In this document: piece after piece, positions 1 through 64,000 of the stretch
Layout of the letters: each line of letters starts with the position of its first letter
Position numbering within the stretch: position 1 is the first letter of the stretch
DNA from: an uncultured delta proteobacterium
GTDB taxonomy: Bacteria; Myxococcota_A; Polyangia; Polyangiales; Polyangiaceae
Direction of reading: 5' to 3'
DNA: 64,000 bases
Assembly: GCA_963841435.1 (NCBI GenBank)
Contig: CAWJCS010000006.1
Span: forward strand, 1,632,001 to 1,696,000
Made by a program: the position numbers and the translations under genes
The notes under the pieces: generated by a model
Database searches by the model: none
Told to the model about the DNA's origin: nothing
Seen by the model: the letters and a program-made list of their open reading frames with translations, nothing else

Positions 1-2
1 AT

Positions 3-239
3 GTCGAGGCCGACCAACCGCGACGCCTCGAGCCGGTGCTGCGCGGCGGCGCGCTGTTCGTGCCGCAGCACGAAGTGCATGTCGTCAGGCCGAGCGACGG
101 CGAGCTCCTCGGGACCGTTCCCACCGATCTCATCCCCGACCTACTCCGCGTCGACGACGCGTGCAGCGTCTACGTTGCGGAGGAGAGCGGGCACGTGGCG
201 GCGTTCGGCGTCGCGCCTCGCCTCACGCTCGTGCGCTGA
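3..239 (+). CDS. C-terminal part of a hypothetical protein (possible beta-propeller), runs in from before the window
   Basis: Open frame from position 3 to TGA at 237-239 with GC3-rich codons; beta-strand-like pattern (VHVVRPSDGELLG, SVYVAEESGHVAAF). Confidence 0.6.
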   Translation, partial: VEADQPRRLEPVLRGGALFVPQHEVHVVRPSDGELLGTVPTDLIPDLLRVDDACSVYVAEESGHVAAFGVAPRLTLVR

Positions 240-250
240 CCCGCTCCGAC

Positions 251-1075
251 TCAGCCGCTGTGCGCCTCGCCGCCGTCAACGAAGAGCACGTTGCCGTTGA
301 GCCAGTACGTGCAAGTCTGTGACAACGCCACGAGGGCGTTCGCCACGTCGTCCGGGACGGTGAGGCGGTGCGATGGATTCTTGCGGATCGCCACGCTTTG
401 CAGGCTTTCGGCGTTCGGGATCTTGTTCATCGAGGGCGTGTTGGTGACGCCCGCACAGATGGTGTTGGCCGTGATCCCGCGCGGGCCGAGCTCGAGCGCA
501 AGCTGACGGCAGTGCGACTCGAGCGCCGCCTTGGCCGCGCTGACCGCCCCGTACCCCGCCCACACCTGGCTCGAGCCCGTGCTCGTCATCGCGAAGATGC
601 GTCCGTCCGAACGCAAGAGGTCGTTCGAAAGCAGATCCTGCACCCAGTAGACGAGGCTGTGGGCCATGACGTCGAGCGTCATATCCATCTGCTTCTGGTT
701 CAGCTGCTCCACGGGCTCGGCCGAGACCAGAGGCCGCAGCGTGCCGAACGCGAGCGAATGCAGGAGCACGCGCACCTTCTCGCCTTTCTTACGCTCGGCG
801 AAGCGCTGCTTCACTTGCGAGAGGACCTCCGCTCGCTTTTCGGCGTCGCAGGCATTCACGTTGAAAAACCAGGCTTCCCTGCCCATCCCGCGAATCCGCT
901 CGGTGAGACGCTCCACGTTGGCGAGCGTCGAGCGACGATCGAGGTGGACGCCGATGATGTCCGAGCCGGCCTCGGCGAGCTTGAGACAGGCGGCGGCTCC
1001 GAAGCCGCTCGAGGCGCCGAGCACCAGCGCGAAGCCGTCGAGCGGTGGCAGGGGGATCTTGTTTGGGTCGGGCAT
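251..1075 (-). CDS. Short-chain dehydrogenase/reductase, enoyl-ACP reductase (FabL/FabI-like)
   Basis: GASSGFG Rossmann motif, Y-x6-K catalytic spacing (YGAVSAAK), C-terminal LFVDGG. Confidence 0.8.
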   Translation of the reverse strand: MPDPNKIPLPPLDGFALVLGASSGFGAAACLKLAEAGSDIIGVHLDRRSTLANVERLTERIRGMGREAWFFNVNACDAEKRAEVLSQVKQRFAERKKGEKVRVLLHSLAFGTLRPLVSAEPVEQLNQKQMDMTLDVMAHSLVYWVQDLLSNDLLRSDGRIFAMTSTGSSQVWAGYGAVSAAKAALESHCRQLALELGPRGITANTICAGVTNTPSMNKIPNAESLQSVAIRKNPSHRLTVPDDVANALVALSQTCTYWLNGNVLFVDGGEAHSG

Positions 1076-1170
1076 GACGTCGGGGCAGGATTCTTACTAC
1101 ACCGCGGCAGATGCCGGCTAGCCCGCAAGCCTCCCGAAGAAACGGCGGCCGATGCGGCGCGCGCGACGAG

Positions 1171-1647
1171 CTAGTGACCGCGAGGTGGCAGGGACGGAAC
1201 CCGCGCCGGCAGCGGCAGCGGACCTCCGACGGCGTCGGCCTTGTCGCGCACGAAGCGTGCGATCCGGCGGAAGGGAATGCGAACGGGGCAGATGGCTTCT
1301 TTGTCGGCGAGCACGGCGTCCGGCACGAAGCCGAAGCCGTACGCCGCCGCGCGAAACTCCGGCATGCTCCGCGACCCTGCCACCACGAGCGCCATGACGC
1401 CGCGATATGCTCCGCCCGAGCGCGCGATGCGCCCCGCCTCGCCGCGATCGCAGAGGCCGCAGGCGGTGCAACGCTCGAACGATGCGAACCGTGCGCGTTC
1501 CTCGGGGGTGACCGGTGGCAAGCCGTCGGCGTCGTAGTGCTCTCGGAAGCGGGCAAGGCCCTCACCCTCGCGCGCGAACAGGCGCCGGAGCAGCGTTCCG
1601 ATCAGCGCTACCAACAACAAAAGCAGCGCCTTGAATCGTCCGCTCAC
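1171..1647 (-). CDS. Membrane-anchored protein with a putative Fe-S binding motif
   Basis: N-terminal hydrophobic helix; CTACGLC plus distal CPVRIP motif. Confidence 0.6.
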   Translation of the reverse strand: MSGRFKALLLLLVALIGTLLRRLFAREGEGLARFREHYDADGLPPVTPEERARFASFERCTACGLCDRGEAGRIARSGGAYRGVMALVVAGSRSMPEFRAAAYGFGFVPDAVLADKEAICPVRIPFRRIARFVRDKADAVGGPLPLPARVPSLPPRGH

Positions 1648-1777
1648 TGACTCGCCTCGCGCTCAGTCTAGCGCCCTGGCCGATCGAGCGTGGGGAGAAC
1701 GACCCGCGCGTCGCGTACCACCTCGAGGTTAGCCCGCTCTCCCGACCCCGAGCGGGACGGAGAAAAGCCCGAGGTGA

Positions 1778-1802
1778 GCGTCACAGCGTGACGCTGTGAC
1801 GC
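1778..1802. promoter_or_regulatory. Perfect 12-bp inverted repeat (GCGTCACAGCGT-G-ACGCTGTGACGC), candidate operator
   Basis: Read directly; lies in the divergent intergenic gap ~110 bp upstream of the sigma factor start. Confidence 0.45.
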
Positions 1803-1912
1803 CCTGTTACGGATGCTCAACTAGCTGATTTCACTTACGTAAAAGCTTGGCACGGCGGGTGCTCAAGGGACGGCATGGGCCAACACGGCCCGCGCTCCGA
1901 AAGGCACCGAGC

Positions 1913-2569
1913 ATGTCGTCCCACGTCCCCTCGCCCACTCTCGAAAACAGCCCCCGCGCCCTCGCCATCCGCACCTTCACCGAAGCGAGCGACCTCGAGC
2001 TCGTCGAAGGGCTCGTGCACAATCATCCCGAGGCGTGGCAAGCCCTCACGCTCCGCTATGGCCGACTCATCCAGAGCTGCATCCAGCGCGTGACGGCGCG
2101 GTTCTCGTCCGTCGTTCAGAAGGACGATGCCGCCGAGATCTACTCGATGCTCTTCGTGCAGCTCCTTTCGAACGATCGCCACAAGCTTCGGACGTTCGCT
2201 CCGGAGCGTGGCTGCAAGCTCGGCACCTGGCTCGGCATGCTCGCGACGCACACCGCGTACGACTTTCTGCGCAGCATCCGCAAGGCGCCCCACGCGACCG
2301 GCCTCGCGGAGGCGGAGGTGCTCTCCGGCGACGCTCCCGACCCGTCCGAGGTCACCCTTCAGCACGAGCGCATGGCGCGCGTCTCCGCGGTGCTCGCCGA
2401 GTTCACGCACAAGGATCGGCAGTTTCTCGAGCTCTACTTCGCCCAAGGGCTCGAGCCGGACGAGGTGGCCCGGCGCATGGGCATCAGCGTCAAGACAGTC
2501 TACTCGAAAAAGCACAAAATCCAGCGGCGACTCCTCAGCCTGCTCGGCACTCCCGCCCTCGCCGCCTGA
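1913..2569 (+). CDS. ECF-type RNA polymerase sigma-70 factor
   Basis: Region 2 (DAAEIYSMLFVQL...TWLGMLATHTAYDFLR) and region 4 HTH (EVARRMGISVKTVYSKKHKI). Confidence 0.85.
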   Translation: MSSHVPSPTLENSPRALAIRTFTEASDLELVEGLVHNHPEAWQALTLRYGRLIQSCIQRVTARFSSVVQKDDAAEIYSMLFVQLLSNDRHKLRTFAPERGCKLGTWLGMLATHTAYDFLRSIRKAPHATGLAEAEVLSGDAPDPSEVTLQHERMARVSAVLAEFTHKDRQFLELYFAQGLEPDEVARRMGISVKTVYSKKHKIQRRLLSLLGTPALAA

Positions 2570-2615
2570 GCCCGCCCGGGTGCCGAGGGCGCCGCGTGTC
2601 GTGGTAGGACGACGC

Positions 2616-4961
2616 GTGGCTCGTCTGTCCGCCACCCTGCTCGTGCTCGCAGCGTTCGGTTGCCACGGCGAAGGCACGCCGAAGGTTCCGCTCGTGCCGG
2701 GCGGCCAGGGTCCCCGTCTTGCCGAGCGCGCGCTTGCCGAGCGCCCCAAGCTCGTGCTCGTACCCCGCGAAGGCAATCCGGCGGGTGCGGTGGCGTTCGT
2801 GGTCGAAAGCGACGCGGGCTCGCTCGCTGCCGCGGTGACCTCCGCCTTCGTCGCAGCGCGACTCGAAGCACGCGGCGTGCGGGGCGTGAGCAGCCGACCC
2901 CACGCGCTCGGCTTCTCGCTTTCCATGCTCGTCGCCGACGCCAAGCAAGCGGCCCGCTTCGAGAGCGCGCTCGAGGCCTCGCTCGCGCAAGCGCCCCGCG
3001 CGGGTGAGCCAGCGCTAAAGGCAGCCGCGACGGCGGCGGCCGCACTCGCGACGCTCCCCGTGCTCGGCGCGGCCCAGTCGGCCGTCACCTCCTGCTCCGG
3101 CGAGCTCGCGCGACCAGCTGGCGAGCCACGCTGGGGCCCCACGGCAACGGGGCTCGCGACGCTCTCCGGCTGGCTCCGCGCGGCCCGCTCGGGACGCGCG
3201 AGCGCCTTCGGCGCCGTTGGCCCGGCGTCGGTGCTCACCGGCATCGAGGCGTCCCTCGAGCGGGGCCCCGACTGGCCCGACGGACCGGAGCCGACCGACA
3301 CGTGGCCCGCGGCCGACGCGCTCGGCGTCAACTTCACGCCCGGTGCCGCGCGTCACCTGTCGGTGGCCGTGCGCGTCGAGAGCGCCGCCCTGGCCGTCGG
3401 CGCCGCTGAGGAGCTCGCGGCGACCGAGAGCATGCTGACGGCCCGGCTCGCGGCGCTGCGTCCGCCGTGGCGGCTCGAGCGAGCGAGCGCCAGCAGCCGG
3501 GCGCGCGGCGCGTGCATTCGCCTCGACCTGACGCCCCCCGCGGGTGACCCCGGGCCGAACCCACCCGACGTGGCGCACGCGCTCGCCGTGGCATCCCAGG
3601 AGCTCGACGCAGCGCTCGCAACGCCCGCGAGCACCGCGCTCGAGCGAGCCGTGCTCGCGCCCAAGGATCCGAGAGACGCAGCGGCCGCGGCGGCCTGGAG
3701 CGCGCTCACGAAGCGCGTCCGCCCGGGCGCCCGCCGGCGACTCGCCGCCTATGTCACGAGCCCCGCCGAGCAGCCCCTGGACCTCGCTGGCGCCGTGGCA
3801 CGCGAGCGCGCTTTCGCCGCGCGACCGAGCGTCGAGCTCTTGGTGCGGAGCGAGCGCGGCCAGGCGCGCATCCTCGCGCTCCTCGGCTCCGCGTGCGGCA
3901 CGGCCCTCGAAAGCGACGCCGACGCCGGCGAAGCCGCGCTCGTCGTGACAGCGCTCGCGTCGGGCGCCCCGCGCGACGGCGTCACGTTCTCGCCGTACGT
4001 CACGACCGGTGGCCTGGGGCTGCTCGTCGAGGCCGCACGCCGCCCGGGCGAGTCCTCGGGTGCGCAGGCGGTGCGGCTCGGGCGCGCGCTCGGTGCCCGG
4101 CTCGCGGCGCTGCATCCGTCGCCGACCGAGGTCGCCGCGGTCCGCGAAGCTCTGCTGCACACCATCGGCGCACACGAGCGGCCCGGCTTCTTCGCGGCGC
4201 TCGGTGCCACGACGCGCGGGCACTCGTCGTGGCTCGAGCCTCGCGGCACGCCCGGAGGGCTCGAGAGCGCGCCGGCGGGCGGCTTCGAGGCGGCGCTCGC
4301 CCGTTTCCTTTCACACCCGCTGCGCCTCGCCGTGCTCGCCAACGACGACGGCGCACAGGCTGACACCGTGCGAAAGGCCGTGGAGCAACTGCTGCGTCCC
4401 GTGCGCGGCACCGTGACGCGCTGCCCGAACCGCCCACCGCCGACCCCCGAGACGAGCGAGCTGACACTGCTCGCGGAGCCCGACGAGCAGGGCAAGACCA
4501 TCATGTCCGTGCCGTTCCCGCCCGCGCGTGGCCGGCTGCCCCGCGAGGCCCGTGCGAGCGTTCTGCTCCTCAACGGGCCTCGGGGCTGGCTCGCGGAGTC
4601 GCTCACCGACCTGTCAGCGTCGGCCTCGGCCACGGCGCTCGGCGGCCCGGAGGCCGCGGCGCTCGTAATCGAAGTCCTGGCGACGGCGGGGAGCGAGCAA
4701 GCCGCGCTCACCCGCATTCTCGCGCTGCTGGATCGGCTCGCGGCGGGGACGATCCCGGCCAGGGACGCCGCGGTGGCGCGCCAGACGCTCGAGCAGCAGG
4801 ATGCCGAGGCTCGCCTCGACCCGCGGGTCCGTCTCGTGGAGCTCTTCCAGGGCCAGACGGACGCCGGGCCGCTCGACGTGAAGCGTCTCGCGGCTTTCTT
4901 CGCCTCGCTCCGTCGGGAGAGCGCGGTCGTCGTGACCGTCGCCCCGCGCGGCGCGCCGTGA
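2616..4961 (+). CDS. Large Ala-rich hypothetical lipoprotein
   Basis: GTG start with upstream AGGA; lipobox LLVLAAFGC; long open frame ending 20 bp before guaA. Confidence 0.6.
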
Positions 4962-4980
4962 TAGCCGAGACCCCAAGTCC

Positions 4981-6531
4981 ATGGCGGTCCGCCAGTCCGT
5001 TCTGATCCTCGACTTCGGCTCCCAGTACACGCAGCTCATCGCGCGCCGCATCCGCGAGTGCCACGTGTACTGCGAGATCCAACCCGGAACCCTCTCGGCC
5101 GCCGAGGTGGCGAAGCTCTCGCCGCAGGCCATCGTGCTGAGCGGCGGCCCCCAAAGCGTCTACGACGCGGCCTCGCCGCAGCTCGACGCGGAGGTGCTCG
5201 GCCTCGGGGTGCCCGTGCTCGGCATCTGCTACGGCGAGCAGCTCATCGCCCACAAGCTCGGCGGGAAGGTCGAGCCGAGCAGCAAGCGCGAGTACGGCCC
5301 GGCGCGCGTCCGCGTGAAGGAATCGGTGGGCATCTTCGCGCCCTTCAGCGTCGGCGAAGAGCTCGGGGTCTGGATGAGCCACGGCGACCGACTCACGCAG
5401 ACTCCGCCCGGCTTTCGCACGATCGGTGCGAGCGAAGCGGCCGAGCACGCCGCTATCGCCGACCCGGAACGTCAGCTCTACGCCATCCAGTTTCACCCCG
5501 AGGTCGCCCACACGCCGCGCGGCGTCGAGATCCTGCGTGCCTTCCTGTTCGACGTCGCCAAGCTGACGCCGGACTGGACGCCCGGCTCGTTCGTCGACGA
5601 GGCGGTCGCGGCGATCACGGCGCGCGTCGGCGCGAACGAGCGCGTGATCTGCGGCCTGAGCGGCGGCGTCGACTCGTCCGTCGCCGCCGTGCTCTGCCAC
5701 CGTGCGCTCGGCGACCGGCTCGTCTGCATCTTCGTCGACAACGGGCTGCTCCGCGAGGGCGAGTACGAGAGCGTCGTCCGCACGATGCGCTCGAGCTTTC
5801 ACCTGAATCTCGTGCCGGTGGACGCACGGGAACGCTTCCTCACGGCCCTCGCGGGTGTCACCGACCCCGAAACGAAACGGAAGATCATCGGCCGCGTCTT
5901 CATCGAGGTGTTCGACGAGCACGCCACCCATGTCGAGAACGCGAAGTACCTCGTGCAGGGCACGCTCTACCCCGACGTCATCGAGAGCGTGAGCGTGCGG
6001 GGTCCGAGCGCCGTCATCAAGAGCCACCACAACGTCGGCGGGCTACCGGAGCGCATGAAGCTCGGCCTCATCGAGCCCCTGCGCGAGCTCTTCAAGGACG
6101 AGGTGCGCAACGTCGGCGAGGCGCTCGGCATGCCGCACGACGTGCTCTACCGTCACCCCTTCCCTGGCCCCGGCCTTGCCGTGCGCTGCTTGGGTGACCT
6201 CAGCGAGACACGCCTCGCCGTCTTGCGACGCGCCGACGCGATCGTCGACGAGGAAATCCGCGCAGCGGGTCTCTACGAAAGCGTGTGGCAGTCGTTCGCG
6301 GTGCTCTTACCCGTGAAGAGCGTGGGCGTCATGGGCGACGACCGCACCTACGAGGAGACCTGCGTCGTGCGAGCCGTCACCTCGAGCGATGGCATGACGG
6401 CCGATTGGGCGCGCTTGCCGCACGACGTGCTCGCGACCATCAGCAGTCGTATCATCAACGAGGTGAAGGGCATCAACCGCGTGGCGTACGACATCAGCTC
6501 CAAGCCCCCCTCCACCATCGAGTGGGAATGA
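4981..6531 (+). CDS. guaA: GMP synthase (glutamine-hydrolysing)
   Basis: [58 protein letters not shown]. Confidence 0.98.
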
Positions 6532-6887
6532 GCGAAGGCAAGCCGAAGCTCTCGACACGCGTCACGGCGTGGCTCGCGATCCTCGGCACGTTCGGCTACA
6601 TCGTCGCGATCGCCATCGCGCTTCTCACGGGTTGCGGCCCGGAGCTCAAGCCCGCCGTCTCCCTGCACATCGAGACGCTCGACAAGACGCCGCGCAACGC
6701 CTCGGTCACCATCGACGAGCAGTACATCGGCCCCTTGGGCTACGTCGCCGCGCGCGGCGTGCGGCTGCCGGTCGGCCAGCACAGAATCAGCGTCGAAAAG
6801 CCGGGCTACTTCCCGTTCGACGCGCTCGTGAGCGCCGACCGAGACGACGTCACCGTGAAGGTCAAGCTCGAGCCCGTGCCGGACTGA
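6528..6887 (+). CDS. PEGA-domain lipoprotein
   Basis: ATGA overlap with the guaA stop; LLTGC lipobox; [24 protein letters not shown] pattern. Confidence 0.75.
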
Positions 6888-6889
6888 GC

Positions 6890-7651
6890 ATGTTCGAGAC
6901 GTCCGGGCCCTCGAAAGCGCTCAGCTCCGTCGTCAACGGCTTCTGGGAGCGTCGGGGCACGGGCGCCGAGCACCGCATCCTGCCCGACGGTTGCCTCGAC
7001 TTTTTTTTCGACCTCGCGAGCGGCGAAGCGCGCGTCGTCGGCGCGATGACGGCGGCGCGCCTGTACCGCGCCGAGCCCGCTGCTCACGTTTTCGGCGTCC
7101 GGTTTCGACCGGGCCGCGCGGCAACGTTCCTCGACGAGCGCGCCGATGCGCTCACGGACGAAACGCCCGCCCTCGCGGACTTTCGCCGCGGGCTCTTCGC
7201 CCGACTCGGGGCACCCCTCGCCGAGGCAACGAGCTTCGCCGAGCGGCGGGCCGTCGTCGAAAGGGCCCTCCTCGAGCCCGGTGCGCGGAGCCGCGCAGCC
7301 GATGCTCGCCTCGATCGCGCCGTTCGGTTGCTCGAGGCGTCGCACGGCCGCACGTCGCTGGGTGACGTCGCCCGTGCCGTCGATCTCGGCGAGCGCCACC
7401 TCGAGCGGCTCTTCGCCGAGCGCGTCGGCGTCGGCCCCAAGCTGTTCTCGCGCGTGAAGCGTCTCGAACGCGCCCTCTCCCTGCTGGAGGCCCCGCTGTC
7501 GAGCCAGGCCGCGCTCGCAGCGCAGGCAGGCTACGCCGACGAGCCGCACCTCCTGCGCGAGCTCCGCGCCCTCGCCGGCGCCACCCCGCGCACCCTGCGC
7601 GCCGAACGCCATGTCGGATCCGTTCAAGCGCCGCCGGCAACCGGGCTCTAA
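6890..7651 (+). CDS. AraC-family transcriptional regulator
   Basis: RILPDGCLD N-terminal motif; ERHLERLFAERVGVGPK and AGYADEPHLLRELR HTH motifs. Confidence 0.88.
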   Translation: MFETSGPSKALSSVVNGFWERRGTGAEHRILPDGCLDFFFDLASGEARVVGAMTAARLYRAEPAAHVFGVRFRPGRAATFLDERADALTDETPALADFRRGLFARLGAPLAEATSFAERRAVVERALLEPGARSRAADARLDRAVRLLEASHGRTSLGDVARAVDLGERHLERLFAERVGVGPKLFSRVKRLERALSLLEAPLSSQAALAAQAGYADEPHLLRELRALAGATPRTLRAERHVGSVQAPPATGL

Positions 7652-7677
7652 GTCAACCTCACCCGGAGGTTTTTCCC

Positions 7678-8049
7678 ATGCTCAAAAAGCTCACGACCCT
7701 CATCGTCGTCGAAGCGATCGAACCGTGCCTGCCCAATTGGGAGGCGCTTGGCTACACCGTCGCGGTTCGCGTGCCCGACCAGGGCGCGCTCGACTTCGTC
7801 ATCCTACGAGCCGAATGCGGTGAGCTCATGCTCCAAACGAACCAAAGCCTCGCGTCCGACGTGCCCCCCGTCGCCGCGCGCAGCCCGCGCACGCTGCTCT
7901 ATGCCAACGTCCCGTCGCTCGCGAACGCCAAGCGCGCGCTCGACGGCGCGGAGGTTCTCATCGCCGAGCGCCAAACGTTCTACGGCGCCACGGAGGCGTG
8001 GCTCGCGCTCGGCGACGGCACCATCCTCGGTCTCGCCGAGCACGGCTGA
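7678..8049 (+). CDS. VOC/glyoxalase-family protein
   Basis: GGAGG RBS; ELMLQ, LYANV, RQTFYGATE pattern; typical partner of the upstream AraC gene. Confidence 0.7.
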   Translation: MLKKLTTLIVVEAIEPCLPNWEALGYTVAVRVPDQGALDFVILRAECGELMLQTNQSLASDVPPVAARSPRTLLYANVPSLANAKRALDGAEVLIAERQTFYGATEAWLALGDGTILGLAEHG

Positions 8050-8205
8050 AACACACGCCCGAAACGCACACCCCCGCCGCGGCGAAGGGCCCCGCGTCGA
8101 GCCAATCCGGCCCTCACCGCTGGCCCGGATGCATGGCAGCGCGCCGTGAGCTAGGCTCCGCGCCCCTCCGCCCGAGGAGGAGAACGAACGCAAAACCGAC
8201 ACCTT

Positions 8206-8282
8206 CGGGGTGTACCTCAACCTGGTAGAGGGCCGGCTTTGGGTGCCGGCTGTTGCAGGTTCAAATCCTGCCACCCCGACCA
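8206..8282 (+). tRNA. tRNA-Pro (anticodon TGG)
   Basis: Acceptor stem CGGGGTG/CACCCCG, anticodon arm CCGGC-TTTGGGT-GCCGG, T arm GCAGG-TTCAAAT-CCTGC, encoded CCA. Confidence 0.95.
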
Positions 8283-8364
8283 CACCCGCGCCGCTGGCAG
8301 CACCCGTCCGAGAACGCACCGGGGCCCGCCTCCCCCCCGGCGACCCGTGCTGCCCGGCAGGCGC

Positions 8365-8706
8365 TCAATCCTCGACGAACGCACGCAGGCGCTCGAGCGT
8401 TTCGTCCCACTCGCCGGAGATGGCGTCGAGCAGGCGACGTGCGTGAGAAAGACGCAGCGTCTCGAGCCGGCAGACGCTCTCGCGTCCCGCTCGCTCGACC
8501 GTGAGCAGACCGGCGCCCGCGAGCACGCTGAGGTGCTTGGTCACGGCCTGGCGCGAGACGCCGGCGCCCTCGACGAGGCGCGTGATCGAGAGCGGGCCCT
8601 CGGACGAGAGGCGAGCCACGACGCGCAGGCGGCGCTCGTCGCCGAGCGCGGCGAACAGGCGTGCTTGCTGCCGGTCCGCGCGCGCCACCTCGCTACGCCG
8701 CCGCAT
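8365..8706 (-). CDS. ArsR/SmtB-family transcriptional regulator
   Basis: LFAALGDERRLRVV, VSRQAVTKHLSVL, GRE wing, WDETLERLRAFVE; start overlaps the SRPBCC gene stop. Confidence 0.9.
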   Translation of the reverse strand: MRRRSEVARADRQQARLFAALGDERRLRVVARLSSEGPLSITRLVEGAGVSRQAVTKHLSVLAGAGLLTVERAGRESVCRLETLRLSHARRLLDAISGEWDETLERLRAFVED

Positions 8707-9187
8707 CGAGGTACTTCTCGATGAGCCGCGTCTGCGCTTCCCAGCCGCCCTCGTTCGCCGTGAAGGCCTTGAGCCGCCGCTCGAGAGGGATGCGATCGAA
8801 GCCCGACTCCGTGATGGTGAGACGAGTCCCACCGTGCACTTTTTCGAGGGCGAACGTGACGAGCGTCGAGGGTTCCTCCGAATAGTCAACGCCTGTCTCG
8901 ATCGCGAAGGGGTGCCAGCGAAACGAGAACGATCGCTCGGGCTCGATGCGCTCGACCGTGAATGTGACGGACAGACCGCGGTGCGGCTCCTGAAGCTTGG
9001 CCACCTCCGGATCGACGCGTGTCGGCACGATGCGCGCCCCAACGCGCTCCCCCTCGACGAAAGCCCCGTCGATCTCGACGCCGAACCACGCGCCGAACTC
9101 TCGCGCGTCGCTGATGGCGCGCCAGACGCGCGACGACGACGCGCGCAGAACGATGGTCTTTTCGATGCGATCGGGGACGCCGGCCAT
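8693..9187 (-). CDS. SRPBCC/AHSA1-like (START fold) protein
   Basis: GGAGG RBS; RIEKTIVL..RVWRAISD..FGAWFG, FSFRWHP, TRLTITESGFD, NEGGW. Confidence 0.9.
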   Translation of the reverse strand: MAGVPDRIEKTIVLRASSSRVWRAISDAREFGAWFGVEIDGAFVEGERVGARIVPTRVDPEVAKLQEPHRGLSVTFTVERIEPERSFSFRWHPFAIETGVDYSEEPSTLVTFALEKVHGGTRLTITESGFDRIPLERRLKAFTANEGGWEAQTRLIEKYLDAAA

Positions 9188-9306
9188 GAGCAACCTCCAG
9201 GTTGCGCATCCGATAGCGCGCCCGGGCACGCAACGCAACCCTGCGGTTGCCCTTTGGCTGACCCTCACCAAAGGCTCACGGGCCGGACCGGTGGTACCCT
9301 CCGCTC

Positions 9307-10956
9307 GTGACGGGTGAACCTCGGTCGAGCCTCATCGAGCGCGGACGCGCTCACTACGCGAGCCGCGCGTGGGCCGACGCCTACGACGCCCTGACATCAG
9401 CCTCGCGCGCGGAGCCGCTCGACGTAGCGGACGTCGAACGGCTTGCCTTTTGCGCCGCCATGCTCTCGCGCGACCAGGAGATGCTCGAGGGGCTCGAGCG
9501 CGCGCACGACCTCTACCTCGCCGCCGGAAATGCGGAGGCGGCAGCGCGCACTGCATTCTGGCAAGGCTTCCGGCTCGCTGGCATGGGCGAGATCGGCCGC
9601 AGCAGCGCCTGGTTCGGCCGTGCCCAGCAGCTCGTCGAGCGCCTCGGCGAGCCGTCCGTGCTCGACGGGTTCTTGCTGCTGCCGGCCTGTGCTCGCCACC
9701 TCGCGAGTGGCGAGCCCGAAAAAGCAGCCGAAACCGCGGCTCGCGCCGGCGAGATCGCCCGGCGCTACGCTGATCCCGATCTCGAAGCGCTCTCCCAGAG
9801 CTGGCACGGACGCGCCCTTTTGAGGCTCGGCGAGCTCGAGCGCGGCCTGACGTTGCTCGACCTCAGCATGCTCACGGCGTCCGGTTCGACGGTGACGCCG
9901 GCGGTCGTCGGCGTCGTCTACTGCAGTGCCATCAGCAACTGCACGCGTGTCTTCGCGCTCGATCGGGCACGCGAATGGACGCGCGAGCTGACGCGTTTCT
10001 GCGACGCCCACCCCCAGATGATCACGTTCAGCAGCACGTGCCACGTGCACTGCTCCGAGGTGTACCAGGCGACGGGCAAGTGGTCGGAGGCGGAACGGGA
10101 AGCCGAGCGCGCCATCGATCGCATTCCGGACGGCGCGACGATCGACCCGGGCCCGCTCGCGCTCGCGCTCTATCAACGAGCCGAGCTCAAGCGCTTGCTC
10201 GGCGAGTTCGACGAGGCCGAGCGGCTCTACCGGCAAGCGAGCGAGAACGGGCGCGAGCCGCAGCCGGGGCTCGCCTTGCTTCGCCTCGCGCAGGGAAAGC
10301 ACGACCAGGCGACCGTCGCGATCCGGCGCGTGCTCGCGGGCACGACTTCGACTTACGACCGGATGTGCCTGCTGCCCGCCGCGGTGGAGGTGCTGCTCGC
10401 GGCGGGCGCGCTCGACGAGGCTCGCGTGCTCGTCGAGGAGCTCGAAGCCGCCCTGCCTCGCTACCCGAACGAGGTGCTGCGAGCGACGGCGGCCCATGCG
10501 CGCGGCTCCCTCTGCCTCGCCGAGGGGGATCCCCGTGCGGCGCTCACCCCCCTGGGCGCAGCGTTCGAAGCCTGGCAGCGCATCGGGGCGCCCTATCTTG
10601 CCGCCCGCGTCCGCGTGGAGCTCGGTCGGGCTTGCGAAAAGCTCGGCGATCGCGACGGTGCCGAGCTCGCCTTCGCCGCGTCGCGCGCGATCTTCGAGAG
10701 CCTCGGAGCACGGCACGACCTCGAGCGAATCGGCGCCCCGACGGCCGCGCCTGCGGCAGCCGGCGGGCTCACGCCGCGCGAGCTCGAGGTGCTCCGTCTC
10801 GTCGCCGCCGGCCTCACGAACAAGGTCATCGCGGCACGCCTGTCGCTCAGCGAAAAGACCGTCGATCGCCACCTTTCGAACATCTTCGTCAAGCTGAACG
10901 TCAGCTCCCGCTCGGCGGCCACGGCGTACGCGTTCCAGCACGGGCTTGCCGAATAG
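9307..10956 (+). CDS. LuxR-type HTH transcriptional regulator with TPR-like helical N-terminus
   Basis: C-terminal LTPRELEVLRLVAAGLTNKVIAARLSLSEKTVDRHLSNIFVKL. Confidence 0.9.
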   Translation: MTGEPRSSLIERGRAHYASRAWADAYDALTSASRAEPLDVADVERLAFCAAMLSRDQEMLEGLERAHDLYLAAGNAEAAARTAFWQGFRLAGMGEIGRSSAWFGRAQQLVERLGEPSVLDGFLLLPACARHLASGEPEKAAETAARAGEIARRYADPDLEALSQSWHGRALLRLGELERGLTLLDLSMLTASGSTVTPAVVGVVYCSAISNCTRVFALDRAREWTRELTRFCDAHPQMITFSSTCHVHCSEVYQATGKWSEAEREAERAIDRIPDGATIDPGPLALALYQRAELKRLLGEFDEAERLYRQASENGREPQPGLALLRLAQGKHDQATVAIRRVLAGTTSTYDRMCLLPAAVEVLLAAGALDEARVLVEELEAALPRYPNEVLRATAAHARGSLCLAEGDPRAALTPLGAAFEAWQRIGAPYLAARVRVELGRACEKLGDRDGAELAFAASRAIFESLGARHDLERIGAPTAAPAAAGGLTPRELEVLRLVAAGLTNKVIAARLSLSEKTVDRHLSNIFVKLNVSSRSAATAYAFQHGLAE

Positions 10957-11115
10957 CGCTGAAGCGCGGCCTTCTTCTTGGGGGTGTTCGGGGGCATGGG
11001 GAAGATCACCCATCCGAAAAAGCGACGGGTCTGGGGGATTGTCCGGAAGCGGCGGCAGGGGCCGAATTCCTAGATTGGGAGACACAGCGCCCGCGTGGGC
11101 GCGCAGGAGGTCACC

Positions 11116-12345
11116 ATGTCGAATCCCAGCTTCCAAAGCGAAACCATCGCCGAAGAGGGCACCGCGCTCAGGGCGCTCGCTCCCACCCCGGTCGCCGAGC
11201 GCGTCGAGACCATCGTCATCGGAGGCGGACAGGCCGGGCTCTCCGTCGGCTACCACTTGCAGCGACGCGGCGTGCGCTTCGCCATTCTCGACGCCGAAGA
11301 GCGCGTCGGCAACGTCTGGCGCAGGCGCTGGGACTCGCTCAGGCTCTTCACCCCGGCGTGGCTCGACAGCCTGGACGGCATGCCCTTCCCCGCCCCGCCC
11401 CACTACTTCCCGACCAAGGACGAGATGGCGGACTATCTCGAGTCCTACGCACGTCACTTCGAGCTTCCCGTGCGAAAGCGAACCCGCGTGGTCTCACTCT
11501 CGAAAGGTCCGTTCGGCTACCGCGTCGAGACCGATCGCGGTGTCTTCGAAGCAAGCACCGTCGTCATCGCGATGTCGAGCTATCAGCGGCCGAAGATCCC
11601 CGCCTGGGCTCGCGAGCTTCGCTCCGACATCGTCCAGATCCACACGAGCAACTACGAGAATCCCGACGCCTTGCGACCGGGCGCCGTGCTGATGGTGGGC
11701 GCCGGCAACTCGGGCGCGGAGATCGGCGTCGAGCTCGGGCACGCCGGGCATCCGGTCGTGCTCGCGGGCCGCGACACCGGCTCCGTGCCGTTCCGGGTCG
11801 GCGGCTTCTGGGGTCGCCTCGTGCTCGCGCGCATCGTTTTGAGGCTGGTCTTTCATCGCCTGCTCACGATTCGCACCCCCTTCGGCCGCAAGGCGCGCAA
11901 AAAGATGCTCCACCAAGGCGGCCCGCTCATCCGCCAGAAGCCCGACGACCTCCGGGCGGCAGGCATCGTGCGGGCGCCGCGCGTCGTCGGCGTCGAAAAC
12001 GGGCAGCCGAAGCTCGCGGACGGCAGCGTCGTCGAAGTCGCGAACGTCCTCTGGGCGACGGGCTTCGAGAACGGCCTCGATTTCGTGAAGCTCCCGATCT
12101 TCGACCAACACGGCGACCCCCGCCACGATGGCGGCGCGGTGTCCGGCCAGCCAGGCCTCTTCTTCGTCGGTCAGCACTTTCTCTACGCGCTGTCGTCCAC
12201 GATGATCCATGGGGTCGGTCGCGACGCCGAGCGCATCGCTGGCGCAGTCATGGAGCGCGCCGGCGAACGCTCACTCGAGCGCGAGAACGGGGCGTCGCGC
12301 GAGGTGGCGCCGCCACCCGCCATGCAGCGGCCCGCTCGCCCGTGA
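11116..12345 (+). CDS. Flavin-containing monooxygenase (class B, CzcO-like)
   Basis: AGGAGG RBS; GGGQAG FAD motif, WDSLRLFTP, HTSNY, VGAGNSG NADPH motif, WATGF. Confidence 0.88.
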   Translation: MSNPSFQSETIAEEGTALRALAPTPVAERVETIVIGGGQAGLSVGYHLQRRGVRFAILDAEERVGNVWRRRWDSLRLFTPAWLDSLDGMPFPAPPHYFPTKDEMADYLESYARHFELPVRKRTRVVSLSKGPFGYRVETDRGVFEASTVVIAMSSYQRPKIPAWARELRSDIVQIHTSNYENPDALRPGAVLMVGAGNSGAEIGVELGHAGHPVVLAGRDTGSVPFRVGGFWGRLVLARIVLRLVFHRLLTIRTPFGRKARKKMLHQGGPLIRQKPDDLRAAGIVRAPRVVGVENGQPKLADGSVVEVANVLWATGFENGLDFVKLPIFDQHGDPRHDGGAVSGQPGLFFVGQHFLYALSSTMIHGVGRDAERIAGAVMERAGERSLERENGASREVAPPPAMQRPARP

Positions 12346-12558
12346 GCGCCCATGTGAAGCACGCGACGATGGGCGAACCCCGCGTCGTTCGGGACCGAGC
12401 GGAGCTTCCGATGAGTCAGGTCGAATCGGGAACGGGCGCACCGGACGGATTTGAAGCACGGGTGGAACTGGCGCAATGCGAGCCATTTGCTAGGTCTGGT
12501 CCCACCAAGCAGGCTGTAAAATTGGAACGTCGCCACTACCGCGACCGACTGCTCCGCC

Positions 12559-15500
12559 ATGCCCAACCGACTCCCACTCACCCGTCATCTGCGGTTTCTC
12601 GCGCCTTGCTTGGCGCTTTTCATCGCATTCGCATGCAGTGGAAAGCCGGAAGTGGCGTTGCCTCCGAGCCACACGGGTGGCGCGGCGGGTAGCGGCGGCA
12701 GCAGCGGGCGCGGCGGGAGCGGGCTCGGGGGCAGCGGTGGCACGATCACCTTCGGCGGTGCCGGCGACAACGAAGGCGGCGCGGCGGGCGATCGACGAGG
12801 ATCCGTGCGCGGTCGCGGATCCGCCGCCCGAATGTTTCGAGCTCGAGCCGTCGGGCCCGGCCTGCGGCGACGGCGTCATCAATCAGGCCGACGAAGAATG
12901 CGACGACGGCAACAGCCTGCCCGGTGACGGTTGCTCGGGTCGCTGCGTCGTCGAGCCGTACTTCGAGTGCGACGAGCCCGGAAAGCCCTGCAGGAGCACG
13001 ATCGCCTGCGGCGACGGCACGCGCGATCCAGGCGAAGTTTGCGACGACGGCAACACCGAGAGACGACGGCTGTAGCGCCGATTGCCTGTCGATCGACGCA
13101 AGCTACGCGTGCCCGACTCCCGGCGAGCTCTGCATCCTGCTCTACGAGTGCGGCGACAAGCGCGTCAACGGCAGCGAGGAATGCGACGACGGCAACCACG
13201 GTAGCGGCGACGGCTGCAGCTCGCGCTGCAAGGTCGAGACGGGGTACACCTGCCCGCGACCCGGCGACCCGTGTACGCCGCGCGTCGTGTGCGGCGACGG
13301 CAAGCGCGAAGGGCTCGAGCAGTGCGACGACGACAACACCGACGGCGGCGACGGCTGCTCGGCGCAGTGTCGAATCGAGGCTGACTACTCGTGCACGGGG
13401 GCCGTCGGCGAGAAGAGCACGTGCAAGAGCCTGATCGTGTGCGGCGACGGGATCCTGAGCACGGGCGAAGCGTGCGACGACGGAAACACCGACGACGGTG
13501 ACGGCTGCGCCGGCGACTGCTCCGGCGTCGAAACCGGCTACGGCTGCGCGCGACCCGGCTTCGCCTGCCGCGCCATCTGCGGCGATGGGCTCAGGCGTGG
13601 CGCCGAGCAGTGCGACGACGGTGCCCTCATCGACGGCGACGGCTGCGACCACCTCTGCCACATCGAGGACAACACCGTGTGCACCGGGGGGCCGAACGCC
13701 CCTTCGACCTGCCACACCGCGACCTGCGGCGGTGGGACGGGCAAGGAAGGCACCGAGCCCTGCGACGACGGCAACAACGACTGGGGCGATGGTTGCACCC
13801 CGGCTTGCACCAAGGAGCCGAGCTGCACGAACGGGCAAGCCTGCACCTCGGCCTGCGGCGACGGCATCAAGTTCCCGAACGAGGCGTGCGACGACGGCAA
13901 CAACACCGACGGCGACGGCTGCTCCGCGAGCTGCAAGATCGAACAGGGCTACTCGTGCACGACGGCGGGCGGCACGCCGGATCTCATCTCGCTTGCCATG
14001 GTGCTCCGCGATTTCAAGCGCGGCGCGCCGTACAGCGAGCCGAACGACCCCGGGATCACGACGGGCCACACCGACTTCGAGTGGGCATCGTTCGGCAACG
14101 GCGACCCCGACGCCAACGTCGCCGACAACTGGACGAACTACCCGACGCTCCCCGGTGTCGGCGACGCCTTCACGGGCGGCCGCAACGGGAACATCGTGGC
14201 GCAGAGCGTGCTGCTCGGCGGCAACGGCGGGAACGAGTACGGCTTCGTCGCGAGCGCCCTCGGCGTGGACAAGAAGCCCGCCTTCGCCTTCGTCGACCTC
14301 GACGGCGGCGGCGACTGCCCGCTGCCGTTCGGCGCGCTGATCCGCAACAACCAGGGCTTTTGCGTGCGGCAGGTGCAGAACGCGAACAGCTTTTTCAGCT
14401 GGTATCACGACGTCAACGCGCTCAACAACACGTACCTGCGCTCGCTCCCGATGCAGCACTGTGTGGCGCCGTTCGCCGGCGCGTGCACCGGGCAGACCGC
14501 GAACACCTACGTGTACGACAGCGACTTCACGCGCGCCGACGGCACCGACTATCCGACGCCCGGCACGGGTTACAAAGGCTTCTGGCCGCTCGACGACGTC
14601 GCGAACGTCCAAAAGTACCAGCAGTGCAACATCTCGGGCCAGGGCACGGCGCCGAGCCACGATTTTCACTTCACGAGCGAGGTGCACCACTGGTTCCGCT
14701 TCGACCAGGCCGCTCCGCCCACGCTGATCTTCACCGGCGACGACGACGTGTTCGTGTTCATCGCCGGCACGCTCGTGCTCGATCTCGGTGGCATTCACGG
14801 CCGCGTTCAGGGCAGCGTCGTGCTCGACGCCGCCGGCAACGCCGTGACGACGCGGCCCAACGCGAACGGCGGCGGCACCCAGACCCAAAACATCGCCCTC
14901 GGCCTCGCGAACGGCTCGGTTTACGAGATCGTCGTCTTCCAGGCCGAGCGCAACACCTGCGAATCGAACTACCGGCTCGCCCTGCAAAACTTCAATCTGC
15001 AGCGCTCCACTTGCACGCCGATCTGCGGCGAGAACCCCGACATGACCGTGACGGTCACGCCGCCGGAGGAGTGCGACGACGGCAACGCCAACACCTCGAC
15101 GCCGACGTACGGCGGCTGCACGGCCGGCACCTGCACGCTCGGACCGTACTGTGGCGACAAGATCAAAAACGGCCCCGAGGAGTGCGACGACGGCTCGAAC
15201 CGCGCCGTCTGGGGCCAGTCAGGGTGTGCGCCGGGCTGCAAGAACCCGCCACGTTGCGGCGACGGGCGCATCGATGCGGCGTTCGAAGAGTGTGACCTCG
15301 GGTCGGGCAACACCGACGACGGCTACGGGGGCTGCACCAAGAGCTGCACCATCGGCCCGTACTGTGGGGACGGGCACGTGCAAGCGCCCGAGACCTGCGA
15401 CGACGGCGTCAACGACGGGCGCTACGGCAGCTGCCTCGAGGATTGCAGCGAGGGGCCGCGCTGCGGCGACGACATCGTGCAAAAGGAGTGGGGCGAAGAG

Positions 15501-15869
15501 TGCGACGACTCGAGCGACCCGAACTGCTCCAACTGCCGACTCGGCGCGCAGTGCGGCGACAAGGTCGTGCAACCCGGCGAGGATTGCGACGATGGCGTCA
15601 ACGACGGCGGGTACGGCGAGTGCGGCCCCGGTTGCAAGACGGGGCCGCGTTGCGGCGACGGCGTCGTGCAGACGAGCCACGAGCAGTGCGACGACGGTGA
15701 CAAGGGCAATACCGGTGGGTACGGCCAGTGCGCTCCCGGTTGCGTCTACGGCCCGTACTGCGGCGACGGCAAGACCCAGAAGCCGTACGAGGAGTGCGAC
15801 GACGGCAACAAAAAGAGCGGCGACGGCTGCAGCCCCGCCTGCAAGAAGGAAGTGGTCATCCCGAAGTGA
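12559..15869 (+). CDS. Large lipoprotein with ~16 myxobacterial Cys-rich (DUF4215-type) repeats flanking a fibro-slime domain; two apparent frameshifts (~12790, ~13062)
   Basis: Lipobox FIAFAC in ORF 12559; CGDG..E.CDDGN..GDGC repeats continue across three frames; fibro-slime motifs RDF..HTDFE, HDFHFTSE, FTGDDDVFVFI, DLGGIH, FQAER. Confidence 0.85.
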
Positions 15870-15916
15870 CGGGGCCGGCGCCCGACGCCCCGAGCGGGTG
15901 CTCGCGCCCTTGCGGC

Positions 15917-17368
<1,452 letters not shown>

Positions 17369-17733
17369 GCCGGGTTCCCGGACGCGACGACGCAGGGCGC
17401 GTCGCGTACCCCAGAGGATACTACGGAGATAGCCCGCCGCCCTGCTCGCGCAAGAGATCCGCGATCCGCTACCCCCCCCGCGAGTCGGCGGGGCCGTCCC
17501 GGGCCGCGGAACCTCGGCCGCCGCGCAGCTGTGCAAAACGGATCGGTTCGGGCGCGCCATTTTGCGCGCCACTTATGGAAAAGCCGGGGCGAGGCCCGGG
17601 CCGCCGCGTGCCGCTGAACGCGGCGACGAGGCGAGAAATACCCCAAAAGGGGACCCGTGGGAGAGCTCGCCCGACCGCCCTGCCCTGTTCCTGGTCTAAC
17701 CTGCTACGCTAGAGGATCGTACCGAGAGCCGAG

Positions 17734-20205
17734 ATGAGCGACTCGCGAGAAGGGCCCCCGCCGTCCCGGGAAGACGACGAGAGCGACCGGCGGACGACCG
17801 GGAGGCGCGCCATTGCCCCCGAGGGCCGCCCCCGGAGCCCCATCGCCTCCCGCACCCAGGAGGCCGGCGAGCTCTGGGCCGGCAAGTTCGAGATCACCGG
17901 GGAGCTCGGCAGCGGAGCCATGGGGCGGGTGCTGCGCGGCTTCGACACGAAGCTCCGGCGCGAGGTCGCCATCAAGGTCACCAAGGTGCCGCGTGGGCAG
18001 ATGCCCCGCGACGAGCTCGCCCGCTTCGTCGAGGAAGCCCAGATCACGGCCCAGCTCGAGCACCCGAACGTCGCGCCCGTCCACGACCTCGGGCTGTCGC
18101 CCGAGGGGCACGGTTACTTCTCGATGAAGCTCGTGCACGGCCGTTCGCTCGAGGCCATTCTCGACGCGAGGAGGGCCGGCGACAGCGCGACGCTCGCGCA
18201 GTTCGGCCTGCGCCGCCTGCTCGACGTCTTCCAGCAGGTCTGCCAGGCGATCGACTACGCCCACTCGCGCGGCGTCGTGCACCGCGACCTCAAGCCCGCC
18301 AACATCATGGTCGGTGACTTCGGGGAAGTCTTGGTGATGGACTTCGGCGTCGCCAAGCTCGTCGAGTCGGCGGGCGGCGTCAGCACCGAGGTCGAGGACG
18401 GCGGGGAGGTCGCGAGCGGCGAAGTTGCACCCTCCACACCAACGCCCGGCGTCACTTCCGTGCGCACCATCACCAAGGCCTGGGAGACCCAGTCCGGCAC
18501 GATCGTCGGAACGCCCGAATACATGGCGCCGGAGCAAGCCAAGGGTGTCGCCGTGGATGGCCGCGCCGACCTGTACGCGCTCGGCGTGATCCTCTTCGAA
18601 ATCCTCTGCGACCGCGTGCCCTTCGAGAACGACGATCCGCGCTGTACGCTGGTCGAGGTCGTGAGCAAGCCGCCGCCACGACCGAGCGATTTGCACCCTG
18701 GAACCCCGGCCGCCCTCGAGGCGCTCACGCTACGCCTGCTCGTCAAGGATCCCGAGCACCGCACGCTCTCGCCCGCCCAGGTGCGCGCGCACGTGCAAAA
18801 CTACCTCGAGGGAGTCGCGCGAAAATACGATCGCGATCCGCTCTGGAGCGGGGTCGCCTGGAGCGGCGGCGCCCTGCTCACGTTCGCGTTTTTGGTCTGG
18901 TACCTGACGGGACAGTCGATCGCGAAGGTGTTGACGCTCGGCCCGCCCGCCGTGCTGAACGCCATCGGCTGGTTCTTGCTGGTGCTCTCGGTCGGCTACC
19001 CGCTCTGGGCGGGCGCGACTGCGTTCCGCCTGAGCCGCGAGGAGCCGGACCCGTTCCGCCCGCCTCGGCCGAACGAGCTCTTCGTGTCCGGATTCCTTTC
19101 GTATCGCACCTTCGCCGCAGCGCTCGCGCCAGTTTTCCAGCTCGTCTTCATCGTCGAGCTCCTCGTGCTCGCGTACGTGCAGGTACGGCGCGGGGCGCTC
19201 GCTTCCGTCGAAGCCGTGCGCCTGGTGTCGCTGCAGATGCGCGCCGAGTGGTCGGAAGCGCTGATCGTGATCCTGGTCTTCCAGTTCGCCTACCTTTTTC
19301 TCATGACGGGCGAGGTGCGCTTCGCGCGGCGCATCGACCGCCACGAGCTCCTCGTCACACGGCCGCGCTGGGAGTCCGTGTGGCCGTTCTTCCTCGTCGT
19401 CGTGCTTTTATCGACGGTCGTGACGACGCGCGTCCTCGACTTTGCCCTCGGAACGCGCGTGCTCGATTGGCAAGCCTGGCTCTTGCGGGAGCTCTGGCCG
19501 CTGTCGCTCGATCTCGTCAACATCGGCAAGACGCTGGTCTTCCAGGGCACGTTCCTGCTCGCGCTGTCGTCGCTCACGCTCGTGGCCGCGTACTCCTTCC
19601 CCGAGCTGCTCGCCGCGCTGCGCGCCCCCGCTCAGCCCGCCGACGCCGCGTCGGTCACGAGCCGATCCCAGTACTTTTTGCGCTCGGTCGCCACGTTCCG
19701 CACGGCGCGCGCCGTCTGGCTCTATGGCGGAGCGATGATCGGCAGCCTCACGGCGATCCGCATCCTGTCCGGCGCCGGCGAGCAGCCCCTGCTCGTGACC
19801 ATTCTCTACATCCTCGGTCCCTCGGTGATCGGCTTTATCGGCTACACGATGCTCCGGCGCGCCACGCTGCGTTACGTTTCCGAGGAGCCGGCGCTCGCGC
19901 ACATGCTCGAGGAGCAGCTCGCGAAGGCGCGCGATGTGCAACGCCAGGCGAACCTTGCGGCGCTCGAGAGCGCACCGCGCCGCTATGCCTGGCTCGGCCT
20001 CGCTGCTCCGGTGGTGTGCGTGGCGGGCTACGTCGTGTGGCTCGGAAGCCGCGTCGGGCTCGAGGCGGCCCAGAGCGCGGTGCTGCCCGTCACCACAAAG
20101 GACTGGCTGCTCGTCCTGCCGTACGTGCTGCTCTTTCCCGTACTGCCGACGCGCGATCTCGTGCAGCGCTGGTTCTTGAGGCGGCGCGCGGCGGCCCGCG
20201 GCTGA
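17734..20205 (+). CDS. Ser/Thr protein kinase fused to a multi-pass membrane domain
   Basis: GSGAMGRV, VAIK, HRDLKPAN, DFG, GTPEYMAPE; many hydrophobic helices after about residue 370. Confidence 0.9.
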   Translation: MSDSREGPPPSREDDESDRRTTGRRAIAPEGRPRSPIASRTQEAGELWAGKFEITGELGSGAMGRVLRGFDTKLRREVAIKVTKVPRGQMPRDELARFVEEAQITAQLEHPNVAPVHDLGLSPEGHGYFSMKLVHGRSLEAILDARRAGDSATLAQFGLRRLLDVFQQVCQAIDYAHSRGVVHRDLKPANIMVGDFGEVLVMDFGVAKLVESAGGVSTEVEDGGEVASGEVAPSTPTPGVTSVRTITKAWETQSGTIVGTPEYMAPEQAKGVAVDGRADLYALGVILFEILCDRVPFENDDPRCTLVEVVSKPPPRPSDLHPGTPAALEALTLRLLVKDPEHRTLSPAQVRAHVQNYLEGVARKYDRDPLWSGVAWSGGALLTFAFLVWYLTGQSIAKVLTLGPPAVLNAIGWFLLVLSVGYPLWAGATAFRLSREEPDPFRPPRPNELFVSGFLSYRTFAAALAPVFQLVFIVELLVLAYVQVRRGALASVEAVRLVSLQMRAEWSEALIVILVFQFAYLFLMTGEVRFARRIDRHELLVTRPRWESVWPFFLVVVLLSTVVTTRVLDFALGTRVLDWQAWLLRELWPLSLDLVNIGKTLVFQGTFLLALSSLTLVAAYSFPELLAALRAPAQPADAASVTSRSQYFLRSVATFRTARAVWLYGGAMIGSLTAIRILSGAGEQPLLVTILYILGPSVIGFIGYTMLRRATLRYVSEEPALAHMLEEQLAKARDVQRQANLAALESAPRRYAWLGLAAPVVCVAGYVVWLGSRVGLEAAQSAVLPVTTKDWLLVLPYVLLFPVLPTRDLVQRWFLRRRAAARG

Positions 20206-20247
20206 GCGGGGTTCTCATGCCCCGTGGACCTGGTACCCTGCCGGCCC

Positions 20248-21048
20248 ATGTCGAACGCACGCCCGATGGTCATGCCGTTCTTGGTCGGAATGTTCGCCCT
20301 CGCGGCGTGTGACAAGACCGAGCCGCCGGCGGAGGCTACGACCACACCGAGCGCGACGCCGGCGGCCGTCCCGACCCCGGCCCCCACACCGAGCGCGGAG
20401 GCACCTCCCCCCGCCCGTCCGAAGAAGAAGCTCGCCGATTGCCCCGCGGGCAACGAGGTCGCGGTCGAGGACACCGCCATGGAGCAGGAGCTCCGAAAGA
20501 AGCTCGAGAAACCGAGCGGCGCGATCACGAAGAGCGATCTCAAGCGCCTTCGCTCCCTCAACCTCTCGCAGCTCAAGGACCTGCACGAGCTCGACCCCTG
20601 CCTGTTCACGCCCATGACGGGCCTGAAGGAGCTCTTCCTCGGCACGGGGGACTACGACGACCTCTCGCCAATCGCGGGCGCCAAGGGGCTCGAATCGCTG
20701 CGCGCCTCGATCAATCAGGTCAAAGACATCGCACCCCTCGAGAAGCTCACGAAGCTCGACCGCCTCGACCTCGGGCGCACGCAGGTGAGCGACCTCAAAC
20801 CGCTCGCCGAGCTCACGAGCCTGACGGAGCTTCAGCTCGACGACACGCCCGTCGAGGACCTGTCACCGCTCGCCGGGCTCACGGCGCTCGAGACGCTCAG
20901 CATCAAGCGCACGAAGGTCAAGGACGGCAGCCCGCTCAAGGGGCTGAAGAAGCTCAAGTTCCTCTACATCGGCGGGAGCCCCCTCGACGACGACCCGCTC
21001 ACGATCGGCCCCGTGCGCGCGAACGGCGCGAAGGTGATCAGCGACTAG
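20248..21048 (+). CDS. Leucine-rich repeat (internalin-like) lipoprotein
   Basis: Lipobox FALAAC, Pro-rich linker, ~22-aa LRR units (LxxLxLxxTxVxDLxPL). Confidence 0.85.
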   Translation: MSNARPMVMPFLVGMFALAACDKTEPPAEATTTPSATPAAVPTPAPTPSAEAPPPARPKKKLADCPAGNEVAVEDTAMEQELRKKLEKPSGAITKSDLKRLRSLNLSQLKDLHELDPCLFTPMTGLKELFLGTGDYDDLSPIAGAKGLESLRASINQVKDIAPLEKLTKLDRLDLGRTQVSDLKPLAELTSLTELQLDDTPVEDLSPLAGLTALETLSIKRTKVKDGSPLKGLKKLKFLYIGGSPLDDDPLTIGPVRANGAKVISD

Positions 21049-22181
21049 AGATTCGAGCCTTTTCTCGAGGCCTGTTCACCCACGGGAAGGTCGAGGTCGG
21101 CGCGGGCTTTCGACAGCGCGACGGGCGGGGGTCGAACGCTGACGTGGAGCCCACACTCGCGCTGGGTCGCCTCTTCCCACCACCAGCGACCCGCGCGCTC
21201 GTGCTCGCCGGGGCGCATCGCGCGCGTGCAAGGCTCGCAGCCGATCGACACGAACCCCTGCGCGTGCAGCGGATTGGTCGGCGCGCCGTGCTTGGTCAGG
21301 TATGCCCAGGTGTCGGAGAGCGTCCAGTTCGCGAGCGGGTTCGACTTGAGCAGCGCGCCCCCGGGTCCGCCATGCACGGTGTCGAGCTCGAACTTCTCGA
21401 CGTCGGCTCGTGTCGGGCTCTGATCGCGGCGTTGCCCGCTGATCCAGGCACGATAACCGATGAGCGCGCGCCCGAGCGGCTCGACCTTGCGAATCGCGCA
21501 GCACTGGCCGTGTCCGTCCTCGTAGAAGCTGAAGAGCCCCTTCTTGCGCACGAGGGCTTCGACGGCGACCCGCTCTGGGAACACGAAGTCGATGTCGACC
21601 TTGTAGTGGGTGCGCACCTGATCGATGAAGCGATAGGTCTCCGGGTGAAGGCGTCCGGTGTCGAGGGTGAACACCGAGAACGGGTAGCCCGTCGCGCAGG
21701 CCAGATCGATCAGCGCGACGTCCTCGGCGCCGCTGAAGGCGATGCCTGCGGCCTTGCCGTAGCGCTCGAGCAAGTAGGCGATGACCTCCCTCGGCTCCGC
21801 GCGAACGAAACGCTCGTTTAGTGCGGCGACCTCGTCGGCGTCGAGCTTCGTCGCCGCGCCGTTCTCCGCGCCTGGGGCGCCGCTCGTCGCGGGCAAAGGA
21901 CCCGAGGCGGCGGCAGGCGCGAGCCGATGCGAAATCAGCTCGAGCACGCTCGTGAAAAGCTCCTCGCGGCGATCGTCCCGCACGATGAAAAAGGGCGCGA
22001 GCATCACACCCCGCGAGCGGGCGAGCGCCATGCCGGGCGATTCGGGGTCCGCCTCGCGGGCAAGGACGACCTCGTCGATGAGCTGCCAGAGGCCGCGGCG
22101 GCGGAGCAGGGCTTCTGCCTGAGCGCACTTTTGGCACGGGCTACCGTCCAGAAGCTCCTTCTTGATCATCGTGACGTGCAT
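21045..22181 (-). CDS. cysH: APS reductase (CysH family, 4Fe-4S type) with an N-terminal CxxC domain
   Basis: FSGAED, LDTGRLHPETY, CC..RKVEPL, SIGCEPCT, ECGLH; an extra ~90-aa N-terminal domain with CQKC. Confidence 0.9.
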   Translation of the reverse strand: MHVTMIKKELLDGSPCQKCAQAEALLRRRGLWQLIDEVVLAREADPESPGMALARSRGVMLAPFFIVRDDRREELFTSVLELISHRLAPAAASGPLPATSGAPGAENGAATKLDADEVAALNERFVRAEPREVIAYLLERYGKAAGIAFSGAEDVALIDLACATGYPFSVFTLDTGRLHPETYRFIDQVRTHYKVDIDFVFPERVAVEALVRKKGLFSFYEDGHGQCCAIRKVEPLGRALIGYRAWISGQRRDQSPTRADVEKFELDTVHGGPGGALLKSNPLANWTLSDTWAYLTKHGAPTNPLHAQGFVSIGCEPCTRAMRPGEHERAGRWWWEEATQRECGLHVSVRPPPVALSKARADLDLPVGEQASRKGSNL

Positions 22182-22306
22182 CGGGGACCCAGGTCTTTGG
22201 GGGTGTTCTAGGCTACCGGAACGGAGGGGCAAGGCCCATGCTTCGGCCCATTTCCCGCCCCCCGGCTTGCGGGACCCGCGCTCTTCGGCTAAAGACCGCC
22301 GGCCCC

Positions 22307-22465
22307 ATGGCGAATCGCGCGATTTGGAACGTTCGACGGCGACACGAATGGCTCGCTACCCCGCTCAAGGGCAAGCGCCTGAAGCGGCGCAAGCGCCTGC
22401 GCATCGGCCTCCAGCAAGCCATGGATCGCAAGCAGCAGCCCGCCGAGCCCGCCGCCGAAGGCTGA
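22307..22465 (+). CDS. Small, very basic hypothetical protein (52 aa)
   Basis: ATG-initiated, GC3-rich codons, fills the gap between cysH and the next gene. Confidence 0.5.
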   Translation: MANRAIWNVRRRHEWLATPLKGKRLKRRKRLRIGLQQAMDRKQQPAEPAAEG

Positions 22466-22511
22466 GCCCGGAAGTTGGCCCCGAATTGTCGGGGCTGATA
22501 GCGGCCAGGCG

Positions 22512-23054
22512 GTGGTGCGCTCCGCCTACTCGCCGCTCCTCGTGCTCGCTCTCGGGGCGAGCGGTTGCCTGAACTGGGGCAAAGTCGACGATGCGAAGGT
22601 CCCCGGTGACCTGCTCGGGACGTACGACGTGTCGGCCAAGCTCGAGCGCTCGACCTGCGGCGACGGCATACTCGGCGCGAGCGATGCGTGGCGCTTCCAG
22701 GTCAAGCTCTCGCGCTTCGAGAACGACCTTTATTGGTTGAACGGGCGCGAGGCCATCGTCGGCAGCATCGAGCGTGACGGTCGATCCTTCAGCTTCGAGA
22801 GCGGCGTCCAGGTCCCCATTCCGCCCGAGGCGGGTGGCGACCCCGACTGCACCGTGCGCCGCGACGACCATGCGAGCGGCAAGCTCTCCAACGAAGGCGT
22901 CAACGTCGAAAGCTTCGAGGGCTCGCTCACGTTTTCCTATCGTGCGCTCGACGCCGCGAGCTGCGAAAGCTGGCTACTCACGCCCGATGCCCCTGCCCGA
23001 CTGCCCTGCGACATCGAGTACCAGATGAGCGCAGAACGAAGCTCGAGCGAATAA
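22512..23054 (+). CDS. Hypothetical lipoprotein
   Basis: Lipobox LALGASGC; paired cysteines; GC3-rich codons. Confidence 0.7.
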   Translation: MVRSAYSPLLVLALGASGCLNWGKVDDAKVPGDLLGTYDVSAKLERSTCGDGILGASDAWRFQVKLSRFENDLYWLNGREAIVGSIERDGRSFSFESGVQVPIPPEAGGDPDCTVRRDDHASGKLSNEGVNVESFEGSLTFSYRALDAASCESWLLTPDAPARLPCDIEYQMSAERSSSE

Positions 23055-23193
23055 CAGAGCGCGCCACGCGGGCGGCACGTGGCGAGAGCAGAGCGCGGGG
23101 ACCGGTCGAGGGAGCCGCCCGGGTGGGCCGAGCGGCCGAATCGGGCGCGGAGAAAAGCGGCCAACACGCGGTGGAATGGGACGGCGCGCTCGT

Positions 23194-23563
23194 GGGTTTT
23201 GCTGTGCGACCACGCGGTTTGCGTGCTATGTCTGAACCAACGTGCAGCATGGAACCTTGGTTCCCGGGCCGGTCCGTCGGGGGGTTACCCTCGAGTGGTG
23301 CATCAGGGATGAAGCCGCGACTCCGCGGCTTCCTTTCGGAAGCGCCCCCATCGAGAACGGTGGCGATGGAGCGCTCGGAAATCGGTTTGGGCGTCTCTCG
23401 CTCTGCCGTTGCTCCGGGGCGTCCGGCCAAGGCCGGAGGAGGTCAGTGCACAATGCATAGATGTTGTACCCCTTGCCCGGAGGTAACCCTCTAGCCTCGG
23501 ACCCCGCGCCTACGGCGCGAGCCTGAGGTATCGGCTGCTGACGCTCTGCACACGGCAAAGCTC
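23194..23563. ncRNA. Candidate structured non-coding RNA (family not identified)
   Basis: Nested long-range complementary segments and several hairpins in a ~700-bp gap without a convincing ORF (see findings). Confidence 0.4.
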
Positions 23564-23763
23564 GTAGCCGGCCCCCACCCTCCGGGTGTGTCGGGGCTAC
23601 ACCGCGAGCCGGGCGGCCAGGTTGCCGCCCGGCTCGTCTTACTTTGTGACGCGGGTGCCCAAAGTGCGGGCGTCGCCTGTTGGGACTGGACATTCGGGCC
23701 AATCTGCTGGAAAAACCTCCGTCGCGTGGGGCGACGGCCCACCTCGCCTGAGGAATCAGCCTG

Positions 23764-25551
23764 ATGATCGAGCACTTGATGGCGCTTGCCGCCGCGCACC
23801 TGCACTCGCTGGGGCTCGGCTCCGATTTTTTCCTTTACGAGCGCTGGGAGGGTCCCTGGTTCGAGAAGGACAACTGGGAACGGGCCATGAAGGGCCTGCG
23901 CATCTTCCTGACGATGTCGGGGGCGCTGTTCCTCATCTACGAGATCCGCGCCCGCCGGCTACGCGAGAAGCTCAGCCTGCGCTTCCGCCGCCGCATCGCG
24001 TACGTGATGACGGCGCTCGCGTTCCTCGTCTACTTCGACTTTTTCAATCCGAACGTCCGCTACGACCAGTACTACCACCGGCACGAGTTTTATCATTACT
24101 ACCTAGGCTCGAAGTTCTCGAAGGAGCTCGGCTATCTCCGGCTCTACGAGTGCACGATGATCGCCGAGATCGAGCTTGGCCGCGGCGCGAGCGTCCGCAA
24201 GCGCGAGGTCAGAGACCTCCGCGTCAACCTCATCAAGCCGGTCGAGGCGACGTACATCGTCAGCGACCCCGATCAGTGCAAGCGCCACTTCACCCCCGCA
24301 CGCTGGGAGGCGTTCAAGAAGGACGTCGACTGGTTCTACCACTCAGCCGCCGGCAGCTATTGGGAGGGCATGCAGAAGGACCACGGGTACAACCCGCCGC
24401 CAGTCTGGACGATGACCGGCAAGTTCTTCGGCAGCTTCGGTCCAGCGGGCGACGGGTATTTCAAGGCCCTCGCCTTCATCGACATCTTCTTCCACCTCGG
24501 CTGCGTGCTGATGTTCGGCTGGGCGTTCGGCTGGAGGGCGATGGCGGTCGCCACGGTGTTCTGGGGCTGTAATGCGCCCGCAAACTTCTACTGGACCGGA
24601 GGAGCGTTCCTCAGACAGGACTGGATCTTCCTTCTGGTCGCGTCTCTCTGTCTGCTCCGGAAGCGAAAGTTCTTCATGGCGGGGTTCGCGCTCACCTGGT
24701 CGGCGTTGCTCCGCATCTTCCCGGGTCTCTTCATTTTCGGCGTCGCGATCATCGTGGGCTTTCACCTGATCGAGAAGATCCGGCAGGCCCGCGCCGGCAA
24801 CCCACCGAAGACGCTGCTCGACTACCTCCACGTCGATCACCGGCGCTTCATCGGCGGGTGCGTCGTGTGCCTGGCGACGCTCGTCCCAGCGAGCATCGTC
24901 GTCACGGGCGGGACGGAAGCCTACAAGGACTTCTACGAGCACACGCTGAAGACCCACCAGCGGACCCCACTGACCAACACCATGGGTCTCGAGACCATGG
25001 TCGAGCACAACTGGGCGGGTCGCATGCGCTTCACGCGCGACGACAACCTCGACGATCCGTTCGAGGGCTGGAAGCAAGGGCGCCTCGACCGCTTCCAGCA
25101 GATGAAGCCCGTATTCTTCGGCATCATCGCAATCATTGCCGCATGGACGGCGTGGGCGCTGCGCCGGACCAAGCTCCTTTGGGTCGGTCTCGCGCTCAGC
25201 GCGCCGATGGTGGTCTGCCTCACGAACGTCACTTGCTACTACTATTCGTTCTGGATGGTGGTCGGAGCGCTCGTGATCGCGCGCCGGCAGATCGGCCCAC
25301 CGCTTTTGGTCGCGAGCGGCGTGAGCCAGATCCTGCTCTACGCGCCGAACGGCTACTATTGGGTCAACGACCGGTACAACGCGCAGTCGTACCTGTTCTT
25401 CGCGCTGTCGCTCGTCGTGCTCTTCGTCTACTCGCGGCCGTTCAGCATCCAGCGTCTGAAGGCGTGGTGGGACCACAAGCCTGAGCCCAAGGGCAAGCTA
25501 AAGCTCCTGGTCTCGTCGGGGCCGCCACCTGCCCCCACGCCGGGCGAATAG
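23764..25551 (+). CDS. Multi-pass membrane protein, possibly a GT-C fold glycosyltransferase
   Basis: GAGGA RBS; about 10 TM helices with a large loop after the second; YNPPP motif. Confidence 0.6.
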   Translation: MIEHLMALAAAHLHSLGLGSDFFLYERWEGPWFEKDNWERAMKGLRIFLTMSGALFLIYEIRARRLREKLSLRFRRRIAYVMTALAFLVYFDFFNPNVRYDQYYHRHEFYHYYLGSKFSKELGYLRLYECTMIAEIELGRGASVRKREVRDLRVNLIKPVEATYIVSDPDQCKRHFTPARWEAFKKDVDWFYHSAAGSYWEGMQKDHGYNPPPVWTMTGKFFGSFGPAGDGYFKALAFIDIFFHLGCVLMFGWAFGWRAMAVATVFWGCNAPANFYWTGGAFLRQDWIFLLVASLCLLRKRKFFMAGFALTWSALLRIFPGLFIFGVAIIVGFHLIEKIRQARAGNPPKTLLDYLHVDHRRFIGGCVVCLATLVPASIVVTGGTEAYKDFYEHTLKTHQRTPLTNTMGLETMVEHNWAGRMRFTRDDNLDDPFEGWKQGRLDRFQQMKPVFFGIIAIIAAWTAWALRRTKLLWVGLALSAPMVVCLTNVTCYYYSFWMVVGALVIARRQIGPPLLVASGVSQILLYAPNGYYWVNDRYNAQSYLFFALSLVVLFVYSRPFSIQRLKAWWDHKPEPKGKLKLLVSSGPPPAPTPGE

Positions 25552-25560
25552 CCGACCGCG

Positions 25561-26427
25561 TCAGAGCCCGACGGCCGAGCGCAGCTCGGGGCGACCCCGG
25601 ATGCCGAGCGCCATGCGGTAGAGCGTCCCGTCGGGCGTGGCGGCGCCCTCGACGCCTCCGGCGGTCGTGGCGTAGAGCACGTCGAGCTCGGGCCCTCCGA
25701 AGGCCGCTGCCGAGACGCGCGTCACGGGGAACACCAGGCGCTCGAGCACTCGCCCGTCCGGGTCGATCCGAAGCACGCTCGAGGCGCCCCAGCGGGCACT
25801 CCAGAGGCAATCTTCGGCGTCGATCGACAGGCCGTCCGGCGTGCCCTCGCCGTCGGACGCCGTGTAAAAGCGCATGCGGTTGGCGAGGGCGCCCGTCGCG
25901 CGGTCGTAGTCGAAGCGATCGATGGTCTTCGTGGTGCTGCACGTGAAGTAGAAGCGCGAATAATCGTGCGCAAAGCCCATGCCGTTGGCGCAACCCGTGC
26001 CCTTGAACAGGCAGTGCACGCTGCCGTCACGATCGACCCGGTAAAGCCCTCCGCTCTCGCTCGTCTTGCCGATGCTGCCAACGAAGACGCGGCCTTCTGG
26101 ATCGGCCAGGCAATCGTTGAAGCGGGCCATGTCCTGGTCGATGCCCTCGAGGAGCACACGCCGCTCGCCCTCGGGCGAGAGCGAAACCATGCGGTCGGCT
26201 TCGAACAGCAACAGCGAGCCGTCGGCCTGGAACGTGAACCCGCCGACGACCGGGCCCCTGTAAAAGCATTCGTGCTCGAGCGTCGCGTGGTCGAGGCGGA
26301 AAAGACGACCGGTCTCGATGTCGAGCCAGTAGAGCCGCTGCTCCTCGGCGTGCCAGCGGGGATTTTCACCCACCACGCAGTGGTAGTTCGCGAGGGCCTG
26401 GGGAGGGGGCCTCACGGGCCGCGTCAC
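25561..26427 (-). CDS. SMP-30/gluconolactonase/LRE-family protein
   Basis: GENPRW, RFND...DPEGR, NGMGF, PDGLSIDAED, AFGG..LDVLYATTA. Confidence 0.92.
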   Translation of the reverse strand: MTRPVRPPPQALANYHCVVGENPRWHAEEQRLYWLDIETGRLFRLDHATLEHECFYRGPVVGGFTFQADGSLLLFEADRMVSLSPEGERRVLLEGIDQDMARFNDCLADPEGRVFVGSIGKTSESGGLYRVDRDGSVHCLFKGTGCANGMGFAHDYSRFYFTCSTTKTIDRFDYDRATGALANRMRFYTASDGEGTPDGLSIDAEDCLWSARWGASSVLRIDPDGRVLERLVFPVTRVSAAAFGGPELDVLYATTAGGVEGAATPDGTLYRMALGIRGRPELRSAVGL

Positions 26428-27098
26428 GCGAGACCGAGAGCGCGGCGAAACCCCGCCAGCACCTCGGGCAGGCCGTCGGGCAACGCCTGAAGCTTCACGT
26501 CGAGGTGCTCGGGGTCGGTCTCGATCGCGCCCACGGTGATGATCGGCAAGACCAGCGACAACGCGCGCTGCAGCCGCTCGTCTTTGGCGATCCTGGGGTG
26601 TTTCATGAGGTCGAGCACCACGCGGTCGTCGCGAGCCTCGACGAGCAAGGCGGGGCGCTTCGGCATGTAGGCGGCGAGGTTGCCGGGCTTGCTGAGATCG
26701 AGCGCGCCCGACCTCAAGAGCGCCGCCACCGGTGTTTCCTGGGTTTCGTCGAGCACGCGCAGCGACACGTCCGCGAGCTTGAGCTCGACGCGCAGGGTGT
26801 CGGGTCCGAAGCGCACGTCCTTGACGAAGACCGTCGCCTTGGCGCGCACCGTCGTTCCCATCAGATCGATGGTCGCGGAAGCGCGGATCCCGGGCGGGAC
26901 GGCAGAGATTTCGATGTCGCGGGGCGCTTTCTTGCCGCTCAGTCTGCCCGCACCCCAGCGCAGCGCCGCGATGGGCACACCGAAGCGCAACCCGACGGCA
27001 TTGCGCGCGGCCCGCAGCAGCTCCTCGGGATGCCGGCGCAGGTACGACGCCAGCGTCTCCACGAGTGGAACCACCAAGGAAGCAATCGGGACGCTCAT
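26424..27098 (-). CDS. Hypothetical protein
   Basis: Open frame with GC3-rich codons; stop overlaps the SMP-30 gene start. Confidence 0.65.
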   Translation of the reverse strand: MSVPIASLVVPLVETLASYLRRHPEELLRAARNAVGLRFGVPIAALRWGAGRLSGKKAPRDIEISAVPPGIRASATIDLMGTTVRAKATVFVKDVRFGPDTLRVELKLADVSLRVLDETQETPVAALLRSGALDLSKPGNLAAYMPKRPALLVEARDDRVVLDLMKHPRIAKDERLQRALSLVLPIITVGAIETDPEHLDVKLQALPDGLPEVLAGFRRALGLA

Positions 27099-27199
27099 CG
27101 GGGCACGGAGCAAACCACAGCTCTTCTCGGGAGTGGGAGGCAAATCGCCGCGCCCGAGCGGGTGCGACGGACGCCGGGGTTTGCTAACCTCGCCCGGCC

Positions 27200-27940
27200 A
27201 TGCGCGTGCAGAAGCTCGGCGAGCTAACCGTGAGGATCGCTGGAGGGGTGGATCGCGAGGGGGGTGGTGACGGGCCGGTCGTCGTGCTCCTTCACGGCTT
27301 CGGCGCGCCGGGCGCCGATCTCGTGGGGCTGCATCGCGGCATCGTCGTGCCACGGGAAGTGCGCTTCGTGTTTCCCGCCGCACCCATCGCGCTCGAGCCG
27401 AACGCACCCGAGGAGCTCATGCCGCGCGCCTGGTGGCTCATCGACATCCCAGGCCTGCAAAGCGCCATCCGAGAAGGCCGCGCGGTCGAGCTCGCTCGCG
27501 AGACGCCGCCGGGCCTCGATGAGGCGCGCGACAAGATGATGGGCCTACTCACTGCCGTCGAGCAGGAGCTCGGGACGCCCGTGGAACGTGTGGTGCTAGG
27601 CGGGTTCTCCCAGGGCGCCATGCTCGCCTGCGACGTGGCGCTACGCGCCGAGCGGGCACCCGCCGGCCTGGTCATGATGAGCGCGGCGCCCGTTTCGGTG
27701 CCGGAATGGCGGGCGCTCGCGCCTGCGCGAGCGGGTCTTCCCGTCTTGCAGAGCCACGGGCGCGCCAATCCGGTGCTCCCCTTCGCGGGCGGCGAGTACC
27801 TGCGTGACATGCTGCGTGAGGCGGGGCTTGCCGTGGAATGGATCGAGTGGAACGGCGGGCACGGCGTCCCCGACGGCGTGATCGAGCGGCTCGGACCCTT
27901 CATCGCTGCGACGACCGCACCGCGAGAGGCCGCGCCCTAG
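27200..27940 (+). CDS. Phospholipase/carboxylesterase (alpha/beta hydrolase)
   Basis: LLHGFGA, FVFPAAP, RAWW, GGFSQG nucleophile elbow, GGHG. Confidence 0.88.
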   Translation: MRVQKLGELTVRIAGGVDREGGGDGPVVVLLHGFGAPGADLVGLHRGIVVPREVRFVFPAAPIALEPNAPEELMPRAWWLIDIPGLQSAIREGRAVELARETPPGLDEARDKMMGLLTAVEQELGTPVERVVLGGFSQGAMLACDVALRAERAPAGLVMMSAAPVSVPEWRALAPARAGLPVLQSHGRANPVLPFAGGEYLRDMLREAGLAVEWIEWNGGHGVPDGVIERLGPFIAATTAPREAAP

Positions 27941-27976
27941 TCCCGAATTGGGGGATTTTGGCGGAACGGCTCGCGA

Positions 27977-28972
27977 TCAGCGCGGGCCGGCGACTCTAAC
28001 GACGGCGGCTCCGGTGAAGGCGCCGCGCCGCAGATCTTCGAGAGCGCGTGGGGTTTCCGACAGCGAGTAGCTCGTGACCTCGGTCTTCACGGGGACTTTC
28101 GGCGCGATGGCCAAGAAGGCAAGTCCATCGGCGCGCGTGAGGTTCGCGACGGAAGCGACGCTCCGCTCGCCCCACAGAAGCTCGTAGGGAAAGCTCGGGA
28201 TGTCGCTCATGTGGATGCCGGCGCAGACCACGCGACCCCCGCGGTCCACGGCGGCGAGCGCCCGCGGCACGAGCTCCCCGACCGCCGCGAAGATGATGGC
28301 GCCATCCAGGGGCTCGGGCGGGCCCTCGTCGGACCCCCCTGCCCACTCGCAGCCGAGCCGACGAGCGAAGGCCTGTGCGGCCGTGTCGCCGGGACGCGTG
28401 AACGCGAACACGCGGCGTCCCTGGAACCGCGCCACCTGGGCCACGATGTGCGCCGACGCGCCGAAACCGTAGAGCCCCAGTCGCCCGGCGTCGCCCGTCC
28501 GTTGAAGCGCCCGATGGCCGATGAGCCCGGCGCACAGCAGCGGCGCCGCCTGCTCGTCCGGATAGCCCGCCGGGATCGGCAGCGCGAACGCCGCGCAAAC
28601 CACGGCGTGCTCCGCAAATCCGCCGTCGAGGTCGTACCCGGTAAACTTCGCTGTTTCGCAGAGGTTTTCGCGTCCGCTCCGACAGAACCGGCACGTTCCA
28701 CAGGCCCAACCGAGCCAAGGCACGCCCACGCGGTCCCCGACCTCGATGCCCGCGACCCGTTCGCCCAACGCCTCCACCTGCCCGACGATCTGGTGGCCGA
28801 GCACGAGCGGGATCTTCGGGTGCTCGAGCTCGCCGTCGAGGACGTGCAGATCGGTGCGACAGACGCCGCAGACCAGGACCCGGAGCCGCACCTCGTCGGG
28901 GCCGGGGCGCGGCTCGGCGAGCTCCGTTTCGCGGAGCGGGCCCTTCGGACGCTCGAGGACGATGGCGCGCAT
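27977..28972 (-). CDS. Zinc-dependent alcohol dehydrogenase (AdhP-like)
   Basis: CGVCRTDLH, GHQIVG, CGTCRFC..ENLC, APLLCAG, GLYGFG. Confidence 0.93.
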   Translation of the reverse strand: MRAIVLERPKGPLRETELAEPRPGPDEVRLRVLVCGVCRTDLHVLDGELEHPKIPLVLGHQIVGQVEALGERVAGIEVGDRVGVPWLGWACGTCRFCRSGRENLCETAKFTGYDLDGGFAEHAVVCAAFALPIPAGYPDEQAAPLLCAGLIGHRALQRTGDAGRLGLYGFGASAHIVAQVARFQGRRVFAFTRPGDTAAQAFARRLGCEWAGGSDEGPPEPLDGAIIFAAVGELVPRALAAVDRGGRVVCAGIHMSDIPSFPYELLWGERSVASVANLTRADGLAFLAIAPKVPVKTEVTSYSLSETPRALEDLRRGAFTGAAVVRVAGPR

Positions 28973-29032
28973 GGCCGGAACCGCCCGAGATGGTAGCGTG
29001 CTCCTGGCCGCGTGCTAGGCGAGGCGACCCCG

Positions 29033-31474
29033 ATGGCCCAAGACGCAGCGCACGTTCTCGAGGACCCCGAGCTCGAACGCATCGTGGGCGAGGAGGAAGA
29101 CTGTCTCGAGCGCGTGGGGCAGGCCCTGTCCGTCCGCTCGCAGCGCACGCCTCGCGCCGACGCGGCCGAATACGACGCCCGGCTGCTCGACCTGCGCGAC
29201 CAGATCGGGGCGGCGCGCACGGAGGACCTGCCACCTCTCGTCCAGGAAATGGAGCGCGTTCAGGCGCTCGCGAGCCGGCTGCGCGAGATCGAGGAAGTGC
29301 CCGTCAACGTGCGCTCCCCCTACTTCGGGCGCCTCGTCCTCGCGGAGGGCGAGCGGCAGCGCGAGATCCTGATCGGACGTGCCACTCATCTCGATACGAA
29401 GAGCAACGTGCGCATCGTCGACTGGCGCGACGCTCCCGTGAGCCGCCTGTACTATCGCTACGAGGAGGGCGAGGAGTACGATGAGGAGTTCGGGGGGCGT
29501 GAAATCTCGGGGGAGGTAAAAGTGCGCCGCAGCGTCGGCATCACCGATGGCGTGCTTCGCCGCATCGGCTCGCCGCAGGGCACCTTCCTGCGCGGCTCGA
29601 ACGGCGCGTTCCGCCGCCTCGACGGCCAGGCGAGCCAGCTCGCCGGCGGCGCAGGCAGCGCCATCCGCGCCGAGCAGCATCACCGCCCCGGCCGCCTCGG
29701 GACGGGCACCGAAGGCGGCGACGACCGGCACCTCAAGGAAATCACCGCTCTCATCGATCCGCGACAGTTCGAGCTCATCACACGCTCCGACTCGGGGCTT
29801 TGCGTGATCCAGGGCGGCGCGGGCAGCGGCAAGACCACGATCGCGCTGCACCGACTCGCCTACCTCGCGTTCCGCGATCCGCGCCGCTTCCGTCCCGATC
29901 GCATGCTGATCATCGTCTTCAACGATGCTCTTGCCCGCTACATCGACAAGGTGCTGCCCGCGCTCGGCGTCGCCGGCGTCACGATCCGCACCTACAGCCA
30001 CTGGGCGAGCCGGGTGCGCCAAGCGCTCTACCCGCGCCTGCCGACCGGGTACCACGAGGACACACCGAGCACCGTCACCCGCCTCAAGAAGCACCCCGTC
30101 GTGCTCGGCATGGTCGAGAGCCTCGTCGCGGAGCGGGCCAACGCGATCGAGGCGGACCTTCGCGCGGCCCTCGCGCGCGATGGCGAGGCCGGCGAGCGCA
30201 TCATCGACACGTTCCGAAAGGGCGCTGGTCGTCCCCTCGCCCACCGGCTCCACGCGCTCGTGGGGCTCGCACAGGGCGACCCCGGGCGAGCGCTCTCCAC
30301 GAACGGCCGCGTCTCGCTCGAGCGCATCGGCGGGCGCGCCCTCAGCGCCGCGCGCGACGTGCTCGGCGCCTGGGCGGAGCTGTTCTCCGATCGCGGAGCG
30401 CTCGGCCGCGCGTTCGACGCCGCGGCGCCCGGCGCCTTCTCCAAGGGCGAGCTGGACCGCGCGCACGCCTGGTGCGTGGCCCGTGCCACCGAGGTGCAAA
30501 ACGAGGTCGAAGCGACGCACGCGGGCCGCCCCGGCGGCCGCACCGGCGGCCGCCCTCGCGACGCCAGTGACGACGCCGAGGGGTTCACGGGGGAGGAGGA
30601 CGACGGCGAGATCGAGATCCGCGCGGGCGCCGACGGCGCCGAGCTCACGGAGCGGGCGTACCTCGACGTCGAGGACGACGCGCTCTTCCTGCTCCTGCAT
30701 CAGGTGCTTCGGGGCCCGCTCACCCGCGGTGCCACGCGCGAGCCGATCGTCTACGAGCACGTGCTCGTGGACGAAGCTCAGGACCTCAGCCCCGTCGAGC
30801 TCGCGGTCGTGCTCGGGACCGCGAGCCCCCAGAAGAGCGTCACGCTCGCAGGCGACGCCCAGCAGCGCATGCTGCTCGACAACGGTTTTACCGATTTTTC
30901 CACCGTGCTCGGCGAGCTCGGCTTCTCGCACGTGGCCGTCGAGCCGCTGAAGCTGAGCTACCGCTCGACGCACGAAATTATCGAGTTTTCCCGCGAGGTT
31001 CTGGGCCCGCTCGCGTCCGCTGACGCGCCCAAGGCGACGCGCGTCGGGGCCCCCGTCGAGCTGTTCCAGCTCGCCCACGCCGGCGACGCCGTGGCGTTCC
31101 TCACCGAAGGCCTGCGTGATCTCGGTCAGCGCGAGCCGGCCGCTTCGGTGGCGGTGATTGCACGCTTCCCCGAGCAGGCGGACGTTTACTACGAGGCGCT
31201 CCGCCGCGCGGAGCTCCACCACGCACGCCGCGTCGCCGAGCAGGACTTCTCCTTCAAACCCGGCATCGACGTAACGGACGTGCGGCAGGTCAAGGGCCTC
31301 GAGTTCGACTACGTGATCCTGGTCAACGTGAACGACGGCGTGTATCCCGTCAACGACGAGGCGCGCCACCTCCTGCATATCGCTGCCACTCGCGCCGCGC
31401 ACCAGCTCTGGATCGTGGCGACGGGCAGGCCGAGTCAAATATTGCCCGCGTCCCTCCTGGAGCGGAGCAGATAG
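29033..31474 (+). CDS. UvrD-like SF1 ATPase, HelD-type
   Basis: SPYFGR, IVDWRDAPVSRLYY, QGGAGSGKTT, VDEAQD, LAGD..Q, SYRS, KGLEFD, AATRA. Confidence 0.82.
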   Translation: MAQDAAHVLEDPELERIVGEEEDCLERVGQALSVRSQRTPRADAAEYDARLLDLRDQIGAARTEDLPPLVQEMERVQALASRLREIEEVPVNVRSPYFGRLVLAEGERQREILIGRATHLDTKSNVRIVDWRDAPVSRLYYRYEEGEEYDEEFGGREISGEVKVRRSVGITDGVLRRIGSPQGTFLRGSNGAFRRLDGQASQLAGGAGSAIRAEQHHRPGRLGTGTEGGDDRHLKEITALIDPRQFELITRSDSGLCVIQGGAGSGKTTIALHRLAYLAFRDPRRFRPDRMLIIVFNDALARYIDKVLPALGVAGVTIRTYSHWASRVRQALYPRLPTGYHEDTPSTVTRLKKHPVVLGMVESLVAERANAIEADLRAALARDGEAGERIIDTFRKGAGRPLAHRLHALVGLAQGDPGRALSTNGRVSLERIGGRALSAARDVLGAWAELFSDRGALGRAFDAAAPGAFSKGELDRAHAWCVARATEVQNEVEATHAGRPGGRTGGRPRDASDDAEGFTGEEDDGEIEIRAGADGAELTERAYLDVEDDALFLLLHQVLRGPLTRGATREPIVYEHVLVDEAQDLSPVELAVVLGTASPQKSVTLAGDAQQRMLLDNGFTDFSTVLGELGFSHVAVEPLKLSYRSTHEIIEFSREVLGPLASADAPKATRVGAPVELFQLAHAGDAVAFLTEGLRDLGQREPAASVAVIARFPEQADVYYEALRRAELHHARRVAEQDFSFKPGIDVTDVRQVKGLEFDYVILVNVNDGVYPVNDEARHLLHIAATRAAHQLWIVATGRPSQILPASLLERSR

Positions 31475-31488
31475 TAAAAGTCTACGCG

Positions 31489-32346
31489 CTACGCCGTTAG
31501 CAAAACTGGCAACGCGTGGCGTTCGACGTGGGCTCGGTGGACGCGCAGGTTTCGGTCGACTCCGATGATTTCGCCGGGGGCGAAGGGCTGCCAGACGTTC
31601 TCGCCGGACAGCGGCTCGCTCGAGACGATGAAGTGATTCACGTCACCCGTCGTCGTGGGGGCCTCGCACACTGCGGAGAGGCTCGGACAGTGATCACGGT
31701 CGGAACAGCGGTGCTTGTGGGTCGAGAAAAACAGATCCTTGCCGCCCTGCGTCGCGACGAGCAGCTCGCCGTCGGTCACCATCAACGTGAGCAGCGATGT
31801 CGGCTCGCCCTCGCGGTCGCAGAGGGCGCGCACGCGCTCGACGGCCGTTCTGAGCGCCCAGGTCACGTCCCCGAGCTCGAAGCGCTCCGAAAGCGGGCCG
31901 CGGCGGGCGAGCTGAGTTAGGAACAGGAAAAAAACGATCTCACTGTCCGTCTCGCCGAGGATGAAGCGCGCGAGCTCGGGCGCGATCTCGGCGACCATGG
32001 CGTCGCGCCGGGCCGAAAACGACGGGATGTCGCCGTTGTGGGCGAACACCCAGCGCCCGTATTGGAAGGGGTGGCAATTGAGGACGGTCTTCGCCCCCTG
32101 CGTGGCTTTTCGCACGTGCGCGAGCACCGTCTGCGAGGCGACCACCCCGCTCAACCGGTGGAACAGCGTGTCACCGAGGGCCGTGAGCGGGCTTCGCGTG
32201 AGGTGCGGGGTGCCGTCAACGTAGAAGGCGACTCCCCAGCCGTCCGGATGGTCGTTACTCTGGATGCCGAGGGCATTTTCGGCGTCGAGCAGCGAGCGAT
32301 GAACCCGGCTCGCGATGACGCTCCGAAACCCGAACAATCGGCACAT
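31489..32346 (-). CDS. Class II glutamine amidotransferase (YafJ/EgtC-like)
   Basis: GGAGG RBS; N-terminal MCRLFG, DGWG, HVRKAT, NCHPF, FAHNG, GETDSE, SSEPL. Confidence 0.92.
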   Translation of the reverse strand: MCRLFGFRSVIASRVHRSLLDAENALGIQSNDHPDGWGVAFYVDGTPHLTRSPLTALGDTLFHRLSGVVASQTVLAHVRKATQGAKTVLNCHPFQYGRWVFAHNGDIPSFSARRDAMVAEIAPELARFILGETDSEIVFFLFLTQLARRGPLSERFELGDVTWALRTAVERVRALCDREGEPTSLLTLMVTDGELLVATQGGKDLFFSTHKHRCSDRDHCPSLSAVCEAPTTTGDVNHFIVSSEPLSGENVWQPFAPGEIIGVDRNLRVHRAHVERHALPVLLTA

Positions 32347-32406
32347 GGGGAGTTCCTCCCGCCAGTATCCCACCCCTCGCAGGCGGGGCCCAGCCGTTCC
32401 GAAACC

Positions 32407-32420
32407 TGGAACCGATTCCA
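32407..32420. promoter_or_regulatory. LacI-type operator candidate TGGAACCGATTCCA
   Basis: Near-palindrome upstream of the first porin-like gene; recurs at 34872 and 42640. Confidence 0.65.
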
Positions 32421-32536
32421 GTTTCGGGCTTCCGAATTTCGGCACACCCTGCTATGAGTGGCCGCGCGTTGAAACACGCCGGACGCCGAGGGCGTGCTTG
32501 CCCCGGGCAATCCGGCTCCGAACCCTCGTAGAGCCC

Positions 32537-34522
32537 ATGCGTAGGATCCTCTTCTCCGGCCTCTTGCTGCTTCTACCCAACGTTGCCCATGCCCAGGCGC
32601 AGGGCCCCGAACCGGCGAAGCCTACCGAACCGGCGACGCCAAGCCCGGCTCCCGCGGAGCCTGCCCCCGCGGCGCCGGCCTCACCGCCTTCGGAAGCGCC
32701 ACCTTCCGAGACGGCCGAGCCGGGCCCTGCTCTCGCGACCTCCTCCACCGCCGCCGGCGCCGAGCTCACGGCCGCGGGTCCCACCGCCGCAGCAACGTCC
32801 GACGGCGCGGCGACCGCCGAAGCGCCGAAGGACGCTCCGCCACCGCAGGTCGCTCGTCGAGGACAGGAGAGCGAAGACGAAGGCGCCTGGAAGTTCGACT
32901 ACCACGGCTACCTCCGCGCCCCGATGCGCCTGGGCATCAACAAGCGGCTGGCCGAGGACACGAACGGCTTCGGTGTCGCCGGCCGCAGCCCGACGACCTT
33001 CCACGAGGCCGTGATCCCCGATGACCAGTATCTGAGCTTTCAGTCCACGGCGCACAACATGCGCACGTGGGCCGAAGGCTTCTTCAGCTTCGGCAACAAC
33101 TGGGCGACGGGCGTGCTCGGCTTCGGCTCGTACAATCTCACCGAGGCGAGCTTCAGCTACACCGAGGCCCAGTGGGGCATCTCGCAGGCGTACGTGCTGC
33201 TCACTCCCGATCTCGGCTACGAGAACGTGCGCATCTGGGCGAAAGCCGGCGCCATCGTGGATCGCTACGGCATGTCGGGTCGCTACGACGCGGGCGAGTA
33301 CGACATGTACATGTTCGGCCGCACGCACGTCATGGGCGAGACGTTTCACGTCGACTACGACATCACGCCCGCCTGGACACTCTATCTCGAGCAAGGCTTC
33401 GGCACGAAAGAGCCGGATCCGAACCCGTACAACAACGCCCACTACACGCTGCTCCATCACGAGCACGTGGGCTTGAAGCAGGGCAAGGACCTCGAGTTCG
33501 GAGCCCACTACCTGATGAGCTGGAGTCAGGAAGAGTTCCGAAATACGGGCGACGCCAATTCCGTTTCTACGGGTGCGAAGGCAGCGCCACGCAACGGCTT
33601 GCCCAATGGCAAACTGTGGGTCACGGGCGTCGAGGCACGCGCCGAGCTGGGCGCGTTCGGCTACATCTACGGCGCCTACTCGCACGTCGGGTCCGACTAC
33701 GCGCTCAACGTCTCGCGGGCCATCGAGGTGCTCCACGCTTCAGGCGGCGGAGAGTTCGAGCTCGGTGTCGCCGCGAACTACCTCGACAGCCCGAACTGCC
33801 TGTCGACGCCACCCTCCGTGGTGCAACCAGTCCCCGCCGGCGCTCCTCAGAACTGGCAGCCGCTCGACATGAACGGCTGCAGCGACGGCAATGGCTCGAT
33901 CAACGCCCTCCACGCCCACTACGAGTTTAGTCTCACGAACTTCCAGCAGCAGTTCTCGGGCGGGCAGCGCTTCTGGGGTCGGGGCTTCGACGCGATCCTC
34001 AAGCTTTACGGCCTTCTGGCGTTCGTCAACAGCGAGTCGCGTGACACGACGAAGGTCTCGCGCAAGAGCGGCATGCTCGCGGATGCGCCCCAGGGTTACA
34101 AGGTGACGAAGTCGAAGTTCGGCGCCGACGTGACCGTCCAGGTGTTCCCGTGGCTCTCGCCCGGCGTGCGCTTCGACCGCGTCGTGCCGAACAGCCACAT
34201 TCCCGAGCAGTCGTTTGCGATCCTGTCGCCGCGGCTCCAGTTCAAGTCGCAGTGGGTGACGCACGAACGCATCACGCTCGGCTACTCGCACTACTTTTAC
34301 GATCAGCGTGTGTGCGACCCGCTCCAGCTCCCCGCCGCCGGCGGCGGCACCATGCCGAACCCCGACCCACTGTCGCAGTACCGCTGCACGCAGCCACCTC
34401 CCTCGCCCGTGCCGTTCGACGGCTTCGGGACCAACACGACTGACCAGGATGGCGAGCGCGCCACGAGCGTCAAGCGTCCCGACGAGAACGTCGTGAAGAT
34501 TGAAGCCACGATGTGGTGGTGA
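32537..34522 (+). CDS. Putative outer-membrane carbohydrate porin, divergent LamB-like (paralog 1)
   Basis: Signal peptide (VAHA-Q), Pro/Ala linker, WKFDYHGYLRAP, alternating aromatic strands, C-terminal IEATMWW. Confidence 0.65.
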   Translation: MRRILFSGLLLLLPNVAHAQAQGPEPAKPTEPATPSPAPAEPAPAAPASPPSEAPPSETAEPGPALATSSTAAGAELTAAGPTAAATSDGAATAEAPKDAPPPQVARRGQESEDEGAWKFDYHGYLRAPMRLGINKRLAEDTNGFGVAGRSPTTFHEAVIPDDQYLSFQSTAHNMRTWAEGFFSFGNNWATGVLGFGSYNLTEASFSYTEAQWGISQAYVLLTPDLGYENVRIWAKAGAIVDRYGMSGRYDAGEYDMYMFGRTHVMGETFHVDYDITPAWTLYLEQGFGTKEPDPNPYNNAHYTLLHHEHVGLKQGKDLEFGAHYLMSWSQEEFRNTGDANSVSTGAKAAPRNGLPNGKLWVTGVEARAELGAFGYIYGAYSHVGSDYALNVSRAIEVLHASGGGEFELGVAANYLDSPNCLSTPPSVVQPVPAGAPQNWQPLDMNGCSDGNGSINALHAHYEFSLTNFQQQFSGGQRFWGRGFDAILKLYGLLAFVNSESRDTTKVSRKSGMLADAPQGYKVTKSKFGADVTVQVFPWLSPGVRFDRVVPNSHIPEQSFAILSPRLQFKSQWVTHERITLGYSHYFYDQRVCDPLQLPAAGGGTMPNPDPLSQYRCTQPPPSPVPFDGFGTNTTDQDGERATSVKRPDENVVKIEATMWW

Positions 34523-34871
34523 GCCGGGCGGGGTGCTCCGCTCCGCCGGACCCGCCCCACCTCGCTCCGTTGCTCCCCGTGCGGGGGTCAGCGCCCGCCG
34601 GCGGCCCCTCGTGGTGCCGAGCGGTGCCCCGCCGCGCGGGCCCCGGTTGCCGCCCGCGGGCCTGCCAGCCATCCGCGCACGGAGCGGCCCCGCGGCTCGC
34701 GGCGCCCATCCACTCTCACGCCACGCGAGATGCCTGCGGCCTCGCACCGGTGCCACGGGACGATTCTCGCTGCGAGCCTCCGTCAACCCTGCCGCTGCTG
34801 GCGGGAATCTCCACCGCGCGTAAAATATGCTTCGCGGAGGTTGCCAGTCGGCCTCTTGGGATCTAGTGATC

Positions 34872-34885
34872 CGGAACCGGTTCCA
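34872..34885. promoter_or_regulatory. LacI-type operator candidate CGGAACCGGTTCCA overlapping the GH9 start
   Basis: Perfect 12-bp palindrome GGAACCGGTTCC immediately before ATG 34885. Confidence 0.7.
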
Positions 34886-36582
34886 TGTTGCGCCCTTTCC
34901 TTGCCGCGTCCGCCGTCTTGCTCTTCGCCTGTGATACCGCCGACACGCGTTGTCCAACGGGCGTGAACCCCGACGGCTCCTGCAAGATCACCGGCACGAA
35001 CGCCGTCACGATCCGCACGACGACCGTCGGCTTTTTGCCCGACGCCGGCAAGCGAGCAAGCTACGTCGGCGACAACCTCGATTTTCTCGTGGTGCGCTCC
35101 GGCGACAAATCCGTCGCGTTCCAGGGCACGGCGGGGCCCGAGGTCGACGCGAGCGACACGGGCGAGACGCTCCACGTCGCCGACTTCAGCGACCTCACGC
35201 AGCCTGGCTCGTATTTCGTCGCCGTTGACGGCGTAGGGCGCTCGCCGACGTTCACGATCGCAAGCGACGTGTTCGTCGAGCCGTTCCGCGCCGCCATGCT
35301 CGGCTTCTACGGTTTCCGCTGCGGCTCGGCGGTCTCGCTCGAGTGGGAAGGCGTGCACTTCAGCCACGCCGAGTGCCACATGAGCGACGAGGCGCCGGGC
35401 GGCTGGCACGACGCGGGCGACTACGGGAAATACACGGTCAACGGCAGCTTTTCCCTCGCGATGCTGCTCTTCGCCTGGGACCATTTTCAGGAAAAACTCG
35501 AGCCCCTCACGCTCGACATTCCCGAAAGCGACAACGATCTGCCGGATTTTCTGGACGAATGCCGCTATCAGCTCGAGTGGCTGCTCGCCATGCAGGACTC
35601 CGAGACGGGCGGCGTCTACGATCGCGAGACGAACTTCTGCGAGACGTGCACGTCGCGCAACCAACCGTTCGATCCGCTCACGACCATGCCGGAGCAGACG
35701 ACCGGCGATCGCAAGCTTGCGCCCATCAGCACGCCCGCCACGGCGGACTTCGCGGCGGTCGCTGCACACGCCGCCCGCATCTTCGAGCCCTACGATTCCG
35801 ATTTCGCAAAGCGCGCGGAGGACGCCGCCGTCGCGGCGTGGAGCTACCTGCTCGAGAACCCCGAGCCGCAGGCGCCGACGTCGGCGCAATACACGGGCTC
35901 CTACGTGACGACCGATGCCGACGACCGCCTGTGGGCGGCCGCCGAAATCTGGGACACGACCGGAGACACCGAAGCACTAGCGAGCTTCGAGACCGCCTCG
36001 AAGAATCAGTACATCCGCTCCGACTGGGACTGGAGCGACGTGCAAAATCTCGGCATCTACGCGTACCTCGGCTCCGAGCGCGAGGGCCGCGACGAGGAGC
36101 GTCGCTCGCAGCTCGAGACGGCCTTGATCGCGAGCGCGGCGCAAATGGCGACGACCGCCGACACGCACGGCTACGGCCGTGACATCGGCACCGTGTACTA
36201 CTGGGGTATCAACGGCGTGATCGCGCGCACGCTCATGACCTTCGTGCTCGCCGAGCGCCTGTCGGGCGACACGAAGTACCGCATCCCTGCGGGCTACCAG
36301 CTCGATCACCTCTTCGGCCGCAACTACTACGGTCGCTCGTTCGTGACGGGTGTAGGTCAGGGCGCGCCGCAGTCCCCCCACCACCGCCCCTCCATCGCCG
36401 ACGGCGTCACGCCTCCCTGGCCCGGGCTGCTCGTCGGTGGCCCGTCGGACGCGAGCACGCCGCTCACGGCCACGACCTGGAAGGACGACTTCAACGATTT
36501 TCGCAGCAACGAAGTCGCCATCAACTGGAGTGGGGCCCTCGTGTACGCGCTCGCGGCAGTCCTCCCGGAGGCGACCCCGTGA
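34885..36582 (+). CDS. GH9 endoglucanase lipoprotein with an N-terminal Ig-like module
   Basis: Lipobox LLFAC; ADFSDL..PGSY, GGWHDAGDYGKY, PHHRPS, GLLVGGP, NEVAINW. Confidence 0.93.
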   Translation: MLRPFLAASAVLLFACDTADTRCPTGVNPDGSCKITGTNAVTIRTTTVGFLPDAGKRASYVGDNLDFLVVRSGDKSVAFQGTAGPEVDASDTGETLHVADFSDLTQPGSYFVAVDGVGRSPTFTIASDVFVEPFRAAMLGFYGFRCGSAVSLEWEGVHFSHAECHMSDEAPGGWHDAGDYGKYTVNGSFSLAMLLFAWDHFQEKLEPLTLDIPESDNDLPDFLDECRYQLEWLLAMQDSETGGVYDRETNFCETCTSRNQPFDPLTTMPEQTTGDRKLAPISTPATADFAAVAAHAARIFEPYDSDFAKRAEDAAVAAWSYLLENPEPQAPTSAQYTGSYVTTDADDRLWAAAEIWDTTGDTEALASFETASKNQYIRSDWDWSDVQNLGIYAYLGSEREGRDEERRSQLETALIASAAQMATTADTHGYGRDIGTVYYWGINGVIARTLMTFVLAERLSGDTKYRIPAGYQLDHLFGRNYYGRSFVTGVGQGAPQSPHHRPSIADGVTPPWPGLLVGGPSDASTPLTATTWKDDFNDFRSNEVAINWSGALVYALAAVLPEATP

Positions 36583-36674
36583 CGCCCTGCGTCGGCACGG
36601 CCGACGGGACGGCCGGGGAGCCGGATATCGCCGATTCTCGGCTGATTTCAGCCGGTCCGAAAGGGAGCTCCAGC

Positions 36675-36703
36675 TTGACGATCCCGGGAGCGCCGCGGAT
36701 ACT
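36675..36703 (+). promoter_or_regulatory. Sigma70-like promoter TTGACG-N17-GATACT
   Basis: Canonical 17-bp spacing ~90 bp upstream of ATG 36794. Confidence 0.45.
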
Positions 36704-36793
36704 TCACGGCGTCGCCGGGCACCGAGCCACGGCTCGGCGCTGCTTGCTTTAACTAGCCCAGAACAGGCTCCCGACCCCTGTGAGGTTTCCCCC

Positions 36794-37690
36794 ATGCAGA
36801 GTGTATTGAAGCAATTCCTCCTTTCGTTCTGCGTCGCAACCCTCTCGGTTGCGGCCGGCTGCTCCAGCGACGCAAGCTCCGACGACGACGCGAGCGCCGG
36901 CACCGGCGGCACCGCCGGCACCAGCGCGACCGGCGACGTGCAAGTCATGCCCGACAGCACCGGTTGGGTCGATCGCGAGGCCGCCTGGAACACCATCGGC
37001 ATCCAGGGCGCCTGGTACCCGTACGGCGATCAATATGGCACCGGCCCGAGCGACGCGAAGTGCATCCACATCGGGATGCACTCGCCCACGGAGTGCTCGA
37101 CGATCACGATGCCCGATCCACTCGCCCTGGCCTTTCCCAACGTGAACGGCGACATGTGCACGGCTGGCGAAACGGCGATCATCCTCGACTGCCCCGCGGG
37201 CCTCAACACCTCGGGCTGCCCCATGGACGACTATTCGAACATGTGGGGCGCCGGCATCGGCCTCGACGTCAACGCCGACAAGGGCGAGGATGGCGGTGCG
37301 AAGAACACCTGGGATCCCGCGGCACAGGGCGTGATCGGCATCTCCTTCGAGATCGACAACGTGCCGCTCCCCGGCCTGCGCGTCGAGATCCCCATGCGGC
37401 TCACGGACACGGAAGCCGCGATGGTCAACCTGCCGCCCGGCTCGATCACCGACGATCATCCCGACGGGGCGCCGTACTGGGGCGCCACGAGCTCGTATCC
37501 CGCATCGCCGGTCGCGATGGGCGTGAACCGCGTGCTCTGGACGGACATCAAGCCCCCGCGCACCAACTACGTCTTCGACAAGGCGCGCATGTTGGGCGTG
37601 CAGTTCCACGTGCCCGCCGTCCCCGGGACGAGCACGTCGCGCGGCGCCTACAGCTTTTGCATCAAGAAGCTCACGTTCCTGAAGCAGTAG
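36794..37690 (+). CDS. Lipoprotein with a putative carbohydrate-binding (galactose-binding-like fold) domain
   Basis: Lipobox VAAGC; Gly/Thr linker; GAWYPYGD, WGAGIGLD, GISFEID, GVQFHVP motifs shared with neighbouring lipoproteins. Confidence 0.65.
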   Translation: MQSVLKQFLLSFCVATLSVAAGCSSDASSDDDASAGTGGTAGTSATGDVQVMPDSTGWVDREAAWNTIGIQGAWYPYGDQYGTGPSDAKCIHIGMHSPTECSTITMPDPLALAFPNVNGDMCTAGETAIILDCPAGLNTSGCPMDDYSNMWGAGIGLDVNADKGEDGGAKNTWDPAAQGVIGISFEIDNVPLPGLRVEIPMRLTDTEAAMVNLPPGSITDDHPDGAPYWGATSSYPASPVAMGVNRVLWTDIKPPRTNYVFDKARMLGVQFHVPAVPGTSTSRGAYSFCIKKLTFLKQ

Positions 37691-37792
37691 GCACGCGACC
37701 CGAAAGCGCCTGGCGTCACCGCCGGGCCAGTCAGCGCGGCGGCTCTACCCCGGGGCCGCCGCGCTGCATTTTGTGCGCTCCTCGGTGCTGGG

Positions 37793-39031
37793 TCAGGGCT
37801 TGGTGTAGTCGAGCAGGTTGCCCGACATCATCAGCATGGTGATGGCGCGAAGTGACTGCTGGTAATACTGATTGTTGCCGCCCGTGCCCGTGGCGCCGTA
37901 GGTGAAGGCGTCGTCGAGGAGCTTCTGCGAGCCAGCGGCCATGCCGGCGACCCCGGCGGGGCCGATGAAAGCCATGTTGCCGAAGGTCGACGTCTTCTGC
38001 CCATCGAGCGAGTAGCCGTCACCGATGTTCGCTACGCCCTGGCTGTCGAAGAAGGGCGCGATCAGGTTCAAATACTCGAGCGCGCGCGGCTCGCCGTTGA
38101 AGCAGTAGTCCATGGCGATGCGCCAGGGCGTGCGGCAGGCGTCGTAGCCGTAGCCGCCCATGTGCTGGTAGGTGGTCGTCGTGCTGTCGGGCACGAGGCC
38201 GTAGGTGCCGCTTACGTCCTTGAGAATGGCGTAGTTGCGATCGATGATCGTCGTGCGCCAGGTGCTGTTCCCCGTGACATCGGCAAAGACGCGGAAATAG
38301 GCGGGCGAAAAATAATCCGGGAACGTGCGGTTGCTCCCTTTGCCCCAGTTGTCACCCGGCACGAGCAAGCCGTCAGGGCCGATCTCGTAGGTGTACATGG
38401 CGTTGATGATCTTCTTGGCGTCGTCGAGGTACGTGCCCGACTGCCACTGCGCCGACGCCATGATGAGCGACCACGCCATGTCCTCGTCGGCGTCCGTCGC
38501 CGAGCCCGTGCCATCGCTGGCGATCGATCCGTCGGCGTTCAGGTGCCAGTTCATGAGGCCGAAGCCGTCGAGGTGGGCCTTGGCGAAGGCCCAGACTCCG
38601 TCGAACGTCGGGCGGTCGTTCATGTACACGGCGAGCAGCATGCCGTAGGCGATGCCCTCGGAGACGGTATCGCCGTTGTTCGTGAGCCTGGACACGCGCA
38701 GCGCCGCGCCCGCTGGGACGACGAACTGCCCCTTCCAATAGGTGTACGCCGAGGCGACGGCGGCCGAAGCATTGGCCACGCTCGTGATCCGACACGCGCC
38801 CGGGACCTCGTTCTGCGGAAACGGGTGCGGCCCGCCAGGGATGGGCATGGTCGTCGTCCCCGCGGCGCCGCTCGAGCCCGACGAGCCAGCGCTGCCGCCC
38901 GTCCCGCCGCTGCCGACCGTTCCGGCGCTGGAGCCCCCGCTCGAATCGTCGTCGTCCCCGTGGTGGGTCGGGGCGCTGCAGGCGGAGGCCGCGAGGACAA
39001 GGAGCGAGCAGAGGGTCCCGAACGTTCTCAA
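37793..39031 (-). CDS. GH8 endoglucanase lipoprotein
   Basis: AAAGGAG RBS before TTG; lipobox AASAC; TVSEGIAYGML, SATDADED, PDYFSPAY, YDACRTPWR. Confidence 0.92.
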   Translation of the reverse strand: MRTFGTLCSLLVLAASACSAPTHHGDDDDSSGGSSAGTVGSGGTGGSAGSSGSSGAAGTTTMPIPGGPHPFPQNEVPGACRITSVANASAAVASAYTYWKGQFVVPAGAALRVSRLTNNGDTVSEGIAYGMLLAVYMNDRPTFDGVWAFAKAHLDGFGLMNWHLNADGSIASDGTGSATDADEDMAWSLIMASAQWQSGTYLDDAKKIINAMYTYEIGPDGLLVPGDNWGKGSNRTFPDYFSPAYFRVFADVTGNSTWRTTIIDRNYAILKDVSGTYGLVPDSTTTTYQHMGGYGYDACRTPWRIAMDYCFNGEPRALEYLNLIAPFFDSQGVANIGDGYSLDGQKTSTFGNMAFIGPAGVAGMAAGSQKLLDDAFTYGATGTGGNNQYYQQSLRAITMLMMSGNLLDYTKP

Positions 39032-39197
39032 AGCGAAGTCTCCTTTGACGAAGGTCTCCAAGCGTAGCGCGCGAGTGCCACCACGACCACCCGCCCAGTC
39101 AGCCTCTCGGCCACGTCGCGCGCCGATTGTCACGCGAGGGTCACGACCTCGAGCGGTGCGATCGACTGGTGCTCGAACACTCTCGTCGCGCGGGCGC

Positions 39198-41627
39198 TCA
39201 GGCCTCGCACTCGACCTCGACCGTGCTCCCCGCGGGAGCATACGGCACGAGGTGACCGACGACGGGCTTGCCGTCAACCTTGAGCGCGACCTTGCCGCCG
39301 CGACCCTGGTTCTTGACGCGGATCTTGTAGGTGGCGCCACGGCAGCGCCGCTCGATGGAAAACTCGGCGAGGTCCTTGCCGATGACGGGCTTGACCGACA
39401 GGCCGTCCCACTCTGGCTTCACCCCGAGCAGGTACTGAGAGATGGCAACGAAGTTCCAGGCGGCCGTGCCCGTGAGCCAGGAGTTTTTCGCCTCGCCGTG
39501 GCGCACGGCGTCGCGCCCGGCGATCATCTGCGAGTAAACGTACGGCTCGGTCCGATGGACCTCGCTGATCTCCTCGAGGTATGCGGGCGCGATCTTCTTG
39601 TAGTAGTCGAACGCCTGGTCGCCCCGGCCGATCATCGTCTCCGCGATGATGACCCAGGGGTTGTTGTGGCAGAAAATGCCGGCGTTCTCCTTGTAGCCGG
39701 GCGGGTAGCTCGAGATCTCGCCGAGCTCGAGGTGGTACGTCTGGTAGGCGGGCTGCTGGAGCACGATGCCGTACTTCGTGTCGAGGCGCGCCTTGACCGA
39801 ATCGAGCGCCTTCTCGACGTGCCCGCTCTCGAGCCCGATGCCCGCCATCGAGCAGAAGCCCTGCGGCTCGATGAAGATCTGCCCCTCGGCGCACTCCTTG
39901 CTGCCGACCTTGTTGCCGAAAAAGTCGTACGCCCGCAGGTACCAGTCGCCATCCCAACCGTGAGAAAGCACCGTCTCGCTCATCTTGGCGATGAGCTCCT
40001 TGGCGCGCTTCGCCTCGTCGGTGAGACCGCGCCGTTCGGCGAGCGCCACGTACTCGGGGCCGATGTGCACGAACATGCCGGCGATGAACACCGACTCGGC
40101 CGTGCGGCCCTTCTTGTTCTCGGTGGTCTGATACGGCTCGTCGGGCGTCTCCGAAAAGCAGTTCAGGTTCAAGCAGTCGTTCCAGTCCGCGCGCCCGATG
40201 AGGGGCAGGCCATGCGGGCCGAGGTTCTCCGTGACGTGATAAAATGAGCGCTTGAGGTGCTCGAAGAGCGACGCCTGGTTGTTCTCGTCGTTGTCGAACG
40301 GAACCTGTTCGTCGAGGATCGCGAAGTCACCCGTTTCCTTCACGTAGGCGGCGACGCCGAGGATGAGCCACAGCGGGTCGTCGTTGAAGCCGCTGCCCGC
40401 CTCGTGGTTGCCGCGCTTGGTGAGCGGCTGGTATTGGTGGTACGCGCTGCCGTCGGGAAACTGCGTCGACGCGATGTCGATGATGCGCTCGCGAGCGCGC
40501 TCCGGCACGAGGTGCACGAAGCCCAAAAGGTCCTGGTTCGAGTCGCGAAAGCCCATGCCGCGGCCGATGCCCGACTCGAAGTACGAGGCGCTGCGCGACA
40601 TGTTGAACGTCACCATGCACTGGTACGGGTTCCAGACGTTCACCATGCGGTTGAGCTTGTCGTCGCTCGAGGTCAGCTTGTAGCTCGAGAGCAGGCTGCC
40701 CCAGCGCTCCTTGAGCTTCGCGAACGCCGCGTCGACTTTCTCGGGCGTCGCGAACACCGCCATCAGCGCCTTGGCGCGCTGCTTGTTGATGACGCCGGGC
40801 TTCTCCCACTTGTCGTCCTTCGGGTTCTCGACGTAGCCGAGCAAGAACACGAACGTCTTCGACTCGCCGGGCGCGAGCGTCACGTCGAGCGAGTGCGAAG
40901 CGATCGGCGACCAGCCGCTCGCGACCGAGTTCTTCGACTTTCCCGCCAGCACGACGTCCGGCTCGTGAAAGCCGTTGTAGAGGCCGAGGAACGATTCACG
41001 ATCGGTGTCGAAGCCGAGGATCGGCTGATTCACGTGATAAAACGCGAAGTGATTACGGCGCTCCCTGTACTCGTGCTTGTGGTACACGGTGCTGCCGTCG
41101 ATCTCGACCTCGGCGGTGTTGAGGTTGCGCTGGAAGTTGGTCTGATCGTCCTGCGCGTTCCAGAGGCAGAACTCCAGGAACGAGAACAGCGTGACGCGCC
41201 GCGGGGTGCTGCCTTCGTTCTTGAGCGTGACGCGCTCGACCTCGCAGTCGTGATCGACGGGCACGAACGCGAGCAGCTCCACCGACAGGGCCTTCCGCTT
41301 GCCCGTGATGCGCGTGTAGCCGAGGCCGTGCCGGCACTCGAAGGAATCGAGGGCCGTCTTCGTGGGCGAAAACGTCGGGTTCCACAGCTCGCCGTCGGCT
41401 TCCCGCACGTAGAACATCCGACCGCCCATGTCGGTCGGCACGTTGTTGTAGCGGAAGCGGAGCAGACGCCGGAGGCGCGCGTCGCGATAGAAGCAATAGC
41501 CGCCGCCCTGGTGCGAAATCAGCCCGAAGAAGCGATCCGACCCGAGGTAGTTGATCCAGGGGTAAGGCGTCTTCGGAGTGGTGATGACGTACTCTTTGGC
41601 CGCGTCATCGAAATGACCAAATCGCAT
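39198..41627 (-). CDS. GH94 cellobiose phosphorylase
   Basis: [77 protein letters not shown]. Confidence 0.93.
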
Positions 41628-41704
41628 GGGTTTCCTTCAACCGGCACCCGTTCCGCCGGTTCTCTCGCTCGGGGGGTGTGCCCGCTCGCGCCGATCTCCG
41701 CCGG

Positions 41705-42442
41705 CTACTGGCACCCGGTGAACTGAATGTCGTCCACCCAGATGTCGAAGTCGGCACCCTTCACGTTGACCTGCCACTGGATGCCGTAGAGCTTCGTCGG
41801 GTCGATGCCCGAGTCCTTCGGGCCCCAGTCTTCCTGGTTCATCGACGTGAACGGGATCGTGTACTGAACCCAGTCATTCGTAAACTCGAAGGTCATGCCG
41901 TGGTCGTTGAAGCACTGGTGGCAGATGCCGCCGTCGGGGTCGGTCTGCACGTCGGGCACCTTCATGCGCACCGTGCCGATGGATCCGGGGCCCTTTTTGG
42001 CCCAGAACGAGATGCCCTTGTACTTCGAGGCGTCGTAGGTGCCCTTCGGGTCGACGAAGTTCAAGCCCATGCCGGCATAGACGATGTCGGCGCCGCCGAC
42101 CTTGCCCTTCATGCGCGCTGCGTTGGCCGAGCCATTCGCGCCGCCAGGGCTCATCTCGAATGTGCCGCCGAGCGCACCGGAGAGCGGCCAGATGTCCGAG
42201 CCGCCGTTGTCCTTGGTGTCGAGGAACGTGTACCAGTAGCCGCCGCGCCCTTCGACGAAGTTGGTCTTGTTGGCCGACTCACCGTCGGAGATCATCGCCG
42301 TTTCCTTGGGGCAAGGGCGCCCCTCGGGCAGCTCGCGAGTGGAGGCGGCCGCGGGGTCCACCCTCTTCTTGCAAGCGCCCGTCGTCAGCGAAAGCGCGCA
42401 CAGGCCGCCGAGCACGGTTACCCAAACAATCGATCGAAGCAT
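41705..42442 (-). CDS. CBM11/CIA30-like carbohydrate-binding lipoprotein
   Basis: Lipobox TTGAC; GGYWYTF, YDASKYKGISFWAK, WVQYTIPF, GIQWQV, FDIWVDDIQF. Confidence 0.8.
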   Translation of the reverse strand: MLRSIVWVTVLGGLCALSLTTGACKKRVDPAAASTRELPEGRPCPKETAMISDGESANKTNFVEGRGGYWYTFLDTKDNGGSDIWPLSGALGGTFEMSPGGANGSANAARMKGKVGGADIVYAGMGLNFVDPKGTYDASKYKGISFWAKKGPGSIGTVRMKVPDVQTDPDGGICHQCFNDHGMTFEFTNDWVQYTIPFTSMNQEDWGPKDSGIDPTKLYGIQWQVNVKGADFDIWVDDIQFTGCQ

Positions 42443-42639
42443 TTTCTCACCTTGGGGTTTTCGGGAAGGTCCGCGTGGGCTATGGCCGGTTCGGGCTCGT
42501 TTGATCGGCCGCGTTCCAGCCGTCCGTTCGCACCGGCGCGCCCGGGGGGTCCCACCCGCTCCACGCGCCGATCGGCGCTCTGGGCGTGCAGGCGGGCGGC
42601 ATGTTGCGACCCAAGCCGGAGCTCTGTCAATCGGGAATG

Positions 42640-42653
42640 CGGAACCGGTCCCA
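42640..42653. promoter_or_regulatory. LacI-type operator candidate CGGAACCGGTCCCA between divergent genes
   Basis: Third copy of the motif; a minus-strand TTGACA lies ~10 bp away at 42625-42630. Confidence 0.65.
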
Positions 42654-42770
42654 GGTTGCGGCCGGGGCCCGGGGCAAGGGCGGTCGGCGGGGCGGCTGGG
42701 CCGACCCGCCACGGCGCCGGGGGCTGGCGCGGTTTGGGGGTGCGGCTAGACTCGGGCGCTGAGGCTCAGC

Positions 42771-43793
42771 ATGACTTATCGCTCCCTTCTTTCGGGCTGG
42801 ACCCCCACCCTCACCGTGGTTTCTGGCCTGCTTTACGTCGGCTGCGGCGCAGCCCCCGTGAACACGGGTGACGACGATGCGGCTTCCGGCGCAACCGGAG
42901 GCGCAGGTGGCGTCGGCAATGGTGGGGCCTCGGCCGTCGGGGGGAGCGGCGTGGGCGGCGCAACGGGCGGTGTGGGCGGCGCAACGGGCGGCGCGGGTGG
43001 TGCGACGGGCGGCGTCGGATCGGGTGGCACGGCAGGTGTCATCACGGCTGGCGTCACCAGCAGCTCCGGCGGGACGGTCGCGGCTTCGCTCTGTGGCCAG
43101 CCCACGGGCGTCGCCACCGAGAAGCTCATCGACGATCTGGAAGACGGGGACAACACCGTGGGCAACGGCCTCGGCGACCCGGTGCCCCCTTCGCGCGTCG
43201 GCTACTGGTTCACGTACAACTCGAACGACTCGAGCTGCACGCCGCTCAGCATGGGTGGCAATTGCCCTTGCAAGCAGAGCCCGCCCCCCGACCCCCAGGG
43301 CCTCATCCCCTTCCCCCCGGCGGCGAATCCCGGCAACGGCAGCATGTTCGCCGCGCACACCTCGGGCAGCGCCTGCACGACGTGGGGCGCGGGCCTCGGC
43401 GTCGATTTCAACAATTGCAACACGAAGAGCAACCCGTACAACGTGAGCGCCTACTCGGGCATCGGCTTCTCCTACAAGAGCAACCAGCCCCTGCGCGTGC
43501 TCGTCGGGACTCAGCCGAACCTGCCGACCTCGGAGGGCGGCTCGTGCGGCGGCACCGATTGCTACAACCACCACGGCAAGAACTTCGCGGCGGCGAGCGC
43601 CTGGACGACGGTCACCATCTCGTGGGCCGAGCTCCAGGGCACACAGCAGATCGGCAGCCCGCCCGCGGACCCGCAGACCTACGGCGAAAAGCGTGCGTTC
43701 GACCCGACGAAGGTGCTCAATCTCGAGTTCCAGGTGGACGCGAGCGGCGGCCAGAACTTCGACTTCTGGGTCGATGACGTGACGTTCCTCTGA
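42771..43793 (+). CDS. CBM11-like carbohydrate-binding lipoprotein with a Gly-rich linker
   Basis: Lipobox LYVGC; LIDDLEDG, GYWFTY, WGAGLG, YNVSAYSGIGF, FDPTKVLNLEFQV, FDFWVDDVTF. Confidence 0.78.
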   Translation: MTYRSLLSGWTPTLTVVSGLLYVGCGAAPVNTGDDDAASGATGGAGGVGNGGASAVGGSGVGGATGGVGGATGGAGGATGGVGSGGTAGVITAGVTSSSGGTVAASLCGQPTGVATEKLIDDLEDGDNTVGNGLGDPVPPSRVGYWFTYNSNDSSCTPLSMGGNCPCKQSPPPDPQGLIPFPPAANPGNGSMFAAHTSGSACTTWGAGLGVDFNNCNTKSNPYNVSAYSGIGFSYKSNQPLRVLVGTQPNLPTSEGGSCGGTDCYNHHGKNFAAASAWTTVTISWAELQGTQQIGSPPADPQTYGEKRAFDPTKVLNLEFQVDASGGQNFDFWVDDVTFL

Positions 43794-43826
43794 GCGACGG
43801 CGCGAGAGCCGCCGCCAACCGCGGCG

Positions 43827-44789
43827 TCAGAAGCCGTAGGCGCCGCCAACCGCGAGCGCGAAGCCGATGGCCGTCGCGGGAACCATCGCGAGCACGCGTA
43901 GCTCGCCCGTGATCATCACATTGCCGATGCCGTAGCCGACGCCGCCGCCCGGCGCGACGAACGCCGTGCCCGTCTTGCGCCAGGCGTGCAGCGTCCCCGA
44001 CTGGTGGTCGTCGGCGTGCTGCTTGTCCTTGTAGAACTGGACGGCCACGAGTCCGTCCACCTCACCGAGCCCCAAGCCGAGTGAGGCGAACGGTCGGAGC
44101 CCGGGGTGCGCGAACGGCGCAGCGCCGAAGAAATAGGCTCCGCGAAGCTCCACGTGGAGCGGCAAGGATGCGCCCACGCCCTCCACGGTCGGCGCCTCGC
44201 GAAACGCGTACCCGACGCGCGCGCCGGCCAGCAGCCGGCCGATGAAGAGCCGGTCGTAGCCAACGAGCACCCGCGTCGTCGTGAGCCCGAAGCCGCCCGA
44301 GACCACGTTGCCGGCGCCGGAATAGACGCGGTCCGAGTACAGGCCCTTGTCGTCACGGCAGGTGTACTGCGTCGCGCCGGGGGACTTCTTGCCGTTCTCG
44401 TCGATCGAGGGGCAGACGCCCGGCGTGGACGGGAAAATCAGCGAATCCTGCTGAACGCTCAGGCTCACCCAGTTGAGCTTCGACGGGCCACGCGAACGTG
44501 CCTCGTCATCGGACTCGGAGATGGGCTTTTCCGCCGGCTCTTCCTCCTCGAGCTCGATGACCTCGATCTTCTGCCCCTTGGTGTTGGTCGTGGTCATGAC
44601 GATGTCGTCGGAATCGTGCTCCACGGCAGCGGGCTTGGACTCCTTCGACTTCTTCTTCTTGGTCTTGGCGTTGTGCTGCGAGCTCTGGGCGACAGACTTC
44701 GCGGGGGCGGTCGCCGGCCAGCCGAGAGCCGCGAAGAGCAGGCACGCCGCGCCTTTGCTGCGGGCGGATCGCCAAGGGAAGCGGGCCAT
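43827..44789 (-). CDS. Secreted protein, probable small outer-membrane beta-barrel
   Basis: Signal peptide; amphipathic strands (RVLVGYDR, GARVGYAF, HVELRGAY); C-terminal GGAYGF. Confidence 0.55.
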   Translation of the reverse strand: MARFPWRSARSKGAACLLFAALGWPATAPAKSVAQSSQHNAKTKKKKSKESKPAAVEHDSDDIVMTTTNTKGQKIEVIELEEEEPAEKPISESDDEARSRGPSKLNWVSLSVQQDSLIFPSTPGVCPSIDENGKKSPGATQYTCRDDKGLYSDRVYSGAGNVVSGGFGLTTTRVLVGYDRLFIGRLLAGARVGYAFREAPTVEGVGASLPLHVELRGAYFFGAAPFAHPGLRPFASLGLGLGEVDGLVAVQFYKDKQHADDHQSGTLHAWRKTGTAFVAPGGGVGYGIGNVMITGELRVLAMVPATAIGFALAVGGAYGF

Positions 44790-44893
44790 GGAAAGTCGGG
44801 GGACCATAGCAACGGCTCGCCACGGCCTGCAATCGGGCTCGGGCTCCGATTTTCGGCGCAAGAACTCCTGATTTGAGTCGGGCGACCTTGCAG

Positions 44894-46071
44894 CTAGGTG
44901 TGCTCGTTCGCGCCGGCACATGCCGCGGTAGCGAAAACTTCCACGGATCGGCCGAAGGCGTCTCGCAGCCGTGCGCGCCAGGCGTCGCCGAGCGTGTCGA
45001 TGGCTCGCCCCGCGGCGAGCGCGATCGCGCAGCCACCGAAGCCCCCGCCCGTCATGCGGGCGCCGTACACGCCGGGGATCTCGAGCGCGACCTCGACGGC
45101 GAGGTCGAGCTCGGCGAGCTCACTTCGTAGTCGTCGCGCAACGACGCGTGCGAGGCGCCCATGAGGCTGCCGAGCCGGTCGAGCTCCCCGTGTTCGAGGA
45201 GCTCTGCCGCCATGAGCGTACGCCCGTTCTCGCTGACGACGTGGCGCGCGCGGCGTAGCAGCGTGTCCGGCAGCTCGTGGGCGTAGCGTTCGAAATCAGC
45301 GAGTGAAACGTCGCGCAGCGAGCGCACGCCGGGGATCTTCTTCGCGAAGTGCGCAGCCGCGCGCTCGCACTCTGCGCGGCGCTCGTTGTACGCCGACGTC
45401 GCGAGATCGTGCTTGACCTTGGTGTCGCAGACGACGATGCGCGCGCCGCCGAGGTCGAGTGACACCACGCGCGGCTCGAGCGAGCGGCAGTCGATGAGCA
45501 GCGCGCCCCCGGCGACGCCGAGGGATGCGATTGCCTGATCCATGATGCCGCAGCGCGTGCCCACGTACTCGTGCTCGGCCGCCTGCCCCGCGAGCGCGAG
45601 CGTCATGCGATCGATGGTCTCGTGCCCCGCGAGCGACGCGAGCGCGAGCCCGACGGCGATCTCGAGCGCCGCCGAGGCCGAGAGACCCGCGCCCGGCGGT
45701 ACCTCACTGTCGATGAGCAGGCTCGCGCCACGCACGGGCACACCGCGCGCGATGAGCGCCCTCGCCGTTCCCTCGACGTAGTCGCCCCACGTGCCACGCC
45801 GTGGCACGCCTGGGTCGGCGAGCGTGAATTCGAACGGCTCGGGCTGGCCCGTCGAGACAGCGACGACCCGACCGTCGTCGCGCGGCGCCGCAGCGACACG
45901 CGTGCGCCGATCGATCGCCATGGGCAGCACGAAGCCGTCGTTGTAGTCGGTGTGCTCGCCGATCAGGTTCACGCGCCCGGGCGCGGAGAAGAGCCGCGCC
46001 GACCCGCCGAAACGGCGAGTGAAGGCTTCCGCGAGGCCGGTCAGGGTCGTCACGCGCTCGGCGTCGAGCAT
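44894..46071 (-). CDS. galK: Galactokinase with one apparent frameshift near 45113
   Basis: [44 protein letters not shown]; the shifted frame continues [14 protein letters not shown] to TAG at 44894. Confidence 0.92.
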
Positions 46072-46090
46072 GCCACGCCCGAAGCCCGGG

Positions 46091-47624
46091 TTACCACCAG
46101 AGGCTCGCCGTGAGCGCCAGCATGCTCTTGTCCGGGGCGATGGTCGGGTCGTCGTGCGGGGGGTAGCCGCCGCGCACGACCGTGCGGCTGCCGTAGACGA
46201 ACCGCGTGTACTGGAGCGCGACCTGATCGTGCGCGTTCCATCCCGATCGGAACAGCAGACGCGGCGAGATCTCGAAGAAGGCCGTGTCCGAGTCGTTGAA
46301 CGTCGGGCCAAACCTGATCGGCACGCGCCGAAACGCCGAACCAGGGCAGGATGGCGTAGCTTGCCTCGGCGCCGAGCTTGCGCTTGGTCACGCCGTCGTA
46401 AAGCGCCCGACCCGTTGCAGGGTCAACGGATTTGTCGTGGCTCGAGACGTGGGTCTGCATGCCGAACAGGCTGACGACGATGTCGGGGCCCTCACCCACG
46501 AAGTAGGGACCGTAGAGCAGCCTCGAGATGCTGAGATCGTACTGCGCTCCCAGCGTGAAAAGAGAGCCCGTGGCGGCGCTCTTCGGCCCGAAATACTGGT
46601 CCATGAGCCCGACGCCGCTGTCGACGTTCAGGACCTCGATGATGCGGCCGAGCGAGCGCGCGTAGTCGGCGCCGTGGTGCACGGCGCCGAAGTAGAAATG
46701 CCCGAAGCGGCTCAGCGTGAGCCCCAGATCGGCGCCCAGGATGGTGACGCGCCCGTCGGGTTGGTCGTTCTGGCTCGCGCGGTCGTCCTGCGTAAACGCC
46801 GACAGGTAGTGCAAGCCGAGCACGCCCATGCCGCCGTAGCCGATGCCGACGTGCTCACCGAACACCCAGCCCGCGCCGGTGCGCGAATCGGCAAAGTCGT
46901 TCGAATAGTCGGGGGTGATGCCGTTCCATGGCTTGTCGGCCTGCCCCTGGATCTCCTGCGCAAGCAACAGGGAAAAGTCGCCGAAGGAGAAGCCGGCGTT
47001 GACGGCCTCGCCGATGCCGTTCGTGCGCACGATGATGGGCGTCGCGTAGCGTCCCTCGTCCCACTCTCCCATGCTGCCGTAGCGCTGGGAAAACGCGCCA
47101 ATCGTCACGGAAAACCGAGCATTCTTCAGGAGGTCGGAGAGCTCGAAGTCGAGGTACGCGTCCTCGATGCCGGGGTTCTTCGGCGGATCGAAGAACGACG
47201 CGGCCGTGCGCGGCTGGCGCGAAACGACGGAGATGTTGCCCGTGACGATGGGGTTGCCGTACGTGAAGCGCAAATCGACGTAGGGCTGAGGAACCGTGCC
47301 CGTGTAGTTGAAGCTGTCGGTGTAGTCGGGAACGACGGGCGGAGCGTGCAACGTCGACTTCTGCTGCTTGGCCGCGACCGTGGTGCGCTCGCCGAAGCCG
47401 GCGCGGAGCGGCATCATCATCATGCCGTGGAAGTCGAAGCGCCAATCGCTCTCGTCCTTCGCCGCGTGATGGTACGCGGGGGCAATGCCGCCGGGCACCG
47501 GGCCCGCTTGCGGGGCGCTCGGGGAAAGCCCCAAGACGGGCGGCGACGCGCTCTCCTCGGCCAAAGCCGGCAGCGCGAGGCTCACCGAACAGCCGAGAAT
47601 GGCGAATTTGAGGCCAGCGTTCAT
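46091..47624 (-). CDS. Putative outer-membrane carbohydrate porin, divergent LamB-like (paralog 2); frameshift near 46310
   Basis: Signal peptide (PALA-E), WRFDFHG, strong similarity to paralog 1; C-terminal TASLWW lies in small ORF 46091-46324. Confidence 0.65.
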
Positions 47625-47662
47625 GAGGAACCTCTTTTTTCGTTCGCGGCACACATCGTTTC

Positions 47663-49646
47663 TCACCACCACATCCCGAAGCCTGCGCTCACGACGTCGC
47701 TGTCGAGCTTCTCGACGGGCGGGGCGTTGAAGCTCACGGGTGGCTCCGAGCCGTAAATCCACTTGTTGTACTGCAGCGACACGGTCTCGCGGCTGCTCCA
47801 CGTGGTCCGAAAGACCGCCCGCGTCATGAGCGCCGTGTAGGCCTTGTTCGGGCGGTCGAGCTCGGGGCTCACCCGGTCGGCGCGGAACTCCGCCGCGAAC
47901 CAGGGGAACAGACTCGCGAAGACATTGAAGCCCGCGCGAACCATCGACCAACCGTTGCGCAGCGGGTCGTGGCTCTTGATGCGGCCGTACTGCACGCCGA
48001 GCGCCGTGGTGACGTTTCGGCCTTCGCCCCAGAACGGGTCGGGCGAGCGCCAGAGCGTGCCCCAGCTGAGCTCGGTCTCGGCGGAGGCACTCCACATGCT
48101 GCCCGCCCAGTTGTTGTCACTATCGAACGAGCGCGGGCCGATCCAGGTATTGGAGAACGTCTCGCCGTCGCCGACGTACGAGATGGCGAGGCCGTGCAGC
48201 GCGTAGGCGTTCTTGGCGCGGCCGTACAGGACGCCCGCACCGCCTTGGTACCAGTTGCCTTTGAAGCCGAACGTCGCGCCGTAGGCGTCGTAGCGGCCGT
48301 CGTTGCGACGGCGACTCTCGTCGATGCCCGGTGTTTCCGGGCGCGGATCGGGGTTGTAGTTGCTGCGGCTCTGACCCTCGAGCGGCGGCTCGGCGGGCGG
48401 CAGGTAGCCGCGCTCGTCGTGGCTGAAGTTGTTCAGCCAGTGAAGCTGCGCGCGGAGCGACACATCGCCGTTGCGGATGAGCCCGAGGTGCGCGTGGTGA
48501 ATCCATGCTGCCGGGTCGTACGAATCGCCGAAGTTGTTCGGCGCGACCGTGTCGCCTTGCGGCGAATCCTCGGGCAATATCGGGTGGTTCTGCCCGCCCG
48601 GCGCCTTGTCGCCGCTCGAGTGAACGCCATGGTCGAGCGTCACGACCCACGTGTCGGAGATTGCGTACTCGGCCGACGTCGTCTCGCCGACACCGGCGAC
48701 TCTACCGACGGCGTTGCTGTAGAAGCCGCCGCCGTAGTTGCCGAGGTTGCCGTACGTCACGCTGAACGCGCCGAACGAGAACCCAAGCCGCAGTTTTCCG
48801 ATCTGTGGCAAGCGCGCCGTGATGAAGGCCGAATCGATGAAGTTCTGGCTGCCGAGCTGGAAGAACGAAGCGCCGCGCGTCGGGTTCCAGGTCGTGAGGT
48901 TCATGTGAGCGGTAACGTTGCGGTTGCCGTACTCGAACTTCATCTCGACCCAGCTGCCCTGCGCCCCGCCCGCGCTGAAGCTGCCGCCGGTGTCCACCGT
49001 GTTGCGGAAAATCAGGTCGGACTGGCGCGGCGCCAGCGCGACGTGCGAAAGCTCGCGCGAACGGATCGAGCCGCGCACGCCGGCGGCGAAGAAGCCGGTG
49101 TAATTGAACGTCCAGACGTCGCGCGGCGCCGGCGCGCCGTACGGCACCGTGAGCCCACCCGCGACGGGGCCCGAATGCGGCGCGTAGGAGGGCAGGCCAA
49201 GCGCGGGGTAGCGCCGGTAGCCGGGGACGTAGCCTGGACGGTCGAGCTCGTCGGGAGGCAAAGCGGGCGGGGCCGAGGCGGCAGCGGCGGCTGGCGGTGG
49301 CGCTGCTTCGGGCGGAGCGGGGGGTGATGCCGCAGCGGCGGCGACGGGCGGCGAAGCCGCGGCAGCATCGGCGGAGGCGGGCGCCGCATCGTTGGGTGAC
49401 GCGGGCGCAGCCGCAGGCGCTTCGGCTCCCGGCGGCGTCGGCTGGGGCGCGCCAGGCTCGGCTGCCGCACCCGGAGACGGCGCAGTCGGAGCCGGCGCGG
49501 GTGTCGCGGGCGCGGGGGCTTGCGCGGCGACAGGCACGGCGACCAGAAGCGCCGCGAGCGAGACGAGGCACGCCGGTCCGAGGCCGGAGCAAGACGGTGC
49601 CTTGTCGCCCAGTGACAGCGGCTTCGATCAGCTGGCGTAAGCTCAA
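47663..49646 (-). CDS. Putative outer-membrane carbohydrate porin, divergent LamB-like (paralog 3); start uncertain, likely frameshift in the signal region
   Basis: In-frame hydrophobic LVSLAALLVAVPVAA-Q, Pro/Ala linker, WTFNYTG, FPWFAAEFRADRVSP, C-terminal GFGMWW. Confidence 0.6.
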
Positions 49647-49667
49647 GCGCTGTGCTCCGATTTTCGC

Positions 49668-51185
49668 TCAGGGGCGCTTGCGATAAAAGCCGATGTCGTT
49701 GACGTAGGTGTCGAGATAGCCGGCGCTGAAGTAGAGGGCGACCGACCAGATGCCGCTCGGGTTGAAGCGGCGCGCGATTCGGCGTGAAACGGCGGAATTC
49801 CGACCACGGGATCGTGAAAAGCCTCCACTCCGTGTCGACGACGACGTTCGCCTCGAAGCCGTCACCACAGCGGTTCTCGTTCTTCTCGGGCAGCGCAGGA
49901 TTCGCCGGGCTCCCAGCAGTAGTAGCCGGACGCCTGATCGAATCGGAAGACGTACGGATTGCAGGCGCGGCCGCCGAACTGCGGGTCACCCGGTGCCGTC
50001 GGGCGTCTCTTCTGCCATGGTCCGCGGGCAGCAGAGCGGGATGTTGCGATCGTCAGTCCGTCGAAGGCGACCTGATAGGTGCCGCCGTCGTCCCGACGGC
50101 GTCCGATCCGGACGTCCTGATCGGCGGGTCACGAAAGTCGACATGCCCGTCACGGTCCGTCGCGGAGCTCCGGAGGGCGCTGCGCTCACCGGGCAACTAG
50201 CAGCGCTGTTCGTCCTCCTTCTGCACGCCTCACGATGCCGCCGGTCCTCGTAAACCAGGGCATCTCGTACTCGACGGAGTTGCAGTGGCGACAGCAACTC
50301 TTCGTCCGCTTGACACGCCGGCCCGGGCGGATTGCTGGCCGGGTCACTCATCTTCGCGTCGTAGGCGGCGCGCTCCACCTCGAGCGCGAGCCCCTCACTC
50401 GTGTTGTTGTCGTTGAGCGCCACGCGCAACGTGGACTGTCCACCGGGCCCGCGCCGCGCCCAGAACGCAAGCCCTTCGAAATCCGACACGTCGAGCCCGA
50501 GGCGCGAGCCCTGCCCCTGCACCGGGGTCATCCAGAAGCCGCACGTGTCTATCGGTCGCCGTCGGCCCCAAGCCGATTCCGACCGGCTGGCCTTCGAGCT
50601 CTACAGGGCAGTACCTCTCGACGTATTTCGCCCCGCGCACGATGGCGTATTGCGTGACGTAACCGCCACCCCACGAGACGAACGGGCCGCCCTGGAGGTG
50701 CAGCGCGTAGTTGCTCGAGCAGCGCGCCCCGCCCGGCATCGTTCGCAGATCCGGCACCTGGAGGCCCCAGTACGGCGCCGGAACCGTGGCCGGCGTGTCG
50801 GTCGAGCTCGACGCTGGAACCCACCTGATTGGGCTCGATCGGAATCCCGGGCTCGCCGTAGTTGAACCACGTTGGAGCAAACGCCTGCTCGAAGTCGTGC
50901 GATCGTCATGATCTCGAGGTCGTCGCCCTGAGCGCAATTCGTGCACGACGGACCCGGGTCGGGGCGCATCCCCATATCGGTGATGGCCTGCGCGTCGGTC
51001 GTCGGGACGCCCCAGTACACCGAGCCGTCGGGAACCTCGGGAGGCGGCGTTCCGCCGTCGAGCAGCTCCGCGCACGTCGGGCGCGGTCGATCGCTCGAAA
51101 CACAGGCCGCCCCGACGAAACCAAGCGCAGCGAGCACGATCCCCAAGCGGATGATCCACTGCGCTTTCTTGGGGGAGCTCTGCAT
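49668..51185 (-). CDS. Cys-rich lipoprotein with a CBM11-like domain; several apparent frameshifts
   Basis: Lipobox VGAAC; fragments in different frames give WGGG, LDVSDFEGLAFWAR, EWRLFTIPWSEF, LDTYVNDIGFY. Confidence 0.6.
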
Positions 51186-51468
51186 ACGCCGGGCCTTGGG
51201 CCGGCCGCGCCGGCGTCAGCGTACCTACCAGAGCGTTCCGCCAGGCGGCCAGCAAAAATGCGACGAGCAGAGCAAAAATGCTATCTCCGACCCCTCGTGG
51301 CAATTTCCGCCCAGATGGGGATCGGATAGCGCGATGCGTCGAAGCCTCACGCACAGTCGAAGGCGCCCGCGATACCGCGCCGCCCGAGCCACCCATGTCG
51401 GGCGGGTATGATGCGAGGCTCGCAGGCGCACGGTATCGCGACATTCCCCCGAAAGCGAAAGTGAGTCG

Positions 51469-52617
51469 ATGGCAGGCGTCGTTCTGACGGACGTAGTGAA
51501 GATCTTCGACAGCGGCGTCAAAGTCGTCGATCGCTTCAACCTCGAGATCCAAGATCGCGAGTTCGTGGTGCTCGTCGGTCCCTCGGGCTGTGGGAAATCG
51601 ACGACGCTGCGCATGGTGGCGGGGCTCGAGGACATCACGAGCGGCACCATCGCCATCGGGGGCAAGGTCGTGAACGACGTGCCGCCGAAGGATCGCGACA
51701 TCGCCATGGTGTTTCAGAGCTATGCGCTCTACCCGCACATGACGGTGTACGAGAACATGGCGTTCGCGCTCAAGCTCCGGAAGCAGCCGAAGGCCACCAT
51801 CGACGAGAAGGTGCGCCACGCCGCCCAAATCCTCGGCATCGAGGGGCTGCTCGCGCGCAAGCCGAAAGCGCTTTCCGGCGGGCAGCGGCAACGCGTCGCC
51901 GTCGGACGCGCCATCGTGCGCGACCCCAAGTGCTTTCTGTTCGACGAGCCGCTCTCGAACCTCGACGCCAAGCTTCGCGTCGAGATGCGCGCCGAGATCA
52001 AGCACATCCACATGAGCTTGAACGCGACGACGATCTACGTCACGCACGACCAGGAAGAAGCGATGACGCTCGGTGACCGCGTCGTCGTGATGAAGGACGG
52101 CGTCATTCAGCAATGCGCGAACGCGCTCGAGGTCTATCACCATCCCGAGAATCGCTTCGTCGCCGGGTTCCTCGGCAGCCCACCCATGAACTTCTTCACG
52201 GGTCGCATCCTCGGCGACGCTCAGCGGCTCGTCTTCGACGAGGGCACCGGCAAGCTCCCCGTACCCGACTGGGCGAAGAGCGCCCTCGAGCCCTACGTTG
52301 ACAAGGAAGTCGTGCTCGGGGTGCGCCCCGAGGCGCTGTCGGACAAGGGCCACGCCCGCTTCGCCGCGACGGACAACCATTTGACGATGCGCGTCACGCT
52401 CGTGCAGCCCCTCGGCGATCGCATGGACGTGTACCTTTCCACGGATTCCCACCCGCACTCCGTGGCGCAGGTCGCCGCGCACATGGGCCTCAATCCCGGC
52501 ACCACCATGCCGGTCTACTTCGACCCCAGCCGACTGAATTTCTTCGAGCCCGGCGAGATCGGCAAGCGCATCGTCACGAACCCGGCGTCCACCGCCGAGT
52601 CGAGCACCGCTGCCTAG
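51469..52617 (+). CDS. Carbohydrate ABC transporter ATP-binding protein (MsiK/UgpC/MalK family)
   Basis: [55 protein letters not shown]-like tail. Confidence 0.95.
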
Positions 52618-52700
52618 CCGCTCCCGAAGTCCGCGGCGATGTGCGTCATCGCCCGAGGGCCTTCCCAGCGACGCCATCGTGGTATAGGCACGCCGGCGTC

Positions 52701-53984
52701 ATGGCAGATCTCGACAAGCTCGCAATCCTCGTCGGCGGCGGTCCCGCCCCCGGTATCAACAGCGTGATCGGCGCGGCGACGATCCGCGCTTGCCTCTCGG
52801 GTCTGAAGGTCGTCGGCATCCAGGACGGCTTCCAGTGGATCATGCGGGGCGACACGGAGCACGCCCGGCCGCTCGACATCGACGACGTGTCGCGAATCCA
52901 TTTCCGCGGCGGCTCGGTGCTCGGTACGGCGCGGGCGAACCCGACCAAGGACGCGAAGCACCTCGCGGGGGCGCTCGAATCGCTGAAGAAGCTCGGCGTG
53001 GGCAAGCTCGTCACGATCGGCGGCGACGACACGGCGTTCTCCGCGCTCAAGCTCGCAGAGGCGTCGCAGGGCTCGCTCAGGGTCGTCCACGTCCCGAAGA
53101 CGATCGACAACGACCTCGACCTACCCGACAGCATCCCGACGTTCGGGTACCAGACCGCGCGCCATGTCGGCACGGGCATCGTCCGGGATCTGCTCACGGA
53201 CGCTCAAACCACGTCGCGCTGGTACTTCGTGGTCGCGATGGGCCGCAAGGCCGGGCACCTCGCGCTCGGCATCGGGAAGGCCGCGAGCGCGACGCTCACG
53301 GTGATTCCCGAGGAATTCGGCCGCAAGATCGTGCCGCTCGACGAGATGGCCGACATTCTCGTCGGGGCCATCATCAAGCGCCTCACCCACGGCCGTCCGG
53401 ACGGCGTCGCCGTCCTCGCCGAAGGGCTCGTCGAGCACCTCTCGGAGGACGAGCTCAAGACGGTCGCCGGCGACGTCGAGCTCGACGAGCACGGCCACAT
53501 CCGAATGGCGGAGGTCGAGTTCGGACCCATCATCAAGAATCGCGTGCAAGCAAAGCTCAAGGCGCTCGGCGTGAACACCACCGTCGTCTCGAAGAACATC
53601 GGTTACGAGCTCCGCTGCACCGATCCGATCCCCTTCGACATGGAGTACACGCGTGACCTCGGTTACTGCGCCGCGAAGTACCTGATCGAGGGAGGCTCGG
53701 GCGCCATGGTCAGCATGCAGCAGGGCAAGTTCAAGCCCATCAAGTTCGGCGACATGCTCGACCCCGCAACGGGCCGCACGCGCGTTCGCATGGTCAACAC
53801 CGACACGGAGTCCTACAAGATCGCGAGGCGCTACATGATTCGTCTGCGCCGCGACGACTTCGACGAGCCAGCCGAGCTCGCCCAACTTTCCAAGACGGCC
53901 AAGCTCGAGCCCGCGGCGTTCCGCAAGCGCTTCGAGTACCTCGTGAAGAACGAGGCGCCGCCGCTCACGTTCAACTACCCGTAG
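52701..53984 (+). CDS. pfp: Pyrophosphate-dependent phosphofructokinase
   Basis: GGGPAPGIN, TIGGDDT (Asp) and PKTIDND (Lys) PPi-type signatures, MGRKAG, GYELRC. Confidence 0.88.
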   Translation: MADLDKLAILVGGGPAPGINSVIGAATIRACLSGLKVVGIQDGFQWIMRGDTEHARPLDIDDVSRIHFRGGSVLGTARANPTKDAKHLAGALESLKKLGVGKLVTIGGDDTAFSALKLAEASQGSLRVVHVPKTIDNDLDLPDSIPTFGYQTARHVGTGIVRDLLTDAQTTSRWYFVVAMGRKAGHLALGIGKAASATLTVIPEEFGRKIVPLDEMADILVGAIIKRLTHGRPDGVAVLAEGLVEHLSEDELKTVAGDVELDEHGHIRMAEVEFGPIIKNRVQAKLKALGVNTTVVSKNIGYELRCTDPIPFDMEYTRDLGYCAAKYLIEGGSGAMVSMQQGKFKPIKFGDMLDPATGRTRVRMVNTDTESYKIARRYMIRLRRDDFDEPAELAQLSKTAKLEPAAFRKRFEYLVKNEAPPLTFNYP

Positions 53985-54058
53985 CATCTTGCGCCGCGGC
54001 ACGGCCCGGCCCGGCGCGGGTCGTCGGCGGCCCATCTGTCACCTCGGAGGGACCCGCC

Positions 54059-54577
54059 ATGACCCACCCCATCATCAATCTCGCCGACGTCGAGCTCCTG
54101 CCGCGACCGGCCGCCATGGCGGCCGAGGGGCCAGCCGCCGAGCGCTTCGACGCACGCATGGGGCTCATCGCCCCGCGCATCGGCGCGCAGAAGCTCGGCT
54201 ACAACCTGACGGCCGTACCGCCCGGCAAGCGCGCGTTCCCGCTTCACAACCATCACATCAACGAGGAGATGTTCTTCGTGCTCGATGGCGAGGGCGAGGT
54301 GCGCATCGGCGACGAGACCCACCCCATCCGCGCCGGCGACTTCATCGCCTGCCCACCAGGCGGCAAGGACCGGGCACATCAGATCGCCAACACGGGGAGC
54401 ACGGAGCTTCGCTACCTCGCCGTGAGCACCAAGCTCGTGCCAGAGGTCGTCGAGTACCCGACCACGGGGAAGTTCGGGCTGCTCGCCGAGCTCGCGACGA
54501 GCACCGGTGAAAAGCCGCGGACCTTGCGCTTCGTCGGACGCGAGGACCAGAGCCTGCCCTACTGGGAAGGCGAGTGA
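54059..54577 (+). CDS. Cupin-domain protein
   Basis: GGAGG RBS; PPGKRAFPLHNHHINEEMFFVLDGEG, AHQIANTG, YWEGE. Confidence 0.9.
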   Translation: MTHPIINLADVELLPRPAAMAAEGPAAERFDARMGLIAPRIGAQKLGYNLTAVPPGKRAFPLHNHHINEEMFFVLDGEGEVRIGDETHPIRAGDFIACPPGGKDRAHQIANTGSTELRYLAVSTKLVPEVVEYPTTGKFGLLAELATSTGEKPRTLRFVGREDQSLPYWEGE

Positions 54578-54622
54578 CGCGCCGTCCCGATGCCCCCCTT
54601 CCGCCTCCCCCTCCCCATTCCT

Positions 54623-54667
54623 GAGCGGGACACGGGACTCGAACCCGTGACCCCGAGCTTGGGAAGC
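54623..54667 (-). mobile_element. Isolated 3' half of tRNA-Gly(CCC): att-site remnant bounding an integrated element
   Basis: Minus strand GCTTCCCAAGCTCGGGGTCACGGGTTCGAGTCCCGTGTCCCGCTC gives anticodon loop, T arm and acceptor 3' strand; no D arm or 5' acceptor strand upstream. Confidence 0.8.
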
Positions 54668-54942
54668 GAAGCGCGTGAGCCGATCCGGCAGGATTCCTGC
54701 GGGTCCGAGCGGCACCACCTCACGGGGGACGATGCGAAACCGCGCGATCCGTTCGGCCCGTGCAGAAACGCCATGCTGAAACTGGGAGCCCGGGGGAAGG
54801 CCGCGGACGCTGCTCTAACCATCTACCTCCGGACGCTAGCAGATGACCTTGCCGAGGGCTGGCTCTCGCCCGGCGGAGACGCGTGATTGGGGTCGCGGTA
54901 GCGTCGAGTCCTGCCGGTCGGCGCCGACCGGCAGTGGCGGTC

Positions 54943-55743
54943 ATGGCGAAGATCGAGGATCGAGATTGGGAGAAGCTCGGGCGCGCGCTCGAGGTCAGGG
55001 CACGGCGCGACGCTCGGACGCTCGACCACGAGAACCTGGCGTTCGAAGCTTTGCGAAAGACGCTCGAACGCAAGCCGGCCACCTTCGAGGCGGCGCGCGC
55101 CCTGGCGTTCAAGATCCTGGCCGACGAGGTCGCGGACGCGCACCGCCGAGCCGCCGTCGCGGCGCGGGGTCGCGAACGCCTCGGGCGAGGCGGCAAGCTT
55201 CCCGGCGGACGCAAAAGGGCGGTCCGGCATGCGACCCTCGCGGAACTGCGACCCGCCCTGCTCGCCGAGCTGGGGGCGGAATTCCTCGCGGCGTGGGGCC
55301 GCAAGCCGGCGGACGCTCTGCCGGGGCCGCTTGCGGAGGTGGCGGCGTTCCCGCCGCGCGACCGCCGCTCGCGGCTCGTGCAGCTCCTCGATCACGCGCT
55401 CGGCGACGTGGCGCCCTGGGCGGTACACCCGACGCCCGGGAGGCAGTACGGGGCCAGGCGGCGGGGCAAGGGCCGGGGCCTGCCCAAACCGGCGCCGCCA
55501 CGACCGAACGCGATCGGGCGGCTCCGTGCGCGGCTCGGGCGGGAGTTGACGTATCACGACCTGATGGGGATCCAGGAAACCCCCGAGTACCAAGCGTCTC
55601 TCGCCGAGTGGAACAGGACTTCCCGCCCCGGCGCCGACGAGTACCTCACCGATTGCGAGCTGGCGATCGTGTCGCTCCTGGTCGGCAACTGGCCGCGCGG
55701 GGTGAAGCTGCCCGCCAAGGTTGGGGACGTTCCTCACGCTTGA
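54943..55743 (+). CDS. Hypothetical protein of the integrated element
   Basis: Open frame from ATG 54943 with GC3-rich codons; no recognisable motif. Confidence 0.55.
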   Translation: MAKIEDRDWEKLGRALEVRARRDARTLDHENLAFEALRKTLERKPATFEAARALAFKILADEVADAHRRAAVAARGRERLGRGGKLPGGRKRAVRHATLAELRPALLAELGAEFLAAWGRKPADALPGPLAEVAAFPPRDRRSRLVQLLDHALGDVAPWAVHPTPGRQYGARRRGKGRGLPKPAPPRPNAIGRLRARLGRELTYHDLMGIQETPEYQASLAEWNRTSRPGADEYLTDCELAIVSLLVGNWPRGVKLPAKVGDVPHA

Positions 55744-55950
55744 GGTCGAGGTGATCCAAAAAGCGCGCGCACGTTGGGGCGTGCTGAGGACCGCCGACGA
55801 GAAGCGCACGGCCCGGGTGGGGCCGTCCCCTCGCCGTCGTCCGCGCTGACCTGTCCCGAAAAAACTCGGACGGCTTAGGAGGTGTGGCGCCCCCAGTCAG
55901 CACACCAGCCGCGGCGCGGCATGTAAGACCCGTGCCCCGAGAGGAGAAAC

Positions 55951-56165
55951 ATGATCAGCCCCCACGACGAGGTGAGGATCGCAGCTCACGCGATCGTTTG
56001 TCAGAGAACGGTGCGCCGGGTCTACGCCGGGCGCGGCAACGAGTACTCGCGCCGCCGGGTAGCGGAGGCGGCCAGCAGCTCGGCTTGCCGCCTCCCTCGG
56101 ACCCCTCGACGCCGTCGTTGACGACCTCGTCGAACGGGTCGCCGAGCGTCTCGCCGAACGTCTGA
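55951..56165 (+). CDS. Small HTH DNA-binding protein (probable frameshift near 56073)
   Basis: AGGAG RBS; MISPHDEVRIAAHAIVCQRTVRRVYAG...RRRVAEAA, continuing QLGL in the next frame. Confidence 0.5.
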
Positions 56166-56356
56166 TCGAACAGGGGGTCGGGCGACCCCAGCCGTCGCCC
56201 GGGCTGCTCGACCGTCGCGGGCTGGCGGAGGTGCTGGGTGTGTGCGTCGACGTGGTCGATCGGCTCCGGGGAGAGGGCATGCCCGAGCTTCGCGTCGGGG
56301 ACGTTCCGCGGTTCGAACGCGAAGCGGTGCTCGAATGGCTGAGGGGACGATCATGA
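56063..56356 (+). CDS. Excisionase/HTH_17-like protein (start codon not identifiable)
   Basis: LLDRRGLAEVLGVCVDVVDRLRGEGMPELRVGDVPRFEREAVLEWL; stop overlaps ATG 56353. Confidence 0.65.
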   Translation, partial: RRRPAARLAASLGPLDAVVDDLVERVAERLAERLIEQGVGRPQPSPGLLDRRGLAEVLGVCVDVVDRLRGEGMPELRVGDVPRFEREAVLEWLRGRS

Positions 56357-57469
56357 AGCCGCCCGAGAGGAAAGCCACCGCGCGCAAGTTCCGCGCCCGC
56401 GGGCAGCCGACAGCTTGGTGGCATTGCTCCGGGCCCAGGTCGAGAACTTCAGCGCGGAGCGGGATTGGGTCGTAGAGGGGATGATCGAGGGAAACCCGAT
56501 TGTGCTCGTCATCGGCCCAGAAAAGGCGGGAAAGTCGTGGCTCCTGCAAGACCTCGCCGTCTCGATGATTTGTGGCGATGCTTTTCTCGGACGTTTTTCG
56601 GTGCGCTCGCCTGGTCCGGTCCTGTATCTCGACGGCGAGTACGGCCACCACGAATTCTCCAGGCGTCTGATCCGGCTGGCGCGCGGGCACGGTCGCGACG
56701 CTCTCGAGTTGGTGGACGACGTTGACTACATCTACGCGCGCGGGTGGACGATCAAGTACGCCCCGCCAGAGCCAGGAAGGAAGCGCCCCCGCGAGGACGA
56801 GACCACCGTCCGACTCGTCCACGAGCTGCGAGCCATGGTTAAAGCCGACGACGGCCCCTCCCTGATCATCGTCAACCGCTCCGCAACTTCCTTGGCGGGA
56901 GCGAAAACGACACCGACGCCGTGCTCGCGTTCTTTCTCGGCCTCGAAATTCTGCGAACCGCCGCGCGCTGCCCGATCGTTGTTGCTCATCACCTGAACAA
57001 GGCCGGCGGCTACTCGGGGTCGCGCGCGCTGCTCGGACGAGCTGACCTGATCATTGAGGGTACGGACGAGCGCCCTCCTTGGTACTCGACGATTGGCCGG
57101 ACGATCCGGCGCGGAGACGCCATCGCGGAGCGGTTCACGGTCGATATCGAGCACTTGGACGACGACGACGACGCCGTGGCCAAGACCCTCGTCCGTGCGC
57201 GGTTCGCGAGCGAGAACCGGTCGAAGTTGGAGATCGGTAAGACGGCGTTGCGCGTGCTCGACCTCATCAAGGAGCGCGGGCCGGTGACGACGAGGGAGTT
57301 GCGCGGCCTCGCGAAGATAGGCGGTGCAAAGGTGAAGGAATGCTTGGACGACCTAAAGCGTGTAGGAGCCGTTCGGCACGACGGCGCGGGATGGAAACCC
57401 TCGCTGCAAGAGACCCTCGAAATCGAGGACGATGCCCGGGACACTCCACCCCGGGACAGAACTGCGTGA
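56353..57469 (+). CDS. AAA_25/RepA-type replicative helicase-ATPase; frameshifts near 56410 and 56877
   Basis: DWVVEGMI, Walker A GPEKAGKS, VLYLDGE, PLRNF..SEND, IVVAHHLNK, GSRAL, C-terminal HTH-like segment. Confidence 0.78.
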
Positions 57470-57622
57470 GTGTCCCGTGTCCGACGAGTGTCCCGCGTTT
57501 TACGTTGCAGCTTCTTTCCCGCTACTTCAGCCCGGGACACTCAGCCGGGACACAGGGCGTGGGACACATGGGACACCACCCTTAAGGGTGTGTCCCGATG
57601 TCCCGTCCCGCCTGGATGTCCC
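57438..57622. repeat. GGGACA/TGTCCC iteron-like array with a central palindrome; putative replication origin
   Basis: About 11 exact hexamer copies in both orientations; palindrome CACCCTTAAGGGTG at 57577-57590. Confidence 0.7.
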
Positions 57623-57960
57623 ACGCGGCATGATTGAAGTGGACGAAACGACACCACGCACAACCACCACACCCGCGCCGTGATCTACCTCCACCGCGTA
57701 ACAACCCTCCGCGCTCGCGCCCTCGGCCTTCGCCTGGTCAAGGGCGGTCGCCTCGGTGAAGCGAGCACCCCGCGCCTCGAGGTACGGTCGCGCTCGACTG
57801 TCGGCACCGTCGTTCACGTCGCTCGCCGTCGTCTGCGTTCGATGCTCGAGGACTCCGAACGGCCACCCGCATCCCCCCGCCGGAGGTAACGCCCTGGATT
57901 TTCCGAGGCAGGGCAACCTCGAATTGACGCCGCCCACAAGACACGGGTAGCGGCTATCCA

Positions 57961-58259
57961 ATGAGGTGGTACGTCAGCAGAGCGGGCGCAACTCAGGGCC
58001 CTTTCGAAGAGGACCAGGTCCGCGAGATGGCCAAGGGGAACCAGCTCGACAAGGCCCAGGTGCGCGACGAGGAAGGTGGAGCGTGGATCGCCGCCGAGAA
58101 GTCTCCTTCGGCGCGCTCATGAAGCAGCGCGGCATGCTCGCACCAGTCGTGTGCGGGCTCGTCGTGGCGATCGCCGGGACGGTGATCATCAACCCGCTCG
58201 CTGGTGTACTTGCAGGGGTCGTGACCTTCGGGTTGCTCGCGCTCGTTCGGCGGCTCTGA
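57961..58259 (+). CDS. GYF_2 (DUF4339)-like domain with two C-terminal TM helices; frameshift near 58107
   Basis: MRWYVSRAGATQGPFEEDQVREMAKGNQL...GGAW, then FGALMKQRG and two hydrophobic helices in the shifted frame. Confidence 0.55.
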
Positions 58260-59299
58260 CGGCGCGGGTGTCCCCGGTGCAGACCCGGAACTGACGCAGT
58301 TCCGATCCGCCGGGTGTCCCGAAAAAACTCGCGCGGTTCTAGAGTGTGCACCAGCAGTCACCACACGTCGTCCTCCTCGGCCCGCTCGCCCGCGCCGGCA
58401 GACGCGAGGGCACCGGCTCGCCGAGCCCGAGCCTTCGAATCGCCGATCAGGTGTTTTGGCTCTTGAACAAGGCTGGCGGGCCCGGGTTTCTGCACGGCCG
58501 TTTCTGCACGGGGCTTGGCGCGAGCAATTCCAGTTAGTTACTGTGCGCTGGTAGGCGCCGACGGCGGGCGGCGGGGGCGCGTGTGATGATCGGGCAGCGC
58601 ACGGAAGACTCGTCGCCTCGGGCGATCGCGTCGTCGAGACGCTGCCGGCAGACAAGCGGCCGGCGGGCGCGCGGAGACCGAGCACGAGCGCGGAGCCTGC
58701 TCGCGAACAGCGCGGGCGATGGCTTGCCGGAGACAAGCGCAAGATCGAGCAAGACCGCGCCGGCGGACGTTTCGCCGGGACCGCACGGCGCTCGCTCACA
58801 CTCGCGTCACCTCCAACGATAAGAAGTGGAGGGAATATACGGCAGGCCGAGGCGTTCGCGGCGCCAGGTTCGGCGCTCGCCGGATTCCGAGGCGGAGGGC
58901 AGTGCGGGCCGGCCGGCCGCGCTCGTAAGTGGCGGCGCTCGCGCTCGCGGCTCGCGCTGGCCAGCGCGCGCGGCGCGAGCTAGGCGCTCGGCTCGCCGCG
59001 CAGGTCGGGCACCACTCACCGGGGCGCACGATTGCGCGCGGGAGGAGGCGACCGCCCGACCCCCACAAGAGGCCATGCGGGCGGTCAGGTCCAATTAAAC
59101 GGAAGCTGCTCGAGCGCAGGCGGAGCAGCGCGCCATGGGGACGCGCGGAGGGCTCACTGACGCCTTCGCGGACCCGATTGAGTGGAAGTCATCACTCCGT
59201 GCGCGTCTCGCCGCGTGGCGAGCCACGGTCAAGGCCTGTACGACTGCGCTCGGCGACGCGAGCGCGCGTTTTCCAGCAGTCTGCTGGAGTTAAAGAGCT

Positions 59300-60560
59300 T
59301 ATTAGTTTTGCGTTGGTGGTGTGCGGGGAAAGAGAGAGAGTATTGTTCGCAATTTCGAAGCGTGCACGTAGGGCACTAAGCGAGAGAGAGAGGGGCAGGC
59401 GAGCTCATGTGATTGCGTGCGAGAGAAGTGCAAGAGATTAAAGCACGTAGGAATCAAAGCGCTAGAGGAAGAAAAAAAACTAGAAAACGGCGAACCGACG
59501 AGAGACGGGTGCGCTTGCACGGGTGAGAAGAGTTATGACGTGTATGCTCAACGAATGGGATTGACTATAGTGCTCGCGTGCTAGACGAGATTGTTGAGTT
59601 TAGGGGGACGACTCGATGACAGACAGAGAGATTCTCTCGAAGGCAGTGATCGCCCGCACGAGTGAGATCGTGTGGCAATCGCATCACGAGAGTGTATATT
59701 AGTGATGAGATGTTTTGAAAAGGATGGGATTACTTTAGTGCGTTGAGCGTATGTGCGTTAGTATGTGTGTTGATGGAGTGTTTTAATTTTTTGATTGATT
59801 ACGCCTGATAGAAAAAGAGAAAAGACGAGTGGGTTGTGAGTTTTGCAAGAGAGTAAAGGCAGAGTGGTAGACGCGATTGACTGAGGTCTGCGAAGGTTTT
59901 GGATGCGTGTAGAGTGTGTGTTTTAGTGTGACTTGAGCTTGATAGAATAAGTATTTTTTATTGATTGCGTTTTGGAGATTCTTGCGATTGCATGTGCACG
60001 CAGAGAAGTATGCGTTCGTTTTCGATTGGTGTTTGATGTTTGTTGTTTAGAGTTACGAAAGTGTTCGCTTTTTGAGGATTGTTGCGTGTGTTAGGGGATT
60101 TGTGTGATTATGATGGTGTTTGTGTTTACGTATTAGGTGTGAGGTGTGTTGTGAGTTGTGTGTTGTTAGGGATTACGTTAGTTGATGTTTTTGGATGGGT
60201 GGAATAAGTTTTGTTATGCTGTGAGTGAGCTTGTTGATGGTGTGTTGTCTCTCGAAAACCACCACCTCAGGCATCTCGCTAATATGAGTGTTGAGTTTTC
60301 TGATTAGGGTATGAATGGATTGAGGTGTTGTGGGTATGACGATTTGAGTGAGTGTAAAAAAAATTTTTCGAAGCGGGCGTGCTTGAGGTGAGAGGCGTGG
60401 AGGATTTGAGTGTACAGCGTTAGTGAAGTGCGTTCGCTTCGCTCGCCCACGATTTTCGGGTGACGCGAGTTATGATTGTGCGTGTTTGAGGATTTTAGAT
60501 GAGGCGTTGACATCGAGGATTGGACGATGGTTTCGAGTCGCTCGGGATCTCACGGCGCGA
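59300..60560. other. Low-complexity G/T-rich stretch, probable base-calling artefact
   Basis: Abrupt loss of C, GT/GA dinucleotide runs, no codon structure. Confidence 0.8.
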
Positions 60561-62339
60561 CATCATTTTTTATTCTTAGACGATATGAGAGTATCGCTGA
60601 ACCACCCCCAGGAGTTCCCCAAGATGTTTGCATTGCACGCCCCCGACGACGAGCGATCGCAGCTCTATCGAGAGTTCCTCGATCCCGAGACGTTCGCGCT
60701 CTATCAACAAGTCCAACGGAAGCCAGCACTACGCGCGGGCGCGGCGGTCTCAACATGACGATCGAGACGCGCTCGCAGAATTCGCAAAACCGCGCCCGCG
60801 CCGCGCAAGACGAACCGAGCGCCGCCCCGGCGTCGCTGCTTAACTCGGGCAACCTCGCGGCGCTCGCCGAAACGCCGACGAAGTTCGAGCACGAGCGAGC
60901 GCTCGCCGCGCGACGAGCAAGAGCGTGACGAGATCAGAGCCGCGCGCGCCGAAGCGGACGACCCGATTGAACGCGCGGGCCACCCCCCGCGACCGAAAGG
61001 ACCACCGCACACGTGACCCCCGACAAATCCAAATCTCCACCGCACCCGCCAACGAGCACGAGCGCGCGATGATGAAGGCGACGGGCAAGACGCTCGCCGA
61101 GCTGCGCGAGGCGCGCGCGGAATGGGACGCCGCCGAAACCATGACGCCGCAGGCACGCTCGGGTGTTCATCCAGGAGTGTGCCGATGAGCGAGCCCGCGC
61201 CGCGCCCCGCCGCAGCTCGCACCGGCCGCGCGCGCGTTCGAGTCCGCGTCAGACATCATACCACACATGGCGCGAAACCCGACGCCGCGCCGGCCTCTAC
61301 TTAAGCAGGGAGCCGACCGAGCACGACGTTCGCTCGACGCAGCTCGCGCAGCTGCGCGCCGACGAGCATGCTCACCGTAACGGTGCTCGACCAGGCCGCG
61401 CCCGAGCCGCTCACCCCCGACGACCGGCGCGCACTCGAGACGCTTCGATCGTGTCTCTTTGCGAGAACGAGCGCTCGAAGTAGTAAGAACGGCGCCTGGT
61501 GCTCGAAGCACGAGCTAGAGCAGCTCGATCGACTGGTCGCCGCGCTCTCAAAGCGACACCGTTCCGCGCACACGCGCGCCGGCGAAATACGAGCGGCGCG
61601 GGGCGAGCCGCCGAGCCGCCCGCGCCCGAGCGTTTCCTTCGTGCCCTCGAACGCGTCGAGCGAGCGCGTCGAGCCGGTGGCGCCGAATCGCACGAGCTCG
61701 CAGCCGCGACGAACGTGCTCAGCGACACAATCCCCCAAGACATGGCACGCCCGCCGACGCTTCTCGATGCTCGCTCGACGGCAGCTTGCAAGTCGAGCTC
61801 GCGCGCCGCGCTCGCGAGCACGAGAGAAGCGCGCCGAGCGCGAGCGGCAACGCGCCGAGGCCGCGCGCCTCGAGCGCGAGCAGGCCGAGCAAAAGCGATA
61901 CGAGCACGAGCTTCGGGAGGTCCTGCTCCTCGACGAGCAACGGGCAGCGCGACGCCGCACGCGCGCAACAGGAATCGAGCACGTAGCAGCACGAGCGCGG
62001 CGCGCATCGAAGCCGACGCCGCGCGGCGCCTCGCAGAGCGCGCAGGCGGTTCACCAAAGGTACGAGCGCGAGGTCGCGGGCCGAGCACCCAGAGGAGATG
62101 CCGCGGCAGTGACCTCGCGCTCGGCTAGTCAAAGACTTGGATTGTTGGGCGTTCCTCCCGAATATCGCGAGCGCGCCGCCCGACGGCGCTCGCGAGCGAG
62201 GTGTTGGGCCGTCGAGGGTCACATCACCTCGTCCCAAGGTCATCGGGCAAAATCTTGACCACGGCGGCGGTTGGGTCTGTCGCCGCGCGCGCGAAGTCGC
62301 GAGCGCGCGCGGAGGGTGAGTCTCGTCAAGGTTCCCTTC

Positions 62340-64000
<1,661 letters not shown>

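Follow-up and report, generated by a model that had tools for sequence, protein, structure and literature searches.

Positions 32407 to 53984 of the window, the whole 64,000-nucleotide stretch analysed here, carry a GH9, a GH8, a GH94, galK, a MalK/MsiK-type ATPase, a PPi-dependent phosphofructokinase (PPi-PFK), four CBM-like lipoproteins and three paralogous barrels. A fourth, small barrel (H) also belongs to the cluster and had gone unmentioned in the first-pass annotation, whose itemised genes were otherwise all recovered at about the positions it had assigned: Pfam and NCBIfam confirmed GH94, galK, the MsiK-type ATPase and the PPi-type PFK, and the lipoboxes of both GH9 and GH8 can be read from the translations. 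The features are the following:

32407..32420: palindrome site 1 (TGGAACCGATTCCA), one mismatch, 117 bp upstream of barrel A
32537..34522, + strand: barrel A; signal peptide, Pro/Ala-rich linker of ~95 aa, then a predicted 18-strand maltoporin-like barrel; C-terminus MWW
34872..34885: palindrome site 2 (CGGAACCGGTTCCA), one mismatch, abutting the GH9 start codon
34885..36582, + strand: GH9 endoglucanase; Pfam GH9 and N-terminal Ig-like CelD_N; lipobox LLFAC
36794..37690, + strand: lipoprotein C; lipobox VAAGC; distant member of the CBM11-like family, no Pfam match
37732..37766: terminator with a 15-bp stem, where C and GH8 converge
37793..39031, - strand: GH8 endoglucanase (Pfam); lipobox AASAC; start TTG at 39031 or 39061
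39198..41627, - strand: GH94 cellobiose phosphorylase (Pfam); no signal peptide
41705..42442, - strand: lipoprotein F; lipobox TTGAC, then KKR; CBM11-like beta-sandwich; conserved beside GH94
42640..42653: palindrome site 3 (CGGAACCGGTCCCA), two mismatches, in the divergent F/G promoter region
42771..43793, + strand: lipoprotein G; lipobox YVGC; Gly-rich linker and CBM11-like domain, 28% identity to F
43827..44807, - strand: H; signal peptide, charged linker, small C-terminal barrel, terminal YGF; synteny kept in 11 of 71 loci
44894..46071, - strand: galK; Pfam signature at 45052-46071; one frameshift near 45110
46091..47624, - strand: barrel J, downstream member of a pair; one frameshift near 46300 in a GTTTGGCCC run
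47663..~49618, - strand: barrel K, upstream member of the pair; CTG at 49618 or 49612 a possible start
49668..51185, - strand: fourth CBM11-like lipoprotein; lipobox VGAAC; broken over at least three frames, weak GC3 signal
51469..52617, + strand: MalK/MsiK/UgpC-type ABC ATPase; Pfam ABC_tran, OB_MalK and TOBE_2; NCBIfam UgpC/MalK-type, 461 bits (cut-off 432)
52641..53984, + strand: PPi-PFK; Pfam PFK; NCBIfam PPi-PFK NF041103, 644 bits (cut-off 550)

The barrel family and its fold

Barrels A, J and K are paralogous, as had been proposed, with pairwise identities of 23-27% and tblastn E-values of 1e-13 to 4e-36; in barrel K, no ATG, GTG or TTG lies in frame ahead of the signal peptide. The AF2 model of barrel A has 18 long strands and is of moderate confidence (pLDDT 68, pTM 0.70, with pLDDT below 50 in 190 of 661 residues). 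VIA-align placed this model closest to maltoporin 1mpr (Z 20.7; rmsd 3.7; 352/421 residues aligned), followed by ScrY (Z 19.2) and OccD2 (Z 16.0), with chitoporins (Z 14.2-14.6), AlgE (Z 14.2) and Wzi (Z 13.4) further down, and Foldseek again returned LamB and ScrY as best, which bears out the earlier description of the barrels as LamB-like. That likeness is confined to the fold: the family matches nothing in Pfam or NCBIfam and is without sequence link to any porin family, its profile matched no solved porin, and hhalign against the canonical LamB that the genome also encodes (C6:756822) gave a probability of 0.4%. The small barrel H has an Atlas lead to OMP_b-brl, in 31% of one cluster.

Taken with its gene linkage, the modelled fold suggests that barrel A is a passive cellodextrin channel and a member of a previously unnamed family of maltoporin-shaped channels. 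LamB and ScrY, both sugar-uptake porins, outscore AlgE and Wzi by 4-6 Z units, a ranking that makes it distinctly unlikely that the barrels instead serve, like Slam, LptDE, AlgE or Wzi, to export or display a polysaccharide or the lipoproteins encoded beside them at the cell surface, even though AlgE and Wzi are among the fold matches, the barrels almost always adjoin lipoprotein genes and GH8 weakly matches NCBIfam BcsZ (69 bits, cut-off 299). The partner enzymes are moreover catabolic (GH94 phosphorylase, endoglucanases, PFK), and no glycosyltransferase or polysaccharide synthase was found in the locus.

Enzymes, lipoproteins and a shared palindrome

The best PDB match of GH9 is C. thermocellum CelD (452 bits), GH8 favours CelA (204 bits) over chitosanase (83), and GH94 matches cellobiose phosphorylase 3qde at 1289 bits versus 435 for chitobiose phosphorylase. 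All three point to beta-1,4-glucan, in line with the cellulose/beta-glucan substrate named at first pass; a chitobiose phosphorylase and a chitosanase were considered for GH94 and GH8 and rejected on these scores. GH94 lacks a signal peptide and is therefore predicted to be cytoplasmic. The MalK-type ATPase is the sole full-length one of the genome, and PPi-PFK is syntenic in loci L010 and L011.

The Vibrio chitin pathway joins the chitoporin ChiP, a periplasmic chitodextrinase, an Opp-type (GlcNAc)2 ABC importer, a GH94 chitobiose phosphorylase and a GH9. It resembles our locus in combining a porin with GH9 and GH94 and in having an Opp-type importer, for which a candidate lies here behind a related operator, and its chitoporins are among the fold matches of barrel A. 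The present locus differs in that GH94 and GH8 are of the cellobiose and CelA type and in that the barrel is of a different family, with 18 strands.

The lipoprotein F model (pLDDT 86.7) is best matched by CBM11 1v0a (Z 16.9; rmsd 2.9; 157/170 residues aligned), which the F family profile also reaches (E 4e-4), and lipoprotein C is related to F (hhalign, A3 against A2: 97.8% probability, E 8.7e-13, 112 columns). These results bear out the four non-catalytic CBM-like lipoproteins described earlier and place them as CBM11-like, while Pfam CBM_11 is touched by only 4 of 30 F-family members (best E 3.6e-4). The CBM11 of Clostridium thermocellum Lic26A-Cel5E (PDB 1v0a) has its beta-sandwich in common with F and, more distantly, with C and G; it is an enzyme module, whereas the present locus encodes the domain as a free-standing, putatively glycan-binding lipoprotein. 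F carries Lys at +2 and basic residues at +2/+3. Because Lys at +2 marks inner-membrane lipoproteins in Myxococcus xanthus, according to the available text of PMC3222651, F may be exposed to the periplasm and not at the cell surface; by this analogy, its basic +2/+3 residues suggest inner-membrane anchoring and count against a surface role.

An operator-like 14-bp palindrome, TGGAACCGGTTCCA, stands at three promoters of the locus. At no more than one mismatch it occurs at nine sites in the 7.78-Mb genome, two of them 2.5 kb apart at this locus, against 0-3 sites genome-wide for each of eight scrambled palindromes. Further sites of this quality precede GH39-GH30 and adjoin GH6; with two mismatches, the motif precedes another GH8 and also separates a GH8 from an Opp-type ABC operon. 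The repeated motif noted at first pass thus stands by its three promoter sites and its genome-wide enrichment, but not by its count in the window at up to three mismatches (five sites; shuffles, mean 2.3, with five reached in 6 of 100).

Conserved core, insertions and sister loci

We compared 71 A-type loci from Polyangiaceae/Myxococcota MAGs, in which GH94 (within 10 kb of the barrel) is present in 33, an F-like lipoprotein in 35, GH9 in 20 and an H homologue in 11; gene order and strand vary, and other members carry CBM4-Ig-GH9 and GH48. The porin-CAZyme association that such a synteny search was expected to reveal, of barrel, GH94, lipoprotein and GH9, thus recurs in other Polyangiaceae MAGs. 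By comparison with the nearest relatives, the conserved core is A-C-GH8-GH94-F-H-PFK. Insertions peculiar to this genome are GH9, which those relatives lack at the corresponding position, G, and the block galK-J-K-fourth lipoprotein-MsiK. All genes of the ~21-kb cluster proposed earlier are present, but they do not form one unit.

Since 24 of the 33 GH94-linked loci retain the same UvrD/GATase housekeeping flanks, much of this synteny reflects common descent and does not count as independent evidence. The flanks are also what lends some weight to the view of the barrels as general or unrelated porins, placed near cellulase genes by one lineage's inherited gene order with no dedicated coupling. 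Neither a lipoprotein nor a GH94, GH9 or GH8 homologue was found in 22 of the 71 loci (about half of them short contigs), and an A'-type subgroup (L001 of this genome; L016-L019, L074, L075) lies beside sigma-54 regulators, with no CAZyme detected. We nevertheless consider that view unlikely: the association outlasts rearrangement and flank loss in L053, L054, L066 and L073 (order A-F-GH9-GH94), the palindrome is common to A, GH9 and F/G, and the barrel family recurs beside CAZymes for other substrates.

Family members in this genome and sister genera are either single or paired in a fixed upstream/downstream arrangement with a CBM11-like lipoprotein. The genome holds at least 12 barrel genes at at least 6 loci (floors, taken from samples), and paralogous pairs lie in CAZyme clusters for xylan, mannan, xyloglucan or pectin at four of the five other loci (GH5 x2 with CE2; GH10, GH3, GH67; GH2, GH44; PL3, PL1, KduI). 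All eight tandem pairs fetched from other genera likewise have as neighbours CBM11-like lipoproteins, homologues of GH5, CE2, GH44, GH3, GH10 or GH30, or both. Because it marks such clusters, the family appears, from its gene neighbourhoods, to behave as a PUL-like system.

In the barrel tree, the singles make up a clade of their own (support 99), and 12 of 13 downstream members make up another (support 97). The upstream and the downstream members divide in parallel, into subclades that follow locus type. J and K fall among the barrel pairs of xylan loci and not with the cellulose-type barrel A; by this placement they are a hemicellulose (xylan-type) pair. Three or four genes of their module are defective, and galK-J-K-lipoprotein is probably an inserted hemicellulose-type module that appears to be decaying, unless the defects are local assembly errors.

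A proposed TonB-independent route

As first noted, the locus has no SusC/TonB-dependent receptor: all ten PF00593 matches of the genome lie on other contigs. It is very improbable that cellodextrins enter through one of these ~10 receptors, leaving only small sugars to the barrels. The genome does encode TonB and ExbB, and several receptors share the CarboxypepD_reg domain with SusC-like proteins; yet a search of all ten neighbourhoods (~8 kb) found a CAZyme, a GH31, at only one receptor and no receptor near GH5, 6, 8, 9, 10 or 94, and the genome yielded no SusD_RagB match. None of the ten receptors appears, from this search, to account for uptake, and neither does a SusD; a linked receptor that did so is what the first-pass annotation had said would tell against it.

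We thus favour, with a probability of about 0.6, a porin-based, TonB-independent glycan utilisation locus built on passive maltoporin-shaped outer-membrane channels, with a conserved cellodextrin core and an inserted module. The proposed route would comprise the following steps:

(i) GH9 and GH8, lipid-anchored, would cleave beta-1,4-glucan, and C, F and G would retain chains or oligomers at the envelope.

(ii) Barrel A, as its fold and gene linkage suggest, would pass cellodextrins by diffusion.

(iii) An ABC importer encoded outside the locus, in which none was found, would carry them across the inner membrane. One candidate is an Opp-type system (C2:786-792k) preceded by a half-matching operator; the other is CUT1 permeases driven by the locus's MalK-type ATPase. 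A CUT1 importer without its own ATPase adjoins the xylan locus.

(iv) GH94, by homology, would phosphorolyse cellobiose to glucose-1-phosphate and glucose, with PPi-PFK supplying glycolysis, and the LacI-type palindrome would link A, GH9 and F/G with other cellulase genes.

The earlier idea of a myxobacterial PUL analogue feeding LamB-like porins holds for the maltoporin/ScrY-like fold, the CBM11-like lipoproteins, the beta-1,4-glucan enzymes, their recurrent association and the lack of a TonB receptor or SusD; it needs correction in that the genes do not make up a single unit, J and K group with xylan-type pairs, F carries Lys at +2 and no inner-membrane importer lies in the locus. Literature searches found no description of the porin, CAZyme and lipoprotein architecture, in agreement with that annotation.

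In the Escherichia coli maltose system (LamB, MalE-MalFGK2, MalP; layout described in the available text of PMC13543919), as in Salmonella ScrY, the 18-strand sugar-porin fold is the best structural match of barrel A. A MalK-type ATPase with OB/TOBE domains and a cytoplasmic phosphorylase acting on imported oligosaccharide (MalP versus GH94) are also in common. Here, in contrast, the barrels fall outside the LamB family by sequence and have expanded into substrate-specific singles and pairs, the predicted substrate is beta-glucan rather than alpha-glucan, lipoprotein endoglucanases and CBM-type lipoproteins are part of the locus, and permease and binding protein lie outside it.

The clustering, in this soil myxobacterium, of lipid-anchored cellulases, lipoproteins, GH94 and maltoporin-shaped channels suggests plant-fibre feeding without the TonB-powered receptors of Bacteroidota. 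Compared with Bacteroidota PULs (SusC/SusD, SGBPs, surface GHs), there is no TonB-dependent SusC and no SusD, the modelled barrel is a plug-less porin, the binding proteins have the CBM11 fold and import would be passive. Co-localised CAZymes, glycan-binding lipoproteins, an outer-membrane barrel and a regulator/operator are common to both, as are several substrate-specific copies per genome.

Gene content, predicted substrate and proposed TonB independence

We read this cluster as a porin-based, TonB-free beta-glucan locus in a myxobacterium, which is the best-supported interpretation at a probability of roughly 0.6, and we infer its transport, topology and induction alike. The first-pass annotation had proposed such a locus for cellulose/beta-glucan; that core idea is retained here with its details corrected and is widened to a family-wide, multi-substrate system. 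In its working the locus would resemble the porin pathways for maltose and chitin, and it is organized like a polysaccharide utilization locus (PUL); it falls outside both the LamB family and the SusCD type. Glycan capture in Gram-negative bacteria has so far been viewed in terms of two models, the TonB-powered SusCD-type PUL and the single dedicated sugar porin (LamB, ScrY, ChiP). Our analysis suggests a third arrangement, in which passive porins and CBM-fold lipoproteins form the basis of PUL-like, multi-copy, substrate-specific clusters, and whose hosts are soil Myxococcota without a cultured representative. This architecture is not described in the literature searched, including the accessible text of PMC13543919 and bioRxiv 10.64898/2026.07.10.737566.

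Genes were called by third-position GC (window G+C 68-70%) and named with Pfam and NCBIfam, which places the cluster between unrelated flanks:

Features of the cluster and its flanks (window coordinates)
29012-31474, UvrD-like helicase, left flank
31489-32445, class-II glutamine amidotransferase, left flank
32537-34522, +, barrel A
34885-36582, +, GH9 with Ig-like CelD_N domain
36794-37690, +, lipoprotein C
37732-37766, terminator, 15-bp stem
37793-39031, -, GH8
39198-41627, -, GH94
41705-42442, -, lipoprotein F
42771-43793, +, lipoprotein G
43827-44807, -, small barrel H
44894-46071, -, galK
46091-47624, -, barrel J
47663-~49618, -, barrel K
49668-51185, -, fourth lipoprotein
51469-52617, +, MalK/MsiK/UgpC-type ATPase
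52641-53984, +, PPi-dependent phosphofructokinase (PFK)
54059-54577, cupin, right flank

The gene inventory drawn up in the first-pass annotation is correct: a signal peptide ending in a lipobox cysteine is present in all six proteins concerned (GH9, GH8, C, F, G and the fourth lipoprotein), and the three paralogous barrels A, J and K share 23-27% pairwise identity. The PPi-dependent phosphofructokinase matches the NCBIfam equivalog NF041103 (644 bits vs. a cut-off of 550).

The enzymes, together with the CBM11 fold of the lipoproteins, point to beta-1,4-glucans or mixed-linkage glucans as the predicted substrate. GH94 has both the catalytic and the supersandwich domain (Pfam, 572 and 279 bits) and is closest, among characterized enzymes, to cellobiose phosphorylase (3qde, 1289 bits vs. 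435 to chitobiose phosphorylase); GH9 scores 452 bits against endoglucanase CelD, and GH8 204 bits against endoglucanase CelA vs. 83 against chitosanase. Chitin or chitosan was considered because the Vibrio chitin pathway shares the combination of GH94, GH9, GH8 and a porin, and was set aside in view of these PDB scores of GH94 and GH8.

TonB-dependent uptake was sought across the genome. PF00593 finds 10 receptors, none on the contig of the window, and a Pfam scan of 87 ORFs near them (>=200 aa, up to ~8 kb away; 7 edge ORFs left out) places a CAZyme in only one of the 10 neighborhoods, a GH31. SusD_RagB (PF07980) has no match in the genome (95% complete), and none of the locus ORFs has a SusC-like or SusD-like Pfam match. 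These searches support the TonB-free character proposed earlier, in that they reveal no linked receptor that would account for uptake. A Bacteroidota-type PUL would have a SusC-like TonB-dependent transporter next to a SusD-like lipoprotein; both are missing here, and other hallmarks of a PUL are present, namely co-localized CAZymes and glycan-binding lipoproteins, a shared regulatory signal and several substrate-specific copies.

Predicted folds of the barrels and lipoproteins

No Pfam match (E <= 0.01) and no NCBIfam match was obtained for barrel A, J or K, and four barrel homologues have no Pfam match even at E <= 1; the proteins related to A, encoded in Polyangiaceae MAGs, are hypothetical. 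The family alignment of A finds no solved porin when used as a profile, and the LamB profile (PF02264) does not match the family. Judged by these searches, the barrel family is an orphan at the sequence level; a newer Pfam release with PF27998, a precomputed annotation on one homologue (P0067), might already define it. The genome also encodes a canonical LamB-family maltoporin (PF02264, 298 bits; G000 C6:756822-758069, L139:6822-8069). Aligned with this protein in hhalign, the A-family profile returns a probability of 0.4%, i.e., no profile similarity.

The AF2 model of A (31-sequence alignment; pLDDT 68, pTM 0.70) consists of a disordered Pro/Ala-rich linker followed by 18 long strands, which form the 18-stranded, plug-less beta-barrel of sugar porins such as LamB. 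Maltoporin and the sucrose porin ScrY rank first in two independent structure searches with this model. The top Foldseek match has an E of 3.5e-8, and VIA-align places maltoporin 1mpr first (Z 20.7, rmsd 3.7, 352 residues aligned), then ScrY 1a0s (Z 19.2), with the next family, the Occ channels, at 16.0.

The model of lipoprotein F (pLDDT 86.7) adopts a predicted CBM11 beta-sandwich and best matches the CBM11 of C. thermocellum Lic26A-Cel5E (1v0a; Z 16.9, rmsd 2.9, 157/170 residues aligned; Foldseek E 1e-7), with the CIA30 fold close behind (Z 15.7). By sequence, the F-family profile matches 1v0a at E 4e-4, and Pfam CBM_11 (PF03425) recognizes 4 of the 30 family members (best E 3.6e-4) and not the F of this window (none at E <= 1). 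Lipoprotein G is 28% identical to F, and hhalign links the C and F families (97.8% probability, E 8.7e-13). In F and its syntenic orthologues, K/R-K-R/K directly follows the lipid-modified Cys. According to the accessible part of PMC3222651, Lys is found at +2 in 8/12 inner-membrane lipoproteins of Myxococcus xanthus, and by this rule, borrowed from another class of myxobacteria, F may be an inner-membrane lipoprotein exposed to the periplasm.

Barrel loci across the Polyangiaceae

In a set of 1.84 billion proteins clustered at 50% identity, the barrel family comprises 722 representatives. It occurs in at least 17 of 401 sampled genomes of the phylum, a floor obtained with a stricter filter, and in at least 13 of 61 of the family, both counts including this genome.

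We compared 71 A-type loci, drawn only from MAGs that carry the label Polyangiaceae, Polyangiales or Myxococcota, by tblastn with the proteins of the window. GH94 is found in 33/71, an F-like lipoprotein in 35/71, GH9 in 20/71, a C-like lipoprotein in 13/71, an H homologue in 11/71 and a galK homologue in 0/71. Since the UvrD/GATase flanks are kept in 24 of the 33 GH94-linked loci, much of this linkage is inherited order. Four loci without these flanks (L053, L054, L066 and L073) have the order A-F-GH9-GH94 on one strand and carry a CBM4-Ig-GH9, with GH48 in addition in L073. The association of barrels with CAZymes expected across Myxococcota is thereby borne out in part, with GH94 linkage also where the flanks are absent, and 22/71 loci, about half of them short contigs, show none of the searched partners. 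A subgroup with a sigma-54 regulator (L016-L019, L074, L075 and an own-genome copy at C3:448k) has no CAZyme detectable with the window queries.

In the three nearest relatives (L010-L012) the order is A-C-GH8-GH94-F, continued by H and PFK in L010 and L011; the fetched stretch of L012 stops inside F. Compared with this order, GH9, G and the block galK-J-K-fourth lipoprotein-MsiK read as additions in this genome. No inner-membrane transporter was found in the cellulose-type loci of other genomes.

Two further genes recur in these neighborhoods. A LacI-type periplasmic sugar-binding domain fused to a SpoIIE/PP2C phosphatase, a possible sugar sensor, ends cellulose-type loci in other MAGs (L053:19478-21862, L137:17553-20000), and two of the four loci lacking UvrD/GATase flanks carry such a sensor. 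The gene between A and GH94 in several related loci is a conserved vWA-like lipoprotein with a DRSGSMF motif and no Pfam match (L014:12016-13269, L071:11824-13110, L031:12131-13684), with own-genome copies (C6:565819-566841, C2:780017-781051) near 2-mismatch operator sites.

This genome holds 12 barrel genes at 6 loci, among them an intact barrel pair at C5:1252-1255k. A Pfam run on 78 ORFs around the five loci other than the present one places tandem barrel pairs inside four CAZyme clusters; the fifth has no CAZyme:

Own-genome clusters with tandem barrel pairs
(i) GH5 x2, CE2, F-like lipoproteins
(ii) sigma-54 two-component system, GH10, GH3, GH67
(iii) GH2, LacI, GH44, AraC
(iv) PL3, PL1, KduI, MFS transporter

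All 8 of the tandem pairs fetched from other genera of the family adjoin CBM11-like lipoproteins and/or homologues of GH5, CE2, GH44, GH3, GH10 or GH30, identified by tblastn with the CAZymes of this genome rather than by Pfam. One of these pairs is accompanied by a MalK-type ATPase that shares 70% identity with that of the window.

A tree of 34 barrels (quick IQ-TREE search) unites the single cellulose-type barrels in one clade (support 99) and 12 of 13 downstream pair members in another (support 97), and upstream and downstream members divide into matching subclades by locus type. J and K fall within the xylan-type subclades on long end branches (0.64 and 1.07 vs. 0.2-0.5 in their neighbors), consistent with relaxed selection on the module and also with sequence errors.

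The pairs raise the question of why barrels co-diversify two by two. On a bolder and less likely reading of the system, an uncultured Polyangiaceae branch would have evolved its own PUL class, with sequence-orphan LamB-fold porins in place of SusC and CBM11-fold lipoproteins in place of SusD/SGBPs. Single barrels would serve cellulose, and obligate upstream/downstream hetero-pairs would serve xylan, mannan, xyloglucan and pectin; the lipoprotein might dock as a substrate-capturing lid, making capture energy-independent yet selective. The barrel family also offers a searchable marker for plant-polymer loci in Polyangiaceae MAGs, and candidate cellodextrin and xylo-oligosaccharide channels for uptake engineering in Gram-negative hosts.

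Putative regulatory signals, candidate inner-membrane importer and assembly quality

Three occurrences of a palindrome, TGGAACCGGTTCCA, were found by reading intergenic DNA, a generic repeat search having given no operator: one precedes A, one sits at the start codon of GH9, and one falls between the divergent genes F and G. At <=1 mismatch the palindrome has 9 genome sites vs. 0-3 for scrambled controls. The other seven of these sites lie before GH39-GH30 (one), between GH6 and a GHMP kinase (one), before DUF1592/DUF1552 pairs (two) and beside unrelated genes (three). The motif fits the 14-bp pattern of a LacI-type operator, TGnnAnCGnTnnCA, and is a putative operator of that type; the genome has three LacI genes (C4:621273, C2:214554, C3:871711), none in the window. 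Neither the palindrome nor the CGAAAATCGG element was accepted as a sigma-54 promoter, the GG-to-GC spacing being off consensus. Pairs of DUF1592/DUF1588 (PSD/PSCyt) and DUF1552 (HXXSHH) proteins recur in this genome beside operator sites, CAZyme clusters and TonB receptors (L078, L081, L002, L089, L090).

A second motif, the 13-mer GCTCCGATTTTCG, is exact at 44843-44855 (upstream of H) and 49654-49666 (upstream of K). Its count in the window is not above shuffles; genome-wide there are 5 exact copies, and the other barrel loci have none of them. The similar CCGAATTTCGG lies upstream of A.

Sites with 2 mismatches to the palindrome precede another GH8 and separate a GH8 from an Opp-type ABC operon (SBP_bac_5, two permeases, two ATPases). 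This operon is the best candidate for the cellodextrin importer, linked to the locus by that half-matching operator site only. The locus ATPase is of the MalK/MsiK type, with an ABC domain and a C-terminal OB_MalK/TOBE regulatory domain (NF008653, 461 bits vs. a cut-off of 432). As the sole full-length MalK-type ATPase in the genome, it fits the role of a shared energizer of CUT1 importers without an ATPase of their own. Directly after the own-genome GH10/GH3/GH67 cluster stand genes for a CUT1 binding protein and two permeases, with no accompanying ATPase, and then AraC and GH30.

Several genes of the cluster are defective. J has a single frame change near 46300, within a GTTTGGCCC run, and galK one near 45110. 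K lacks an in-frame ATG, GTG or TTG ahead of its signal peptide, and the fourth lipoprotein, with weak codon bias, matches CBM11-like lipoproteins only piecewise in frames -1, -2 and -3. All of these defects are confined to 44.9-51.2 kb, and the rest of the cluster, with ~15 kb of genes, is intact.

The assembly (6 contigs, 7.78 Mb) contains a cytosine-depleted poly-T/poly-A island of 3.6 kb, from 62380 in the window to about C6:1698000, in which G/T-rich noise and ~200 T and ~350 A in a row interrupt a contig of 69% G+C. A second cytosine-poor island lies on contig C2 (C2:851001-853000; GC 0.0 in one 1-kb window). Both look like long-read assembly artefacts, so indels elsewhere in the assembly warrant caution. 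Given such artefacts, the defects at 44.9-51.2 kb may stem either from real decay or from local assembly error. A C-like lipoprotein beside the A' paralogue (L001:10501-11249, G000 C3:450501-451249) matches in two different frames and is a further frameshift in the family. Outside the locus, an AAA_25 ATPase domain is split across the overlapping window ORFs 56343-56996 and 56843-57469, likely by another frameshift. Unrelated to the locus, the window also encodes a ~1058-aa protein with six DUF4215 repeats (12693-15869).

Follow-up and report, generated by a model that had tools for sequence, protein, structure and literature searches.

LamB and ScrY, the sugar porin family (PF02264), are 18-stranded trimeric glycoporins with an aromatic 'greasy slide' and a constricting loop L3, and ScrY has an N-terminal periplasmic extension. 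OprD/Occ, ChiP and Campylobacter MOMP are likewise 18-stranded, substrate-specific channels, often encoded in catabolic loci; models for outward-acting barrels are the Slam translocons and the 18-stranded AlgE and Wzi. Here we describe an unannotated family, found mainly in Polyangiaceae, with three members (P1, P2 and P3) in a window of 64,000 nucleotides from a Polyangiaceae genome. It is likely that these proteins adopt the 18-stranded LamB/ScrY fold and serve as substrate-specific oligosaccharide channels, and that paired A- and B-type members probably work together. The relevant genes of the window are:

32537-34522, + strand: P1, singleton 'S-type' porin, 661 aa as translated, with signal peptide, Pro/Ala-rich linker of ~95 aa, barrel of ~550 aa with two Cys pairs, and C-terminal MWW
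34885..36582, + strand: GH9 endoglucanase with a CelD_N Ig-like domain and the lipoprotein-type signal LLFAC (PF00759 3.6e-75, PF02927 3.7e-13)
36797..37690, + strand: lipoprotein partner of the S-type porin, starting MQSVLKQF, lipobox VAAGC
37793..39340, - strand: GH8 glycoside hydrolase, start codon uncertain (PF01270 1.1e-50)
39198..41627, - strand: cytoplasmic GH94 cellobiose/cellodextrin phosphorylase (PF17167 6.6e-172, PF06165 4e-83)
41705..42442, - strand: CBM11-like carbohydrate-binding lipoprotein, 245 aa, mature start C-K-K
42771..43793, + strand: second CBM-like lipoprotein, Gly-rich, 340 aa
43827..44921, - strand: small secreted protein, C-terminus AYGF in the translation, possibly a small outer-membrane barrel
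45052..46071, - strand: galactokinase (PF10509 1.6e-24, PF00288 2.1e-16)
47624-46091, - strand: P2, 'B-type' porin, first residues MNAGLKF, C-terminus ASLWW, with a 1-nt frameshift inside
49627-47663, - strand: P3, 'A-type' porin, stop-to-stop ORF of 654 aa, long Pro/Ala linker, C-terminus GFGMWW
49668..51215, - strand: broken CBM-like lipoprotein gene 5' of P3, in pieces in at least two frames
51469..52617, + strand: MalK/MsiK-type ABC sugar-transporter ATPase (ABC_tran 3.8e-31, OB_MalK 7.1e-14, TOBE_2 3.4e-9)

A preliminary description had recognized three paralogs here by eye. All are present at the given place and mutually homologous in BLASTP (P1 and P3: E 6e-16, 23% identity over 512 columns; P1 and P2: E 8e-33, 25%; P3 and P2: E 2e-31, 27%), which establishes P1, P2 and P3 as genuine distant paralogs. 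The motifs quoted for them were found in the translations, namely the start motifs WKFDYHG / WRFDFHG / WTFNYTG, the motifs FSFGN / FTYGN / FEYGN, HHEHVG / GEHVG / HHAHLG and PW....R.D.V, and the C-termini ATMWW / ASLWW / GFGMWW. GA..RYG, however, occurs in P1 and P2 only, as P3 reads GAFSVTYG. The Pro/Ala-rich N-terminal extensions are real, and P1 indeed contains two extra Cys pairs, C310/C337 and C482/C506 (barrel numbering), which are almost invariant in a 24-row alignment. The three genes are not all clustered together, as P1 is a singleton 13 kb away from the P3-P2 tandem pair. Since P1 is a member of a distinct singleton subfamily, it is not expected in a hetero-oligomer with P3 and P2; of the heterotrimers suggested earlier, a P3/P2 (A/B) hetero-oligomer is plausible, whereas an assembly of all three is not.

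Two gene boundaries had to be revised. P2 is not a single open frame: within the CCC run 46307-46305 the frame shifts by 1 nt, the ASLWW end falls in the new frame, and the family profile matches two frames, one on each side of this run. The position 49646, taken as the end of the region, is a TTG whose frame differs from that of the P3 ORF. This ORF has no ATG, GTG or TTG ahead of the signal-like peptide, its sole in-frame start being a GTG at 49537. The CBM-like gene 5' of P3 corresponds to an intact 465-aa gene upstream of the A gene in the xylan locus, and its tblastn pieces lie in frames -3 (50913-50662), -1 (50519-50382), -3 (49917-49705) and -1 (49757-49674). Downstream, the galactokinase gene begins 20 nt past the stop codon of P2 and probably shares a transcript with P3-P2; the MalK/MsiK-type ATPase gene is divergent from this operon.

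With three successive genes hit, P2 by a frameshift, P3 by the lack of an in-frame start and the CBM-like gene by at least three frame switches, the P3-P2 operon of this strain might be a decaying pseudogene cluster, leaving P1 as the only functional member in the window. This would concern the state of the genes, not the identity of the family, and we regard it as unlikely. Similar breaks occur at unrelated sites of the assembly: the C3 pair has a B-type gene that shifts frame at GCCCAAG, and the twin of P1 has a partner gene with an out-of-frame stretch. Both located shifts are at C runs, as expected of long-read consensus errors, and the end of the window is depleted in C and contains poly-T/poly-A runs of more than 200 nt. 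Furthermore, P3 has retained a gene-like codon-position GC, and in four metagenome loci with the order B-then-galK the B genes align as a single unbroken tblastn piece. The breaks in P2, P3 and the 5' CBM gene are probably assembly indels.

The AF2 models of P1 (pLDDT 70, pTM 0.72) and P3 (pLDDT 74) each contain 18 long strands according to DSSP; they are predictions of moderate confidence with poorly predicted loops, not solved structures. VIA-align searches of P1 against 48,161 chains placed maltoporin first (1mpr_A, Z 23.9, rmsd 4.1, 359 of 421 residues), followed by ScrY (1a0s_P, Z 21.4, rmsd 3.6, 363 of 413), with OccD2 next (Z 16.7). Foldseek ranks 1-3 for P1 are LamB, ScrY and LamB. For P3, ScrY (Z 26.4) and maltoporin (Z 25.1) precede MOMP (21.3), so that the two sugar porins lead other porins by 4-7 Z units for both proteins. 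Consequently, P1 and P3 are predicted to be LamB/ScrY-type 18-strand barrels, in agreement with the sugar-porin barrel proposed earlier and not with a 22-stranded plugged one. The models, with 18 strands and no plug, do not fit a TonB-dependent or SusC transporter; Plug/TonB_dep_Rec Pfam matches are absent, and Z values against P1 and P3 are only 9-14 for TBDT and SusC chains (10-14 for SusC-type chains); neither a TonB box nor a plug domain was seen in P1/P3-type porins. The OprB carbohydrate-selective porin (PF04966, 16-strand fold) was rejected as well, as Pfam gave no match and P. putida OprB (4gf4_A) scored Z 14.4 for P1 and 15.5 for P3, far under LamB/ScrY.

At the sequence level the relation to LamB is far less clear. 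In Pfam at E ≤ 1, P1, the N-terminal part of P2 and P3 match no family, PF02264 included, and NCBIfam gave no match for P1, P2 or P3. A true LamB homolog elsewhere in the genome, located in an arabinose operon, reaches 298 bits against PF02264 (cut-off 25.1). The family profile had zero matches at E ≤ 10 among PDB sequences (hmmsearch). In hhalign, family and LamB are linked with Prob 89.9% and E 1.7e-6, driven by signal-peptide and Pro/Ala-linker columns; barrel columns only give Prob 2.9% (P 0.015) locally and Prob 32% (P 8.6e-5) globally. Thus, profile homology to LamB without signal peptides and Pro/Ala linkers appears marginal. The quoted E. coli LamB termini VDFHGYARSG and QMEIWW agree with the fetched K-12 lamB gene. 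The N- and C-terminal motifs in common with LamB span two of the six greasy-slide residues, Y6 and W420; the others are Y41, W74, F227 and W358, as given in an excerpt of PMC3509688. In a 114-sequence family alignment, an aromatic residue equivalent to Y6 is present in 107/112 and the penultimate residue is Trp in 83/112. A conserved Tyr-rich motif is found in the loop following strand 5 of the family.

The genome encodes 12 paralogs, i.e. P1 with its twin and five tandem pairs. In four of the five pairs, including P3-P2, an A type is upstream of a B type. All A types form one clade in the tree, and sister pairs are congruent (A_P3 with A_C5, 99/97; B_P2 with B_C5, 94/96). In a metagenome scan seeded on B types, a same-strand A-type gene was directly upstream of all 68 B genes with at least 1 kb of upstream sequence, which establishes the A/B linkage. 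The metagenome loci are mainly relatives of one B subtype with near-duplicates among them; of the 27 that span at least 9 kb, 25 contain CBM-like (CBM11-like lipoprotein) genes, and the B-then-galK order recurs in four metagenome loci.

The sugar specificity suggested by the preliminary description agrees with the gene context. P1 is close to GH9, GH8 and GH94 genes, and all five tandem pairs lie amid glycoside hydrolases/CAZymes: P3-P2 with GH94/GH8/GH9 and galK, the other four with GH10/GH3/GH67, with two GH5 and CE2, with pectate lyases and KduI, and with GH2/GH44. We scored 31 loci of the P1 type flanked by 6 kb or more on each side, including 20 with a GATase neighbour and 6 of the sigma-54 type. 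GH94 adjoins the P1 ortholog in 18 of these 20 GATase-type loci, even where orthologs have diverged down to ~33% identity, whereas in the six well-flanked sigma-54-type loci neither GH94 nor any other CAZyme was nearby. In distant genomes, GH95, GH15 or GH13 was found within a few kb in 4/6 and no CAZyme neighbour in 2/6. The P1 twin (C3:448118-450277) has no CAZyme nearby either; together with the sigma-54-type loci this indicates that not all members are tied to glycan use.

The lipoprotein encoded by 36797..37690 is 70% identical to that of the gene 3' of the P1 twin (BLASTP 1.3e-92 against L014_10863, 2.9e-47 against L014_7406) and such a gene adjoins P1 orthologs in 12/69 loci; the Pfam search gave no match for it, nor for the protein of 43827..44921. 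The lipoprotein of 41705..42442 has 707 homologs, and among the best 120 of these, 3 carry PF03425 and some are named 'carbohydrate binding domain-containing protein' or 'endoglucanase'. Its ESM Atlas lead points to CBM30/SGBP-B at 0.91, and BLASTP finds its paralogs flanking A/B pairs. The second lipoprotein (42771..43793) is related to it (2.8e-13) and to L015_11841 (2.5e-22).

The exceptions among the loci could mean that the barrels lack sugar specificity, being porins for general diffusion or abundant structural proteins of the Polyangiaceae outer membrane, with CAZyme proximity reflecting only co-regulation or chance. The S-type subfamily, the most conserved one (47-80% identity among the matches listed, across many MAGs), includes the twin without CAZymes, and the sigma-54-type loci (GH94 in 0/6) fit this as well. 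Moreover, LamB sequence homology is marginal and the neighbours in the ESM Atlas are clusters with generic labels, namely 'Porin family protein', BBP2 and Porin_O_P. Nevertheless, we consider this explanation improbable, since the tandem pairs occupy different CAZyme loci without exception, GH94 stays beside P1 orthologs despite their divergence, LamB/ScrY outscore all general porins, and twelve diversified paralogs per genome suit substrate specialization better than a single housekeeping pore.

An outward role, in which the barrels export or surface-display CBM-like lipoproteins, glycanases or a polysaccharide, would fit the lipoprotein genes that nearly always flank A/B pairs and the structural matches to AlgE and Wzi (Z 15.3/14.9 for P1, 18.6/19.4 for P3), but is very improbable, given that these matches are 5-9 Z units under LamB/ScrY, that the annotated loci contain no glycosyltransferase or polysaccharide-export genes and their neighbours are catabolic (hydrolases, phosphorylase, kinases, ABC ATPase), and that the 41705-42442 lipoprotein might stay in the inner membrane by the +2-lysine pattern of retention described for M. 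xanthus in an excerpt of PMC3222651.

For the A/B pairs, complex prediction was performed with the intact pair of the xylan locus. The A+B dimer obtained a median contact score of 0.44 (runs 0.49, 0.44 and 0.26), the runs sharing at least 67% of contacts with partner pLDDT of at least 80; the best of three controls, which were unrelated proteins and not other porins, scored 0.00. The mark applied to such scores is passed by 58/80 solved complexes and 2/110 mismatched pairs, and passing scores of 0.60 or below came from 7 of the 80 solved complexes and both of these mismatches. The prediction lends weak support to A-B contact, and its score may stem only from resemblance to porin trimers of known structure. 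Within a pair, A and B probably cooperate, possibly as a hetero-oligomer.

From fold and context we infer the transport function, substrates, oligomeric state and lipoprotein role for the family of oligosaccharide channels proposed here. Uptake through P1/P2/P3-type barrels would be passive and substrate-selective. Glycanases at the surface or secreted, in this window GH9 and GH8, would cleave plant polysaccharide to oligosaccharides, which would diffuse via the porin into the periplasm and reach the cell interior through an ABC system powered by a MalK-type ATPase. There, the cytoplasmic GH94 phosphorylase and galactokinase would process the sugars. P1 would be the cellodextrin-locus member of the singleton subfamily, and P3 (A) and P2 (B) one of several co-inherited A-then-B pairs, with one pair per different glycan locus together with CBM11-like lipoproteins. 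A more far-reaching version is possible but rather doubtful: A and B would assemble into an obligate hetero-oligomeric glycan channel docking CBM11-like lipoproteins, invented in Polyangiaceae and present as one copy per plant polysaccharide. If so, copies would serve xylan; mannan or cellulose; xyloglucan; and cellulose or galactan, and the docked A/B channel would parallel Bacteroidota SusC/SusD as a porin-based, TonB-independent machine.

Compared with LamB and ScrY, P1 and P3 share the 18 predicted strands and have these porins as top match (Z 21-26, ~350-360 aligned residues, rmsd 3.4-4.1). The first-strand motif of the family resembles FHGY.R of LamB and the C-terminal WW recurs, which covers Y6 and W420; an N-terminal extension precedes the barrels as in ScrY, and the genes are embedded in sugar-catabolic loci. 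Unlike LamB/ScrY, the family has no PF02264 match and only a marginal barrel-only profile relation, its barrels exceed theirs by 40-130 residues and have large extra loops, and two Cys pairs are conserved in P1-type members. Fixed A-then-B pairs with CBM-like lipoproteins differ from the malK-lamB-malM arrangement of the E. coli lamB locus, and a bona fide LamB homolog coexists with the family in the same genome. OprD/Occ, ChiP and MOMP are second-tier structural matches (Z 16-21), 4-7 Z units under LamB/ScrY, and P1-P3 match none of them in Pfam. In their organization the loci resemble those of SusC/SusD, as outer-membrane transporter, glycan-binding lipoprotein and GH genes occur together, with a separate locus for each glycan and the locus type multiplied across the genome. 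In contrast to the 22-stranded TonB-dependent SusC, however, the transporter is a plug-less 18-strand porin pair, and its lipoproteins are CBM11-like rather than SusD-like.

The window has a G+C content of ~68%, and the names attached to its homologs are Polyangiaceae or Myxococcales. Three of its genes, termed P1, P2 and P3, encode porin-like proteins:

32537-34522 (+): P1, with a signal peptide, a Pro/Ala-rich linker of ~95 residues, a domain of ~550 residues and an MWW end
49627-47663 (-): P3, a stop-to-stop ORF
47624-46091 (-): P2, head to tail with P3

The P3-P2 pair is located 13 kb away from P1. BLASTP aligned P1 with P2 (E 8e-33), P3 with P2 (E 2e-31) and P1 with P3 (E 6e-16) at pairwise identities of 23-27% across almost the entire domain. 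Hence, the paralogy of the three proteins, which a preliminary description had claimed by eye, is real and not an accidental likeness. All motifs given there were found in P1, P2 and P3, and the LamB termini it quoted were verified on the E. coli K-12 gene; the observation itself is confirmed.

Scans of the three proteins against Pfam and NCBIfam yielded no match apart from a low-complexity one to GltJ at 9 bits, and a family profile found 0 matches among PDB sequences at E<=10. A word-indexed search retrieved 607 relatives; among the best 120 of these every named one is a 'hypothetical protein'. The family is large, with 762 clusters at 50% identity in an exhaustive profile search (E<=1e-3). 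In a sample of 201 genomes from the phylum, with up to 6 candidates scored per genome, seven carry the family at E<=1e-10, including the present one. One homolog has a precomputed match to PF27998, an entry absent from the Pfam copy used here, which may already describe this porin family. In the literature searched we found no publication that deals with LamB-like porins of Myxococcota or with glycan loci based on porins in this phylum, and a paper on M. xanthus porins and lipoproteins (PMC3222651) does not mention LamB, maltoporin or sugar once.

An AlphaFold2 model of the P1 barrel, based on an alignment of 24 rows, has 18 long strands (pLDDT 70, pTM 0.72). With this model Foldseek placed LamB, ScrY and LamB at the top ranks (E 2.9e-8 to 2.2e-7). 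VIA-align, run exhaustively over 48,161 chains, gave maltoporin (Z 23.9, rmsd 4.1, 359/421 residues) and ScrY (Z 21.4, rmsd 3.6, 363/413 residues), followed by OccD2 (Z 16.7), with TonB-dependent and SusC barrels at Z 9-12. P3, the paralog most distant from P1, was also modeled with 18 long strands (pLDDT 74), and matched ScrY (Z 26.4) and maltoporin (Z 25.1), with MOMP (Z 21.3) and Occ channels (Z ~20) forming a second tier in VIA-align. For the P1 barrel, the ESM Atlas returned only generic porin clusters. A 22-strand TonB-dependent receptor is ruled out as far as the predicted structures go, since these are 18-stranded and lack a plug. Neither a non-barrel fold nor a plugged 22-strand barrel, the outcomes that would speak against sugar porins, was thus obtained for P1 or P3, and the interpretation of the preliminary description is supported.

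The relation to LamB at the sequence level is less clear. This genome encodes one genuine PF02264 protein (298 bits), which was combined with its relatives and E. coli LamB into a LamB-side profile. With untrimmed alignments, hhalign reported a probability of 89.9% between the family and this profile, but the Viterbi path runs through N-terminal columns of signal peptide and Pro/Ala linker that are common to both alignments. Once these were trimmed, the value was dropped as proof of homology: comparison of the barrels gave a probability of 2.9% in local mode (P 0.015) and of 32% in global mode (P 8.6e-5). Consequently, sequence homology to LamB is plausible but unproven. The global alignment pairs the FHGY-type motif of the first strand and the terminal WW between the family and LamB. 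These motifs include Y6 and W420 of LamB, both named among the greasy-slide residues in the accessible part of PMC3509688. In an alignment of 114 family sequences, the Y6-equivalent position is aromatic in 107/112, the penultimate residue is Trp in 83/112 and the final residue is aromatic in 111/114; a Tyr-rich motif is conserved in the loop after strand 5, the place of the constriction loop in LamB. The family is classed as LamB-fold, not as PF02264. The sole genuine Pfam LamB of the genome (L019:6523-8070; G000 C6:756822-758069) is the final gene of an arabinan/arabinose operon with two GH62-like arabinofuranosidases, an FGGY kinase, AraA and a class II aldolase; it also has a Pro/Ala-rich N-terminal extension.

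The genome contains 12 paralogs, namely P1, an 80%-identical twin of P1 on contig 3, and five tandem pairs. In a maximum-likelihood tree four upstream members form one clade, termed A (support 84/87), which includes P3, while the four downstream members, termed B and including P2, lie across the tree from it together with the singletons. The A and B members of the window pair and of a further pair are congruent sisters (A_P3+A_C5, 99/97; B_P2+B_C5, 94/96), and therefore whole pairs were duplicated. The fifth pair, at a pectin locus, stems from a separate tandem duplication of its own (100/100). A and B types share a conserved proline-rich motif, absent from P1, that separates the Pro/Ala linker from the first strand; examples are at 49230-49130 (-) and 47560-47460 (-). 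It reads approximately GY.PGYRR..LG.SP..P...LPGG.TP..GAP in A types, and B types have its C-terminal part only; it could serve for docking or as an anchor in the periplasm.

On the 3' side of P1 come the genes of a GH9 endoglucanase and of a lipoprotein (36797-37690), toward which genes for a GH8 enzyme and a GH94 cellobiose/cellodextrin phosphorylase point from the opposite strand. Beyond GH94 there are two CBM-like lipoproteins, a small secreted protein, galactokinase, P2 and P3, and past P3 a broken CBM-like gene and a divergent MalK-type ATPase. Elsewhere in the window, a 1058-aa protein with repeated Cys-rich DUF4215 domains, unrelated to the porins, is encoded at 12693-15869 (+); after it come genes for two Ser/Thr kinases and for an LRR protein. 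The other tandem pairs of the genome are placed as follows:

tandem pair in a GH10/GH3/GH67 locus with a two-component system (xylan)
tandem pair flanked by two GH5 genes and a CE2 esterase
tandem pair amid pectate lyases, KduI and an MFS transporter
tandem pair between GH2 and GH44, with an AraC regulator

No CAZyme was found among the neighbors of the P1 twin. A lipoprotein family with a W-[VI]-D-D-x-x-F end flanks the pairs at 4/5 loci. Among the best 120 of its 707 homologs, names include 'carbohydrate binding domain-containing protein' and 'endoglucanase', and three carry CBM_11; one paralog has a weak CBM_11 match (E 0.0023), and the ESM Atlas gave a lead, no more than that, to CBM30/SGBP-B (0.91). 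The CBM-like lipoprotein at 41705-42442 (-) has a mature C-K-K start. Since a lysine at position +2 accompanies inner-membrane retention in M. xanthus (8/12 inner-membrane lipoproteins, according to the accessible part of PMC3222651), this protein might be exposed to the periplasm and not on the cell surface.

The P1-type arrangement was compared in 69 loci from species-representative genomes, 67 of which have a tblastn match to P1. The family is also carried by a culturable relative, Polyangium fumosum DSM 14668 (L061). Recurrent neighbors are GATase (35), GH94 (32), UvrD (28) and GH9 (14). Of 31 loci with at least 6 kb on each side, 20 are of a GATase type, with GH94 in 18; six are of the sigma-54 type of the twin, with GH94 in none, and five are of neither type. 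Among six more distant genomes, an A-B pair precedes a CBM-like gene, GH95 and a BNR/sortilin protein in one, family members adjoin GH15 and/or GH13 genes in three, and no CAZyme neighbor was found in two. In a distant genome of the phylum, a 1589-aa ORF (L094:5317-10083, G016 C25) immediately upstream of a GH13 alpha-amylase includes the family domain, and is either a fusion or an ORF joined in error. A metagenome scan seeded on a narrow B-type alignment gave 80 loci, mostly kin of one B subtype with some near-duplicates. An A-type gene lies directly upstream of B on the same strand in all 68 loci with at least 1 kb upstream, with 204-378 nt between the two matches. CBM-like genes occur in 55/80 loci (25/27 of those of at least 9 kb), relatives of the GH/CE genes of this genome in 27/80 (18/27), and galK follows B in four, as in the window.

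A single complex prediction, with supplied alignments, was made for the barrels of the intact xylan-locus pair. The median score was 0.44 (runs 0.49, 0.44 and 0.26) and that of the best of three controls 0.00, the controls being unrelated proteins and the model possibly remembering solved porin trimers. At least 67% of the contacts agree between runs, with partner pLDDT of at least 80. The mark is attained by 58/80 solved complexes and 2/110 mismatched pairs, at scores <=0.60 by just 7/80 solved complexes and both passing mismatches. The prediction weakly suggests an A-B contact in this pair, and does not discriminate between hetero- and homo-oligomers.

P2 departs from the preliminary description in having a 1-nt frameshift at a CCC run (46307-46305) that puts the ...ASLWW end in another frame; the family profile matches both flanking frames. 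P3 has no canonical start 5' of its signal-like peptide (start region 49540-49650), and the TTG at 49646, previously taken as its boundary, is outside its frame. The CBM-like gene upstream (49668-51215) contains at least three frame changes. Programmed frameshifting in P2 was rejected, because other B types cross the same motif in one frame and breaks occur elsewhere in the assembly. These disruptions could instead represent a decaying operon. However, similar breaks affect the B-type gene of the contig-3 pair (L016:9400-9990, at a C run) and the gene that partners the P1 twin (L014:10863-11750), and the window ends in C-depleted sequence. Two stretches, 59501-60500 and 62501-64000, are strongly C-depleted and GT-rich, the latter ending in poly-T and poly-A runs of >200 nt within a 68% G+C genome, which looks like an assembly artifact or junk insertion and not biology. 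For these reasons we consider assembly indels clearly the likelier explanation. Five of the genes inspected closely have frame breaks; the two breaks that were located both coincide with C runs, as though caused by consensus indels of long reads. A search for sequencing runs gave no usable reads, as a single soil-metagenome run contained 0.06 of the sampled words, in the form of contigs only.

Most likely, P1, P2 and P3 are substrate-specific oligosaccharide channels with a LamB/ScrY fold, from an unannotated family that Polyangiaceae have multiplied over polysaccharide loci. A sugar porin within a sugar operon is a textbook arrangement; the novelty lies in the family being a distinct one, in the strict conservation of its A-then-B pairs and in the CBM-like lipoproteins that accompany them. 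Myxobacteria that degrade cellulose and plant litter (Sorangium and Polyangium relatives) are abundant in soil, and in the literature searched we found no description of how oligosaccharides cross their outer membrane. The family is a candidate uptake route, and its channels might serve the engineering of oligosaccharide uptake. Should paired barrels hetero-oligomerize with glycan-binding lipoproteins, they would represent a new architecture for capturing glycans. Together with a CBM-like lipoprotein, the A-B porin pair is also a recognizable marker for polysaccharide-utilization loci outside Bacteroidota: its logic resembles that of the Bacteroidota loci, whereas the transporter differs.
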